A stretch of DNA of 63,747 nt, filler included, from Octopus bimaculoides (taxonomy: Eukaryota): the NCBI RefSeq assembly GCF_001194135.2. It is 5 parts of 5 records of this genome, joined end to end, with 100 filler letters (N's around TTAATTAATTAA, not from the genome) between each part and the next. Parts side by side here need not be neighbours in the genome. Positions count along the whole stretch, not along the records: positions 1 to 19,914 come from NC_068992.1; positions 20,015 to 48,925 come from NC_069003.1; positions 49,026 to 56,530 come from NC_068987.1; 2 more parts are not named here. One strand, 5' to 3'. A program made the position numbers and the translations under genes. Below the pieces are notes generated by a model. The model was not told where the DNA came from. It searched no databases and saw nothing but the letters and a program-made list of their open reading frames with translations. Shown in pieces: positions 1 through 63,747 of this stretch (position 1 is its first letter; every line of letters starts with the position of its first letter).

Positions 1-83
1 GAAATGAACAAAAAAATTTATTTTTTATTCAAATCACAGAAGTCATAACATAAATAACTTTAAGAGAGAGAAAGAGAGGAATG

Positions 84-243
84 TGTGTGTAGCCGTGTGG
101 TAAGAAGCTTGCTTCCCAACCATATGGTTCTGGGTTCAGTCCCGTTGCGTGGCACCTTGGGTAAATGTTTTCTATAGCCTCAGGCCAACCAAAGTCTTGT
201 GAATAGATTTGGTAGACAGAAACTGAAAGAAGCCCAACCTATA

Positions 244-277
<34 letters not shown>

Positions 278-682
278 AAGGGCATTATTACAGAAAATAA
301 TAACGCCACACAGTGGACTTCTCAAAATAACCACATTTAGTACCTAATGCGAAGAAAAACAACCAACAGAAGACGACCAACTTTCTTTTAAATAAACTTA
401 ACTGTGTATCAGCCGGTTTCGCGATTACTAGAATGAATCTAGATTTCGTTCATCAGCACCATATTGTCCCACAAATATATATAAATAAACAGAATTCTCA
501 CCTCACCAAAAACGAATATACATATATATATGTATATGTTGGTGTGTTTGTGTTTGTACCTTCACCATCACTTGACAACCGATGTTGGTATGTTTATGTC
601 CCTGTAATTTAGCAGTTTAGCAAGAGACCAATATAATAAGTACCAGGCTTACAAAGAATAAGTCCTGGGATCGATTAGTGTA
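84..682 (+). mobile_element. tRNA-head SINE family A, interrupted in its (TA)n tract by a 279-522 insert
   Basis: A-box-like GCCGTGTGG and B-box-like GGGTTCAGTCCC. The body and 3' half are homologous to the inverted copy at 14842-15219. Confidence 0.85.
404..459 (-). ncRNA. Degenerate type-I hammerhead ribozyme motif (HHR family 1) in a PLE-like insert
   Basis: Minus strand reads GUG-CUGAUGA-[ACGAAAUCUAGA uucau UCUAGUAAUCGC]-GAAAC-CGGCUG-AUA-CAC. Helix III region ACCGGCUGAU is a near palindrome; helix I is only 3 bp. Confidence 0.5.
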
Positions 683-707
683 TATATATATATATATATA
701 TACACAC

Positions 708-780
708 GCAAACGTGGCTTAATGGTTAGGCTGTTGCACTCATGGGTTCAATTCCCAGACTGGGCAGCACATTATGTTCA
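708..780 (+). mobile_element. SINE head fragment
   Basis: GTGGCTTAATGG A-box and GGGTTCAATTCC B-box; similar to the head at 2958. Confidence 0.6.
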
Positions 781-784
781 TGAC

Positions 785-1010
785 TACTTCCTGTTAGATA
801 CACTTTTTCCATGCATGAGCATATAAATGGCTTTTGAGTCCCGGGAGGTGTTTGAAAATTTGCATAACAAACAGTACAAATATGTCACTTCAAGCGATAC
901 AGTATTATTTGTCTTGTCTCATTTATGGATACTTAAATGCCTTTTTAGACCAGCATCGGACTTTACTGAAATGATTTTTGTGTCATTTGGGCCAGCTGTA
1001 TGGTAATGAA
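785..1010 (-). pseudogene. Decayed LINE 3' end with two C2H2-like fingers (GLKRHLSIH; CTVCYANFQT..GLKSHLYAH)
   Basis: Manual translation across frameshifts; resembles RTE-type C-terminal zinc fingers. Confidence 0.35.
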
Positions 1011-1479
1011 TTTCCGAGATGGGAAAGACAAGTCTTACCATACATCGAGCGTATGAAGGCTGACACTAATTCTATGTTCAGCAAGGTGTTATTTTACCAT
1101 CCAACCCATGTCAGTAAACAGAACAGACATTGAATGATGATGATGACGACAACAACAACAATGAGATATAGAAAATATAGAATATTTTGGCTGGAATTCT
1201 TTTGCAATGTTTTCTGTTGTAGTGTGTCATTTAAATGGAAGTAAAATTTTAAAAGAAGGATATGAACAAAGCAAGCTTCTCTGTAATTCTGCTACAAAGA
1301 ATATAAATGTTTCCATTGTGTTTCAAAGAATAAATTCATATGGAATTACAATAATTCTATTTCAATAAAATGTTTGGCCAGTAATAATTAAGCACACAAG
1401 ATACTGCAGTAATCTATTAATAGAGGTTTTGGTTAATTCATGGATTTATTCTATTTATAGTATTGTTTTGATGGCCACC

Positions 1480-2200
1480 GCCACGACCACCATGACCACA
1501 ACCACGACGACGACCACCGCTACCACCACCACCACCACAACCACAACGACGATAACGACGACCACCACCACAACCACCATCAGCAATATTACTATCACCA
1601 ATGCCAACACCAAAATTATGGTTGTGGGTCTTCTGCACATGGGAAAAAAGACAGGGTGGTCATAATTGGCATGTCTTTCCTCATAGGTTTACTCATTCGG
1701 GGATGAACTGAGAATAAACAGTAACAACATAGTCATGGTGGGGGAGAGATAGGGGTGGTGAACTGATGGGATTACTAGCAATGATTGGGGCTATATTTTG
1801 GCCATATTTATAATTGCATTTGTTTTTGTGATGCAGGTAGTAGTAGTAGCAGCAGCAGCAGCAGTAGTAGTAGGAGGAGGAGGAGTAGCTGGAGTTAAAG
1901 TTAAAGATGGCTGATAGGATATACCATATATAAGGCATATATGTGTGCGTGTGTGTGCGCGTGTGTGTGTCTGTGAGTGTTTGGGTGTGTGTGTGTGTAT
2001 TGGGTGTCTGTGTGTGTTGGGTGTGTATGTGTGTGTTAGGTGTGTGTGCATATGTTGGGTGTGTGTGTTTGTGTGTGTGCTGAGGTGTATGTGTGTTGGG
2101 ATGTGTGTTGGGTGTGTGTGTATGTGTGTTGGGCTTGCGTATGTGTGTGTGCATATGTGTGCTTGGATGTGTGTGTATGTGTGTTGGGGTGTGTGTACAT
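1480..2200. repeat. Mixed (ACC/ACG)n, (GTA/GCA)n and degenerate (GT)n microsatellites
   Basis: Direct reading; explains the poly-T/V/HT ORFs here. Confidence 0.95.
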
Positions 2201-2229
2201 TACAAAGTGGTTTTTGGTTTTACACTTAC

Positions 2230-2315
2230 CCACAAGAAACGTCGGGATTGACACGAAGAAGCCCGTCACAGCAATAAAACGACTACTAGAACATTCTTTC
2301 AGGTATTTAAAAGCT
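2230..2315 (-). CDS. TMEM221: Internal exon of TMEM221/Jiraiya-like gene (RAFKYLKECSSSRFIAVTGFFVSIPTFLV)
   Basis: Acceptor TTGTTCTTTCTTCAG| and donor G|GTAAGT; 86 nt. It joins in frame to the previous exon (AG|A = Arg) and matches TMEM221 [24 protein letters not shown]. Further exons must lie left of the window. Confidence 0.85.
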
Positions 2316-2460
2316 CTGAAGAAAGAACAAACAAAAATAAATAAATAAATAACAAAAAGAAAACTAAAATATTTTTTCACAAGTTGACAGTTAAGTAACA
2401 TATAGACTGATTCAGTTCCAGCATATTACTGGTATTCACTAGCACATAAGTGGAGTCATT

Positions 2461-2786
2461 AGTGCGTAGAACAAAATGTTATGCAATATTTGATTTTGCT
2501 TCTACTGAGGTTGACTTTGCCTTTTGTGATTGATAAAATAAGTACCAGTTGAGCCCTGGTGTTGATTTAATCAACTGGCCCCTCTACACCCCCAAACTGC
2601 TGGCCTTGTGCCAAAATTTGAAACCAAGTGCGTAGAACAAAATGTTATGCAATATTTGATTTTGCTTCCATTGAGGTTGACTTTGGCTTTTGTGGTTGAT
2701 AAAATAAGTACCAGTTGAGCCCTGGGGTTGATTTAATCAACTGGCCCCTCTACACCCCCAAACTGCTGGCTTTGTGCCAAAATTTG
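2461..2786 (+). repeat. 166-bp tandem duplication of a SINE family D body
   Basis: AGTGCGTAGAACAAAATG starts at 2461 and 2627; the two copies are near-identical. Confidence 0.9.
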
Positions 2787-2957
2787 ATTTTGCTAAGGTT
2801 AACTTTGTCTTCCATACAGCTGGGGGGAAAAAAGGTCAAGTAGCAGCACAGGGTGGGGGTTTAGCAGGTGAGATACCTCGTGATGTTTGTCTTGGTCCCT
2901 TTGCACTTTAAGCTTTTGGGTACTTACTGATGCTCTTCACTCCCTATGAAGCATGTC

Positions 2958-3200
2958 AATGCATGTGGCTTAGTGGTTAGGGTGTTAGGCTCATTATCAT
3001 AAGACTGTGGTTTCAATTCCTGGACCGGGTGATGTGCTGTGTTCTTGAGAAAAACACTTCATTTCATGTAGCTCCAGTCCACTCAGCAGGCAAAAATGAG
3101 TAATCCTGTGACAGACTGGCATCCCGTCCAGGTGGGGAATATATACGCTATGGAAACCGTCCCTTACGAGCCGGTATGATTTGAGAAAGTAACTTTACTT
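2958..3200 (+). mobile_element. tRNA-head SINE family C with CORE/V-like central domain
   Basis: A box GTGGCTTAGTGG, B box GGTTTCAATTCC, then TTCTTGAGAAAAACACTTCA...CCTGTGACAGACTGGCATCCCGTCCAGG. Inverted copy at 4240-4402. Confidence 0.7.
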
Positions 3201-3668
3201 TTTTTTTTGTTTTTACCAATGGAGCGTAGGTCAGTGTAACAACTTTTCTTCTCTGCTCTCGACTCTGGACAGTCTTTTTTGCACCTCTGTAGTTCGATCC
3301 CTGCTTTTTCAGTTCTGCCTTAGTATCTCACCTCCAGTTATTTTTATGGCATCCTCTCTTCTGCTTCTCTTGTGGGTTAGGTTTGGTGCTCAGAAGGGGT
3401 AGCTTCTTTGCAGCTTCTTTTGAGATTTCACTGCACTGCATAATATATTTCCAAGGAGCAGCATTCCTCTCTAAGGTCTTAGCATTTTTGAATTGTGATT
3501 GCTGCTTCAATAAATTTGCATATTTTTTTCTCTAGGTAGGAGTGTTGGCCCTACACAAATCTATATTTTACTTTTGGAAGAGGTGGTCCATGTTAGTCAG
3601 GCCCCTATCCCTTGATCTGCCCAGGATGGGAAACCCCCACCAGGAGGGTGGCATTACTCTCAGGGTCA

Positions 3669-3873
3669 ATTACAGATAAGTTCACTGCCATCAATTTACC
3701 ACAGGGAAAGTTTGCCTCCATCAATTCAGTGTGAAGAAAGTTCACCACGAGTAAAGTTTACTGGGAGGAAAGTTTACCAAGAAAATACATAAACAGTATC
3801 TTACCATTGATAGTTAAAAATTATTTTATTGAAAAAAAAAGGTGAATTGGTGACAGTGAACTTACCGGACATG
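3669..3873. mobile_element. MITE, MULE-like
   Basis: Imperfect ~28-bp terminal inverted repeats (GATAAGTTCACTGCCATCAATTTACC / GGTGAATTGGTGACAGTGAACTTACC). Flanked by a 10-bp direct repeat CTCAGGGTCA at 3659-3668 and 3874-3883. Confidence 0.55.
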
Positions 3874-4239
3874 CTCAGGGTCATTGAAGTACACAAATCA
3901 CCACACTGCTGCCACAAGAACTGGACCTTGTGACAGGAGCTCTTTGATGGAAGACGTGATTCTTCACCCAGTTTAACATCACTTTGGGTACCTTTTGTAG
4001 AATTCCCTTAGTTTTAAAACATTCAGGCTAAGTCTCTGGCTTGAAAACTTCCTTCTTTTCTTCCCTTAATCTCTGAGGCCCAGACAAAAACAAAGGATCA
4101 TGTGAGCTGATCTTCCCTCCCCATTTAATTAGTAAAATAATAATAATCCTTTCAATTATAGGCACAAGGCTTGCAATTTTGGGGGAATTGAAGCCACAAT
4201 CTTATGGTTGTGAATCCAACACCCCAACCATTAAGCGAC

Positions 4240-4402
4240 ACACCTCCATTAGTGGTACCTATTTCTACAACTGAGTGAACTGGAGCAATGTGAAATGAAG
4301 TGTTTTGCTCAAGAACACAATGCATCACCTGGTCCAGGAATTGAAATTGCAATCTTACGATTGTGAATCCGACACCTTAACCACTAAGCCACACATCTCC
4401 AC
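4240..4402 (-). mobile_element. SINE family C copy
   Basis: Reverse complement of the 2958-3120 head and core. Confidence 0.75.
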
Positions 4403-4535
4403 TAATGATGGACAGACTTGGGGCTAAACAGCATAAACAACAATGACATGTGAACAACTATAGAAGCAAACACAACAACAAATATCATGTTAATGTCAAT
4501 CGTTAACAAGAACAGCAAATTACAGACACACACAA

Positions 4536-4925
4536 GTTGTTGTTGTTGGCACTCCGTCGCTTACGACGTCGAGGGTTCCAGTTGATCCGATCAACGGAAC
4601 AGCCTGCTCATGAAATTAACGTGCAAGTGGCTGAGCACTCCACAGACATGTTTACCCTTAACGTAGTTCTCGGGGATATTCAGAGTGACACCATGTGACA
4701 AGGCTGACCCTTTGAATTACAGGCACAACAGAAACAGGAAGTAAGAGTGAGAGAAAGTTGTGGTGGAAGAGTACAACAGGGTTCGCCACCATCCCCTGCC
4801 GGAGCCTCATGGAACTTTTAGGTGTTTTCGCTCAATAAACACTCACAACGCCCGGTCTGGGAATCGAAACAGCGATCCTATGACCGCGAGTCCGCTGCCT
4901 TAACCACTGGGCCATTGCACCTCCA
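4536..4925 (-). mobile_element. Near full-length tRNA-head SINE family B with (CAA)n tail
   Basis: Head GGAGGTGCAATGGCCCAGTGGTTAAGGCAG..GTTTCGATTCCC; internal hairpin GTTCCGTTGATCGGATCAACTGGAAC. Homologous pieces at 20990-21125, 28174-28290 and 31330-31575. Confidence 0.88.
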
Positions 4926-4977
4926 CACACACACACAAGTACACCCAAGCCAAGCGTAAAGAAATATGTCCACTCAC

Positions 4978-5238
4978 CTTTGGTCTCCCTGATTGACGTT
5001 AAGTATCTTGGAAGCGAAAAAACACTGCATTGCACACACCATAAGGCAACATGCATTGAGCATGATGACTAGGGTGGTGAGCGCAGTTGTCACTTCCAGG
5101 AGGTCGTTGTAATTACTGGTACTGTTGAACAGGTAGACATGGCCCAGCTGCACTGCATTCTGTTCCTGGTACAGCACAAACAGCAGCTGTAGTGACAGAC
5201 CAACGAGAACCAATGCAGCTAACGACAGTAGACCGAGG
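4978..5238 (-). CDS. TMEM221: Internal exon of TMEM221/Jiraiya-like gene, two TM helices (LGLLSLAALVLVGLSLQLLFVL...LLEVTTALTTLVIMLNACCLMVCAMQCFFASKIL)
   Basis: Acceptor TTCTTTTGTTCTCTGCATTCCAG| and donor AG|GTGAGT; 261 nt open, phase 2-2. The peptide aligns by eye with human TMEM221 TM1 ([20 protein letters not shown]) and TM2 ([21 protein letters not shown]). Confidence 0.88.
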
Positions 5239-5554
5239 CTGGAATGCAGAGAACAAAAGAATCAGAGATGTGAAGGGTGAAGCTTGACTGACAGTGGTCA
5301 ACTCACGCTAGATTATTATTATATGAAACTTTTAAGAACTTGATTCAGGTCAAATGGTGGATAATTTGAGAGAGGTCAAACAATGGGATATGATGAAGGT
5401 CTGGATGGGGGTGGGCAGAATTACATAAACACAGTTCAAATGATGTAGATCAAATTATAATGACTAGTGTTATTGGATGTAGGTTAAATGTTAATGGTAA
5501 TGTGAGATGGTTATATGAAACTGTGGGTGCCTGATGAAGATCAAATAAGAGGGA

Positions 5555-5990
5555 TCGAATGAGCGGAGTCAAATGAGATTGGATCAAGTAAAAGAGATCA
5601 AATGTGAGGAGTTAAGTGGGAGGGGTCAAATGAAAGGAGTCAAATGAGAGGGAGGAGTCACGTGAGAGTGGGTCAAGTAAAAAAGATCAAATAAGAGGGG
5701 TTAAATAAAAGGATTCAAATGAGAGGGGTCAAATGAGAGGGGTCAAATGAAAGGAGTCAAATGAAAGCAGTCAAATGAGAGGGGTCAAATGAAAGGAATC
5801 AAATGAGAGAGGTCAAATGAGAATGGGTCAAATAAGAGGGTGTGAAATGAGAGGGTTGAAATGAAAGGGGTTGAATGAGAGAAGTCAAATGAGGGAGTCA
5901 AGTAAGAGAGATCAAATGAGAGGGGGTCAAATGAGAGGGGTCTAACGAGAGGAGTCAAATGAGAGAGGTCAAATGAGAGGGGTCAATGAA
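5555..5990 (+). repeat. Minisatellite, ~14-bp unit GGTCAAATGAGAGG
   Basis: More than 20 degenerate tandem copies read directly. Confidence 0.9.
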
Positions 5991-6749
5991 GGGGTAAACT
6001 ATTAGAACATAATTCAGATGATGTAGATTAAATTAGTTATTTAATATCAGTCAAATGACAGTTAATAAAAAGAGTCAAACGAGAGAAGTAAAATTAGAGG
6101 CCAATTATAAAAAGAAAAGGAACATTAATTAGATGATGGGGACCAAACAATTGTAAGTGTTGTTTAGCCCACATCATTCTTAATTAAAGAGGTCTTTGAT
6201 CAAAAGCATTCTAGCTGTGACCATCCAGTCTTTATCTTGGGTACTGATTATCTTGGGTACTGATTATGTTTTTAATGACGAGGGAGATTTGTCAGCTATT
6301 TCTAGCAGGTGAAGTTACTACATAGAGGCTTCCTTGATGACAATGGTTAGTAGATGATGGTCAAATATGGCTGGTCAGTGATATATGCATATCATTTAAT
6401 GTATGCCGCATAAAGATAAGAGCTACTAATAGTTTCATGCTATGAAGATATGTGGCTAGGCAGGTTTTTATAATGTGCCTTGTGTCTTCAAGCAATCTTC
6501 AGGCTTGGATACACAAGGTACATTATAATCTTGGAAGCAGAAAAACACTGCATAGCTCACACCATAAGATATAATCTTGGAGACACAAGGCATGTTATAA
6601 AACTCTGTCTAGTCATGTTTCCATAGCAAGAAACTGTCAGTAGCTCTTATCATTATACAATGTGCATTTAACGATATCTATCGCTCATTGGATGGAGTAC
6701 ATTTTTTTTGTTGATCTTAACAGAACAGTAAACTATGTATATGTATATC

Positions 6750-7437
6750 CCAGCTGTAAACATTTTTAGATAAACAACATATAGGAATCTCATTAACAAT
6801 TTTGTCTTTGGTGTCTTTTCTCTGACAGACCATATTTAGCCTATATATATTTATTTGAAATCAAATGTGATAGTGGCATATGCCCGCAGGTTTATATGCA
6901 GAAGCAATGTGATATAGTGTACTAGTCAAGCCTTTCTAGATAGGATTGGTGAGATAAGTGGTGCAAAGTGTCTGCAGTAAGAAATAGAAATTGAGTTAGT
7001 TTCTAGCAGACTTCACCTCTACAGAGTCCACTATATAAAACTATAAAACATAGAGCAAAGTATTATGATTTGGTAGGAAATGTCCAAACGTTATTATTAT
7101 TATTTTTTTTTTAATCAATAAATAATTCCCATTACGTTTTGTTGTCATCAACACTTTATAATCTATTACTGTACATAGACATCAACAAGTTGTTTTCCTG
7201 TTTTTATAATCAAAATAAACCAAATATCAAACAGAATTGATAGTACATCAGTAAACAAGTTGGTACCATAATGATAATTACATCTGATAACACACAGAAT
7301 ATGAATTAATAATTGAATCTTTTTATGAAATGATTCGGCTATCAACCAAAGTTAAATAGAGTTAATATAAGTTTAATAGAGATTAATTATGTCTTTATGG
7401 AATTAAACATTACATTAACTCATTTGGGAAATAATTG

Positions 7438-7469
<32 letters not shown>

Positions 7470-7820
7470 GAATATTTCTGTTTCCTCAGTTGCTATGGCT
7501 TAGATTTGTAGCACAAACATTGGCTGAGTCCCAAACGTTAACTGACTGTCTAAGAGTTCAAACTGTAATCACTGTTTTCAGATGTGAAAATAATTATTAA
7601 CACTAAACAAGATTCTGTCAAGGATTGATGACATTAGTGACTAACCTTTTAGAACTCTGGTAAAAGCATTAAGCTAGTTGACCAGAGAAAACACAATAGA
7701 AACAGCAGATGCTTAACACATTATAATTCCAGTTGTAAACATTTTTAGATAAACAACATATGGGAATCTCATTAACAATTTTGTCTTTGGTGTCTTTTCT
7801 CTGACAGACCATATTTAGCC
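6750..7820. repeat. 92-bp direct repeats (6750-6841, 7729-7820), 2 mismatches, 979 bp apart
   Basis: Direct comparison. Confidence 0.9.
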
Positions 7821-8559
7821 GATAGATGGATTGTTTTTTTTTTAACTAACCAGTGGTTGTGACACAGCTAAAGTCAACTAGCAGCAGGAACTTACGCCAC
7901 TCAACTTTGGCTATGAAATTTGATGACTTCAACAATCCATTATCATTGCTGACACAAATACATATCTCTTACACACCCATAAACTGATTCACTTGATGGT
8001 ATCAGATCTCTTTTTCCATCATTGTAGTCTTTGTTATAGATTGTTCTACTGTATAATGTTTCTCTGCTTGTTTTCACCTCCCATCATCTCTAAAGCTCAC
8101 CATCCTAAAATCTCATTATTTTTTCACAAATACTAATATGACCTTCCTCTTCTACGAACATCTTCCACCAACAAACTAAAACATTTTGTCTCCAATCAAT
8201 CATTGTCTTTTCACATTATGTCACATGTCCATAAGAAAGCAGTCACCACTCCTACATACTTTGATGTCTTTCTATCAAAGTATTTTCTTAAACTCAACTT
8301 TGCTCAGTTCCTCATGCATGTTAACATTACACATCTGAAAGATAGTCCTTGTCTTATTTCTATACAAGATCTGCATATCATCTACATTCAATGCTCATAT
8401 TTCACTGCCATACACCACAACACTTCTTATATTTACTTGTACAATCAGCCTTTCAAACAAATAGAGAAATTCTTTATTGCTAACAGAAGCAACAATTCCA
8501 TAAACTTCTTTTCTCACTTCCTTATTTAATTAGGTTTTACAGCAAATACCATCAGCATT

Positions 8560-9300
8560 AATTAGACCCAACCTTTCAAGTAATGGTGGTGATTCCCCTT
8601 TGTCTACCCAGCACATCTATGCAGGCCAGAATGACTTACTAAAACAATCTCTACTGTTCCTCATGATTTTTTCACCATATTTTACTCATTTTTGGACTTG
8701 GAACTTTTTCTTTGTCACTTCATAGAACTGGGTTGAAATAACTCACTGCTTAAGTTTTTCTGTTGCCCATGGACACACTGCATTTGTTATTTTCAGTTTT
8801 TTTAAAATTTAAAACCAAAAAAACTTACTCATAACAAAGTTATGATCCGAACCTGCATCTGTGCCACACCACGTACTAATGTCTTGTAGGAATGACCAGC
8901 ACCTGAGGATGATGCAAATGTAGTCAATCACATCTGCTGTGTATTTTCCGCTAGGCGAAATCTATGTTGTCTTATGGATTCATTTGTGAATGAAGAAAGC
9001 ATTACCAATGCCAACACCATAGAAGCTGCTTAGCATTAGCAATGTTTTATCATTATCATTTGTGTTATTAGCAGAATCATGCAGTCCAACAGTAGAGAGA
9101 ATTCCATATCCGACACTATCCAACTGGGCATTGAAGTCTCTAACAACTAACATGATGGAACACAATTTAACAAGTCCCATAGTTGATCATAGAACCATTA
9201 TTTTATTCTGTCCAAGTTCACCTAACTGTCTTGAATAATTATCAGGCGAATGTGTGAAGGTTAGCTTATAATGCTAAGCTTAAATCTTCCAGGAGACCCC
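8560..9300 (-). pseudogene. RTE-type LINE APE endonuclease remnant
   Basis: RDFNA (GDFNA), NDNDKTLL, GNAFFIHK.IHKTT*ISP, IDYI and GSDH motifs, with stop codons. Confidence 0.8.
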
Positions 9301-9472
9301 AGATTTATAACATATCATATGTGATGGCACAAAAGGTGCATGCCAATTTCAGCAGCACATATTCAGGGGAAAATATTTTTAGTTCATTAAGACATGTAAT
9401 GCAGACCCAACTTAAAATATAGGACCAGGGGTGATGTTTTGAAACATTTTTTTTGTATTACCATCAAATACA

Positions 9473-9695
9473 TTATTTACATTCAACAGATATTTGTCCT
9501 CATCTTGTTTGTTGTTAACACAATGTTTCAGCTGATATACTCTCCAGCCTTCTTGAAATTTCCCCAAGATACCTGAAGAAGGTTGGAGGGTATATCAGGC
9601 GAAACATTGTGTTAACAACAAACAAGATGAGGACAAATATCCATCAAATGTAAATAATGTAAATAATTCCTCATCTCTTAAATATAGAACTGTAT
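9473..9695. mobile_element. PLE-like non-autonomous insertion: inverted partial repeat plus forward copy carrying a decayed HHR (9568-9613), 11-bp TSD
   Basis: 9473-9553 is the reverse complement of ~9577-9660. TSD CATCAAATACA at 9462-9472 and 9696-9706. Same family as 56150-56374. Confidence 0.8.
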
Positions 9696-9949
9696 CATCA
9701 AATACAGTTTAGACTCTACTCACCACTTGGCTCAAACATGTCCAGATCCTACAATATATTTTACACCATAAGCTTATGTGATGGTGCATCTAGAGTCATG
9801 GCCAAAAGTCTGAAACATTTTTCAAAAAATTAAAATTGTTATGCCCAATATACACTCTGACCAAATATAACTTCAGGCATTTAATATAAAAATTCTAAGT
9901 TTCAGACCTTTGTTACAAACTTTTGGCCAAGTAATAATATATCGCAAAT

Positions 9950-10365
9950 TAAATATAACTATGGGCATGTCTTGCAAACAACTCGCACATGCAAGTGCTA
10001 CCAGTCGAGAAATCCGCATACCGGAAGCCAGTAAGTGTATAGGGTCATCAGGAGAGAATGCGCGCCGTTTCAGGGCCTACCTCTCAACAGCATCAATGGG
10101 CACCGGCCTCCCACTCACTGATATGAGGCCCCACTTGCTAGATCAACTGGTTATTAAATATAGCTCAATAGCTCTCTAGCCATTGCTCATCGTCTCTTTT
10201 TAACCAAATCCAGTGGCTAGCCTTCTCCACTGTAGTTTGGATATCCCTCATGGTGGTATTTACCTTACGATGAGTTAGGCCTAACGATAACAGCAGTCAT
10301 CTTACACTGTGTCCAACAAACCCTCTACATCCAGCTGCGATTGGAAAATGCTGAGCTTCCCAGAA
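9950..10365 (-). pseudogene. R2/Hero-type non-LTR retrotransposon C-terminus and probable 3' UTR
   Basis: Manual translation gives WEAQHFPIAAGCRGFVGHSVR*LLLSLGL...VEKASHWIWLKRDD, typical of the restriction-like endonuclease tail of Hero elements. Confidence 0.7.
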
Positions 10366-10750
10366 ATTTTAATTTTCAGACCCATGTTCCAAACTTTTGA
10401 CCATGGCTGTATTGAGCACAGGTAAAATAAAATTAACGGCTCTAAAATGCCATTAAATAGTGTGCATATTATAAATAAATTTCTAATGCTTATTTAATAA
10501 AAATATGCATGTTTTGCATAAAATCATTTTGGGTGGCGGTTATGGCATGTTTAGCTTTCTTGTAAACAGTACATCTTGTAGCTTGGTCATTTCAACATGA
10601 AATCCAGGAGAATGGAAATACCTTAACTGGAAAACAAGAAAGGGTTGGCAACTGGAAGGGCATCCAGGGATTGGATTCTGCATCAATAAATCTCACTCAA
10701 CCTATGTCAGTGAGTGGGGTGGGGAGAATGGAAGCAAAAACATGGTGACA

Positions 10751-10782
<32 letters not shown>

Positions 10783-11208
10783 GATGGTGATAATGATAAT
10801 GATATTGATAGTAATAATGATAGAGAAAGTGAGAGAGAATTATATACATACAAGGAAGGAAGAACGAAACAAGATAGCTATGATACTTAAGTAAATGCTT
10901 AAAATGATATTCTCTTTCTTTCTATAAATCATATTCACATGAAAAAAAAAAAAAAAAAAATTAGTGTTAAATAAAAATGAAATCAATATTTGATAGCCAT
11001 AAGAGTTTGGAGTGAGGTCAGATATAATAGGAAAGCAATGAGCAGCAGTAATGAGTACAACCGTGGCAACAAAAAAACTACACCAACAATTACCAGAAAA
11101 CTATGAAGCGTAGGAGCATTCTCATGCAGCAATATAGTTAAAGTTAAGCAAAGATGAAAAGGTCATTTGTGTGTGTGGTGTGTGTGTGCATGTGTGTGTC
11201 TGTATCTG

Positions 11209-11249
<41 letters not shown>

Positions 11250-11659
11250 TTATCTGTCTGTCTGTCTCTTATCTATCTGTTTATTTATCTATCTATTTAT
11301 CTATCAGTCTGTCTATTTGTCTCTATCTATCTGTCTGTTTGTCAGTTTGTCTGTCTATATACACATTTATTTCACTCCCCCATCATTTTTCTCTCCCCTC
11401 CCATCCTTTCTGTATAAGAGCGTAGGCTCAAAACATTAAAGACCTCTTCCATTTTTCCAGAGCAATTATTGAGGCACATATAGAATTTTTGTATATATGA
11501 GCCTACAAACAAACATCTATATTCCGGGTGTATAACCACGCATCCTGATATGTATCTAGATATTTACTCTTCCACATGCACACCCATACATTCATATTTC
11601 TACATGCGTGTACAGAGCTATATCAAAATATGTTCATGTATGTCAGTACATCTTTTCAG

Positions 11660-11830
11660 GGGGAAAAATGTGAAAACAGCAAATCGACCCCAGGACTTAT
11701 TTTTTTTATGCTTAGTACTTATTCCATCAGTCTTTTATGGCTGAACCGCTAAGTTACGGGGATGTAAATACACCAACACTGATTGTCAAGTGGTGGTGGT
11801 GGTGGTGGTGATGGGGACAAACACAGACAT
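11660..11830 (-). mobile_element. SINE family A 3' half
   Basis: Homologous to 14900-15040. Confidence 0.8.
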
Positions 11831-11849
11831 GAAGACACGCTCACATAGA

Positions 11850-12400
11850 TGTGCTGTGCATGAGAAGACCTGCCAAGCCAAGTGCACCTGTGCTGGTGGC
11901 ATGTAAAGAACATCTTTTGAACATTGGGCCTCATGGAGGCAAATGGCTGAGTTCCTTTCAAGTGTTGGGCCTCACAGAGGCAAATTGGCTGTGTTTCCTT
12001 TTTAGTGCTGGGCCGCACGGAGGTGAAGTGGCTGAGTTTCTTTTGAGTGTTGGGCCTCATGGAGACAATGACCAAACCCTTTGGCATTATGTCGTGCTTG
12101 AGAGCAGGACCAATCGGGCTGAGCAGAATCGCGGTTGTGGAACATACCGGTGACATGCAAATTGGTACCCGTGCTGGTGGGTAGCACGCAAAAGCACACT
12201 GGTATCACGCAAATGGCACCCATACCAGTGGCATGTAAAAGTACCCATTACACTCTCGAAATAGTTGGCATTTGGAAGGGCATCCAGCCATAGAAAACCA
12301 TGCCAAATCAGACTGGAGTCTGGTGCAGCCTTCCAGTGTGCCAGCCCAGTCAAACCGTCCAACTCATGCCAGTATGGACAATGATGATGATGATGTTGAT
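11850..12400 (+). mobile_element. RTE LINE 3' end containing a 42-bp tandem array
   Basis: Homologous to 19273-19826; TGGGCC anchors at 11925, 11966, 12009 and 12051; (GAT)n tail. Confidence 0.8.
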
Positions 12401-12776
12401 ATATATATATATATATATATATATANNNNNNNNNNNNNNNNNNNNNNNNNNNNNNNNNNNNNNNNNNNNNNNNNNNNNNNNNNNNNNNNNNNNNNNNNNN
12501 NNNNNNNNNNNNNNNNNNNNNNNNNNNNNNNNNNNNNNNNNNNNNNNNNNNNNNNNNNNNNNNNNNNNNNNNNNNNNNNNNNNNNNNNNNNNNNNNNNNN
12601 NNNNNNNNNNNNNNNNNNNNNNNNNNNNNNNNNNNNNNNNNNNNNNNNNNNNNNNNNNNTCCAGCCATTAAAACTGTAGCAAAACAGACACAGAAGTGTC
12701 TGGCCAGTTCCTGTCAAACCATCCAACCCATGCCAGCATGGAAGGTGGACGTTAAACGATGAGGATGATGATGCTG

Positions 12777-12818
<42 letters not shown>

Positions 12819-12946
12819 CACACACGTGAATATATATGTATGTATGTATATGTATGTACACATGTGTGTGTATATATATATATAGGTTATAAGGGGTAAT
12901 GGTGTCAAGAAGACCCAAAGATGTCAGGTAACCATTTTCTTGCACT

Positions 12947-12994
12947 GTCTCTGATGAAGGGATATATAAAATATCCCAGAAACTGCTGTAAGAC
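12947..12994 (+). ncRNA. Type-I hammerhead ribozyme motif (HHR family 3), best-preserved fold in the window
   Basis: GUCU-CUGAUGA-A-GGGAUAU(AUAAA)AUAUCCC-A-GAAAC-UGCU-GUA^AGAC: helix I 4 bp, helix II 7 bp, helix III AC/GU. A partial second copy lies at 20015-20045. Confidence 0.72.
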
Positions 12995-13974
12995 CTTCTC
13001 TTTATAAATGTTCTGAAATCTTTCACAACCTTAGATTTTTTATCTCATTCAGTTAATTTTATACACACACACACACATATATATATAAACACACATAAAG
13101 ACAGATAGACAGATAGATAAATAGATAGATAGATAAAGTGAATTGACAGAGTTGTTTGAGATTTCGATAAAATACCCTATGACAATCCTACCAGCACTCT
13201 GAGTTCAAATCACAAAAAGGTCAATTCAGCCTTTCACCTTTTCAGGGTTCATAAATAAAGTACTATTGCTGGGAGCGATTCTTCTCTTGGCTGTGTTCCG
13301 ATATGGAGAGAGAAGGATTCTAAATGATTTTAAAATGTTGGAGGTGGACTGTGTCTTACACCAGCACCTGTGTAAGTTTTTTTAGGAGTTGATGACCCAA
13401 GGTAAAGCATACATATACACACTGACTTAGAAAAACCATCCAACCCATGCCAGCATGGAAAAACTCTGGTAATAATCTTGATGAGTTACAAAGAATTGAT
13501 TAAAACTCTCAACTGCTTTAGCCATATTAATTATAGTCTTGCTTTTTTAATAAAATACAGGAGTTAATTGAAATTTGAGATATATTTCTAATAATGCTAT
13601 TTAACATGCTCTGTAAATATTTGATCTTGTTATTATTACATGTGATTTCCCTAGTGGTGGCAGTTATAAAAAGTGAGATAACCATTTCTTCATATTACAA
13701 GACAAAATCAGAAATCTGAATTTGAAATTAAGGAAATGAGGAAAAAGATGTTCAGAATTTACATGTTTATTGTTTTGTTTATTTATTACAAAATTCTTAG
13801 TTTCTAGTTGGTGATAATCATGTATAGCACCCTTTCATTCCTTTTAAAAATCATCAGCATGATAAAACTTGTGACTTATTGATTAAACATTATTTTATGA
13901 AGTGAGACATTTTCATTAAAGATGAAAGTAATTACAGTTTTGTTTTTACTATTCTCTAATCCATTATCTTTTAT

Positions 13975-14262
13975 CTTTTACTTTTATTTGTTTTAGTCAT
14001 CGAACTATCAGTCACTTTTGAACAACCACAAGCTATGGGCATGTAAACAAACTAACACTGGCTGTCAAGTAGCAGTGGATGACAAACATAAAGACACACA
14101 CACAATAGGCTTCCTCACAGCTTCCATCAACTAAATTCACTCACTAGGCATTGGTAGGCTTGGGGGCTATAATAGAAGGCACTTGCCCAAGGTACCACAC
14201 AGTGGGATTGAACTTGAAACCAAGCGGTTGCAAGGCACGCATCTTCAGCACACAACCCATAT
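13975..14262 (-). mobile_element. Diverged SINE family A copy
   Basis: Homology to 14842-15219. Confidence 0.7.
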
Positions 14263-14841
14263 CCTCATGACATAGGTGAACTTACTTTTGACTATTCTTT
14301 CTTAATCTTTTTCATGATACTTATTCTTATATATTTCATATTTATTTTCTGGTTCATGTTCAATACTTTACAAATTTTCTATATAGTATATTTTTTATAA
14401 TCAAATTTTATAATGAAATCCAAAGGCTGTATATTTCTGCTGTCTAATGTATTGGTTTGTTAGATAATTTTTTTCTTTATTGATTTAAATATTTTTAGGA
14501 ATATTTCACGTGACTTAGCAATATCTTCTTTATATATAGAATTTTCCAATTTTGCATTTGTAATTAATCTTTTTTTTTCACAGAATTCGTAGGTCCCACT
14601 GTTTCAATTTTTTAAATATATATTTAGGAATTTTGGCAACTTTAACATTTCTGCAATTATAGACATACCAAAAACCAGGCAAATGTGCACTGATATCACG
14701 TGATAATAGCCCAAGAATGTTTATTCACCCATGATGTGTTGAGTACTATTTCTTTGGGTGTGTCACTAATATGTGCATATGTGTGCATATATACATACAA
14801 ACATGCACATGTATAACATATATATATATGTATGTATATAT

Positions 14842-15219
14842 TCTTTCATTCTTTTATTGGTTTCAGTTATTTGACTGCGGCCATGCTGGAGCACCGCCTT
14901 TAGTCGAACAAATCAACCCCAGGACTTATTCTTTGTAAGCCTAGTACTTATTCTATCAGTCTCTTTTATCAAACCGCTAAGTTATGGGGTCATAAACATA
15001 CCAACATTAGTTGACAAGCGATGGTGGGGTAAAAACACAAACACACAAACATATATATATAGGTTGGGCTTCTTTCAGTTTTTGTCTACTAAATCCACTC
15101 ACAAGGCTTTGGTTGACCTGAAGCTATAGGAGAAGACACTTTCCCAAGGTGCCACGCAGTGGGACTGAGCCTGGAATCATGTAGTTGGGAAGCAAGCTTC
15201 TTACCACACAGCCATGCCT
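14842..15219 (-). mobile_element. Full-length SINE family A
   Basis: tRNA-like head, (TA)/(CA) middle, and 3' tail GGCGGTGCTCCAGCATGGCCGCAGTC..CTGAAAC. Confidence 0.9.
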
Positions 15220-15384
15220 TATATATATATATATATAATATATCATCAACATTTTGCATGTTTTCCATGCTGGCGTGGATAAGTCTGTTTGACATAGGCT
15301 GGTATGCTGGAGAGCTGCACCAGTCTCCAGTCTATCTCTCTATTTATCTCTCTCCCTATCTTATCTATCTATCTATATATATAT

Positions 15385-15790
15385 AACCATCATCACTATC
15401 ATTTAATATCCATAGGTTGGACGGTTTGACAGGAGCTGGTAAGCCAAAGGACTGTACCAAGCTCCATTGTCAACTTTGGCATGGTTTTTGTTGACCACTT
15501 TACAGAGTGAACTGGGTGCTTTTTACATGGCACCAGTGAGGTGCCATATATATATATATATATATATATATNNNNNNNNNNNNNNNNNNNNNNNNNNNNN
15601 NNNNNNNNNNNNNNNNNNNNNNNNNNNNNNNNNNNNNNNNNNNNNNNNNNNNNNNNNNNNNNATACAGGGTGTCCACAAAGTCTGGGTACATGAGGATTA
15701 ACACATACTTTAAGAAATTATTATTTCTTATATTTAATTGTTTATATGATTTTATTTACTCCATGTACCCAGACCTTGTGGACACCCTGT

Positions 15791-15845
<55 letters not shown>

Positions 15846-16060
15846 TGTCATTATAATTTAACATCTATGTTCCATGCTGGCATAGGTTGGTCAGTTTGAT
15901 AGGATGTGATGAATTGTAGGACTGCATTATGCTTCAATGTCTGTTTTGGCATGGTTTCAATGGCTGGATGCCCTTCCTGAAACCTAACCCCTTTACAGAG
16001 TGTACTGGGTGTTTTTATCATGTCACTTGCACCAGTGAGGTCACCATGCAGTTTGATAGA
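15385..16060 (-). mobile_element. Two RTE-tail fragments (15385-15545, 15850-16060) around a gap
   Basis: Reverse complement of the GGAAGGGCATCCAG...CCAACCCATGC tail. Confidence 0.75.
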
Positions 16061-16339
16061 CTTCAAACCCCAAGACAGGCAGCTTTATGCTAGGAGATGA
16101 GGGGCTTAAAGTATGAGAGAAGGGACCAAGGCAGAAGTAGTTTATTGCTACAGAGGAATTACATGGCAACCCATATTTTAGAAAAGAAGGTAGGGGTGAC
16201 TGGGATGGAGCTAGAAAGTGGTAAAAATAGTGGTGATGGGGTGTTAGGGTGGACCTTCAAGGTATGAGTTGAGCAGAGGAGAGTGGGAGTAGAGAAGCCA
16301 GGAGAGTGGATGAGTGGAGGCTGCAAGAATGTATGAGAA

Positions 16340-16738
16340 AGCGGGAATGAGTGAGGAGAAAGGAGTGGCCGAATTTGTTTTGAATGTTGGGCCTCACAGA
16401 AGCAAAATGGCCAAGTTCCTTTTAAGTGTTGGGCCTCACAGAGGCAATGACTGAGACCTTTGGTATTATGTTGTGATTGAGAAGAAGACCTATCAAGCTG
16501 AGCAAAATTGTAGTCATGGCAGATACCAGTGTCATACAAAGGGCACACATGCCAGTGGCACGTAAAAGCACCCATCACACTCTCAGAGTGGTTGGTGTTA
16601 GGAAGAGCATCCAGTCATAGAAAACCATGCCAAATCACACTGGAGTCTGGAGCAGCCGTCCATTTTACTGGCTCTGGTCAAACTGTCCAACTCCTGCCAG
16701 CATAGACAATTGATATTAAATGATGATGATGATGATGA
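16340..16738 (+). mobile_element. RTE LINE 3' end
   Basis: Homologous to 19273-19826; two 42-bp units (16388, 16430); (GAT)n tail. Confidence 0.8.
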
Positions 16739-17201
16739 CACAACAGGTTTCTTTCATTTTCTGTCTACCAAATCCACTCACATGGCCAGGTTGGCCTGAG
16801 GCTATGTAAGAATTAATTTATCAGGTGCACATCTGTACAGTGACGGTTCACTGGACAGCAATATGTAAGGGTTAGAAGAAGGCAAAAATCAGAAATTTTT
16901 ATCGTGAAAGGAATGCATCAGAGGTTAGAATATGATTTTACAAAGTTAAAAAAAAAAAATCTCAACAAATAAATATAGAATAAGAAAAAAAAAGAATTGA
17001 GTAAAATAAAATTGAAGCAGTGGAGATTGTTTAAGATTATTTGTAAATGGTACAAAAATTTATAAGAATCCTTCATCAAGGTTTGTTTCATGAGTCATCT
17101 GCTCAAGATACTATAACTGTATGCAATAAATCTGACACATACGCATGCACACACACACTTACACAGGAGTACATTATATATATATTATGTATTTGTGTGT
17201 A

Positions 17202-17236
<35 letters not shown>

Positions 17237-17238
<2 letters not shown>

Positions 17239-17393
17239 TTGGCGTTAGGAAGGGCATCCAGCTGTAGAAACTCTGCCAAATTTAGATTGGAGCCTGGTGT
17301 TGCCATCCGGTTTCACCAGTCCTCAGTCAAATCGTCCAACCCATGCTAGCATGGAAAGCGGACGTTAAACGATGATGATGATGATGATGATGA
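17237..17393 (+). mobile_element. 5'-truncated RTE tail
   Basis: Near-identical to 49457-49606. Confidence 0.85.
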
Positions 17394-18444
17394 TATATAT
17401 ATATATTTTTGTGTATATATGGAAAATGGATGTTAAATGATGCCTAATGATATATATATATATGTATATATACATATATATATATANNNNNNNNNNNNNN
17501 NNNNNNNNNNNNNNNNNNNNNNNNNNNNNNNNNNNNNNNNNNNNNNNNNNNNNNNNNNNNNNNNNNNNNNNNNNNNNNNNNNNNNNNNNNNNNNNNNNNN
17601 NNNNNNNNNNNNNNNNNNNNNNNNNNNNNNNNNNNNNNNNNNNNNNNNNNNNNNNNNNNNNNNNNNNNNNNNNNNNNNNNNNNNNNNNNNNNNNNNNNNN
17701 NNNNNNNNNNNNNNNNNNNNNNNNNNNNNNNNNNNNNNNNNNNNNNNNNNNNNNNNNNNNNNNNNNNNNNNNNNNNNNNNNNNNNNNNNNNNNNNNNNNN
17801 NNNNNNNNNNNNNNNNNNNNNNNNNNNNNNNNNNNNNNNNNNNNNNNNNNNNNNNNNNNNNNNNNNNNNNNNNNNNNNNNNNNNNNNNNNNNNNNNNNNN
17901 NNNNNNNNNNNNNNNNNNNNNNNNNNNNNNNNNNNNNNNNNNNNNNNNNNNNNNNNNNNNNNNNATATATATTTCAGAATAAAAAGTAGAAAGTATTTGG
18001 TACAATACTATATACTTGAAAAACTGAATAGAAATGGCTTTTCTGAATACTTTTCCACTTTAATAATTAGATGTTTATAAGTTATTAGGTGTTTACACTT
18101 AATAACTTATAAGGTATATATAAAACATACACAAGCATATAACTATATGTGTAGAAGCTCATTGTATGTACACATGTGAGTGTGCAAGTGAAAATGTATT
18201 TTTTCATCTTGAGTTGTGCATGCTGACTGTAAACCAGGAATCACTGTTCAAATAAACAGTGTCATTTGTTGCCAATTATCTTGTTTGTTAAATTAGGTGG
18301 AAATAAAAGCTTGCTTGGAAACAGGTGATGATTTGTGACAGGAAAGAAAATGAGGCACAGAAATATCTGCTTCAATAATGCTATATGCAAATATGGACAA
18401 CTGGACACTGAAACAATGAGGATAATGATGGTGTATTATATATT

Positions 18445-18508
<64 letters not shown>

Positions 18509-19272
18509 NNNNNNNNNNNNNNNNNNNNNNNNNNNNNNNNNNNNNNNNNNNNNNNNNNNNNNNNNNNNNNNNNNNNNNNNNNNNNNNNNNNNNNNNNNNN
18601 NNNNNNNNNNNNNNNNNNNNNNNNNNNNNNNNNNNNNNNNNNNNNNNNNNNNNNNNNNNNNNNNNNNNNNNNNNNNNNNNNNNNNNNNNNNNNNNNNNNN
18701 NNNNNNNNNNNNNNNNNNNNNNNNNNNNNNNNNNNNNNNNNNNNNNNNNNNNNNNNNNNNNNNNNNNNNNNNNNNNNNNNNNNNNNNNNNNNNNNNNNNN
18801 NNNNNNNNNNNNNNNNNNNNNNNNNNNNNNNNNNNNNNNNNNNNNNNNNNNNNNNNNNNNNNNNNNNNNNNNNNNNNNNNNNNNNNNNNNNNNNNNNNNN
18901 NNNNNNNNNNNNNNNNNNNNNNNNNNNNNNNNNNNNNNNNNNNNNNNNNNNNNNNNNNNNNNNNNNNNNNNNNNNNNNNNNNNNNNNNNNNNNNNNNNNN
19001 NNNNNNNNNNNNNNNNNNNNNNNNNNNNNNNNNNNNNNNNNNNNNNNNNNNNNNNNNNNNNNNNNNNNNNNNNNNNNNNNNNNNNNNNNNNNNNNNNNNN
19101 NNNNNNNNNNNNNNNNNNNNNNNNNNNNNNNNNNNNNNNNNNNNNNNNNNNNNNNNNNNNNNNNNNNNNNNNNNNNNNNNNNNNNNNNNNNNNNNNNNNN
19201 NNNNNNNNNNNNNNNNNNNNNNNNNNNNNNNNNNNNNNNNNNNNNNTATATATATATATATATATATATATA

Positions 19273-19825
19273 TTGGGCAAAGGCAGCTGTGTCCAGAAGT
19301 GCCGATTTATAAGTGTGGAGGGAACCTGTGGAAGAGGTAGACCCAGGAAGATATGGGATGAGGTGGTGAAGCACGATCTTCGAATGCTGGGCCTCATGGA
19401 GGCAATGACATGTGACTGAGACCTTTGGCAATATGCTGTGCTTGAGAAGACCTGACAAGTCAAGTGAAATCATAGTCATGGCCGATGCTGGTAGCATGTA
19501 AAAGGCACCCTTCGAACATTGGGCCGCATGGAGATGATGACAAGTGACTGAGACCACTGGCAGTATGCTTGAGAAGACCTGTAAACCAAGTGAGATCATA
19601 GACGTTGCCGCTGCTGGTGTCACATAATTGGCACTCATGCTAGTGGCACATAAAAAGTATTGATTACACTCTTGGAGTGGTTGGTGTTAGGAAGGGCATC
19701 CAGAGTGGAAACCATGCCAAAGCAGACTGGAACTTGATGCAGCTCTCCAGCTGACCAGTTACAGTCAAACCATCTAACCCATACCGGCATGGAAAGCAGA
19801 CACTAAATGATGATGATGATGGCGA

Positions 19826-19826
<1 letters not shown>
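19273..19826 (+). mobile_element. RTE LINE ORF end and 3' UTR, with duplicated terminal unit
   Basis: VEGTCGRGRPRKIWDEVVKHDLRMLGLMEAM...; the last ~30 codons are repeated at ~19510-19600; (GAT)n tail. Confidence 0.85.
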
Positions 19827-19864
<38 letters not shown>

Positions 19865-19958
19865 TAAATATGCATTTATATATATATGTATATACATATA
19901 TATATATATATATANNNNNNNNNNNNNNNNNNNNNNNNNNNNNNNNNNNNNNNNNNNN

Positions 19959-19970
19959 TTAATTAATTAA
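19959..19970. other. Assembly spacer TTAATTAATTAA inside N runs (also 48970-48981, 56575-56586, 62516-62527)
   Basis: Identical 12-mer giving stops in all six frames, always flanked by N tracts. Confidence 0.9.
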
Positions 19971-20107
19971 NNNNNNNNNNNNNNNNNNNNNNNNNNNNNN
20001 NNNNNNNNNNNNNNCCAGGATATCCCAGAAATAACTGTAAGACTATTTCATTATAAATGTCCTGAAAACTTCTCACAGTCTTGGATTTGTTATCTCATTC
20101 GGTCTAA

Positions 20108-20173
<66 letters not shown>

Positions 20174-20184
20174 TATAATATATC

Positions 20185-20365
20185 TTTGTGTTTGCCTCAC
20201 CGTCACTTGACAACCGGTAGTGGTTTGTTCACAACTTGGAAACTCGTCAGACGGGATTAATGAACTTAAGAGCTAGGGTCGGTTTCATCGACTAAACCGT
20301 TCCAGGCGGTGCCCCAGCATGGTCACGGTCTAATAATTTGCTGAAACAAATAAAATGTAAAAAGT
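20185..20365 (+). mobile_element. SINE family A 3' half
   Basis: GGCGGTGCCCCAGCATGG..CTGAAACAAATAAAA tail. Confidence 0.75.
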
Positions 20366-20989
20366 AAGAAACCAAATAGAAGTTGTAGCATTTATTTTAC
20401 GCCCAGATGCACTACAGCGTGAAGTGAATTAGCATCAATACAGAATCGAAACTGCGACACAGGTCTCGGCTCACGGGGACCTTGTTACACGGTCGATATA
20501 GATATTATCAAAGGCTTGTCATAAACGAAAGCCCAGCTCAACCATTTCATTTGGTGTTATCTGAATATTTAATGAACCAATCAATAAATCAATAAGAGGA
20601 TCAATCAATGAGAGTAATATCTTGCTGAATAATTTATGAAGTGAATATATACTGACATTTTGTTTTACCTTCCAGTACCACATTCCACCATATTTCTGCT
20701 AAATTACGAACAGATGGTTCGAATTAAGAAGACTTATCATATCGTTATTACTCGACCATCTGAGTGACGACACATCAAAATATCCTTCCGTTTATCTGTA
20801 TAATAGATCTGAATTTAAATAAAGCCGGAAAAGTTTAATTCAGTTCAAAGGTAACTTTTATGGTGAGAAACTACATTGAAGTTGTCTGTCATCTGACAAG
20901 GAAACATTGACGTTATCTGCAATATGATAACGTCGTTTCGAAATGTCTTGCCATTGGACAAGGTCACTTTGAAGTTATCTATCATTGGA

Positions 20990-21125
20990 TTGACATTCTG
21001 TCGGTTACGACTACGAGTGTTCCAGTCGATCCGATCAACGGAACAGCTTGTTCGTGAGATTAACGTGCAAGTGGCTGAGTATTCCACACATACGCGTTCG
21101 CTTAACGTAGTTCTCAGGGGGATTA
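20990..21125 (-). mobile_element. SINE family B 3' portion
   Basis: Homologous to 4550-4680. Confidence 0.8.
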
Positions 21126-21199
21126 TATTGGAAGCCACAACCATCGTGTGCCATTGCTTTTATGAAGTTTTTCATGAGACCAAGTTAAGAGGTGAAGGG

Positions 21200-21937
21200 G
21201 TGGAAGGAAGATCTTTAAATGGGCTACCAGTGACATATGCTGCATATAGTCATGCAAAAGTACCAATTAGAAACATGATTGGTTGGCTCACGCCATACCA
21301 TTGGTACAGCAAAAGGTATTCCCTTCCGTTTTCCATTCAGCCACTGTATAAGCCATGAGTACAACACGGTGCAGCATATATGAGGTGCCCACCCCTTGTC
21401 TTGTTCCCCAACTTTACACCCGAAATAATATTTATAGGCAATTTTTAATTTGGTGGCAATGTTCCTCCGCTGGTCACGCGGAGCAAATTTTCCACAGACA
21501 TAACAAAAGTTGTCTGGGTGATTCACACAGCCCCTCTCCTATTTATGATCTAACATACTGAACACAATTAAATCAGTAATCATACCACACATGACGGCAG
21601 CTCAAACGACACTGAGAGTTACCAAGAGCAAACTGACGTATACGTCATTGCACACAATATGTCAGCGCCATCTTTTGCTAAACTAAACAATGAACTCCCT
21701 TATCGGTTGTTTTATTGCTGTTATTACTTTAATTTTGAATTAAGATCGCTTTCATTTTAGCAAATTATATAATATGGCATATATCTAGCCAAAAGTATAG
21801 TTATAACCTGCTGTATGCGCATAACTCAAAATCCTGATGCACTAGAACAATTCTGAGTACGGATTCGGAACCAGCATCCTCGATTTAGTCTAAAATATCT
21901 GCTTTTACCCAAGTAGCAAAATCTTTGTTGTCCAGTG
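21200..21937 (-). mobile_element. Chapaev3-like (CMC) DNA transposon 5' fragment with transposase N-terminus
   Basis: HPDNFCYVCG..AYKYYFG.KVGEQDKGWAPH.C..PMVWREPTNH..YFC motif string; candidate terminus CACTGGACAACAAA at 21937. Confidence 0.75.
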
Positions 21938-21978
21938 ATGATGGTGGTGGAATTGTTGGTGGTGATGACGACGATGAT

Positions 21979-22010
<32 letters not shown>

Positions 22011-22625
22011 TGGTGGTGATGATGGTGGTGGTGGTGGTGGTGGCGGTGGAAGTAGTAGTGAGGATAATGATGACGACAATGTTGATGTCCACAATGCGGA
22101 TGATAAAATGAAACTAATGATGACGATGACAGAGACAAAAGAAGATGATAGTTTTGATGATGATAGTGATAAAAATAAAGATGATGATAATGACGATGGT
22201 GGTGGTGGTGGTGGTGGTGGTAGGTAAGCTTTTCGGAGAAAATACATTTTTTTTTTAATCTTCAAAAGCATACAAGGGCTTCAAGGTTTGAACATTTGGC
22301 GAGACACAATTACTTTAATATGACCGGCGCAAAAATATACAGTGAAAAACCACAGATAATGGACATTAAAATGGTTTCCTTTGATTTGTCTCCAGACATT
22401 GCAATGGCTTCTGCGCCTCTAAAGTTGCTGACTGCGTATCAACTCCAATTTCTTCTTCGGGATACTTTCATTATTTAGCACACTTTAGTCGGTGGAGGTT
22501 CATAAAACATTGCATCACGGGAAGTGGCACCGATTCGCATGAACCGGTGGTTAAAATAATTTTTCAAAACGGGAACTTTCCCAATGTCAAAAACCTTCAT
22601 TTCTTCACCTTAACCAGAGCTCATA

Positions 22626-22985
22626 ATTTTTTTTTATAGTTTCAGCTTAGAGCGGCCATGCTGATGCACCGCCGTTTTGCTACACTGTTATTACGGGGAG
22701 CCTCCTACAATATGCGGCACTTGGTGAAGAATGGAGTTTGATTTAGCTACCCTCATTTGCAGCTTTTGCCGTGAGGTAGGTTCATCTGGGACTCTCGACA
22801 AGAAGAGGTCCAGCTTTGATTTAAAAACCCCTACATCTACTTTGTGCAGGTTCCTCAGGCTCTTTGGGAGAATATTAAAAAGCTGTGGGCCTCTGAAACC
22901 CAAAACTGTTGCAGTAACTGGTCCTGAAGCGCGATGGCATTTCTGGGATCTTTGGAATTATACACCATATCTTTCTCATATTTTT
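22626..22985 (-). mobile_element. CR1/L2-clade LINE 3' end (ORF C-terminus, 3' UTR, A-tail)
   Basis: SFGFRGPQLFNILPKSLRN...FKSKLDLFLSRVPDEP; UTR GGCGGTGCATCAGCATGGCCGC..CTGAAACTATAAAAAAAAA. Confidence 0.8.
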
Positions 22986-23162
22986 TCATAGTTGTTCACA
23001 AGGTAAATACTATATATTTATTAGGGTAGATGCAACTGCTAATATATGATTTATAAAAACATGTGACATATTAATAAAAATCTGTAAATGTACAACCATC
23101 CAAATCTCTGAGTACCTCAATATTTTTGCTAATATATAATACCTGTACATCACCTCCAAACC

Positions 23163-23198
<36 letters not shown>

Positions 23199-23410
23199 NN
23201 NNNNNNNNATACCTACATCTACATGTATATATAGATGCATATCTGGGTACAGGACGTTGCAAAAAACGTGGACAAAATGATAAACAGAATACAGAAAACA
23301 CACAGGCCACATAGAGAACATTTCCTTCATCAGCTGCCACCATTCTAACACAGGCGTTTCGAAGAGTTATATATAATTAGGTATATATATATATACAAAT
23401 ATATCCCCAA

Positions 23411-23525
23411 TGTAGTAAAGATTGTTCGCCAACATAACATGGCAGTCCTGGTTTAGGACGAATGTTGCTGTAATTCGTCCTAAACCAGGACTGCCATGTT
23501 ATGTTGGCAAACAATCTTTGCTACA
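23411..23525. repeat. Fold-back: 53-bp arms, 9-nt loop, 2 mismatches
   Basis: 23411-23463 is the reverse complement of 23473-23525. Confidence 0.92.
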
Positions 23526-23744
23526 AAGTACTGTTGCTGAATATCTCACGCTGTGAGATTTAAAAATAGTAATTTTCCAATATATCCCCAATGGTTGTTA
23601 TATATTTTTGATAACCTATTATGTAATATGTTTTTGATAACATAATAGGTTAGATAGGCTGATGTCTATATTACAATAACCAGTATGTTGTGCATGTATA
23701 GTAATATTACGATCATAAAATTAACATTAGCTTATCTCTCTCTT

Positions 23745-23813
23745 TCTCGCGGAACCCCTAGGAACCTTTTGCGGAACCCTAGGGTGCCGGGGAATCCAGG
23801 TTGAGAAATGCTG
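23745..23813. mobile_element. hAT (Charlie-like) element end
   Basis: GGAACCCT repeats and terminus GGTTGAGAAATGCTG. Confidence 0.55.
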
Positions 23814-24319
23814 TATAGCTTATCCCACTTTTTGAGCAGTACAAGTGATTGAGAGTATACGATTCCTCTTTGCACGGAACGACTGTCAGCTGCAAGTATA
23901 AACTCTACTTCCATAAAATGCATCTGTATGGACGGATACATATACCTTTATTTACATACGCGTGGGAGTATGTATGTGTGAGTGTGTATGTACGTGTATG
24001 TGTACCTATGAATTTTTATTTATAGCTGTTGTTTAGTCCCAGATCATTTTATATGTTCACATTCAAAGACAAACGGTATGATTCCGTGTATGATTCCCCA
24101 AGCCATCTGTCGCTTTTCTCTACTTCTAACTATAGTGTTTCCTCTCTCCCTCTGCTCAGTACTTAAATCTGTTGTTCACTGTATTGTACCTGTCTTACTG
24201 CCACCATTCACTCCCCTTGCAGTATTTTAATCTGTAATATTGATTTCAAATCTTGGCTCAATGCCAGCAAATTCGACGGAGAGGTCCAAGTCAATTACAT
24301 CGGCGAACACACGTTTTGC

Positions 24320-24358
<39 letters not shown>

Positions 24359-26327
24359 TGGAAGTGTTATCATGTACACTGTTTCGTCTTGGTATAAAAG
24401 ATGGGCTACAGCAAATATTCTGCTTAATACCACAGATTTGCTTGTCAGTTGTTTGACCTTAACCAGTTGAGCATGTCCCTTGGTGGCTGACGACATGTGC
24501 ATCTCTGATCATGAGCAGAAGTAGTGGGGGAGCGTCATAGCCATGTGTTGAGAGGAATTCTTCGGGGTTTGAATAATTCACCTTGGAAACATGGGTTTTT
24601 TGCTCAACATCCTTAAACAAACCTTATTCAGGGACCTTTTGAGCGGGATGGGCTACTCGACCAGACACAATGATTCTGAGATCGTATCATCCAATGAATC
24701 CTTCCATTGTTGTTGCTTAATCCATGGATATCACTGACTGATTCTGTCAGCCAATAAAGGGGTAAAAATCAATAAGATGGCGCAACATTCCTAAAAATGT
24801 TTTAAGTTAGTACGGAAGAGATTTTTTTTATCATTCTGAAAGTTTAAATTTCATACCCGATTGATGGAATTCTATGTAAACACAATATCTTCCATAGGAA
24901 TATTATGGATTCTTGTTGGTTCAAAATAGAAAACTTGGTTGTTTTCATTGTGCGAATAAGTCAATATTAGGAACCTTTTAATATTTCTTTGAAATACAAG
25001 AAATACAACGTTACTGTATGTGGACTCGATATAAAAATTAAGTAAACTACACTGTAAAAAAAATTCCCCCTAACATATTCAGAAACACATTCTCATACAA
25101 ATATTACACCCTCATACACACAAACACACACAAAGAAGATACTTTTGTTACAGAGTTAGATAGAATTTTAAAAAAAGGTATTGAAACAGCCAGTAAGNNN
25201 NNNNNNNNNNNNNNNNNNNNNNNNNNNNNNNNNNNNNNNNNNNNNNNNNNNNNNNNNNNNNNNNNNNNNNNNNNNNNNNNNNNNNNNNNNNNNNNNNNNN
25301 NNNNNNNNNNNNNNNNNNNNNNNNNNNNNNNNNNNNNNNNNNNNNNNNNNNNNNNNNNNNNNNNNNNNNNNNNNNNNNNNNNNNNNNNNNNNNNNNNNNN
25401 NNNNNNNNNNNNNNNNNNNNNNNNNNNNNNNNNNNNNNNNNNNNNNNNNNNNNNNNNNNNNNNNNNNNNNNNNNNNNNNNNNNNNNNNNNNNNNNNNNNN
25501 NNNNNNNNNNNNNNNNNNNNNNNNNNNNNNNNNNNNNNNNNNNNNNNNNNNNNNNNNNNNNNNNNNNNNNNNNNNNNNNNNNNNNNNNNNNNNNNNNNNN
25601 NNNNNNNNNNNNNNNNNNNNNNNNNNNNNNNNNNNNNNNNNNNNNNNNNNNNNNNNNNNNNNNNNNNNNNNNNNNNNNNNNNNNNNNNNNNNNNNNNNNN
25701 NNNNNNNNNNNNNNNNNNNNNNNNNNNNNNNNNNNNNNNNNNNNNNNNNNNNNNNNNNNNNNNNNNNNNNNNNNNNNNNNNNNNNNNNNNNNNNNNNNNN
25801 NNNNGGTGGCGAGATAAACGTTTGTCAACGACCGTTTGGCAGAAGTGAAATAACGTCGGTATGAATAACCAAATATATATAGAGGAAGTTAGCATAGTAC
25901 GAGACAGGTAACCTCGTTCACTTTCTGTTAACGAGCAAGGCAGGTAATCTCGTACTTCCTGTTAAAAAGGGGAGTGGGGAAGACAGCGGTAGCTTGGTGC
26001 GAATAGAACCAGAACGAGAGACGGAGCTGCATACGGGTCGGACCGTTCACTACCTGCCTTGAAACCATTGAGACTGGACATAATCTCCATATATGAACAT
26101 TTACTTCCCTGTTTGAACACTTTGTTGTTGAGATCAGAAGTTTACCCCTTTTTCTTACATTATTAATTTGTCTGATCGTAACAATTATTATTGATAAAAC
26201 ATCATTAATTACAATGAATATGAATTTTCTAAAATGGAAAATAGCTAATATCTTTTAACAACAGAAGAAAATATTTAAAATGCATTAAATGAGGTAGAAT
26301 TTTGCACAGTATATTTAAAGAGAAGTA

Positions 26328-26560
26328 GGGCGGCTAGCTGGCAGAATCGTTAGCACGCCGGGCCAAATGCTCAGCGGTATTTCGTCTGTCGTTACGTTCT
26401 GAGTTCAAATTCCGCCGTGGTCGACTTTGCCCTTCATCCTTTCGAGGTCGATTAAATAAGCACTAGTTGCTCACTGGGGTCGATGTAATCGACTTAATCC
26501 CTTTGTCTGTCCTTGTTTGTCACCTCTATGTTTAGCCTCCCTGTGGGCAATAAAGAAATA
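26328..26560 (+). mobile_element. Full-length tRNA-head SINE family D
   Basis: GGCGGCTAGCTGGCAGAATCG A-box and GAGTTCAAATTCC B-box; inverted copies at 28296-28445, 35230-35420, 44215-44293 and 47364-47590. Confidence 0.88.
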
Positions 26561-27047
26561 AATATTTAAAGAAAAGTTCATTCAGATTATTATAATGACG
26601 TGCAGTATAACGGGATTATCTAGTTCTTTATAAGTCTGTATTCTATGATATCATTATTTGTCAGCGATAAACAAAGTTGAAAATGCATTTATAAGAGACT
26701 TGACAATAATGATAAATATTTTGGATTACATGCATTATTATGTAATGCATTACAAAGCTAGATAAACTAATTGAAACGTGCAATTATGTTTGTATAGAAT
26801 TACAAACAGAAGAGTGTTTTAGTTTGTCCGAAGCGTTGCAGAATATATAGAAAAACGTGTGCTCTAGGACTATGGCAATTGTGATGTAGCTGGAAAATGG
26901 AATATCAATGATAAACGTATTAAAAGTATTGACATATTGCATTAGAAATACTTAATTTGTTATAATATTTCAGGTAAAATGACCCTTTTCAAGGGCGTTT
27001 CGAGAACGCGAGAACTCTCTCTGTTGGTGGTGGGAATGCTGGTTGTA

Positions 27048-27094
<47 letters not shown>

Positions 27095-28173
27095 ATATGT
27101 GCTTGTGAGTGTGTGTGCTTGCGTACATGTGTCTCCATGTCTGCTCTGTATGTGTGTGTGTGTGTGTGTGTGTGCGTGCATGCNNNNNNNNNNNNNNNNN
27201 NNNNNNNNNNNNNNNNNNNNNNNNNNNNNNNNNNNNNNNNNNNNNNNNNNNNNNNNNNNNNNNNNNNNNNNNNNNNNNNNNNNNNNNNNNNNNNNNNNNN
27301 NNNNNNNNNNNNNNNNNNNNNNNNNNNNNNNNNNNNNNNNNNNNNNNNNNNNNNNNNNNNNNNNNNNNNNNNNNNNNNNNNNNNNNNNNNNNNNNNNNNN
27401 NNNNNNNNNNNNNNNNNNNNNNNNNNNNNNNNNNNNNNNNNNNNNNNNNNNNNNNNNNNNNNNNNNNNNNNNNNNNNNNNNNNNNNNNNNNNNNNNNNNN
27501 NNNNNNNNNNNNNNNNNNNNNNNNNNNNNNNNNNNNNNNNNNNNNNNNNNNNNNNNNNNNNNNNNNNNNNNNNNNNNNNNNNNNNNNNNNNNNNNNNNNN
27601 NNNNNNNNNNNNNNNNNNNNNNNNNNNNNNNNNNNNNNNNNNNNNNNNNNNNNNNNNNNNNNNNNNNNNNNNNNNNNNNNNNNNNNNNNNNNNNNNNNNN
27701 NNNNNNNNNNNNNNNNNNNNNNNNNNNNNNNNNNNNNNNNNNNNNNNNNNNNNNNNNNNNNNNNNNNNNNNNNNNNNNNNNNNNNNNNNNNNNNNNNNNN
27801 NNNNNNNNNNNNNNNNNNNNNNNNNNNNNNNNNNNNNNNNNNNNNNNNNNNNNNNNNNNNNNNNNNNNNNNNNNNNNTAGTTTGTTTCATTTTGAAATAT
27901 CAATTTATTTAATGGTTCATTATTGTTTATATTTTAAATTGAATGTATATGGGGGCACTAAAATTTTTTAAGTGCTTAGGGCCTCTATGGTTCTTAAGAG
28001 AATCGAGCATGGAACCACGGGGGCGCAAAAACGCGTTTCTTAACCACGTTTATTTACATATACTATTTTATACCATTTGCCCTAGTGGCGATTCCTCAAA
28101 TTAAGATATGCGCCTTTCTTCAGGATACTAGTGTATGCTAATTTTTTTAAAAAGGCTATGTATTATTGAAGCG

Positions 28174-28445
28174 TGGAGGCGCAATGGCCCAGTGGTTTGG
28201 GCAGCAGACTTGCGGTCATAGGATCGCGGTTTCGATTCCCAGACCGGGCGTTGTGAGTGTTTATTGAGCGAAAACACCTAAAGCTCCACGAAATATATTG
28301 GTTTCAAATTTTGGCACAAAGCAAGTAATTTCGTGGAAGGGGATAAATCGATTACATTTATCCCAGCGTTTAACTGGCACTTATTTTATCGATCTCGAAA
28401 GAATGAAATGCAAAGTCAATCTCGGTGGAATTTGAACTCAGAACA
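28174..28445. mobile_element. SINE B head (+, 28174-28290) abutting a SINE D 3' part (-, 28296-28445)
   Basis: Homology to 4536-4925 and 26328-26560. Confidence 0.8.
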
Positions 28446-30809
28446 TATTAAAATCAATTTTTCAATTTGTATTTATTTTAATGTGTGAGGTATGCTTTGC
28501 ATGTCTTATATTCATGTAAGAAACACCTTTTCCCATTAGGAAATATCTATTTACATATATTGTTATCAGAGATATTATACAAGCAAATCCAAATACTCGA
28601 TTTTAGGTGACGTGACATTGCTAATAATACATACAACAGAGCTGATGAGTAAACAGAACAGAGAACAAGTGAAATTACATTAAAAGCACATCTATTATAC
28701 AAAAACTGTTATTTATTTTCATCCCATCATCACGAATTAGAGGCGTGTTTGTCACTTATTTATTACCGAATAAGTGAGAGGTATTTCGTTAAAGGTAACC
28801 ACTGCCAAAAGGCTAATCAATTTATTTGATACAAATTGAAATAGAGAGAGAAAAAAAAGCAAATAACAACTACGTAAAATCCTACACAGCTCTTCGAAGA
28901 TGGAAATACGATATTGACACGCAAACAAAATCAACGCTTACGAGTAGTAATGGCTATAATAGTGGTCGTGATGACGGGAGTGTTTAGTTATGGCGGTTTT
29001 ATCGCTTCTGGTGATCGTAAATTTAAAGGCGTTGATACTGGTATTTATTAGTTTGTTATTTTTTTATTATTATTTTAGTTTACAAGCTGCGGTGATTAAT
29101 AATTGCACGAAATGATTTTGGTGTAACGATTGCGTTGCAGGGAAGAGGTTAGTTTAGATTCTGAAGTGGAGTGGAAGAGTTTAAAATAAATATCCTTACT
29201 GAGATTCTGGAGTGTTCTGTCTCCGAGGAAGAAACCTTAATTCTGGAAGACTGGTGAAAATTAATGAACAGGAAGGAGACATGGATTTATATATAAGCAT
29301 GCATACACACACGTATATGAAATAAATAAATAAATAAATAAATAAATGAATAGATAAATAAATAAGTGTGTGTGTTTACCTTTAGGACTTATCGATAGAA
29401 ACATCGAGGTATGAGCCTTGTTTAAGCGGTCTATCTCGAATGCTAATTTGGCTATAAATACTAGCATAACACAGTCTTAAAAAACCGGTAGACGAAAGGT
29501 ACCTGTGGGACTCGAACCACGTATCCATTGTTTGTGTTAAAGTAAATACGTGGTAGAAGGCTCACAGGTAACGTCCAAGGTTTATTTTTTGTTTTTCATC
29601 ATAGGCGTAGGAGTGGCTGTGTGGTAAGTAACTTGCTTACCACATCCGGTCTTGCGTTACTTCCTGCAGAACAGCGGAACAAGGCGGTCGAGAGTTTTAG
29701 CTCTCCCGAAAGTGAACCATTAAGAAGTCAGCCGAGGTAGGTGGAATTGTTTTTTGAGCTGGGTGTAATTTATTGTGATTTTATTTTTTTCTTCAGTAAA
29801 TTTCGCCCAGCTCTGGGGCAGTTTCACCTGCTTTCGGCGACTTAAGTTGTTGCTCGCTTAGCGAGCAAAAATTGCGTTTCTCGTTCGTCGTTGTTGGTGA
29901 GCGTGCCGCCACAACGACGGACTGAATTTTTTTTTGAACTTTTGTTAAATTTTGTGCAGCGTTTTATAGTAAATATCCATCTTTAGTTGTTGACTTGCTT
30001 TATCAGGATGTCTAACAGTGGAAGCTGGTTACAGCTATACTCCATAGAGAATTATATATATTTATTGATTCCACTGAGGAGGGGTTTCAAATTCTTTTAG
30101 TTTCCCTGCGCCTTCATTCCTTAGAATGAATTAATTGTCGAGGTACCTATTCCATTTGTCATGTATGTAAATGCAAAAGAGTTCCCATATTTTCATAGTG
30201 TGTTTTAGCAAAATGTAATCCCTAAGATGGCGCATAACTAGATTCGTAAAAGAGGGGGCTATTTTCTTCCCCATTGTAGTTCCGGAATTTTGTCGAAAAA
30301 AGTTATTAAATTATTTTCTAGACTAAATTTTAGTCCTATTATAAATTCTGTTTTTTTTTTATACATTGGGGGAGTTAATCTGTACAATTACCAAACCAGA
30401 ATTCCTAAATCGTGATGGGTGTATGAATAGAGATTCACTACCGACTCACTGTCGAAAGATACTATCAGACTTTTTTCGTCGTCTGTATTCAGGAGGCGGT
30501 TTAGCTTATCTAAGTAATCTATGAAATTTCTGACATGCTTGAGAAATGGCTTGAGTAGATGGGTTTCTCATACTGGACCAGCTTAATTTCAGCTCATTTA
30601 AGGAGGGAACAGCGATATATATGTCAGTTGTTCCTTTGCATGCTACACTTAGTTCTGTCACTTTTGTGAACCATTGATATGCCGTAGAAGAAACGAGATT
30701 ACATCTGAAGTCGGTAATATAGTCATATTCCTTGCTCGTGAGTTCTTGGTATTAGTTTATTAATGTTGGTTTCAAATTTTATTCTAAGGTTTCTTAAAGC
30801 AATGACTGT

Positions 30810-31010
30810 CAGAATCGTTTACTTCCTGGGCAAAATGTTAGTGATAATTCGTCCGTTTTTACGTTGTGAATTCAAATTCTACTGAGGTGAACTTTGCCTT
30901 TCATCCTCTCGGGGGTCACTAAAATAAGTACTAGTTGAACATTTGGGGCAATGTAATCGACTTACTCCTTCCCCTGAAATAGCTGGTCTTGAGTCAAAAA
31001 TTTGAAACCA
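30810..31010 (+). mobile_element. Diverged SINE family D
   Basis: Homology to 26328-26560. Confidence 0.75.
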
Positions 31011-31329
31011 ATATTCTGAAGTTTCTTCTTATTGTTTGTTGACTGTATTTTGAAACTTTTCAAAGTGTGTATCGTTTTCTAATATGAATAATACAACATT
31101 TTTATAACAATCTCTGTCCAACTGCATTATCTTTATAGGCTTCTTTAATTATTATTTCTTTATCATTTTAAAAATTTAAGTCGTTCTAATTTACTCGTAC
31201 TGCAGTTCGGTTTGTGTTTTTGCTTGTGTGTGTGTTGATATGCGTAATTCAAAATATGTTCACAAAAATTTTCAAGGATTTTGTTCCTACTTTTCTGTGG
31301 AGTGCAGTTACTGCTTTTTCCTGGCGATG

Positions 31330-31575
31330 TGTTGTGTCTTCAGAAGGACGTTTTACTTCACGCTGTTCCAGTCCACTCGGCTGGCAAAAATGAACTGTTT
31401 CTTGTATTTCAAAGGACCAGCCTTGTCATATACTGTATCACGCTGGGTCTCCCTGAAAACTACATCAAGGCTACACGTATCTATAGAGCGTTCAACCACA
31501 TGCACGTTCATTTCACGAGCAGCCTGTTTTGTTGATCATATAAACTGTGAACCTTTATCGTTGTAACCGATGCAG
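31330..31575 (+). mobile_element. Old SINE with C-like core and B-like tail
   Basis: CCAGTCCACTCGGCTGGCAAAAATG core plus CAGCCTTGTCA..CACGAGCAG tail. Confidence 0.6.
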
Positions 31576-32679
31576 TGTAAGTTTTAGGTATCATTGAGCA
31601 GTTGGCGTAAATTTGAGTTCTTTAGACAGTGCATTAATTTGTTGTAACTTAAGTGAGCGCAAAACGTACTCCAAGTACAAACAGATTATTCTTGTTTTCT
31701 TATATAAGCTATTAATATGTAACATAGCCACAATATCTTACTGCTGACAACATACTGAATCCTCGCAATATATCGCTTATACTGGGAATTCGGTGAATTG
31801 CATAATAATTTCAGTTATNNNNNNNNNNNNNNNNNNNNNNNNNNNNNNNNNNNNNNNNNNNNNNNNNNNNNNNNNNNNNNNNNNNNNNNNNNNNNNNNNN
31901 NNNNNNNNNNNNNNNNNNNNNNNNNNNNNNNNNNNNNNNNNNNNNNNNNNNNNNNNNNNNNNNNNNNNNNNNNNNNNNNNNNNNNNNNNNNNNNNNNNNN
32001 NNNNNNNNNNNNNNNNNNNNNNNNNNNNNNNNNNNNNNNNNNNNNNNNNNNNNNNNNNNNNNNNNNNNNNNNNNNNNNNNNNNNNNNNNNNNNNNNNNNN
32101 NNNNNNNNNNNNNNNNNNNNNNNNNNNNNNNNNNNNNNNNNNNNNNNNNNNNNNNNNNNNNNNNNNNNNNNNNNNTATATATATATCGAATGGCAATGTA
32201 GGTCCAGTTGAGCAAAACATGAGTCAAAGGGGTCCATAGGAGAAAAATGGTTGTGAAACACTGCTTTAATGGAACCTTCAAGTGGATCACATGTGTAACA
32301 ACTGAGCTTTTTCCTCTGTACCACAATTCTGATGGGGCACAATTCCAGGATTGTTCTGTCTTCGAGAATCATCAGAATCTGTATATTCACGCAGATCCAA
32401 CATGATCATATGTCATTCCGTGTGACCACAGCACTTAACACTTATCTTTACCGTGCCTCAAAGGGGTCGAAAAGCCAAGGTTCATTACCAGCATCACTGT
32501 CCCTTGCTCTGATGCTCGTATCCCATCATGCCACAGCTTATGAGCAAATGCGTGTGATGAACGAGATCTACCCATCTACTTTCTTGCTTTGTCCTCAGTA
32601 TAGAAGATCAGGCAGACATGTCTATCAATGAAAAAACATGCATCGTACCATACTTCATCTAGAACCACGTTTAGCTTAC

Positions 32680-32951
32680 TCTCTGGGGGTATGTGGAAAT
32701 CCACTCCGACGTTTCAGAAACAGAGTTATGTCCCCTCCCTCATTACATAATCTTAAATAAATTCCTCCATTGTGATATATCACTGTTTTCGTCTCTGACT
32801 GAATCCAACCGATGTTCAAAGCTTCCATTTGGCTTGTAATATTAACAATAGAGCAGTTGTTTAGTACCTTTGTAAATATAACACAATTTGCATTGTTGAT
32901 TTCACCACGGGTACTCTTGTTAATAAAGTGCAAATTAACATTTTCGTGCAT
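32680..32951 (-). CDS. TMEM221: Probable first coding exon of a TMEM221/Jiraiya-like gene (MHENVNL...CVIFTKVL...NIGWIQS...IYHNGGIYLRL...GFPHTPR)
   Basis: Non-repetitive 90-codon frame from ATG at 32951, with an in-frame upstream stop at ~33000. It ends at donor GA|GTAAGC (phase 2), which matches the phase-2 acceptor of exon 4978-5238. Linkage across the 27-kb intron is inferred from phase. Confidence 0.68.
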
Positions 32952-33359
32952 CAAATTGTGTTTGTGCTTGTGGGTGTATCTGTTTATTTCATTATCATTT
33001 TAAAAAAATTCTGTTTATCGTTTTTTGTTTTTTTTTTCACTTTTGTTTTCGTCTACTTGAAAATTATTTCATTTTCCTCTGAGAAAGAAGCCAAATTGAA
33101 CAGTCTGTAAACACATGAAAATATTTGTGAAAATAAAAACAAAAACAAAAAAAATGCCTAAAATTCAGACTTTTTGTCTGCTCAAGGTAGAGGATCGGTG
33201 CACAAATATTTCGAAGTCGCTGTTGGTAAAATATTACAAGAAAAAAAAGAAAAGAAAAGAAAAGAAAGAAAGAGAAAGGAAAAGAAATTACTTCGAGTAA
33301 AACTTAGTAATAACAAACCATTAGGATTTTACCAGAGAGAATCGTATGATTTAATACAT

Positions 33360-34060
33360 TAATAATAATAATAATAATAATAATATATGATGGTGATGGT
33401 GATGAAGGAGAAAGAGGTGGTGGTGGTGGTGGTGGTGAAGAAGAAGAACGAAAGCTGGTATACGACAGAGTAAACAGAAGAAAACAAAACAGTATGGCAT
33501 GAAGTAATACTAATAAACTACTACTACTACTGCTGGTGCTGCTGCTACTGATGATGATGGTGATGATAGAAATGTTTTCGTAATAATAATAAGAAGAGGT
33601 AGAAAAGAAAGAAAGAAGAAATAAATTAACGAAAGGAACAACGAACACAAAAACAAAGATACAACCACCCAACAACAACAACAACAATAACAGAAAGACA
33701 GAAGCAAAAAAAATAAATAAAACCAAAATCTAAAAAAAAAAAAGAACAGAAAAGAAAAAAGAGAAAAATATGAGAAATGTGAGCGAGAAGCAGAAATACA
33801 TTAAGATAAATATTAAGATAAATTGAATACTGTCAGCGAAAGTGAAAGTAGAAGATCAGAGGAAAAACAAGGGGAGCCTACCAAGAAATTTAATGAAAGG
33901 ATTTTGACATTTTATACTAAATACTGCTTGTTGTTGTTGTAGTTGTATTCTAAATAAATCATTTATAACGAGCTAAATCAACAAAAGACATGTAAAAAAA
34001 AGAAAAAAAACATCTGTTTCTTTGTTTTGTTTGTTTTGTTTGTTTGTTTGTTTGTTTGTT

Positions 34061-34092
<32 letters not shown>

Positions 34093-34700
34093 TGCTCTCT
34101 CCGCGTTTTCCTCATTTCAACCGTACTTTGAGTTTGATTTATAGCATATGAATAATTTATATTTATGATTTGTTTGCTTCTTCGTTTTCTTCTGTCTTTC
34201 ATCATCATCATCGTCATCATCATCATCATCATCATCTTCATCGTCGTCGTTATCGTCGTTGTCGTCGTCATCATTAATGTTGTTATCGTCATCATCGTCG
34301 TCGTCATCATCATCATCATCACCATCATCGTCGTCGCCGTCGTCATCGTCTTCTTCTTCTTCTTCTTCTTCTTCTTCTTCTTCTTCATTCATCCATTATT
34401 CCCCTTTCTTTCTATCTTTCTTTCTTTCTTCCCATCTTTTTTTCCCCCTTTTTGTCTTTCTTCTATGGGAACTATTTGAATTGCTGCAAATGGAACCAGG
34501 CGAAACAAGTAAACTAACAAACATACGCAGCCTCCCACCACACACACACACACACACACACTTACACACTTACACACAAACAGATAGACACACAAGCATA
34601 CACACATACAAAACAAGAAACAATTACAAATGCAATACGTCCACCACCAGCAACAACATCAACAAAAATAAGCAACAACAACAATAACACAAAACACGTT
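33360..34700. repeat. Compound trinucleotide and A-rich simple repeats
   Basis: (AAT), (GGT), (ATC/GTC), (TTC) and (CA) tracts; explains the poly-D/E/S ORFs. Confidence 0.95.
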
Positions 34701-35229
34701 AAAGAGGAGGAAAAAAGAAGAAACCAAGTACTAAAACAAGAAAAACAGTAATAAAAAAAACGCTAAAGCAAAAACCAAAACAAACAAAATGTGGAAAACC
34801 AAATTTAAATCGGATTTTTAATGAAATTTGTCAAATGAGAAAATGAACAATGGCGAACAGTTTAGAGAAGAGCTTGTTGTGAGAGCGTTGACAGGTACAG
34901 AGCTTGGTAAAAGTGGCTATGAAAACATGGGTTTATAAAAATGAGTAGCAACCAATGAAGGACACGGTTACAAGTAGAAAGAAAATAAGCTATAATTGTT
35001 ATTGTTTATTTCGAATTCTATGCTACTGCCGTTGCTGCTTCTGCTGTTCTTACTGTTGTTGTTGTTGTTGATGTTGGTGTTGGTGCTGGTGTTGGTGGTG
35101 GTGGTGGATGCAAACGTGGCATAGAGCTTTGTTTCGTAATTAGAAGCTCATAGAAACTCGTGTTCATTTCCATAGCGTGATACAGAAGATGAATATTCTT
35201 TTACAGTTTTGTGTCAGTACGATCTAAGT

Positions 35230-35420
35230 ATTGGTTTCAAATTTTAGCACAAGGTCAGCAATTTCTACCCCACTATTCAACTGGTACTTATTTTATCAGC
35301 TCCGAAAAGATGAACGGCAAAGTCGACCTCGGCGGAATTTGAGCTTAGAACATAAACATGGACGAAATACCGCTAAGCATTTTGACCGGCATGCTAACGA
35401 TTCTGTCAGCTCGGCACCTT
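35230..35420 (-). mobile_element. SINE family D
   Basis: Reverse complement of 26328-26500. Confidence 0.8.
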
Positions 35421-35469
35421 TTTGATTTCCAATCATGGTACAAGGCCAGCAATTTCGGGAGAGAGGGCA

Positions 35470-35610
35470 GGTCTTCAGCAACCGAATGTATCTAGCAACA
35501 TTAATTCTAAGAGTTTGTGGAATAATGTGAGATGGTATGGCATGGCCTTCGTTAGTCACCACACCTAAAACTATCAGCACTTTCATCGTGCATCGCTCTG
35601 GAGACATCAA
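35470..35610 (-). pseudogene. Tc1/mariner (DD37D-like) transposase fragment
   Basis: VLIVLGVVTNEGHAIPSHIIPQTLRINVARYIRLL resembles the VMVLGVVSSEG..MPPHFF..GL.VN...Y block. Confidence 0.65.
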
Positions 35611-36114
35611 GATGATCTATACATAGCCGCTTGTCATTTATCCTGTTCGGCCTCTGGTCTTAGTCGAAAGTTTTCTTATCAGAGAATATCCAAAGTATAG
35701 CCGTGTCCGTGAGGGGTTTTAATTTTGTTAAATAACCGCTTCGCACGGATAAAACGGTTTTAAAAGATTGTGCTCAAGATTGTTCCTTAGAACAATCTTT
35801 TCTTAGCGGTCAGACCATATGGGGTTTACACCTAACTTAATGGATGTCCACTTAGTGGTCATCCCTCTTATATGTATGTAATATAATTTTTCTGAATCTT
35901 CAGATTTTTCAATATGGTTGGCCAATGGTTTTGAATTGATATTAATCTAATTAATATTCAATTTTTTCCCCTTATTATTATATATATAAATATATATATA
36001 TATAGTCAATTCAAACAGGAACAAGCAAGAAAAAAACACGAAAAAAACAACAACGTGAGGACATGGAATAAGTACAGTCTTATTGGACGCTCAGGAAAGG
36101 AAAGAAAAGAAAGG

Positions 36115-36149
36115 ATTTCGCGTTTCGAGCGGAGCTCTTCGTCAGAAAT
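36115..36149 (-). ncRNA. Degenerate hammerhead motif (HHR family 4) in a PLE-like repeat (~36005-36190)
   Basis: AUUU-CUGACGA-A-GAGC(UCC)GCUC-GAAAC-GCG-AAAU. Helices I and II are intact, but the cleavage triplet is GCG rather than GUH, so it is probably inactive. Confidence 0.55.
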
Positions 36150-36470
36150 ATAGGAAAAGTCCAAAGAAGGGAAGACAGAGAAAGAAAATCGCCGACGATG
36201 CACTGTGCACGAAGAATATTTTGAAGACGTGAGTTCTTTGATAGTTATGTTGGCACTTTATCGATCGAAAAATAACCATTAGGGAAGAAAATCCTCTTCA
36301 GCCTACAAAGCAATCTACAACTAAGTGCGCTCAAGCGTTTGCAGTATTTCCATTAGGAGCAGTTACAAATCTAAACACCGTTGGTATAAGCCAGAAAATT
36401 ATTTTGCGTTATGCAGGCTCCAATATTTCGAAAGATGGAAATTTTTTTAATCATTTTTTTTTATATATAC

Positions 36471-36725
36471 CAGCGTTTCTCAACCATTTTTCGCGTATGG
36501 ATCCCCTTGATTCATAAATCTCTACTGGACCCCAACAGCCATTCAATGATTTTTAAAATCTTGTTATATTTTAATAACCAAATATTATTAGGAATTGTAT
36601 AAACAAAACTGTTTAAAGATTTTGTTTATTTTAGAAGTATAACCAATTTCATCGCACATAAATTTTAACTACAAAATCGTATATGGATCCTCAAGGGCTA
36701 CATAGACCCCGGTTGAGAACCAATG
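36471..36725. mobile_element. hAT (Charlie-like) MITE
   Basis: TIRs CAGCGTTTCTCAACC / GGTTGAGAACCAATG in an (AT)n target; inverted relative at 45862-46123. Confidence 0.75.
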
Positions 36726-37313
36726 GATATATACTAAATGTGAGTGACAAATAAATAACATTAATTTTCTCCCTGTTGCTTAAAATGTTATCTAATACAG
36801 TCTGTAAACGGTTTAAACGATTTAATCGTTTCAGTTTTAATGACTTTAGACACCCAAGCTGTTATAGCAAGAACGGAAGAAGAAAAGTCTGTCAGAAGTA
36901 TTGCATAAGACGAAACTAAACCAAAGAAATAAAAAATTTATAATCTCAGAGTGCGTACATTAGATAGCTTAAGAAAAGCTCCTTTGATGAAGGAGAAATA
37001 TAGAAATGCGCCAGTACATGATGGAAAACTTTCGGTTAAACTTTAAATAAATTCCAGTAAAAAGCAAACTTCTGTTCAGACTAATACACATGTATGTTTG
37101 TATGCACGTGTACACACACGCACACACACACACACTCATACACACACACACACACGCACGCACACATCACACAGACATACGCACGCAAATAACCCTAGAA
37201 TAAGGCTCACGTGTCCCCGTTACAGACGGAACCGGAAAAGAAAGTATACATAACCCACAATCTCTCTCTTACACACAAACATACATATGTATACACACAC
37301 ACTCACAAATACA

Positions 37314-37360
<47 letters not shown>

Positions 37361-38337
37361 GTGAGCGTAATGGAAAGTCAGTAACAACCCTCATTTTTTT
37401 TTCCCCCACCAAAGATTTTTCGTTGTAAAAACAGAAATCATTCGNNNNNNNNNNNNNNNNNNNNNNNNNNNNNNNNNNNNNNNNNNNNNNNNNNNNNNNN
37501 NNNNNNNNNNNNNNNNNNNNNNNNNNNNNNNNNNNNNNNNNNNNNNNNNNNNNNNNNNNNNNNNNNNNNNNNNNNNNNNNNNNNNNNNNNNNNNNNNNNN
37601 NNNNNNNNNNNNNNNNNNNNNNNNNNNNNNNNNNNNNNNNNNNNNNNNNNNNNNNNNNNNNNNNNNNNNNNNNNNNNNNNNNNNNNNNNNNNNNNNNNNN
37701 NNNNNNNNNNNNNNNNNNNNNNNNNNNNNNNNNNNNNNNNNNNNNNNNNNNNNNNNNNNNNNNNNNNNNNNNNNNNNNNNNNNNNNNNNNNNNNNNNNNN
37801 NNNNNNNNNNNNNNNNNNNNNNNNNNNNNNNNNNNNNNNNNNNNNNNNNNNNNNNNNNNNNNNNNNNNNNNNNNNNNNNNNNNNNNNNNNNNNNNNNNNN
37901 NNNNNNNNNNNNNNNNNNNNNNNNNNNNNNNNNNNNNNNNNNNNNNNNNNNNNNNNNNNNNNNNNNNNNNNNNNNNNNNNNNNNNNNNNNNNNNNNNNNN
38001 NNNNNNNNNNNNNNNNNNNNNNNNNNNNNNNNNNNNNNNNNNNNNNNNNNNNNNNNNNNNNNNNNNNNNNNNNNNNNNNNNNNNNNNNNNNNNNNNNNNN
38101 NNNNNNNNNNNNNNNNNNNNNNNNNNNNNNNNNNNNNNNNNNNNNNNNNNNNNNNNNNNNNNNNNNNNNNNNNNNNNNNNNNNNNNNNNNNNNNNNNNNN
38201 NNNNNNNNNNNNNNNNNNNNNNNNNNNNNNNNNNNNNNNNNNNNNNNNNNNNNNNNNNNNNNNNNNNNNNNNNNNNNNNNNNNNNNNNNNNNNNNNNNNN
38301 NNNNNNNNNNNNNNNNNNNNNNNNNNNNNNNNNNNNN

Positions 38338-38383
<46 letters not shown>

Positions 38384-38734
38384 TCACACATACATAAACT
38401 CACATATATGCGCACACAGACACACACATACATACACACAAAAAAGTGAAGGTGTGTGGTCTTGGGTAGGGGTGATATGCTTGGTATCGAAAGGGCGATG
38501 CGTGTGTCTTTGAGAAAAGCATTTCATTTCCCGTTACTCCAGTCAACTCAGCTGGAAAATGCGTGACAGCAAAGTACTAGTATATAGGCCTCTCTACCTC
38601 CAGCTGTTATACATTCCGGATGTTCTTCTAATTCAAGAGAGGAAGGGGTCCTCTGCTTGTGCTTGTTCGGCAGGGTTCTTGTGCTCGTTCGCGACCACAT
38701 CAGCACCTAAAACAATTTTCGAAATCATAGTGCG

Positions 38735-38799
<65 letters not shown>

Positions 38800-38898
38800 A
38801 TATATATATATATACATACACACATATATATATGCATATATATATATATGCATACATATATGTATATGTATATATAATATATATATATATATATGTAC

Positions 38899-38931
<33 letters not shown>

Positions 38932-38956
38932 TGTGTGTGTGTATGTGTATATATAT

Positions 38957-38989
<33 letters not shown>

Positions 38990-39880
38990 NNNNNNNNNNN
39001 NNNNNNNNNNNNNNNNNNNNNNNNNNNNNNNNNNNNNNNNNNNNNNNNNNNNNNNNNNNNNNNNNNNNNNNNNNNNNNNNNNNNNNNNNNNNNNNNNNNN
39101 NNNNNNNNNNNNNNNNNNNNNNNNNNNNNNNNNNNNNNNNNNNNNNNNNNNNNNNNNNNNNNNNNNNNNNNNNNNNNNNNNNNNNNNNNNNNNNNNNNNN
39201 NNNNNNNNNNNNNNNNNNNNNNNNNNNNNNNNNNNNNNNNNNNNNNNNNNNNNNNNNNNNNNNNNNNNNNNNNNNNNNNNNNNNNNNNNNNNNNNNNNNN
39301 NNNNNNNNNNNNNNNNNNNNNNNNNNNNNNNNNNNNNNNNNNNNNNNNNNNNNNNNNNNNNNNNNNNNNNNNNNNNNNNNNNNNNNNNNNNNNNNNNNNN
39401 NNNNNNNNNNNNNNNNNNNNNNNNNNNNNNNNNNNNNNNNNNNNNNNNNNNNNNNNNNNNNNNNNNNNNNNNNNNNNNNNNNNNNNNNNNNNNNNNNNNN
39501 NNNNNNNNNNNNNNNNNNNNNNNNNNNNNNNNNNNNNNNNNNNNNNNNNNNNNNNNNNNNNNNNNNNNNNNNNNNNNNNNNNNNNNNNNNNNNNNNNNNN
39601 NNNNNNNNNNNNNNNNNNNNNNNNNNNNNNNNNNNNNNNNNNNNNNNNNNNNNNNNNNNNNNNNNNNNNNNNNNNNNNNNNNNNNNNNNNNNNNNNNNNN
39701 NNNNNNNNNNNNNNNNNNNNNNNNNAAACATACATTCATATATGTATGTTTGTGCGCGCATGCGTGGTGTGTTAATACTGAAAATAACACAGATAGAAAC
39801 GCGTATTGCAAAGAACACGTGCATATCGTTTACGCGCATTCATATACATACATACCATAGCTATAAGTCTAAAAATGCTC

Positions 39881-39913
<33 letters not shown>

Positions 39914-40560
39914 ACGATCACATTACACATCCGCAAGTAGGTAATTTACGGACAATTACCTCTTTGTGGTTTTTGTACTAGATTACTTCCAGTCATTCGA
40001 ACTTTGCCATTTACAGCCTCATCTGACACAGAACAAAATATATTCTCCGTTACATCTCGGATTTTCCTTTCCTTCCTCTAAGCCTCTCTTTTCTTCTCTT
40101 TATTTGACATCCTGAAGAAGAGCTTAATTAGAATCGTCAAAGACATTCACATTTTCCTTAATCTTTCGTTGAGAGTAAAACTCATTGCATTTTGCTGTCA
40201 TGTTAACTTCTGTGTGACAGGCAGATGCACACATAAACTTATGCATGCATATGTATACTGACAAATAGACACACACACACAAACTATCATACGTGCACTC
40301 ATTCAAACGAACGCACATGCAATGTATGTACATATGCATACACATATATATATATATATATAAATGCGTATATTATGCACGCATTGCATGTTTATATGCT
40401 TGGAGTTTATAGATACGTATACACACACGCACACACATACACACACACATATATATAAACATATATATATATTTATGTATCTATAATATATATATATATA
40501 TATAATTGGGAATGGATGCGTGGCGTTCAATCAAATAATAATATAAATTATATACATACA

Positions 40561-40627
<67 letters not shown>

Positions 40628-40632
40628 GCGCA

Positions 40633-40674
<42 letters not shown>

Positions 40675-41660
40675 TACATATATGCATACACACATATACG
40701 CGCNNNNNNNNNNNNNNNNNNNNNNNNNNNNNNNNNNNNNNNNNNNNNNNNNNNNNNNNNNNNNNNNNNNNNNNNNNNNNNNNNNNNNNNNNNNNNNNNN
40801 NNNNNNNNNNNNNNNNNNNNNNNNNNNNNNNNNNNNNNNNNNNNNNNNNNNNNNNNNNNNNNNNNNNNNNNNNNNNNNNNNNNNNNNNNNNNNNNNNNNN
40901 NNNNNNNNNNNNNNNNNNNNNNNNNNNNNNNNNNNNNNNNNNNNNNNNNNNNNNNNNNNNNNNNNNNNNNNNNNNNNNNNNNNNNNNNNNNNNNNNNNNN
41001 NNNNNNNNNNNNNNNNNNNNNNNNNNNNNNNNNNNNNNNNNNNNNNNNNNNNNNNNNNNNNNNNNNNNNNNNNNNNNNNNNNNNNNNNNATACATACATA
41101 CATACATACATATATATATATATATACAGTAAAAAGTAAAAGAGTCAAAAGGAAGAGTAAGTACGGTTAGGCAGCCTTTTAATCGCTGCAAATGTTTCGA
41201 TGCATACAGATCCTCGTATATACAGGATTTAAAGCTAAGTTTAAATTAAATTATGGAACGATTTACCTGTATAAGAAGGTCTACATGTATCTCCTCAGGT
41301 GATACTCAGTTGCTGTCTCCGTAAGTAAATTTAGATTTCCATGCTACAACATCCATGGATTTCAGAATTCTAAGGGAGAGGTGTGGGGGAGGGATAGGAA
41401 GAGATGATAAGGCAAGGAGTAAAAGAATGTGAGATATGTGAGTAGGGGTGATATGACAGAGCTGCATTAAAGGATGGGTAGAGAAAAGGTAGAGAAAAGG
41501 TGATACCGAAGTGAGTAGTAAGTTTGGTAGTAAAATTTGTAGAGGGAAGAATACAAGGATGTCAAATTACTATAAATATACGTATGAGATAGGTTAGTGA
41601 TAGGTAGGAATCAAAGAGGAGGAAAGAAGGTATAATGACATACGTACGCATGCACTCACA

Positions 41661-41704
<44 letters not shown>

Positions 41705-42849
41705 CGAATATGTATACATACATATACAAGTACACACACACACACATATATATATTATATTTGCTTATATACACACACGCATGCATCTATGAGAAGATAC
41801 GTTTGATATTGCTAAAGTATAGTCTGTAATATATACGTAAACGATGAGTCTCTGAGTATGTCACATCGTTAGTTCTTCTTCAGCGAAGAAGCTTTTTTCT
41901 CCTGTCTATGAAGTGTGCTTCAAAGAAAACCTTATTCAAATCAATCACAAACTCGTACTTAGCTGAAATAACGAAAGCTCTTTTGCATGCTTGAAATTGG
42001 TCGTTGCTGTGTTAAAATACATAAGAATTAATGGCTTAATGCGTAGCGAGTGTTAGGATATTATGTATATATATATATTTTTATCAATATTTAGCAGAAG
42101 CAACAAAGTGACTCAAGGGACGAGAGTTCCGTGCGTTAGCACTTACCAAACGAATAACAAAAACATTATTATTAAATTAATAATAAAAGCATGTATATAT
42201 ATATATATATATATATATACTCGCTTGAGATCTAGTTTTTGTTGTTTGCATCAACTAACTTATATANNNNNNNNNNNNNNNNNNNNNNNNNNNNNNNNNN
42301 NNNNNNNNNNNNNNNNNNNNNNNNNNNNNNNNNNNNNNNNNNNNNNNNNNNNNNNNNNNNNNNNNNNNNNNNNNNNNNNNNNNNNNNNNNNNNNNNNNNN
42401 NNNNNNNNNNNNNNNNNNNNNNNNNNNNNNNNNNNNNNNNNNNNNNNNNNNNNNNNNNNNNNNNNNNNNNNNNNNNNNCACACAGATATATACATATACA
42501 CATACATACATATATGCATACATATATTGCCATACCTGAGCATAGAAAAACAGTCAAGTTTTTCATAATTGACTAGTTTATGTATCTCATCTCTCTTTTA
42601 TCATTTCCTCTATAACACTTGTTATCACTTCCTCTATAATTCTCTATCTCTCTCTCTATCTGTCTCTCTCTATCTCTCTCTCTCTTTCTGAGAGAACTGT
42701 CTCTATTTCTCCTTTTCTGTTTCCGTCTACCTCTCTCTCTATTCCTGTCTTTCATTCTCCGTCATTTTATATGTCTCCTCGCATACACATATGCAGATAC
42801 ACACGCATAACAAGCACATACACATAACTCACACATATACACGAACACA

Positions 42850-42892
<43 letters not shown>

Positions 42893-43099
42893 TCTCTTAT
42901 ATTCTCAGACCATTTCTATGTTTCTTTCTCTCTCTTTCTCTCTCTTCTATACGGCGCAATAAAATTTCCCATAAAACTAATAGCCAGACATCGTTTTCGA
43001 TGTTATGTTTATTTATTGTTTATTGAACAAAATTGGACGCCAATTTCTTCATGAATGCTGTTGTCACAGCAGAGTCACATCATGGCGAAATAGAGCTAG

Positions 43100-43620
43100 A
43101 AAAAAGCGAGGTGCACAGGATACAAAGCAAAGCGAGGCAATACAATGAAAGGCGAAGCACAATAAGACAAGGGGAGGTAAAGCAAGAACACATCTTCTAT
43201 GTGAGACAAAGAGAGAAAAAGCAAAATAAATGCACAACGAAGTAAGACAAGGGAGAGAAAATAAGAACGTGAGAGGACAAGTGACAAGAATGCGAGAAAA
43301 AATAAAACAGATCAAGACAAGGTAAAGCAAGGAAAATAAAGGAAAGCCAAAGCAAAGCAAAGAAAAAAAAATGAAAGCAAGTCATGGCAAGATAAGGCAA
43401 ATGCATTAAGGCCAAGTCAAAACATAAGGATAATAAGGCAAGGAAAGAGAAAATAAAATGAAAGAGAAAATGAAATAAAGGAAGGTATGCAGGGTAAAGA
43501 AAGGCAAATCGGATTAAGTTATTAGAAGGGAAATAGTAAGGGAAGGCAAGAGAGAGACATAGCAGAGCAAAATAAGGCAGGTTAGATAAGGCAACGATAT
43601 AGGAAGGTATCGATAAGAAG
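43100..43620 (+). repeat. Degenerate pentanucleotide satellite (AAGGC/AAAGC/AAAAT)
   Basis: Direct reading. Confidence 0.8.
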
Positions 43621-43667
43621 TGGGAGAACAAAACAAAAATAAGGCAATAGAAATCAAAACGCATTAC

Positions 43668-43714
<47 letters not shown>

Positions 43715-44624
43715 GAGGAGAAGGAAGAGTGAGAAAGAGGAGGGAGGGAGAGAGAAGGAAAAGGGGGAGATCGAGATAGAGATAGAGGTAGATTGAGAGG
43801 AGTAGGAAAGAGAGATAGAGAGGGAGAGAGAGAGAGAGAGAGAAAGGGGGAGGGAAAGAGGTGGGCGAGAGCGAAGAAGAATAAGAGAAAACAAGCAAAA
43901 CCAACAAACCCATTACAATACTTAACGATCTGTCAAACATCGTTTGTATTAAAACCCGACGTGACATCTTTCAGAGAGTATTTATTTCTCATTCATTCCT
44001 CCCCGCTCCTCCTCCTCCTCCTCCTGAACCCTGAATCATGTGATTGAGAAATAAGCTTTTTACCACACAGCCACACCTGAGCCTACGTCTCTAATCTTTC
44101 CGCTAACTAAACTGCCTTCCAAAGCCATACTAAATATTATAACCAAGCCCTTAAAAATGTGACAATGGTAAAACTATATCATACCTCAATAACACTAAAC
44201 TTAAATAGAATTTGAACTCCCAAAGTTAAAAATGAATAAAATGCAGCTAAGCATTTTACCCGGCATGCTAATATTTCTGCCAGCTCGCCGCCCTAATAGA
44301 AGAAAATACCAACATTAATTTCTTAAAAGTCCCCAAGGCACAGTCGATCACTTGATCGATTCATTGAAGACAACACTATAAAAAAATCGAAGACGACATT
44401 GGCATTATCTGCGAACAGCTGCCCCGCCCCCAAAAAGAAAGATAAAAAGAATGATGATTCTAAAATAAAAATAAAAGAAAAACGGTATTTAAGCTCTAAT
44501 GCATTCGCATTGATAAAAAAAATGCCGAGCTAGGTAATGACCTACTATTAGACACATTACTCAGTGCTGCTAAGTAGGTGACGGATTAAGCCTACAGTCT
44601 AAGTTACACAGCAAACTCCATCCT

Positions 44625-44667
<43 letters not shown>

Positions 44668-44768
44668 GTCAGTCAGTCAGTCTGTCTGTCTATCTGTCTG
44701 TCTACCTGTCTCGATGTGTGTATAAATGTACGTATGTATGCATGTATGTATGTATGTATGTATGTATG

Positions 44769-44803
<35 letters not shown>

Positions 44804-44868
44804 GTATCTATCTATCTATTTACCTGTCTCGATGTGTGTATATATGTATGTATGTATCTATTTATCTC

Positions 44869-44900
<32 letters not shown>

Positions 44901-45344
44901 CTCATTAAAAAGATTTCTTTTTTTTTTAGAGTTGGATAGAATGGACGGGTACTGTTTTATTCCTTTATTCTTTTAAACTCCTATTCTTTTGCTGGTTTCA
45001 TTCATTAGTCTCACTCATTTTGGTCTCTGCTTTTAAGGGTTTAATCGATTATATAGACAGCATTACTGATTCCGGTCACGTACTTCATTATATCGGGATA
45101 TAACGTACACCATACAAATGCAATGTGAATGGACACACGTACACGCGTACACATGCAAGGACAAGCATGGGCACACATACGCACGTACACGTGCACGTAA
45201 ACACGCACACATACTCACATATATATACATAGATATTTATTAGCAATGAAGCCCATGATTGATTGCTTATAAATATGGTTTCTCTACTCCTACTGACATT
45301 TATTCCTCGTTTGAAGTATGGCCTTTCCTGTCCCATATCCGGTA

Positions 45345-45419
<75 letters not shown>

Positions 45420-45861
45420 CGTGCGGCGGGCTTCTGCAGCTTTTGTCTACTGAATTCTACTGAGAAGATATTGGTCAACCCAAGGCAATGTCAGATTCTC
45501 AAGATGTGATACAACGGGATCGAATTCAGACCCACATGGATTGCAAAGCGATATTTTGAGCGACACACTGACTCCTATAGAAGGTATAACATACTTTAAG
45601 TTACTTGCAACTATAATAGACAGCCATGAGCCAATTGCGTGCTCGGAATAGCATGGAAATCTCTGCTGTTATTCTACATTGAATCATATAGCTTGTTATG
45701 TCTCAAGCTTTCTATCACCTACGGATGATCTCTGCTCAACAGCTACTCAACTGTCAGTCCACAGCTACTCAACTCCTACCACGGTCAGACTACCTCTATT
45801 TATATGTCTTGGTCGATCCTACTTCTTCGCTTGGGGGCGTCGACACAACATAGCTCTAGAT

Positions 45862-46123
45862 CACTAGCATTCAACTGGTGTCCATATGGCCCTTGGGGAT
45901 CCAAATCAGACTTCGTTAAAATCCATGTGCGATAAATTGGACATACTTCTTCAATACAACAAATATTTTAACAATGTTTTTATAAAGTTCCTAATAATAT
46001 TTATTTACAAAAATATAATAGGATTTTTTAAAGCATTTTTTACTCGGGTTCGCCTCTATAGCCAACCCGAGTAAAATTGGAATCAAGAGGTTTCCATACA
46101 TAGAAAAAGGTTGAGAACTGTTG
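45862..46123. mobile_element. hAT (Charlie-like) MITE with 8-bp TSD
   Basis: TSD CTCTAGAT/TTCTAGAT (NTCTAGAN preference); right TIR GGTTGAGAACTGTTG; internal 13-bp hairpin at ~46038-46076. Confidence 0.75.
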
Positions 46124-46467
46124 TTCTAGATGAACTGTACCTGAAAATCTGTTAACAAGAAAGGTAAGTTTAATGAGGTCATTCAAGGTTAAATAACAAG
46201 AATAACTGCAACAATAGAATTGCTTTCTGATTTAGAAATAAGGCCAGCAATTCCGAGGGGAGGGGTTAGTCGACACCAGTATTTGACTGGTATTTTATTG
46301 ACTGCGAAAGAATGAAAAGCAAAGATGATCTGAAGTTAAACCATAAAGAGCCGGAAGACGACCACAAGCATTTTCTCCGGTACTCTTACGTTTTTGTCTT
46401 AGTAGCAGCAACAACAGCGGAGGCGGCGGCGGCGGAAGCAGCAGTAGCAGCAGCAATAATAATAATG

Positions 46468-46565
<98 letters not shown>

Positions 46566-47363
46566 NNNNNNNNNNNNNNNNNNNNNNNNNNNNNNNNNNN
46601 NNNNNNNNNNNNNNNNNNNNNNNNNNNNNNNNNNNNNNNNNNNNNNNNNNNNNNNNNNNNNNNNNNNNNNNNNNNNNNNNNNNNNNNNNNNNNNNNNNNN
46701 NNNNNNNNNNNNNNNNNNNNNNNNNNNNNNNNNNNNNNNNNNNNNNNNNNNNNNNNNNNNNNNNNNNNNNNNNNNNNNNNNNNNNNNNNNNNNNNNNNNN
46801 NNNNNNNNNNNNNNNNNNNNNNNNNNNNNNNNNNNNNNNNNNNNNNNNNNNNNNNNNNNNNNNNNNNNNNNNNNNNNNNNNNNNNNNNNNNNNNNNNNNN
46901 NNNNNNNNNNNNNNNNNNNNNNNNNNNNNNNNNNNNNNNNNNNNNNNNNNNNNNNNNNNNNNNNNNNNNNNNNNNNNNNNNNNNNNNNNNNNNNNNNNNN
47001 NNNNNNNNNNNNNNNNNNNNNNNNNNNNNNNNNNNNNNNNNNNNNNNNNNNNNNNNNNNNNNNNNNNNNNNNNNNNNNNNNNNNNNNNNNNNNNNNNNNN
47101 NNNNNNNNNNNNNNNNNNNNNNNNNNNNNNNNNNNNNNNNNNNNNNNNNNNNNNNNNNNNNNNNNNNNNNNNNNNNNNNNNNNNNNNNNNNNNNNNNNNN
47201 NNNNNNNNNNNNNNNNNNNNNNNNNNNNNNNNNNNNNNNNNNNNNNNNNNNNNNNNNNNNNNNNNNNNNNNNNNNNNNNNNNNNNNNNNNNNNNNNNNNN
47301 NNNNNNNNNNNNNNNNNNNNNNNNNNNNNNNNNNNNNNNNNNNNNNNNNNATAATAATAATAA

Positions 47364-47590
47364 TTTTTTTTTATTGCCCACAAGGGGATAAACATAGAGG
47401 GGACAAACAAAGACAGACAAAAGGATTAAGTCGATTACATCGACTCCAATGCGTAACTGGTACTTATTTTACCGACCCCCGAAAGGATGAAAGGCAAAGT
47501 CGACCTCGGCGGAATTTGAACTCAGAACGTACTGGCAGACGAAATGCCGTTAAGTATTTCGCCTGACACGCTAAGGTCTCTGCCAGCTCG
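47364..47590 (-). mobile_element. Full-length SINE family D
   Basis: Reverse complement of 26328-26560. Confidence 0.88.
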
Positions 47591-48199
47591 AGCATCAGCA
47601 TCAAAGACAACAATATTAGCAATAACAACTACAAGAAGAAGTGAATGAGAGAGCATCGACATTGTCATTCGATATACTACAAGCAGCAGTTAAACTGCTT
47701 CACATTACACCCAGCTTACCCAATGTCCTGAAAAAAAAATATGGAAGAATCCACAATCTAACATGCATTCTTATAGACGCACAAATATTAGCAAAATGAC
47801 GGATACGGCTTCAACGTCGTCGGTGTTTCAGGGACTCTCCAAACAACAAGAACAAGCTGTGTATATTTTTTAATATTTCCTGCAAAGAAGACAGTTTTAG
47901 AATACAAAATAAAGTCAATGGTTAAAATGGGAAATAAATGGAATGATTGAGAAAAAAATAAGATAAGCCCTCCACAAGAAAAGTTAATGATAAAGTGGAG
48001 GTTAGCATATTTGATGTAGTAAGTCAGGACATTAATGTATTAAAATGATACCTTGATGATGAAAATAATCATTGTATAAATGATTTATTCAGATAAGAAA
48101 AAATAGTAAAGGGAAGACAACCTTGAAATTTTAATTCATTAAAATTTATTAACTATAGAATGCAATGGGGTGTGAGTCTGATTTTTAGCAGTACAGTGA

Positions 48200-48240
48200 C
48201 AATCACAGACATATTTCGGTCTTGTTAGACCTCGTCAGCG
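48200..48240 (-). ncRNA. Hammerhead core motif (HHR family 5)
   Basis: CG-CUGACGA-GGUCU(AACA)AGACC-GAAAU-AU-GUC^UG: canonical G10.1-C11.1 5-bp helix II, self-pairing AUAUGU and a GUC triplet. Helix I is weak. Confidence 0.55.
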
Positions 48241-49025
48241 AAGGGAAATAGTTGATTAATAAAAGGTTATAATGTGATTATTTATTCTTTTATTCTCATT
48301 TCATGGAGCAAAATAAAGAAAGAAAACAGGAAAATACACAACGGATTGTTTCGTTACAGATTTCAATATATATACGTATGTATGTATGCCTGCATCTATG
48401 TATGCGTCTATGTGTGTATGATTGTACATATGTAAGGGGTATAGCTTTTCTTTCAGACATACATTGAATACATGAATGTGTTCCAGTATTATTTTTACAA
48501 CATGCATTTTTGTCTCATTTGCGTAAGAACTGTTTCAGTATTTTTAACAGTTAATTTCTTAAAAGCGTCATAAACGTTTCCAGACATTCAAAGGTCCAAA
48601 CTTCGAAATAAATTTATGTACGTGCATGTTGGTAGCAACAACTAACAACATCAGTTTATTTATATCAAGGAGGACCAATACAACTGGAATGTGAATTTTG
48701 ACCGTTAGAACTACACATCACACGAGACTCAGACATTAGTCGGACGAAGAATGTATGAAAATCTAGAAACGTTGATGATGCATTTAGAAATTTTACTGTT
48801 TTCAAATAGAAAGGTAAGGAATGAAATTTTTCCAAAGCAATAAAACCTTGATATGAAAGATATAACTAGAAAACAAGAACACTCATCCGTATGTGTACGT
48901 GTTATATATATATTTATTATTTTTTNNNNNNNNNNNNNNNNNNNNNNNNNNNNNNNNNNNNNNNNNNNNTTAATTAATTAANNNNNNNNNNNNNNNNNNN
49001 NNNNNNNNNNNNNNNNNNNNNNNNN

Positions 49026-49606
49026 CTGGGATGAGGTGGTGAGGCATGACCTTCGAACATTGGGCCTCACTGAGGCAATGACTTCTGACCAAGACCTTTG
49101 GAAATATGCTGTGCGTGAGAAGACCCGGCAAGCCAAGTGAGACCTAAATCGAAGGCCTCAGGCAGCCCACTTATACGTACCTTCCTTCATTGGACACTAA
49201 ACTCCACTTGCGAAGACCTGTTGAGGTAAGTGAAATGGAAATCAAATTAAATTCGACGACTAGCACCCATGCCAACATCGTTTCCTTCATTGGAAATGAA
49301 ACTCGGCTTGCGAAGACCTATTGGGGCAAGCGAAAGCGAAACCGTCAATGGCACCTGTGCCCAGCAATGCCTTCCTGGCACTTGTGCCAGATGGCACGTG
49401 TAAAGACATTCGAGTGAGATCGTTGCCAGTGCCGCTGAACTGACTCCTGTGCAGGTTGGCGTTAGGAAGGGCATCCAGCTGTAGAAACTCTGCCAAATCA
49501 GATTGGAGCCTGGTGTAGCCATCTGGTTTCACCAGTCCTCAGTCAAATCATCCAACCCATGCTAGCATGGAAAGCGGATGTTAAACGATGATGATGACGA
49601 TGATGA
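49026..49606 (+). mobile_element. Young RTE LINE 3' end
   Basis: WDEVVRHDLRTLGLTEAMTSDQDLWKYAVREKTRQAK*, then 3' UTR and (GAT)n tail. Confidence 0.88.
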
Positions 49607-51371
49607 TATATATATATATCTCTGTATGTATCACTCTCTCTCTCTGTATCTTATCTATAAAAGGCAGATTTTCTCTGTGTGTATGCATGTTTAAAATTTA
49701 TACATTTAAAATTTATACATTTACACAATTCCAAATTTTGTGGATAAAAAAATCAGAATTAATATTCTAGATACCATAACGTAGGTCATTCCTTCAATCA
49801 AAATAACTACCAATTTCGAAATAAATCGATAAAACTATGAACATAACTATTTTTCCCTCTAATACAATCTAATTCCCTCTTTCTGTTACCATTACAAATC
49901 GTTTCAACTGCTACTTTCTCTTATGAATGTTTACGAACGATCTAAGAAAAAAGACAGAAAGAAAGGAAGGAGAAAGACTGAGAGTCAAATAAACAGACAT
50001 ACTACCAATACTTATGTAACTATGGTTACATATGACCTTGTAATAATTCGACCGTGCGAACCAAAGGAGATGGCGACGTAGACGGAAAAGGTTCCTTTTT
50101 ACCATGTCGCACGGTCGAACACAAAATAACATAATATATAAGATAGAAGGCTCGTCGTGAGAGATACGAGCCATAGTGCCAGTAAAAGAACAGATTAGGA
50201 CAGACAACCGATATATAAGAGAGTNNNNNNNNNNTGCCAGTAAAAGAACAGATTAGGACAGACAACCGATATATAAGAGAGTAAGTTTATTAACATAGTG
50301 AAACTGTTTGTGTCTGTGTGTGCGTACATGCGACATATATAATTAACACAGTAGATAAGTCAGGCCTTCATGTACAAGAGAATGTATACAACAATGTGAA
50401 GTAACGGACAGTCGTATAAGCAATAGTGTGTGTACAATATATGAGAGTACAAGTGTGCGTGTGAATGAGAGGAACACAGAACATAGAAAGAGTGTCTGTA
50501 ACATAGACTACAAGTCTCAAACACTGAGATAGAGAAATACCAGTTCGTATTAGAGTTACACAAGGAGATAGAATTTCATATTCAGGAAGTTGTGGCCAAG
50601 TAGCAGAGCTGTGGTATCACAATATGTGTGTTGAGCATCGAATGCTGTGACCGTTTACCTGATATTCTCGCTGGTTAGTTCTGCCTGTTGCTCGTGGTGG
50701 AAACAATCCACTCAAACAGTGTCGATACAAAACCGAGTGTGTTGATATTGGTGTGTACCTGGTGGTGGGGTTGCTGGTGCACGACATTGTGGTAGACAGT
50801 ACATAGGTGGTGAAGACATCGGCGCTGGAACTGGCTGTAGCTGTGTTCTGTATGTGTGGTCAGCGACCAGACCTGTGAGAGATCTGGAATTGAAGACGAC
50901 TACCGTCGTTGGATCGGGCTTATTTGTAGCTGAAATAGGGCTCACCGGAAACCCAGAAAAACTCTATCTCACGTGACCTTATCACAAAGCCACGATTGGA
51001 CATAATCCACCCTTAGCAAGCAGAACATGGGGACAATTGCCGCGCAAATAAGAACTTATCAGGAGGGTGGGCAGAAGGGTCCAAGGCAGCCGATGGCTAG
51101 ATGTTAGCAGCTTCGTTATCATTTGTGATTGAATGCCCGAGAGAGAGAGAGGTTTCACTACAACCTCATTCTAATTGGTGTGAATTGTATGTTCACTCCC
51201 CATTTCTAACACCGTCCTTCAGCAAGATAACAAAAAAAAAAAATAGCGACACATCTTTTTCAAATGCGATCGACAAACTTTTATTCCCTACAAACTCTGA
51301 GTTTTTTGGAAAATCTTTTTCCACACATTTACTTACTACCATATATATACACAGAGAATACACAAGCTGCA

Positions 51372-53520
51372 GAAAGTTTCCAACAGTGCACCGTACACTT
51401 AGCCAAAATGGCTTCATACAATGCTGCTTCCAGGGCTACTGAGGGCCCGGAACAAAGGGTGACTTGCCTGGCTTGAAACGCTGCTGCTAATGCTGCTTCC
51501 AGGGCTTCAGAGGGCCAGGAACAAAGGGCCACTCGACTGGCTAGAAACGCTGCGGCTACTGCTGCTTCCAGATCTTCTGAATGTTTGCAACAACAGACGA
51601 CTTGCCTTCCTAGGAATGCTGTGGCTATGACTGCTTCCATAGCTTCTGAAGATGCAGTTTCGAGACATAAGAACTGTTGACGGTGAATTATGTGACACTT
51701 TCCAGGAGGCCTGCTTCTGGCGTGGACTTTTGGAGGACGATTCACAGTGGGACGCCACTATGGCAGAGGGCATTTTGTTAAAATCCCCTAAAAGACTAAG
51801 ATCACTTTTCGCTATTCTACTCCTATTGTGCCATTTGGGTGATCCTGCTTCTTTATGGATTACCTACAAAGATTACATGTCTGAAGATTTCCTGCGTCAA
51901 GCTCAGTTGCTAAATTCGTCAATGGAGGTCAGGTACAGTGAACTCATTTACAGCAGGGCGCTGCTTGAAATCGAAGATACTGTTCTCAATATGGGTGGTA
52001 GTGCGTTGGCAGTATATGGCCTACTTTCAACAAACCGGGAAGGTGCAAACACACTGTCTTCAGATTTGCTGCGTGAGACATGTTATAATGTTGACGAGCT
52101 TGCCCACTACATAGCGGAGAATGAGCCAAAGCCCCTTCCAGAACAGAAGTTTGCTTACAATTCCGTTATTAATTCTGTCCGGGACAAAGCTGGGGGATTT
52201 TTTTCCTCGACGCTCCTGGGGGCACTGGCAAAACTTCTCTCACAAAATTAATATTGGTTGAGATTTGGTGAACACATTGCCTTAGCTGTAGCATCATCTG
52301 GAATTGCAGCTACTTTGTTGCCAGGTGGCAGGACAGCTCACTCCACTTTCAAGCTTCCACTTGACTTAGCGAAGACTGAGATACCAATTTGCAACATCAG
52401 TAACAGCTCTGATCAGGCAGAAGTGTTCAGACGATGCAAACTTATCGTTTGGGATGAATGCACAATGGCCCATAGAGGTGCTTTTGAGGAGCTAGATAGA
52501 TCTCTGGGAGACATCAAAGACTCTACAGCTCCCATGGGAGGCATAACACTTCTTCTTTCAGGGGACTTCAGGCAAACACTGCCAGTTATTTCCAAGGGGA
52601 CTAGAGCTGATACAGTACGTGCGTGTCTTAAGTCATCCACATTGTGGCCCCTGGTGAAGATTCTCAAACTTAACACTAACATGCGTGCTCATATGCTAGG
52701 TTACATAGCATCAGCACAATTTTCTCACACCCTCCTTGCACTTGGCGAAGGCAAACTCCCTGCGACGAAAAGGGTAATGTTGCCATCGATTCACTTTGTA
52801 CTATTGTTAATACGCCTTCTGATCTCACGGATGCAGTGTTCCCAGATCTCCAAGCAAATTATCAGAATATGGATTGGATTGGCCAAAGGGCTATTCTGGC
52901 CCCGAAGAAAAAAACTGTTAACCATATTAATGATCAAAGGCTAAAACTCATTCCTGGAGATGACTATATATATAAGTCTATCGATAGAACTCCTGACCCC
53001 GAGGATGTCCTCAACTATCCAATAGAGGTACTAAATTCCTTTGAGCCCCCTGGACTACCCCCACACATTCTGAAACTTAAAATTGGTGCTCATTCGAAAT
53101 TTGGTCCCGCTGAAACAATGCAATGGGACACGTTTGATCATTAAGAGGTCACAGTAATCACAGGGTGTGATCATTAAGAGGCCACAGTAATCACGTTTGA
53201 TCATTAAGAGGCCACAGTAATCACAGGGTGTGGTCAAGGCAACATTGTGCTCATACCGAGGATGCATCTTTTCCCATCAGGAGCAGACCTACCTTTCACA
53301 TTTTGGAGGTCCCAGTTCCCAGTCAGGCCATGCTTCACAATGTCAATTAACAAAGCACAGGGGCAAATGCTGTCTGTCACAGGAATACATTTGGGGGAGC
53401 TGTGTTTCTCTCATGGTCAGCTTTACGTTGGCTGCTCATGTGTGGGCAGCAAGAGTGATGCTTTTGCGTTCATTCCACATGGAAAACAAAAAACATTGCG
53501 TACAAGGAGGTTTTATAGGA
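51372..53520 (+). pseudogene. Helitron RepHel pseudogene: four STPR-like 23-aa repeats fused to a PIF1-family helicase; HUH Rep domain absent
   Basis: FRDIRTVDG..TFQEAC..GLLEDD; frameshifted Walker A FLDAPGGTGKT (~52203); SSGIAATLLPGGRTAHS; DECTM; GDFRQTLPV; FPVRPCFTMSINKAQGQ; FSHGQLYVG. Multiple frameshifts and stops. Confidence 0.92.
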
Positions 53521-55119
53521 TTACTTCGCTTCCTAATTTTATAACTTTTTCTAATTTAAAAAAAATTTTTGCCTTTTCGTCAGTAATTTCTAAGTAGGTG
53601 TAGGTTAATATTCATTGCAGTGCACTTGACACTCCCAACCATCAGCTATAAAAAGGCTGATTCTCATGATGTTACAAAACTTCATTACAAATCAGACCCT
53701 GCTCAAAAATTAGCTGTTGTTCCTCACTAACCCCCATTCGGCAGGCATCGGAGGACCATGGACACGTTACTATTTCACTTCTGTACGACTCTTTTATGAC
53801 GACATTTACATTTTTAGGTGGTTCCCTGCAATTACTTCACACTTCACCAACACCTGGCCTCCACTCAGCTCTATTTCCCTCCCTTCGTCAGCACAGCAGC
53901 CTCATCTTCTACATCCGACGTACATGAAACATCTCCCCCCTTCCATCTCCTCTCTCAACATTACAGTTTACATCAGCGGCAACAGGATCACGACATACAA
54001 TTTCAAAACCAAGCAACATATCATTTTATACAACAACAAATGTAATCATAACGACGATCAATGAAACAAATGGATAAAAATAATTACATGAAGTAACTAT
54101 CTCTTACATGCCATTACAATTTACATCAAATAACAAGACTTCAAAAGTCGATAAAACTAAATACATACATCCTCTCTCTCACTATTATATTTTNNNNNNN
54201 NNNNNNNNNNNNNNNNNNNNNNNNNNNNNNNNNNNNNNNNNNNNNNNNNNNNNNNNNNNNNNNNNNNNNNNNNNNNNNNNNNNNNNNNNNNNNNNNNNNN
54301 NNNNNNNNNNNNNNNNNNNNNNNNNNNNNNNNNNNNNNNNNNNNNNNNNNNNNNNNNNNNNNNNNNNNNNNNNNNNNNNNNNNNNNNNNNNNNNNNNNNN
54401 NNNNNNNNNNNNNNNNNNNNNNNNNNNNNNNNNNNNNNNNNNNNNNNNNNNNNNNNNNNNNNNNNNNNNNNNNNNNNNNNNNNNNNNNNNNNNNNNNNNN
54501 NNNNNNNNNNNNNNNNNNNNNNNNNNNNNNNNNNNNNNNNNNNNNNNNNNNNNNNNNNNNNNNNNNNNNNNNNNNNNNNNNNNNNNNNNNNNNNNNNNNN
54601 NNNNNNNNNNNNNNNNNNNNNNNNNNNNNNNNNNNNNNNNNNNNNNNNNNNNNNNNNNNNNNNNNNNNNNNNNNNNNNNNNNNNNNNNNNNNNNNNNNNN
54701 NNNNNNNNNNNNNNNNNNNNNNNNNNNNNNNNNNNNNNNNNNNNNNNNNNNNNNNNNNNNNNNNNNNNNNNNNNNNNNNNNNNNNNNNNNNNNNNNNNNN
54801 NNNNNNNNNNNNNNNNNNNNNNNNNNNNNNNNNNNNNNNNNNNNNNNNNNNNNNNNNNNNNNNNNNNNNNNNNNNNNNNNNNNNNNNNNNNNNNNNNNNN
54901 NNNNNNNNNNNNNNNNNNNNNNNNNNNNNNNNNNNNNNNNNNNNNNNNNNNNNNNNNNNNNNNNNNNNNNNNNNNNNNNNNNNNNNNNNNNNNNNNNNNN
55001 NNNNNNNNNNNNNNNNNNNNNNNNNNNNNNNNNNNNNNNNNNNNNNNNNNNNNNNNNNNNNNNNNNNNNNNNNNNNNNNNNNNNNNNNNNNNNNNNNNNN
55101 NNNNNNNNNNNNNNNNNNN

Positions 55120-55563
55120 GGACATAATAGCCCCTATTGAAGAGATAGCCGTAAAGATATCAAAAGCTCAGGGAGATGAACTAAGGTGGAAGGTGAGACA
55201 GGTACTGGAAAAAGCGAAACTTCCCAAATCAAACATCACTAAGGAAGAAAAGTTCGCTATCAAAAGGCTACAAAGAGACAATTCTATCATAATACTCCCA
55301 GCTGACAAGGGAAATGCTACAGTGGTGATGAACAAGTCTGACTACTCTGAAAAATTGGCAAGTCTTATAAGTGATGGTAGCTACAGTAGAGTAAAGAAAG
55401 ACCCAACTCTGAAAACAGAGAAGAAGTTGTCACAGATCTTGATCAAGAACAAGGATCACTTCACACCAATGAAGTACAGACAGCTGACTCAACATTACAG
55501 TAAACTACCACATATGTACGGTCTCCCTAAGATTCACAAGGAAGGTATTCCACTAAGACCTAT
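55120..55563 (+). mobile_element. Penelope-like element ORF fragment (RT N-terminal region), stop-free
   Basis: KSNITKEEKFAIKRL..IIILPADKGNATVVMNKSDY..PHMYGLPKIHKEGIPLRP; bounded by N gaps. Confidence 0.92.
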
Positions 55564-56149
55564 NNNNNNNNNNAATACATACATCCTCTCTCTCACTATT
55601 ATATTTTACACCATTACATTTTACATCAAATACAAAATATTCAACAGTAACAGGTCATTTTACACAACATCTCCATGACAGAAGTGTTGTGATTCATCTA
55701 TTCAGCACCACTAGACTCTTGCCGGTCTGACATATGGTGAGTAGATGCTATTGTTGTATATTTTCAAACTTACCCATATTTACTTACCCATAATTAATCC
55801 CCCTCTTTCCTCCATAGGGCATCCATTCTGTTTTCACAGAGCATGAAGTTTTGTAACAGCATGTCTGCTGCTGTTGGTGGAAAAGGAACACACCGTATTC
55901 ATCTGCAAACGTTTTACACACCCTTCCAAGACTACCTACCAAATTGTTACGATTGTGAGAATGATAACACAGCCTTTTCAGAGCCACCTTACATTCTTAG
56001 AGTGTTGCAATGCTCTTTGCAGGGCTTTCTATCCAGCTGCAAATCGATTAACTTATATCAATCTTTGCCTCAATAATCATAATTGAGTAGAGTCATTAAC
56101 AGTACTTTAAAGCAATTCAGCCCTGAGCAATGCTGGGCACTTCTGCTAG

Positions 56150-56374
56150 TATATCTATATTATTTACATTATTTACATTTGACGGATATTTGTCCTCATC
56201 TTGTTTGTTGTTAACACAACGTTTCGGCTGATATACCCTCCAGCCTTCGTCAGGTGTCTTGGGGAAATTTCGAACCTGGGTTCTCATTCCTAACGATGTT
56301 ACTATTATTATATTATTATTATTATTACTATTATTAATCAGGTTGCTGCCATGAATCGAACTCGGAATCTTGGG
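56150..56374 (-). mobile_element. Inverted PLE terminal-repeat-like unit: Pol III B-box, (AAT)n spacer, hammerhead, tail
   Basis: B box GAGTTCGATTC (56353-56363); homologous to 9554-9660; abuts a forward ORF fragment. Confidence 0.72.
56213..56258 (-). ncRNA. Minimal type-I hammerhead ribozyme (HHR family 2)
   Basis: GACAC-CUGACGA-A-GGCUG(GAGGGUAUAU)CAGCC-GAAAC-GUU^GUGUU: helix I 5 bp, helix II 5-6 bp, palindromic ACGU in place of helix III. Confidence 0.75.
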
Positions 56375-56530
56375 AAAGGGCATGCCTTCATCCGTGAGAG
56401 GATCCATTACAACCGTTGGAAAAAACATCAACTAAATAACGAAATCAAAGAAAGGCTATCTTCATTACTTAGAAAAATAACTAGAGATGACGACAGAAAG
56501 AGAATCCAACAAGATCTAAGAAAATCGTAC
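56375..56530 (+). mobile_element. Probable PLE ORF N-terminal fragment (GHAFIRERIHYNRWKKHQLNNEIKERL...)
   Basis: Stop-free up to the gap; resembles the basic N-terminal region of PLE ORFs (inference). Confidence 0.5.
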
Positions 56531-56747
56531 NNNNNNNNNNNNNNNNNNNNNNNNNNNNNNNNNNNNNNNNNNNNTTAATTAATTAANNNNNNNNNNNNNN
56601 NNNNNNNNNNNNNNNNNNNNNNNNNNNNNNGGTGGTGGTGGTGGTGGTTGTGCTGGTGCAGGTGATAAACGTGTTGTTGTTGTTGCTGTGGTGGCGGCGG
56701 CGGCGGTGGTTGTAGTGGTAGTAGTGGTGTGGTGATTACAGTAACGA

Positions 56748-56796
<49 letters not shown>

Positions 56797-56899
56797 GGTG
56801 GTGAAAGTGATATAGTGGTGTTTTGTAGTTGTTGTTGTAGTACTCAACACTTCTGTTCTGCCTGTTTATACCAATATACATTGATTTCTCTTTACCAAC

Positions 56900-56944
56900 T
56901 GTCTCTCTCTCTCTCTCTCATGTACACACACACACACACATACC

Positions 56945-56979
<35 letters not shown>

Positions 56980-57220
56980 TACATACATACGTACGTACAT
57001 ACATACGTACGTACAGACATATATACGTACATACAGACATACGTACGTAGAAACGTACAGACATACATACGTACATAGAGGTACATACGTACGTACAGAC
57101 AGACAGACGTACATACAAACATACGTAAGTGCATGTGTACGTACGTACGTACGTACGTACAAACGTACATATCTACGTACCTGCACACATACATACAAAC
57201 AGACATACATATCTATGTAC
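56900..57220. repeat. Compound (TACG/TACA/GACA)n tetranucleotide repeat
   Basis: Direct reading. Confidence 0.95.
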
Positions 57221-57499
57221 ATTCACCAGTTCAACCACATATTCATTAACACCAGGAATATACTTCAAAAGTGTTGTTTGAGCTCTCTCAAGGATAACTT
57301 AATACTCACAAGTCAAACACACACACATGCTCATATGCGTATATGAAGGTATCAAAACAGCACGGCCGTATTAGATGCACCCCATTAACGGTGCACATAT
57401 TCAGATGAAAATCTTTTCAATGCATTAATGCATTCAATACAGGCCCAACTTTGCATAGAGGGCTCGAGTTGATTTCAGAAGGGAGGATTTGGAGGTGGG

Positions 57500-57780
57500 T
57501 ACCTCCAGGAAGTTCGATTCCCAATCACATGGTTCCGAGTTCAGTCCCACTGCATGGAACTTCGGGCAAATATTCTTCTGTAGCCATCGGCCGACCGAAG
57601 CCTTGTGAGTGGATTTAGTAGACGGAAAACATCGCTTGACAACCGGTGTTGGTGTGTTTATGGTGTTTGACAAAAGATAGCGATAGAACAAGTGCCAGGC
57701 TTTTGAAAATAAATAAGTACCTGGATCGATTCACTCGACAAAAATTCTGCAAGACGGTGCTCCAGCATGGCCCCAACATG
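57500..57780 (+). mobile_element. SINE family A with internal deletion
   Basis: B-box GAGTTCAGTCCC and tail GACGGTGCTCCAGCATGG. Confidence 0.8.
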
Positions 57781-57899
57781 AATGAAAGAAGTAAGATACG
57801 TGCTTGGAATAATAATCCACGAGTATGATATTTGCTTGTTTATCTTTAGGTGTATACATACAAGACACATATACACTCGTAATTATGTATACTATACGT

Positions 57900-58340
57900 G
57901 TGTGTATACGTATGTATATATACATAGATATGATATATATACATAGATATGATATATATACATATATATGATATATATATATATATATTACATATATATA
58001 ATATATATTACATATATATAATATATATTACATATATATAATATATATTACATATATATAATATANNNNNNNNNNTATATATAATATATATTACATATAT
58101 ATAATATATATTACATATATATAATATATATTACATATATATAATATATATTATATATATATAATATATATACATATATACACATATATATAAATATATA
58201 TATATTATATATATATATATTATATATATATAATATATATACATATATACACATATATATAAATATATATATATATATTATATATAAAATATATATATGT
58301 ATACATATATATAATATATATATGTGTGTAATATATATAT

Positions 58341-58374
<34 letters not shown>

Positions 58375-58525
58375 ATATAAATACATACATATATATATAT
58401 ATATATAATATAAAATATACATATATATAATATAAAATATACATATATATAATATAAAATATATATATATATATATATATAATATATATACATACATACA
58501 TATATATAATATATATGCATATATA
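57900..58525. repeat. AT-rich compound (TA)n minisatellite
   Basis: Direct reading; source of the poly-YI ORFs. Confidence 0.95.
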
Positions 58526-59473
58526 ATTAACAAATAACGACAGATGGATAGAGGTTCACTCACTGGTATATAAAAAATGTATATTTACGTNNNNNNNNNN
58601 NNNNNNNNNNNNNNNNNNNNNNNNNNNNNNNNNNNNNNNNNNNNNNNNNNNNNNNNNNNNNNNNNNNNNNNNNNNNNNNNNNNNNNNNNNNNNNNNNNNN
58701 NNNNNNNNNNNNNNNNNNNNNNNNNNNNNNNNNNNNNNNNNNNNNNNNNNNNNNNNNNNNNNNNNNNNNNNNNNNNNNNNNNNNNNNNNNNNNNNNNNNN
58801 NNNNNNNNNNNNNNNNNNNNNNNNNNNNNNNNNNNNNNNNNNNNNNNNNNNNNNNNNNNNNNNNNNNNNNNNNNNNNNNNNNNNNNNNNNNNNNNNAAAA
58901 AAAAAAAAAAAAAACACAGCTGGAGTGAAAGAAATAAATACGACATTTGATTGGTTAATCAGTGCGAATACGTCACGCCTTTCTCCCGCCTACAATTTTT
59001 ATTTCGACACTTTCTTAATGCATAGACACATTAAAATATATCTACATACATACATGTATATATGTATTAAAATATATGAATATGTATGTGTGTCTTTCTA
59101 TATATGTATGTGTGTCTGTATATATGTATATATATATATATGTAGAAACGGTATTTATTCAAACGTGACGAAGTTGAGAATGGACAGAAAACACATAAAG
59201 GTTTATTTCAGTCTTAAAATATATATATACACACACACACATACATACTCTTAACCGGTTTCATATTTAATTTTCAAAAATGTGTTTTATGTGGAGTTTG
59301 TATCTCAAATTCTGTCTTTTATAGCCGTTGATCTAAAAATCTAGCTAGGTATTCTATCTAACTATCCGTCTGTCTGTCTCTATATCTATCTATCTATCTA
59401 TCTGTTTGTCTATCTTATCTATTTATAATTAGATATTCATATATATAAATATATAGACATATATTCTATCTTT

Positions 59474-59504
<31 letters not shown>

Positions 59505-60734
59505 GATATTATTTCCATTTTCTCCGTCGCTGTCTCTTCGTGTTTTTCTCCAAGTTTTTTTTATTATCAAATACATTTTCTCTCTTTTTTTCTCTTCACG
59601 GCATTGGAGATGTGTGTGCTGGGTGTAAGTGTACGGCTATTCATATACGTATTGTCTATATACGGCTGTCCATATCTGTGTATAAGTGTATGTTTTTCAT
59701 GCATGTGTGCGAGTGCTTACGTGTTTTGTAAGTAATGCGTGTACTGCACGTAGATNNNNNNNNNNNNNNNNNNNNNNNNNNNNNNNNNNNNNNNNNNNNN
59801 NNNNNNNNNNNNNNNNNNNNNNNNNNNNNNNNNNNNNNNNNNNNNNNNNNNNNNNNNNNNNNNNNNNNNNNNNNNNNNNNNNNNNNNNNNNNNNNNNNNN
59901 NNNNNNNNNNNNNNNNNNNNNNNNNNNNNNNNNNNNNNNNNNNNNNNNNNNNNNNNNNNNNNNNNNNNNNNNNNNNNNNNNNNNNNNNNNNNNNNNNNNN
60001 NNNNNNNNNNNNNNNNNNNNNNNNNNNNNNNNNNNNNNNNNNNNNNNNNNNNNNNNNNNNNNNNNNNNNNNNNNNNNNNNNNNNNNNNNNNNNNNNNNNN
60101 NNNNNNNNNNNNNNNNNNNNNNNNNNNNNNNNNNNNNNNNNNNNNNNNNNNNNNNNNNNNNNNNNNNNNNNNNNNNNNNNNNNNNNNNNNNNNNNNNNNN
60201 NNNNNNNNNNNNNNNNNNNNNNNNNNNNNNNNNNNNNNNNNNNNNNNNNNNNNNNNNNNNNNNNNNNNNNNNNNNNNNNNNNNNNNNNNNNNNNNNNNNN
60301 NNNNNNNNNNNNNNNNNNNNNNNNNNNNNNNNNNNNNNNNNNNNNNNNNNNNNNNNNNNNNNNNNNNNNNNNNNNNNNNNNNNNNNNNNNNNNNNNNNNN
60401 NNNNNNNNNNNNNNNNNNNNAAAATGGAAAGAAAGTTAACACACACATGCACAAAAAGAATCACACTTACACACTTACACACGCGCGCGAACCCTTATAC
60501 ACACCCACACACCCACACACACACATACACACCTATATACATACATACTGACGGACTGGATGCTGCGCGCGCAGAAACTAACGAAGTGCTATAAGCGCAT
60601 GCACACACGTTTATATATGCATACATTTATGCACGTGCACATGCACGCATTTGTGCACGGACACATGCATTCGCACACACATGCATTAGCACACACATGC
60701 ATTCACACACTCACGCGCACACATGCATTCACCT

Positions 60735-60850
60735 TGAAGCTATAGAGCTATAGTAGAAGACACTTGCCTAAGGTCTCACGCAGAGGCACTGAACCTGGAA
60801 CCATGTGGTTGGGAAACAAGTTTCTCAACACACAACCATGCCTGCATCTA
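60735..60850 (-). mobile_element. SINE family A head
   Basis: Reverse complement of the 84-180 head. Confidence 0.8.
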
Positions 60851-61309
60851 TGTTTAATCTATCAATCTATATTTTTAAAACACTGTATGCCAATTAACCA
60901 AGTTCAAAAACTAGATCTGTTTACTCAAAATAGGGTACATGTAACTACACACGTGCTGTTGGTGATATTTTTACTTCACTGGACTTTTCTGTTTTCCCCT
61001 CCGACAAAGAGCTATGCTCGAAACATCAAAAGCTCTCTCTTTTTACCGACCATCAAACTAATACATTTCACGTGCAAGTCCTCTTGTTTTGTTATTTTCA
61101 ATGTTCGATTATTCGATTTAACTACAGAATATTTCACGGTATTGCTCAGTATACCCGGATTTCTGGAATCCGGATAAGAGGTTCCGTACTGTACTATGCG
61201 CTGTATTCTGTTTTGTTACGTAGGTGATTGCTCCGGTTCGTGGAAAAATTGCCTGATATGACACCGATCCAAGGGGCAAAAAACGGCTGGAGCCAGCTGC
61301 TGTAAAGTA

Positions 61310-61520
61310 CCCATAGAATGATGCGGAGTGGCGTGATGTGACATAGAACAGTACAGGGTGCCATAGAACGTTATAGAGTGGTATAGAACAGTATAAACTG
61401 ACATAGAGTGGCATAGAGCATCGTGGAGTGTATGGAGAAATGTGAAGTTGCCTGAGGTAGTACAGAATGGCGCGAAGTGGCGTGGAAATAGTGTAGACCG
61501 GAGTGCCATGGTAGGGTAGG
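61310..61520 (+). repeat. Degenerate 5/10-bp-period satellite (CATAGAACAG/TATAGAGTGG)
   Basis: Direct reading. Confidence 0.65.
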
Positions 61521-62428
61521 CCCCAGGATGGAATATAGTGATTGGCACGGAGATGCGTTTAAAGGGAAGTAACGGGAAGTGGATTAAAATGATGGAGTGG
61601 TGGTGGTGGTGGTGGTGGTGGTNNNNNNNNNNNNNNNNNNNNNNNNNNNNNNNNNNNNNNNNNNNNNNNNNNNNNNNNNNNNNNNNNNNNNNNNNNNNNN
61701 NNNNNNNNNNNNNNNNNNNNNNNNNNNNNNNNNNNNNNNNNNNNNNNNNNNNNNNNNNNNNNNNNNNNNNNNNNNNNNNNNNNNNNNNNNNNNNNNNNNN
61801 NNNNNNNNNNNNNNNNNNNNNNNNNNNNNNNNNNNNNNNNNNNNNNNNNNNNNNNNNNNNNNNNNNNNNNNNNNNNNNNNNNNNNNNNNNNNNNNNNNNN
61901 NNNNNNNNNNNNNNNNNNNNNNNNNNNNNNNNNNNNNNNNNNNNNNNNNNNNNNNNNNNNNNNNNNNNNNNNNNNNNNNNNAGAAATAGGTTGGTTATCG
62001 AATGTTTGAAAGAAATATAAAAACAAAAAGATAAAAAAAAAACAACAAACAACAACAACACTTTGGGTAGTAAATTGAATTGCGAATATTGTGAGGGAGG
62101 TGGGGGACGTTTGGTGGCTGGGGTAGGGCAGGGTGGCAATAACTGGATGGAACAGCAGCTTTGCCATCAATTAATAGCCCACCTCCTTGGTTTTGTTTAA
62201 ATATCGTCGTTGATGTTGTTGTTGTTGCTTTTTGGTTCGGCTTTCATGTTCTTTCCCCACACCCGTGCGCGCGCGCGCGCGCGTGTGTGGACAGAGAGAG
62301 ATTTTAATTTTCACGTTGTTATGGTTTATTATAAGCTCACGATGACAACGACGACGCATGGATACGTACATGTATACATACACACACATACACACATACA
62401 AAGATATATATATGTGTGTGTATATATG

Positions 62429-62471
<43 letters not shown>

Positions 62472-62571
62472 NNNNNNNNNNNNNNNNNNNNNNNNNNNNN
62501 NNNNNNNNNNNNNNNTTAATTAATTAANNNNNNNNNNNNNNNNNNNNNNNNNNNNNNNNNNNNNNNNNNNN

Positions 62572-62603
<32 letters not shown>

Positions 62604-63039
62604 AAGGTTAAAATACAAAAGTCATAATAGCAACAATGTTTAGTCTCAACATTACAATAAATACACCGTATTTTACTGTGAGCACATTTCCTCTTGCACG
62701 GAAACAAAAACTTACACATACATATATGCGTGCACAGTACATGCACACACACATCCACACACATGTACATACACACATGTGCGCATACACATACAGTTTG
62801 TATAAGAGTTTAAAATGGTTTTCATACAGTAATTAATTCATTCACATATCTACAACATTATAATCTTATCTTCAAGAGTAAGTGTTTTTGGCACTACTTT
62901 TATAGGAAGAAGGAGTAATTTCAGTTTTGACTGTTAAATTTTGTCATCAATCAGAAGTTTACAAAGCTAACAGTCAAAAATTCAAATTTTGGCAATAACA
63001 TTTACAAAATTTTACTCTAAAGTGGTAGCNNNNNNNNNN

Positions 63040-63086
<47 letters not shown>

Positions 63087-63515
63087 TGATAAAGGTTAAA
63101 ATACGAAAGTCATAATAGCAACAATATTTAGTCTCAACATTACAATAAATTCACCGTATTTTACTGTGAGCACATTTCCTCTTGCACAGATACTAAAACT
63201 TACACATACATATATGCATGCACAGTACACGCAAACACACCCACACATGCACACATACACACGTGCACGCACACACACACAATTTGTATAAGAGTTTAAA
63301 ATGGTCTTCATACAGTAATTAATTCATTCACATATCTACAACATTATAATCTTATCTTCAAGAGTAAGTGTTTTTGGCACTACTTTTATAGGAAGAAGGA
63401 GTAATTTCAGTTTTGACTGTTAAATTTTGTCATCAATCAGAAGTTTACAAAGCTAACAGTCAAAAATTCAAATTTTGGCAATAACATTTACAAAATTTTA
63501 CTCTAAAGTGGTAGC
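62572..63515 (+). repeat. ~450-bp near-identical tandem copy across a 10-N gap
   Basis: 62572-63029 matches ~63072-63515 with scattered substitutions. Confidence 0.9.
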
Positions 63516-63747
63516 AACACATTTCAGCATCTCTTCATTCTGAAGATGAGATCATGAAGCTCTAGAAAGGAATTGAAAGGAAATTCTATGAAAATATGAA
63601 AACGAACTTGATAAAAAAATATGTGCCACATAAAAAGCACCCATGCAGGTGTCACGTAAAAAGCAAACATGCTGCTGCCATGTTAGACCTACCCATGATG
63701 GAGTCACATAAAAAGTACCTATAGAAATTATAGTCAGCCCTGATTTT

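What the first reader, a model, noticed from the sequence alone, without database searches (positions are those of the whole stretch)
404..56258. Four to five unrelated hammerhead-motif families within 56 kb
Seen: CUGANGA-helix II-GAAA-N(UH) cores with different helix sequences at 404-459 (-), 9568-9613 (+), 12947-12994 (+), 36115-36149 (-), 48200-48240 (-) and 56213-56258 (-). Each has a short self-complementary or nearly self-complementary helix-III segment (ACCGGCUGAU, ACUGCUGU, AUAUGU, ACGU). Helices II pair with completely different sequences, which acts like covariation. Inference: a genome-wide radiation of PLE-derived ribozyme repeats. Several lie within an intron of a host gene.
Basis: partly seen in the sequence, partly recalled or inferred. 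Interest (0 to 1): 0.75.

Follow-up and report, generated by a model that had tools for sequence, protein, structure and literature searches.

The report
Penelope hammerheads, one with tRNA promoter
The six hammerhead-shaped RNA motifs are real and belong to five repeat families, two of them shown to be the ends of Penelope-type jumping genes, which is a known arrangement; the unusual part is that the commonest family carries a tRNA-derived stretch where most of its short copies begin, so it is likely read by RNA polymerase III like a SINE, although neither that nor self-cutting has been tested.

Summary
All six motifs are at the stated coordinates and exceed chance (strict scan 3 vs 0.07 shuffled). 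They form five families (9568 and 56213 are one). "Within 56 kb" is partly an artefact: the pack joins three chromosomes. Families B and C are pseudo-LTRs of Penelope-like elements with RT and GIY-YIG. A, D and E look like such elements but were not tied to an ORF. A systematic 703-kb sample gives about 14 motifs per Mb in at least nine families. This is the known picture of Cervera and de la Pena 2014. Only one window copy matches its family's ribozyme. No host gene was found. Two extras: family B's pseudo-LTR opens with a tRNA-derived A-box/B-box head where 16 of 20 arms start, so its short copies are likely Pol III transcripts copied by the element's own RT. Family D mostly has G at the cleavage site (23 of 30), predicted to cut poorly. 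The scan noted Penelope hammerheads many times and the tRNA head once in another genome (e1-8669850). Cleavage and Pol III transcription are untested.

The parts
278..516 (-). Family A copy (part of a ~512-nt circularly permuted, ORF-less unit); hammerhead at 404-459, decayed
   Evidence: 3' boundary approximate
9469..9695 (.). Family B two-armed insertion: inverted arm 9469-9552 (-), direct arm 9555-9695 (+) with hammerhead 9568-9613 and tail; 13-bp target duplication with one mismatch
12892..13056 (+). Family C copy: short inverted piece of the element's 3' extension joined to a direct arm with hammerhead 12947-12994; end of a Neptune-like PLE
   Evidence: boundaries approximate
20020..20088 (+).
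36004..36203 (-). Family D copy beside (TA)n; hammerhead 36115-36149 lacks U16.1 and has G17
47975..48243 (-). Family E copy (old family, 70-82% identity between copies); hammerhead 48200-48240
   Evidence: 3' boundary approximate
55121..55561 (+). Family B ORF piece (N-terminal RT region with DKG motif) between assembly gaps; probably a misplaced part of the adjacent insertion (inference)
56159..56374 (-). Family B inverted 5' arm: 3' half of the tRNA-derived head (about 56340-56374), (AAT)n, ATG, intact hammerhead 56213-56258
56377..56530 (+). Family B ORF N-terminal piece; runs into a 2.2-kb gap, after which the 3' pseudo-LTR with head, hammerhead and tail follows (L130, outside the window)

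Best explanation
The six motifs are minimal type I hammerheads in five repeat families; families B and C are the pseudo-LTR ends of protein-coding Penelope-like retrotransposons, A, D and E are likely ends or non-coding dependants of other such elements, and the short copies of family B likely derive from RNA polymerase III transcripts that start at a tRNA-derived head inside its pseudo-LTR. Shown: family B is a ~2.7-kb element. Its frame starts at an ATG 34 nt before the hammerhead core, runs through the ribozyme and tail into RT and GIY-YIG, and is followed by a 3' UTR holding the tRNA-derived head, (AAT)n and the hammerhead again. Insertions are often two-armed, with the 30-nt tail on one arm and a target duplication. 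Inferred mechanism: the element's protein binds RNA spanning the pseudo-LTR/ORF junction, cuts AT-rich DNA and primes reverse transcription at two internal sites (with and without tail), as shown for Poseidon of Anolis. One cDNA runs to the RNA's 5' end at tRNA position 1; the other is joined to it by microhomology, which gives the fold-backs. The ribozymes would act, if at all, as dimers through the palindromic helix III or with the protein's help. Cutting is probably not needed for spreading, since the main form of family D has G17.
For: Family B ORF: near-intact copy L165, 855-aa open frame, RVT_1 E 4.5e-11, relatives with RVT_1 + PF28514 + PF26215. Of 19 copies found with the GIY-YIG end, 14 show the hammerhead and 17 the A box downstream. 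ATG-to-tail spacing is in frame in 21 of 24 arms. 14 of 28 loci are inverted pairs, the tail is on exactly one arm in 14 of 14, and a shared flank word of 8 or more letters is found in 13 of 14 (a few may be chance in AT-rich DNA). Family C: GIY-YIG end contiguous with a ~1.3-kb 3' UTR and the hammerhead in L284 and L298; RT upstream in L415 (46% identity to family F RT, E 6e-51). Family majorities restore core, helices and palindromic helix III (AUCGGCCGAU, ACGU, ACAGCUGU, ACGU, ACAUGU). Head: aligns end to end with real tRNAs of this genome (best tRNA-Ala, z about 8; profile of 15 tRNAs E 1.7e-5), position 1 on position 1. 16 of 20 arms found by their 3' part and reaching the head start begin at -5..+6; 18 of 30 loci found by the head itself begin there; 4 of 5 in the systematic sample do (read by eye). 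About 7% would end in such an interval at the upstream truncation rate. No run of four T from head to 3' end in 23 of 23 copies. One representative locus of each of A, C, D, E and F has no A/B box pair. Family D: G17 in 23 of 30 copies picked by a pattern that left position 17 free; G17 strongly impairs minimal hammerheads (PMC3884650, abstract). Catalytic mutants do not affect Poseidon insertion in vitro (PMC11167929, main text).
Against: No ORF link for A, D or E: tblastn with up to seven PLE proteins found only neighbouring insertions, and none of 40 distant GIY-YIG loci led to them. Rfam and ARAGORN do not call the head a tRNA. Two of the 16 starts (L008, L019) are doubtful alignments, and copies are not independent events. 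The two ORF-bearing copies with a readable 5' pseudo-LTR (L165, L175) begin downstream of the head at inversion joints, so a head-initiated full-length RNA is not shown. Lack of T runs is not specific: RTE-like LINE frames here also have few (2 in about 3.7 kb), and a synonymous-codon shuffle gives P 0.34. RNA reads show both directions equally, 64-70% run on into unlike flanks, and no pile-up of ends at the head or cut site. Minimum-energy dimers show the hammerhead fold for A and C only, not for B, D or E. No excess of arms starting at the cut site: 5 of 41 within -4..+2, about 2 expected by hand count.
Confidence: 0.7

Rival explanations
1. All five families are plain Pol II-read Penelope ends. 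The tRNA-like piece in family B is a captured SINE head that is now a passenger. 5' ends cluster there because reverse transcriptase stalls or folds back at the small hairpin that spans the head's start, or because a Pol II start happens to lie there.
For: A 5-bp hairpin straddles position 1 and many copies fold back on it. Penelope promoters lie in the pseudo-LTR (PMC6765202, passage). RNA reads show no discrete start. Kojima argues that autonomous elements must use Pol II (PMC10886601, passage).
Against: Ends fall at the 5' side of the tRNA-like unit, where Pol III starts, not at its 3' base, where a stalled RT would stop (inference). A and B boxes are kept in the majority of 71 aligned heads while nearby positions split between subfamilies. 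Many starts show no fold-back (L012, L017, L021).
Confidence: 0.3
2. The short family-B copies are a separate SINE family with its own non-coding master genes, mobilised in trans by the Penelope protein.
For: Only 1 of 8 family-B insertions in the systematic sample reaches the ORF; the layout head + repeat + partner's 3' end is that of a SINE.
Against: The same head sits in the 3' UTR of ORF-bearing copies (17 of 19), and short copies are 97-100% like their pseudo-LTR. No diagnostic SINE-only variant was seen, though I did not build a tree.
Confidence: 0.25
3. The families are non-LTR retrozymes that replicate as ribozyme-cut RNA circles.
For: Family A copies are circular permutations of a ~512-nt unit, and L034 holds a direct repeat at that period. 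Such elements are known from mussels (PMC7229834, passages).
Against: No array with two hammerheads was seen for A among 19 loci; B and C are tied to ORFs; no go-back joint at the cut site among the joints shown for B. Plausible for A only.
Confidence: 0.15
4. The motifs are chance matches.
For: Two of 11 strict hits in the systematic sample look like chance, and shuffles give about 1 per 703 kb.
Against: 3 vs 0.07 and 5 vs 0.21 in the window; family majorities are better hammerheads than the window copies; 253 exact matches of the family D pattern against 0 for the reversed control.
Confidence: 0.01

Closest known systems
Minimal hammerheads (min-HHR) in pLTRs of metazoan Penelope-like elements (Cervera and de la Pena 2014, PMC4209133; parts 1-2 of 4 read)
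   Same: [quoted passage not shown]
   Different: The parts read do not treat cephalopods. Families A and C have an extra base on both sides of helix II; family D mostly has G17; family B has a tRNA-derived head.
Poseidon_Ac of Anolis (Frangieh et al. 2024, PMC11167929; parts 1-2 of 4 read) and EN+ PLE structure (Craig et al. 2021, PMC8557442; passages)
   Same: Single RT + GIY-YIG ORF that starts within the pLTR at the hammerhead, inverted 5'-truncated arm, 30-40 nt tail on one end, AT-rich targets.
   Different: In family B the ATG lies upstream of the whole ribozyme, and the pLTR begins with a tRNA-derived A/B-box unit; no such unit is mentioned in the parts read.
Schistosome SINE-like hammerhead repeats (Sm-alpha/Sj-alpha; seen only through the review PMC6765202, passages; the original papers were not held)
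   Same: Pol III-type promoter plus type I hammerhead in a short repeat.
   Different: Described as non-coding tandem SINE-like units; here the head is part of an autonomous, protein-coding element and precedes the ribozyme in dispersed two-armed copies.
Helenus, Ajax, Cassandra (TRIMp3; Kojima 2024, PMC10886601; passages)
   Same: Small-RNA-derived Pol III promoter inside a terminal repeat.
   Different: Those are non-autonomous LTR elements that do not share the promoter with their helper; family B is an autonomous Penelope-like element.
Metazoan non-LTR retrozymes (PMC7229834, passages; bioRxiv 10.64898/2026.07.22.740005, part 1 of 5)
   Same: ORF-less permuted unit with one type I hammerhead (family A); proposed PLE origin.
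   Different: No multi-hammerhead array or circle shown here.

Membership tests
Minimal type I hammerhead of metazoan PLEs | Core CUGANGA ... GAAA with helices I and II | tested here: met
   All five family majorities; excess over shuffles.
Minimal type I hammerhead of metazoan PLEs | Palindromic positions 15.1-16.1 (dimer helix III) | tested here: met
   Perfect palindromes of 10, 4, 8, 4 and 6 nt in the majorities of A-E.
Minimal type I hammerhead of metazoan PLEs | G10.1-C11.1 pair, with or without an extra base after A9 | tested here: inconclusive
   Met in B, D, E; A and C have an unpaired base on both sides before helix II.
Minimal type I hammerhead of metazoan PLEs | N-U-H cleavage triplet | tested here: inconclusive
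   Met in A (AUA), B (GUU), C (GUA), E (GUC); not met in the main form of D (G17 in 23 of 30).
Minimal type I hammerhead of metazoan PLEs | Self-cleavage | not testable with these tools
   No end pile-up in RNA reads and no clear genomic footprint; neither is a sensitive test.
EN+ Penelope-like element (families B, C) | Single ORF with RT and C-terminal GIY-YIG upstream of the hammerhead-bearing repeat | tested here: met
   B. C. GIY-YIG recognised by motif and similarity; Pfam gave no hit for these domains.
EN+ Penelope-like element (families B, C) | pLTR at both ends, inverted truncated arm, tail on one end, target duplication | tested here: met
   B. C: inverted pairs in 5 of 20 loci and an optional 3' extension; target duplications not counted for C.
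EN+ Penelope-like element (families B, C) | Clade (B Penelope/Poseidon, C Neptune-like) | tested here: inconclusive
   By motifs only: DKG and no linker Zn finger in B; cysteine-rich linker in C (against PMC8557442 passages). No tree built.
EN+ Penelope-like element (families A, D, E) | Link to an RT/GIY-YIG ORF | tested here: inconclusive
   None found. D extends at least 476 nt upstream into CA-rich sequence like C's 3' UTR; one D copy lies 330 nt after a GIY-YIG frame but the link is unique to that locus.
tRNA-derived SINE (short family-B copies) | tRNA-derived head with A and B boxes at the 5' end | tested here: met
   Rfam and ARAGORN negative.
tRNA-derived SINE (short family-B copies) | Separate non-coding master; head absent from the helper | tested here: not met
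   The head is in the autonomous element itself (17 of 19); so it works like a SINE but is not filed as one.
tRNA-derived SINE (short family-B copies) | Transcription by Pol III | not testable with these tools
   Indirect only.
Non-LTR retrozyme (family A) | Tandem ORF-less units of 150-1000 nt, each with a hammerhead | tested here: inconclusive
   512-nt period in L034 and permuted ends, but one hammerhead per locus seen.
Non-LTR retrozyme (family A) | Circular RNA | not tested
   No RNA laid on family A.

The most novel reading that the evidence does not exclude
Family B is an autonomous Penelope-like retrotransposon that has built a tRNA-derived Pol III promoter into its own pseudo-LTR. The same RNA start yields some 20,000 SINE-like solo pseudo-LTRs in cis and, because the sense strand has no conserved run of four T over 2.6 kb, possibly the full-length template too. 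It would be a living intermediate between a Penelope element and hammerhead SINEs such as schistosome Sm-alpha.
Probability: 0.45. Interest if true: 0.65.

Novelty: new variant of a known kind. Interest (0 to 1): 0.42.

Why it matters
The finding as written is known biology. If the family-B reading holds, it shows how ribozyme-bearing SINE-like repeats can arise inside their own helper, and challenges the view that autonomous retroelements need Pol II promoters. It also gives a 300-nt natural template for testing Penelope two-site priming. Family D offers a natural test of an open question, whether PLE hammerheads need to cut: a predicted weak G17 form dominates the sampled copies while U, C and A forms coexist.

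Tried and rejected
Rfam scan of the window: only microsatellite-driven miRNA matches among those shown. Rfam on L115 used the wrong range; the repeat on L113 and ARAGORN found no tRNA. Phage blastn of the head: nothing useful. Density from flanks of repeat loci gave no incidental hit under a stricter descriptor in 429 kb (a looser scan did find family F); replaced by the systematic sample. T-run scarcity as proof of full-length Pol III transcription: rejected, not specific. Cleavage footprint in insertion 5' ends (lead from earlier notes): B 5 of 41 truncated arms near the cut after dropping 14 arms at -80..-76, most of which reflect a subfamily difference; C 1 of 18; not convincing. Run search: no RNA holder listed. 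RNA reads from three runs of one study, with the species label of the best holders and mostly 90-95% alike, show the element in transcripts but no ends or circles; the threefold depth rise at the head mirrors copy structure and is not independent. No RNA lay over stretch 1 was obtained, so the host-gene intron stays open; Pfam found no exon. ORF links for A, D, E: none. Within-family conservation of the core was not used as evidence, since copies decay neutrally and top hits are biased to the query; R-scape was not run. Not in print as far as searched: searches showed no paper on a tRNA-headed PLE or on cephalopod PLE hammerheads; PMC13282606 has no 'hammerhead' or 'ribozyme'; PMC8490949 passages were not relevant. 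Lunse 2017 and Ferbeyre 1998 were not held, no supplements were read, and Repbase/Dfam could not be searched; any of these may already hold the family or the core variants.
Full report
The window is a pack of five stretches of a 2.34-Gb animal genome, probably an octopus (inference from size, chromosome number and microsatellites, and from earlier notes; not tested). The six motifs lie on three chromosomes: three on C12, two on C23, one on C7.

Observation. A descriptor that allows the extra A typical of these ribozymes finds 3 strict and 5 relaxed hits against 0.07 and 0.21 in 200 shuffles. The motifs at 9568 and 56213 are one family (B); 404 (A), 12947 (C), 36115 (D) and 48200 (E) are four others. 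Each is a dispersed repeat. The family majorities are better hammerheads than the window copies, with intact cores, paired helices I and II of unrelated sequence, and perfect palindromes at helix III. Only the 56213 copy matches its majority. Related subfamilies change helix II while keeping pairing (C against L230). R-scape was not run.

Genome-wide. In 80 evenly spaced 10-kb stretches (703 kb without N, from C1-C16 and C23) the strict descriptor gives 11 hits against 1.0 shuffled. That scales to about 29,000 motifs (95% interval 13,000-55,000), and 8 family-B insertions scale to about 23,000 (10,000-46,000), if the sample is representative. Four more families appear in the sample, so there are at least nine. 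The window is about three- to fivefold richer than average.

Family B. Copies found with the upstream sequence carry a GIY-YIG end. L165 is nearly complete: inverted arm, pseudo-LTR, then one frame through the hammerhead and tail into RT and GIY-YIG. The ATG lies 34 nt before the core and is in frame in 21 of 24 arms; in Poseidon_Ac the ORF also starts at the hammerhead (PMC11167929, main text). 14 of 28 loci are inverted pairs with the tail on one arm only, 13 of them with a candidate target duplication, the layout given for EN+ PLEs (PMC8557442, passage). The window's 56213 copy is the inverted 5' arm of such an insertion: ORF piece at 56377-56530, a 2.2-kb gap, then the 3' pseudo-LTR.

Family C is the end of a second, Neptune-like element: GIY-YIG, about 1.3 kb of 3' UTR and the hammerhead are contiguous in L284 and L298, with RT upstream in L415. 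Family F, outside the window, also follows a GIY-YIG frame. A is an ORF-less permuted unit of about 512 nt. D extends at least 476 nt upstream without a detected ORF. E is old and unlinked. For these three, PLE origin is inferred from ribozyme type, inversions seen in a few copies and microsatellite targets.

So the core of the finding is what Cervera and de la Pena described in 2014 (PMC4209133, parts 1-2 read): many families per genome, mostly solitary truncated ends, weak cleavage in vitro as dimers. Earlier notes of this scan say the same for this and other genomes.

The tRNA-derived head. Between the stop codon and the (AAT)n run of family B lies a 75-nt unit with A and B boxes. Rfam and ARAGORN miss it, but it aligns end to end with real tRNAs of this genome (best tRNA-Ala, z about 8; profile E 1.7e-5). 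Copy 5' ends cluster at its first base: 16 of 20 arms selected on their 3' part (two doubtful), 18 of 30 loci selected on the head, and 4 of 5 in the systematic sample, against about 7% expected from the upstream truncation rate. There is no four-T run from head to 3' end in 23 of 23 copies, and none conserved along the whole sense strand, but LINE frames here are also poor in T runs, so this only permits Pol III reading. The head is in the autonomous element (17 of 19), so the short copies work like a SINE without being a separate family as far as tested. Against: a small hairpin at the head start could cause fold-back, the two readable ORF-bearing 5' ends begin downstream of the head, and RNA reads show only read-through without discrete ends. 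I reached this reading before opening earlier notes; one note from another genome reports the same layout (e1-8669850), which is not independent support. Literature searches showed no such element; nearest are schistosome hammerhead SINE-like repeats (via PMC6765202, passages) and Kojima's TRIMp3 (PMC10886601, passages). Repbase, Dfam, supplements and two key papers were not available.

Family D. With position 17 left free, 23 of 30 copies have G, 4 U, 2 C, 1 A (the first 30 of 253 matches, all on C1 and C2). G17 strongly impairs minimal hammerheads, although tertiary-stabilised ones tolerate it (PMC3884650, abstract). This fits the report that cleavage is dispensable for insertion in vitro. 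I found no convincing genomic footprint of cleavage in B or C.

The intron claim could not be confirmed: no Pfam-level exon in 199 frames, and no RNA lay over that stretch.

Verdict: real and known in kind, with one family that is a new variant worth a Pol III test. Interest 0.42.

Noticed in passing
window 51643-53597 (+): Broken Helitron-type PIF1 helicase region (PF05970 E 9e-52), preceded by a 69-nt tandem repeat at 51420-51651.
   Followed up: partly
window 21224-21538 (-): Cysteine-rich frame that resembles a DNA-transposon transposase N-terminus (Chapaev-like, from recall); no Pfam hit.
   Followed up: no
window 23416-23520: Near-perfect ~105-nt hairpin, MITE-like or fold-back.
   Followed up: no
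window 5541-5986 and 2461-2787: 14-nt minisatellite (31 copies) and a 166-nt tandem duplication.
   Followed up: no
L252:5775 (-), L046: Family F hammerhead about 540 nt after a Neptune-like GIY-YIG; near-intact frames up to 937 aa exist, 14,656 first-look candidates.
   Followed up: partly
L255:8026, L258:6588, L262:3047/3380, L352, L377, L379: Further unrelated hammerhead families, including an inverted pair in L262 and a UUGA-core variant after a GIY-YIG frame.
   Followed up: no
families A and C (window 404-459, 12947-12994): Both have an unpaired base on each side at the foot of helix II (A with C; A with G), and many C copies read CCGAUGA, possibly the ancestral state before CpG decay.
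   Followed up: partly
L408:617-1530 (oriented): A very AT-rich GIY-YIG frame with an (AAT)n insert ends 330 nt before a family-D hammerhead; unique among loci fetched, may be a chimera.
   Followed up: partly
L144, L159: Family-B heads followed by (AAT)n and then unrelated DNA, without the hammerhead.
   Followed up: no
L130:2530-2760: A ~220-nt near-perfect fold-back directly after the 3' end of the window's family-B insertion.
   Followed up: no
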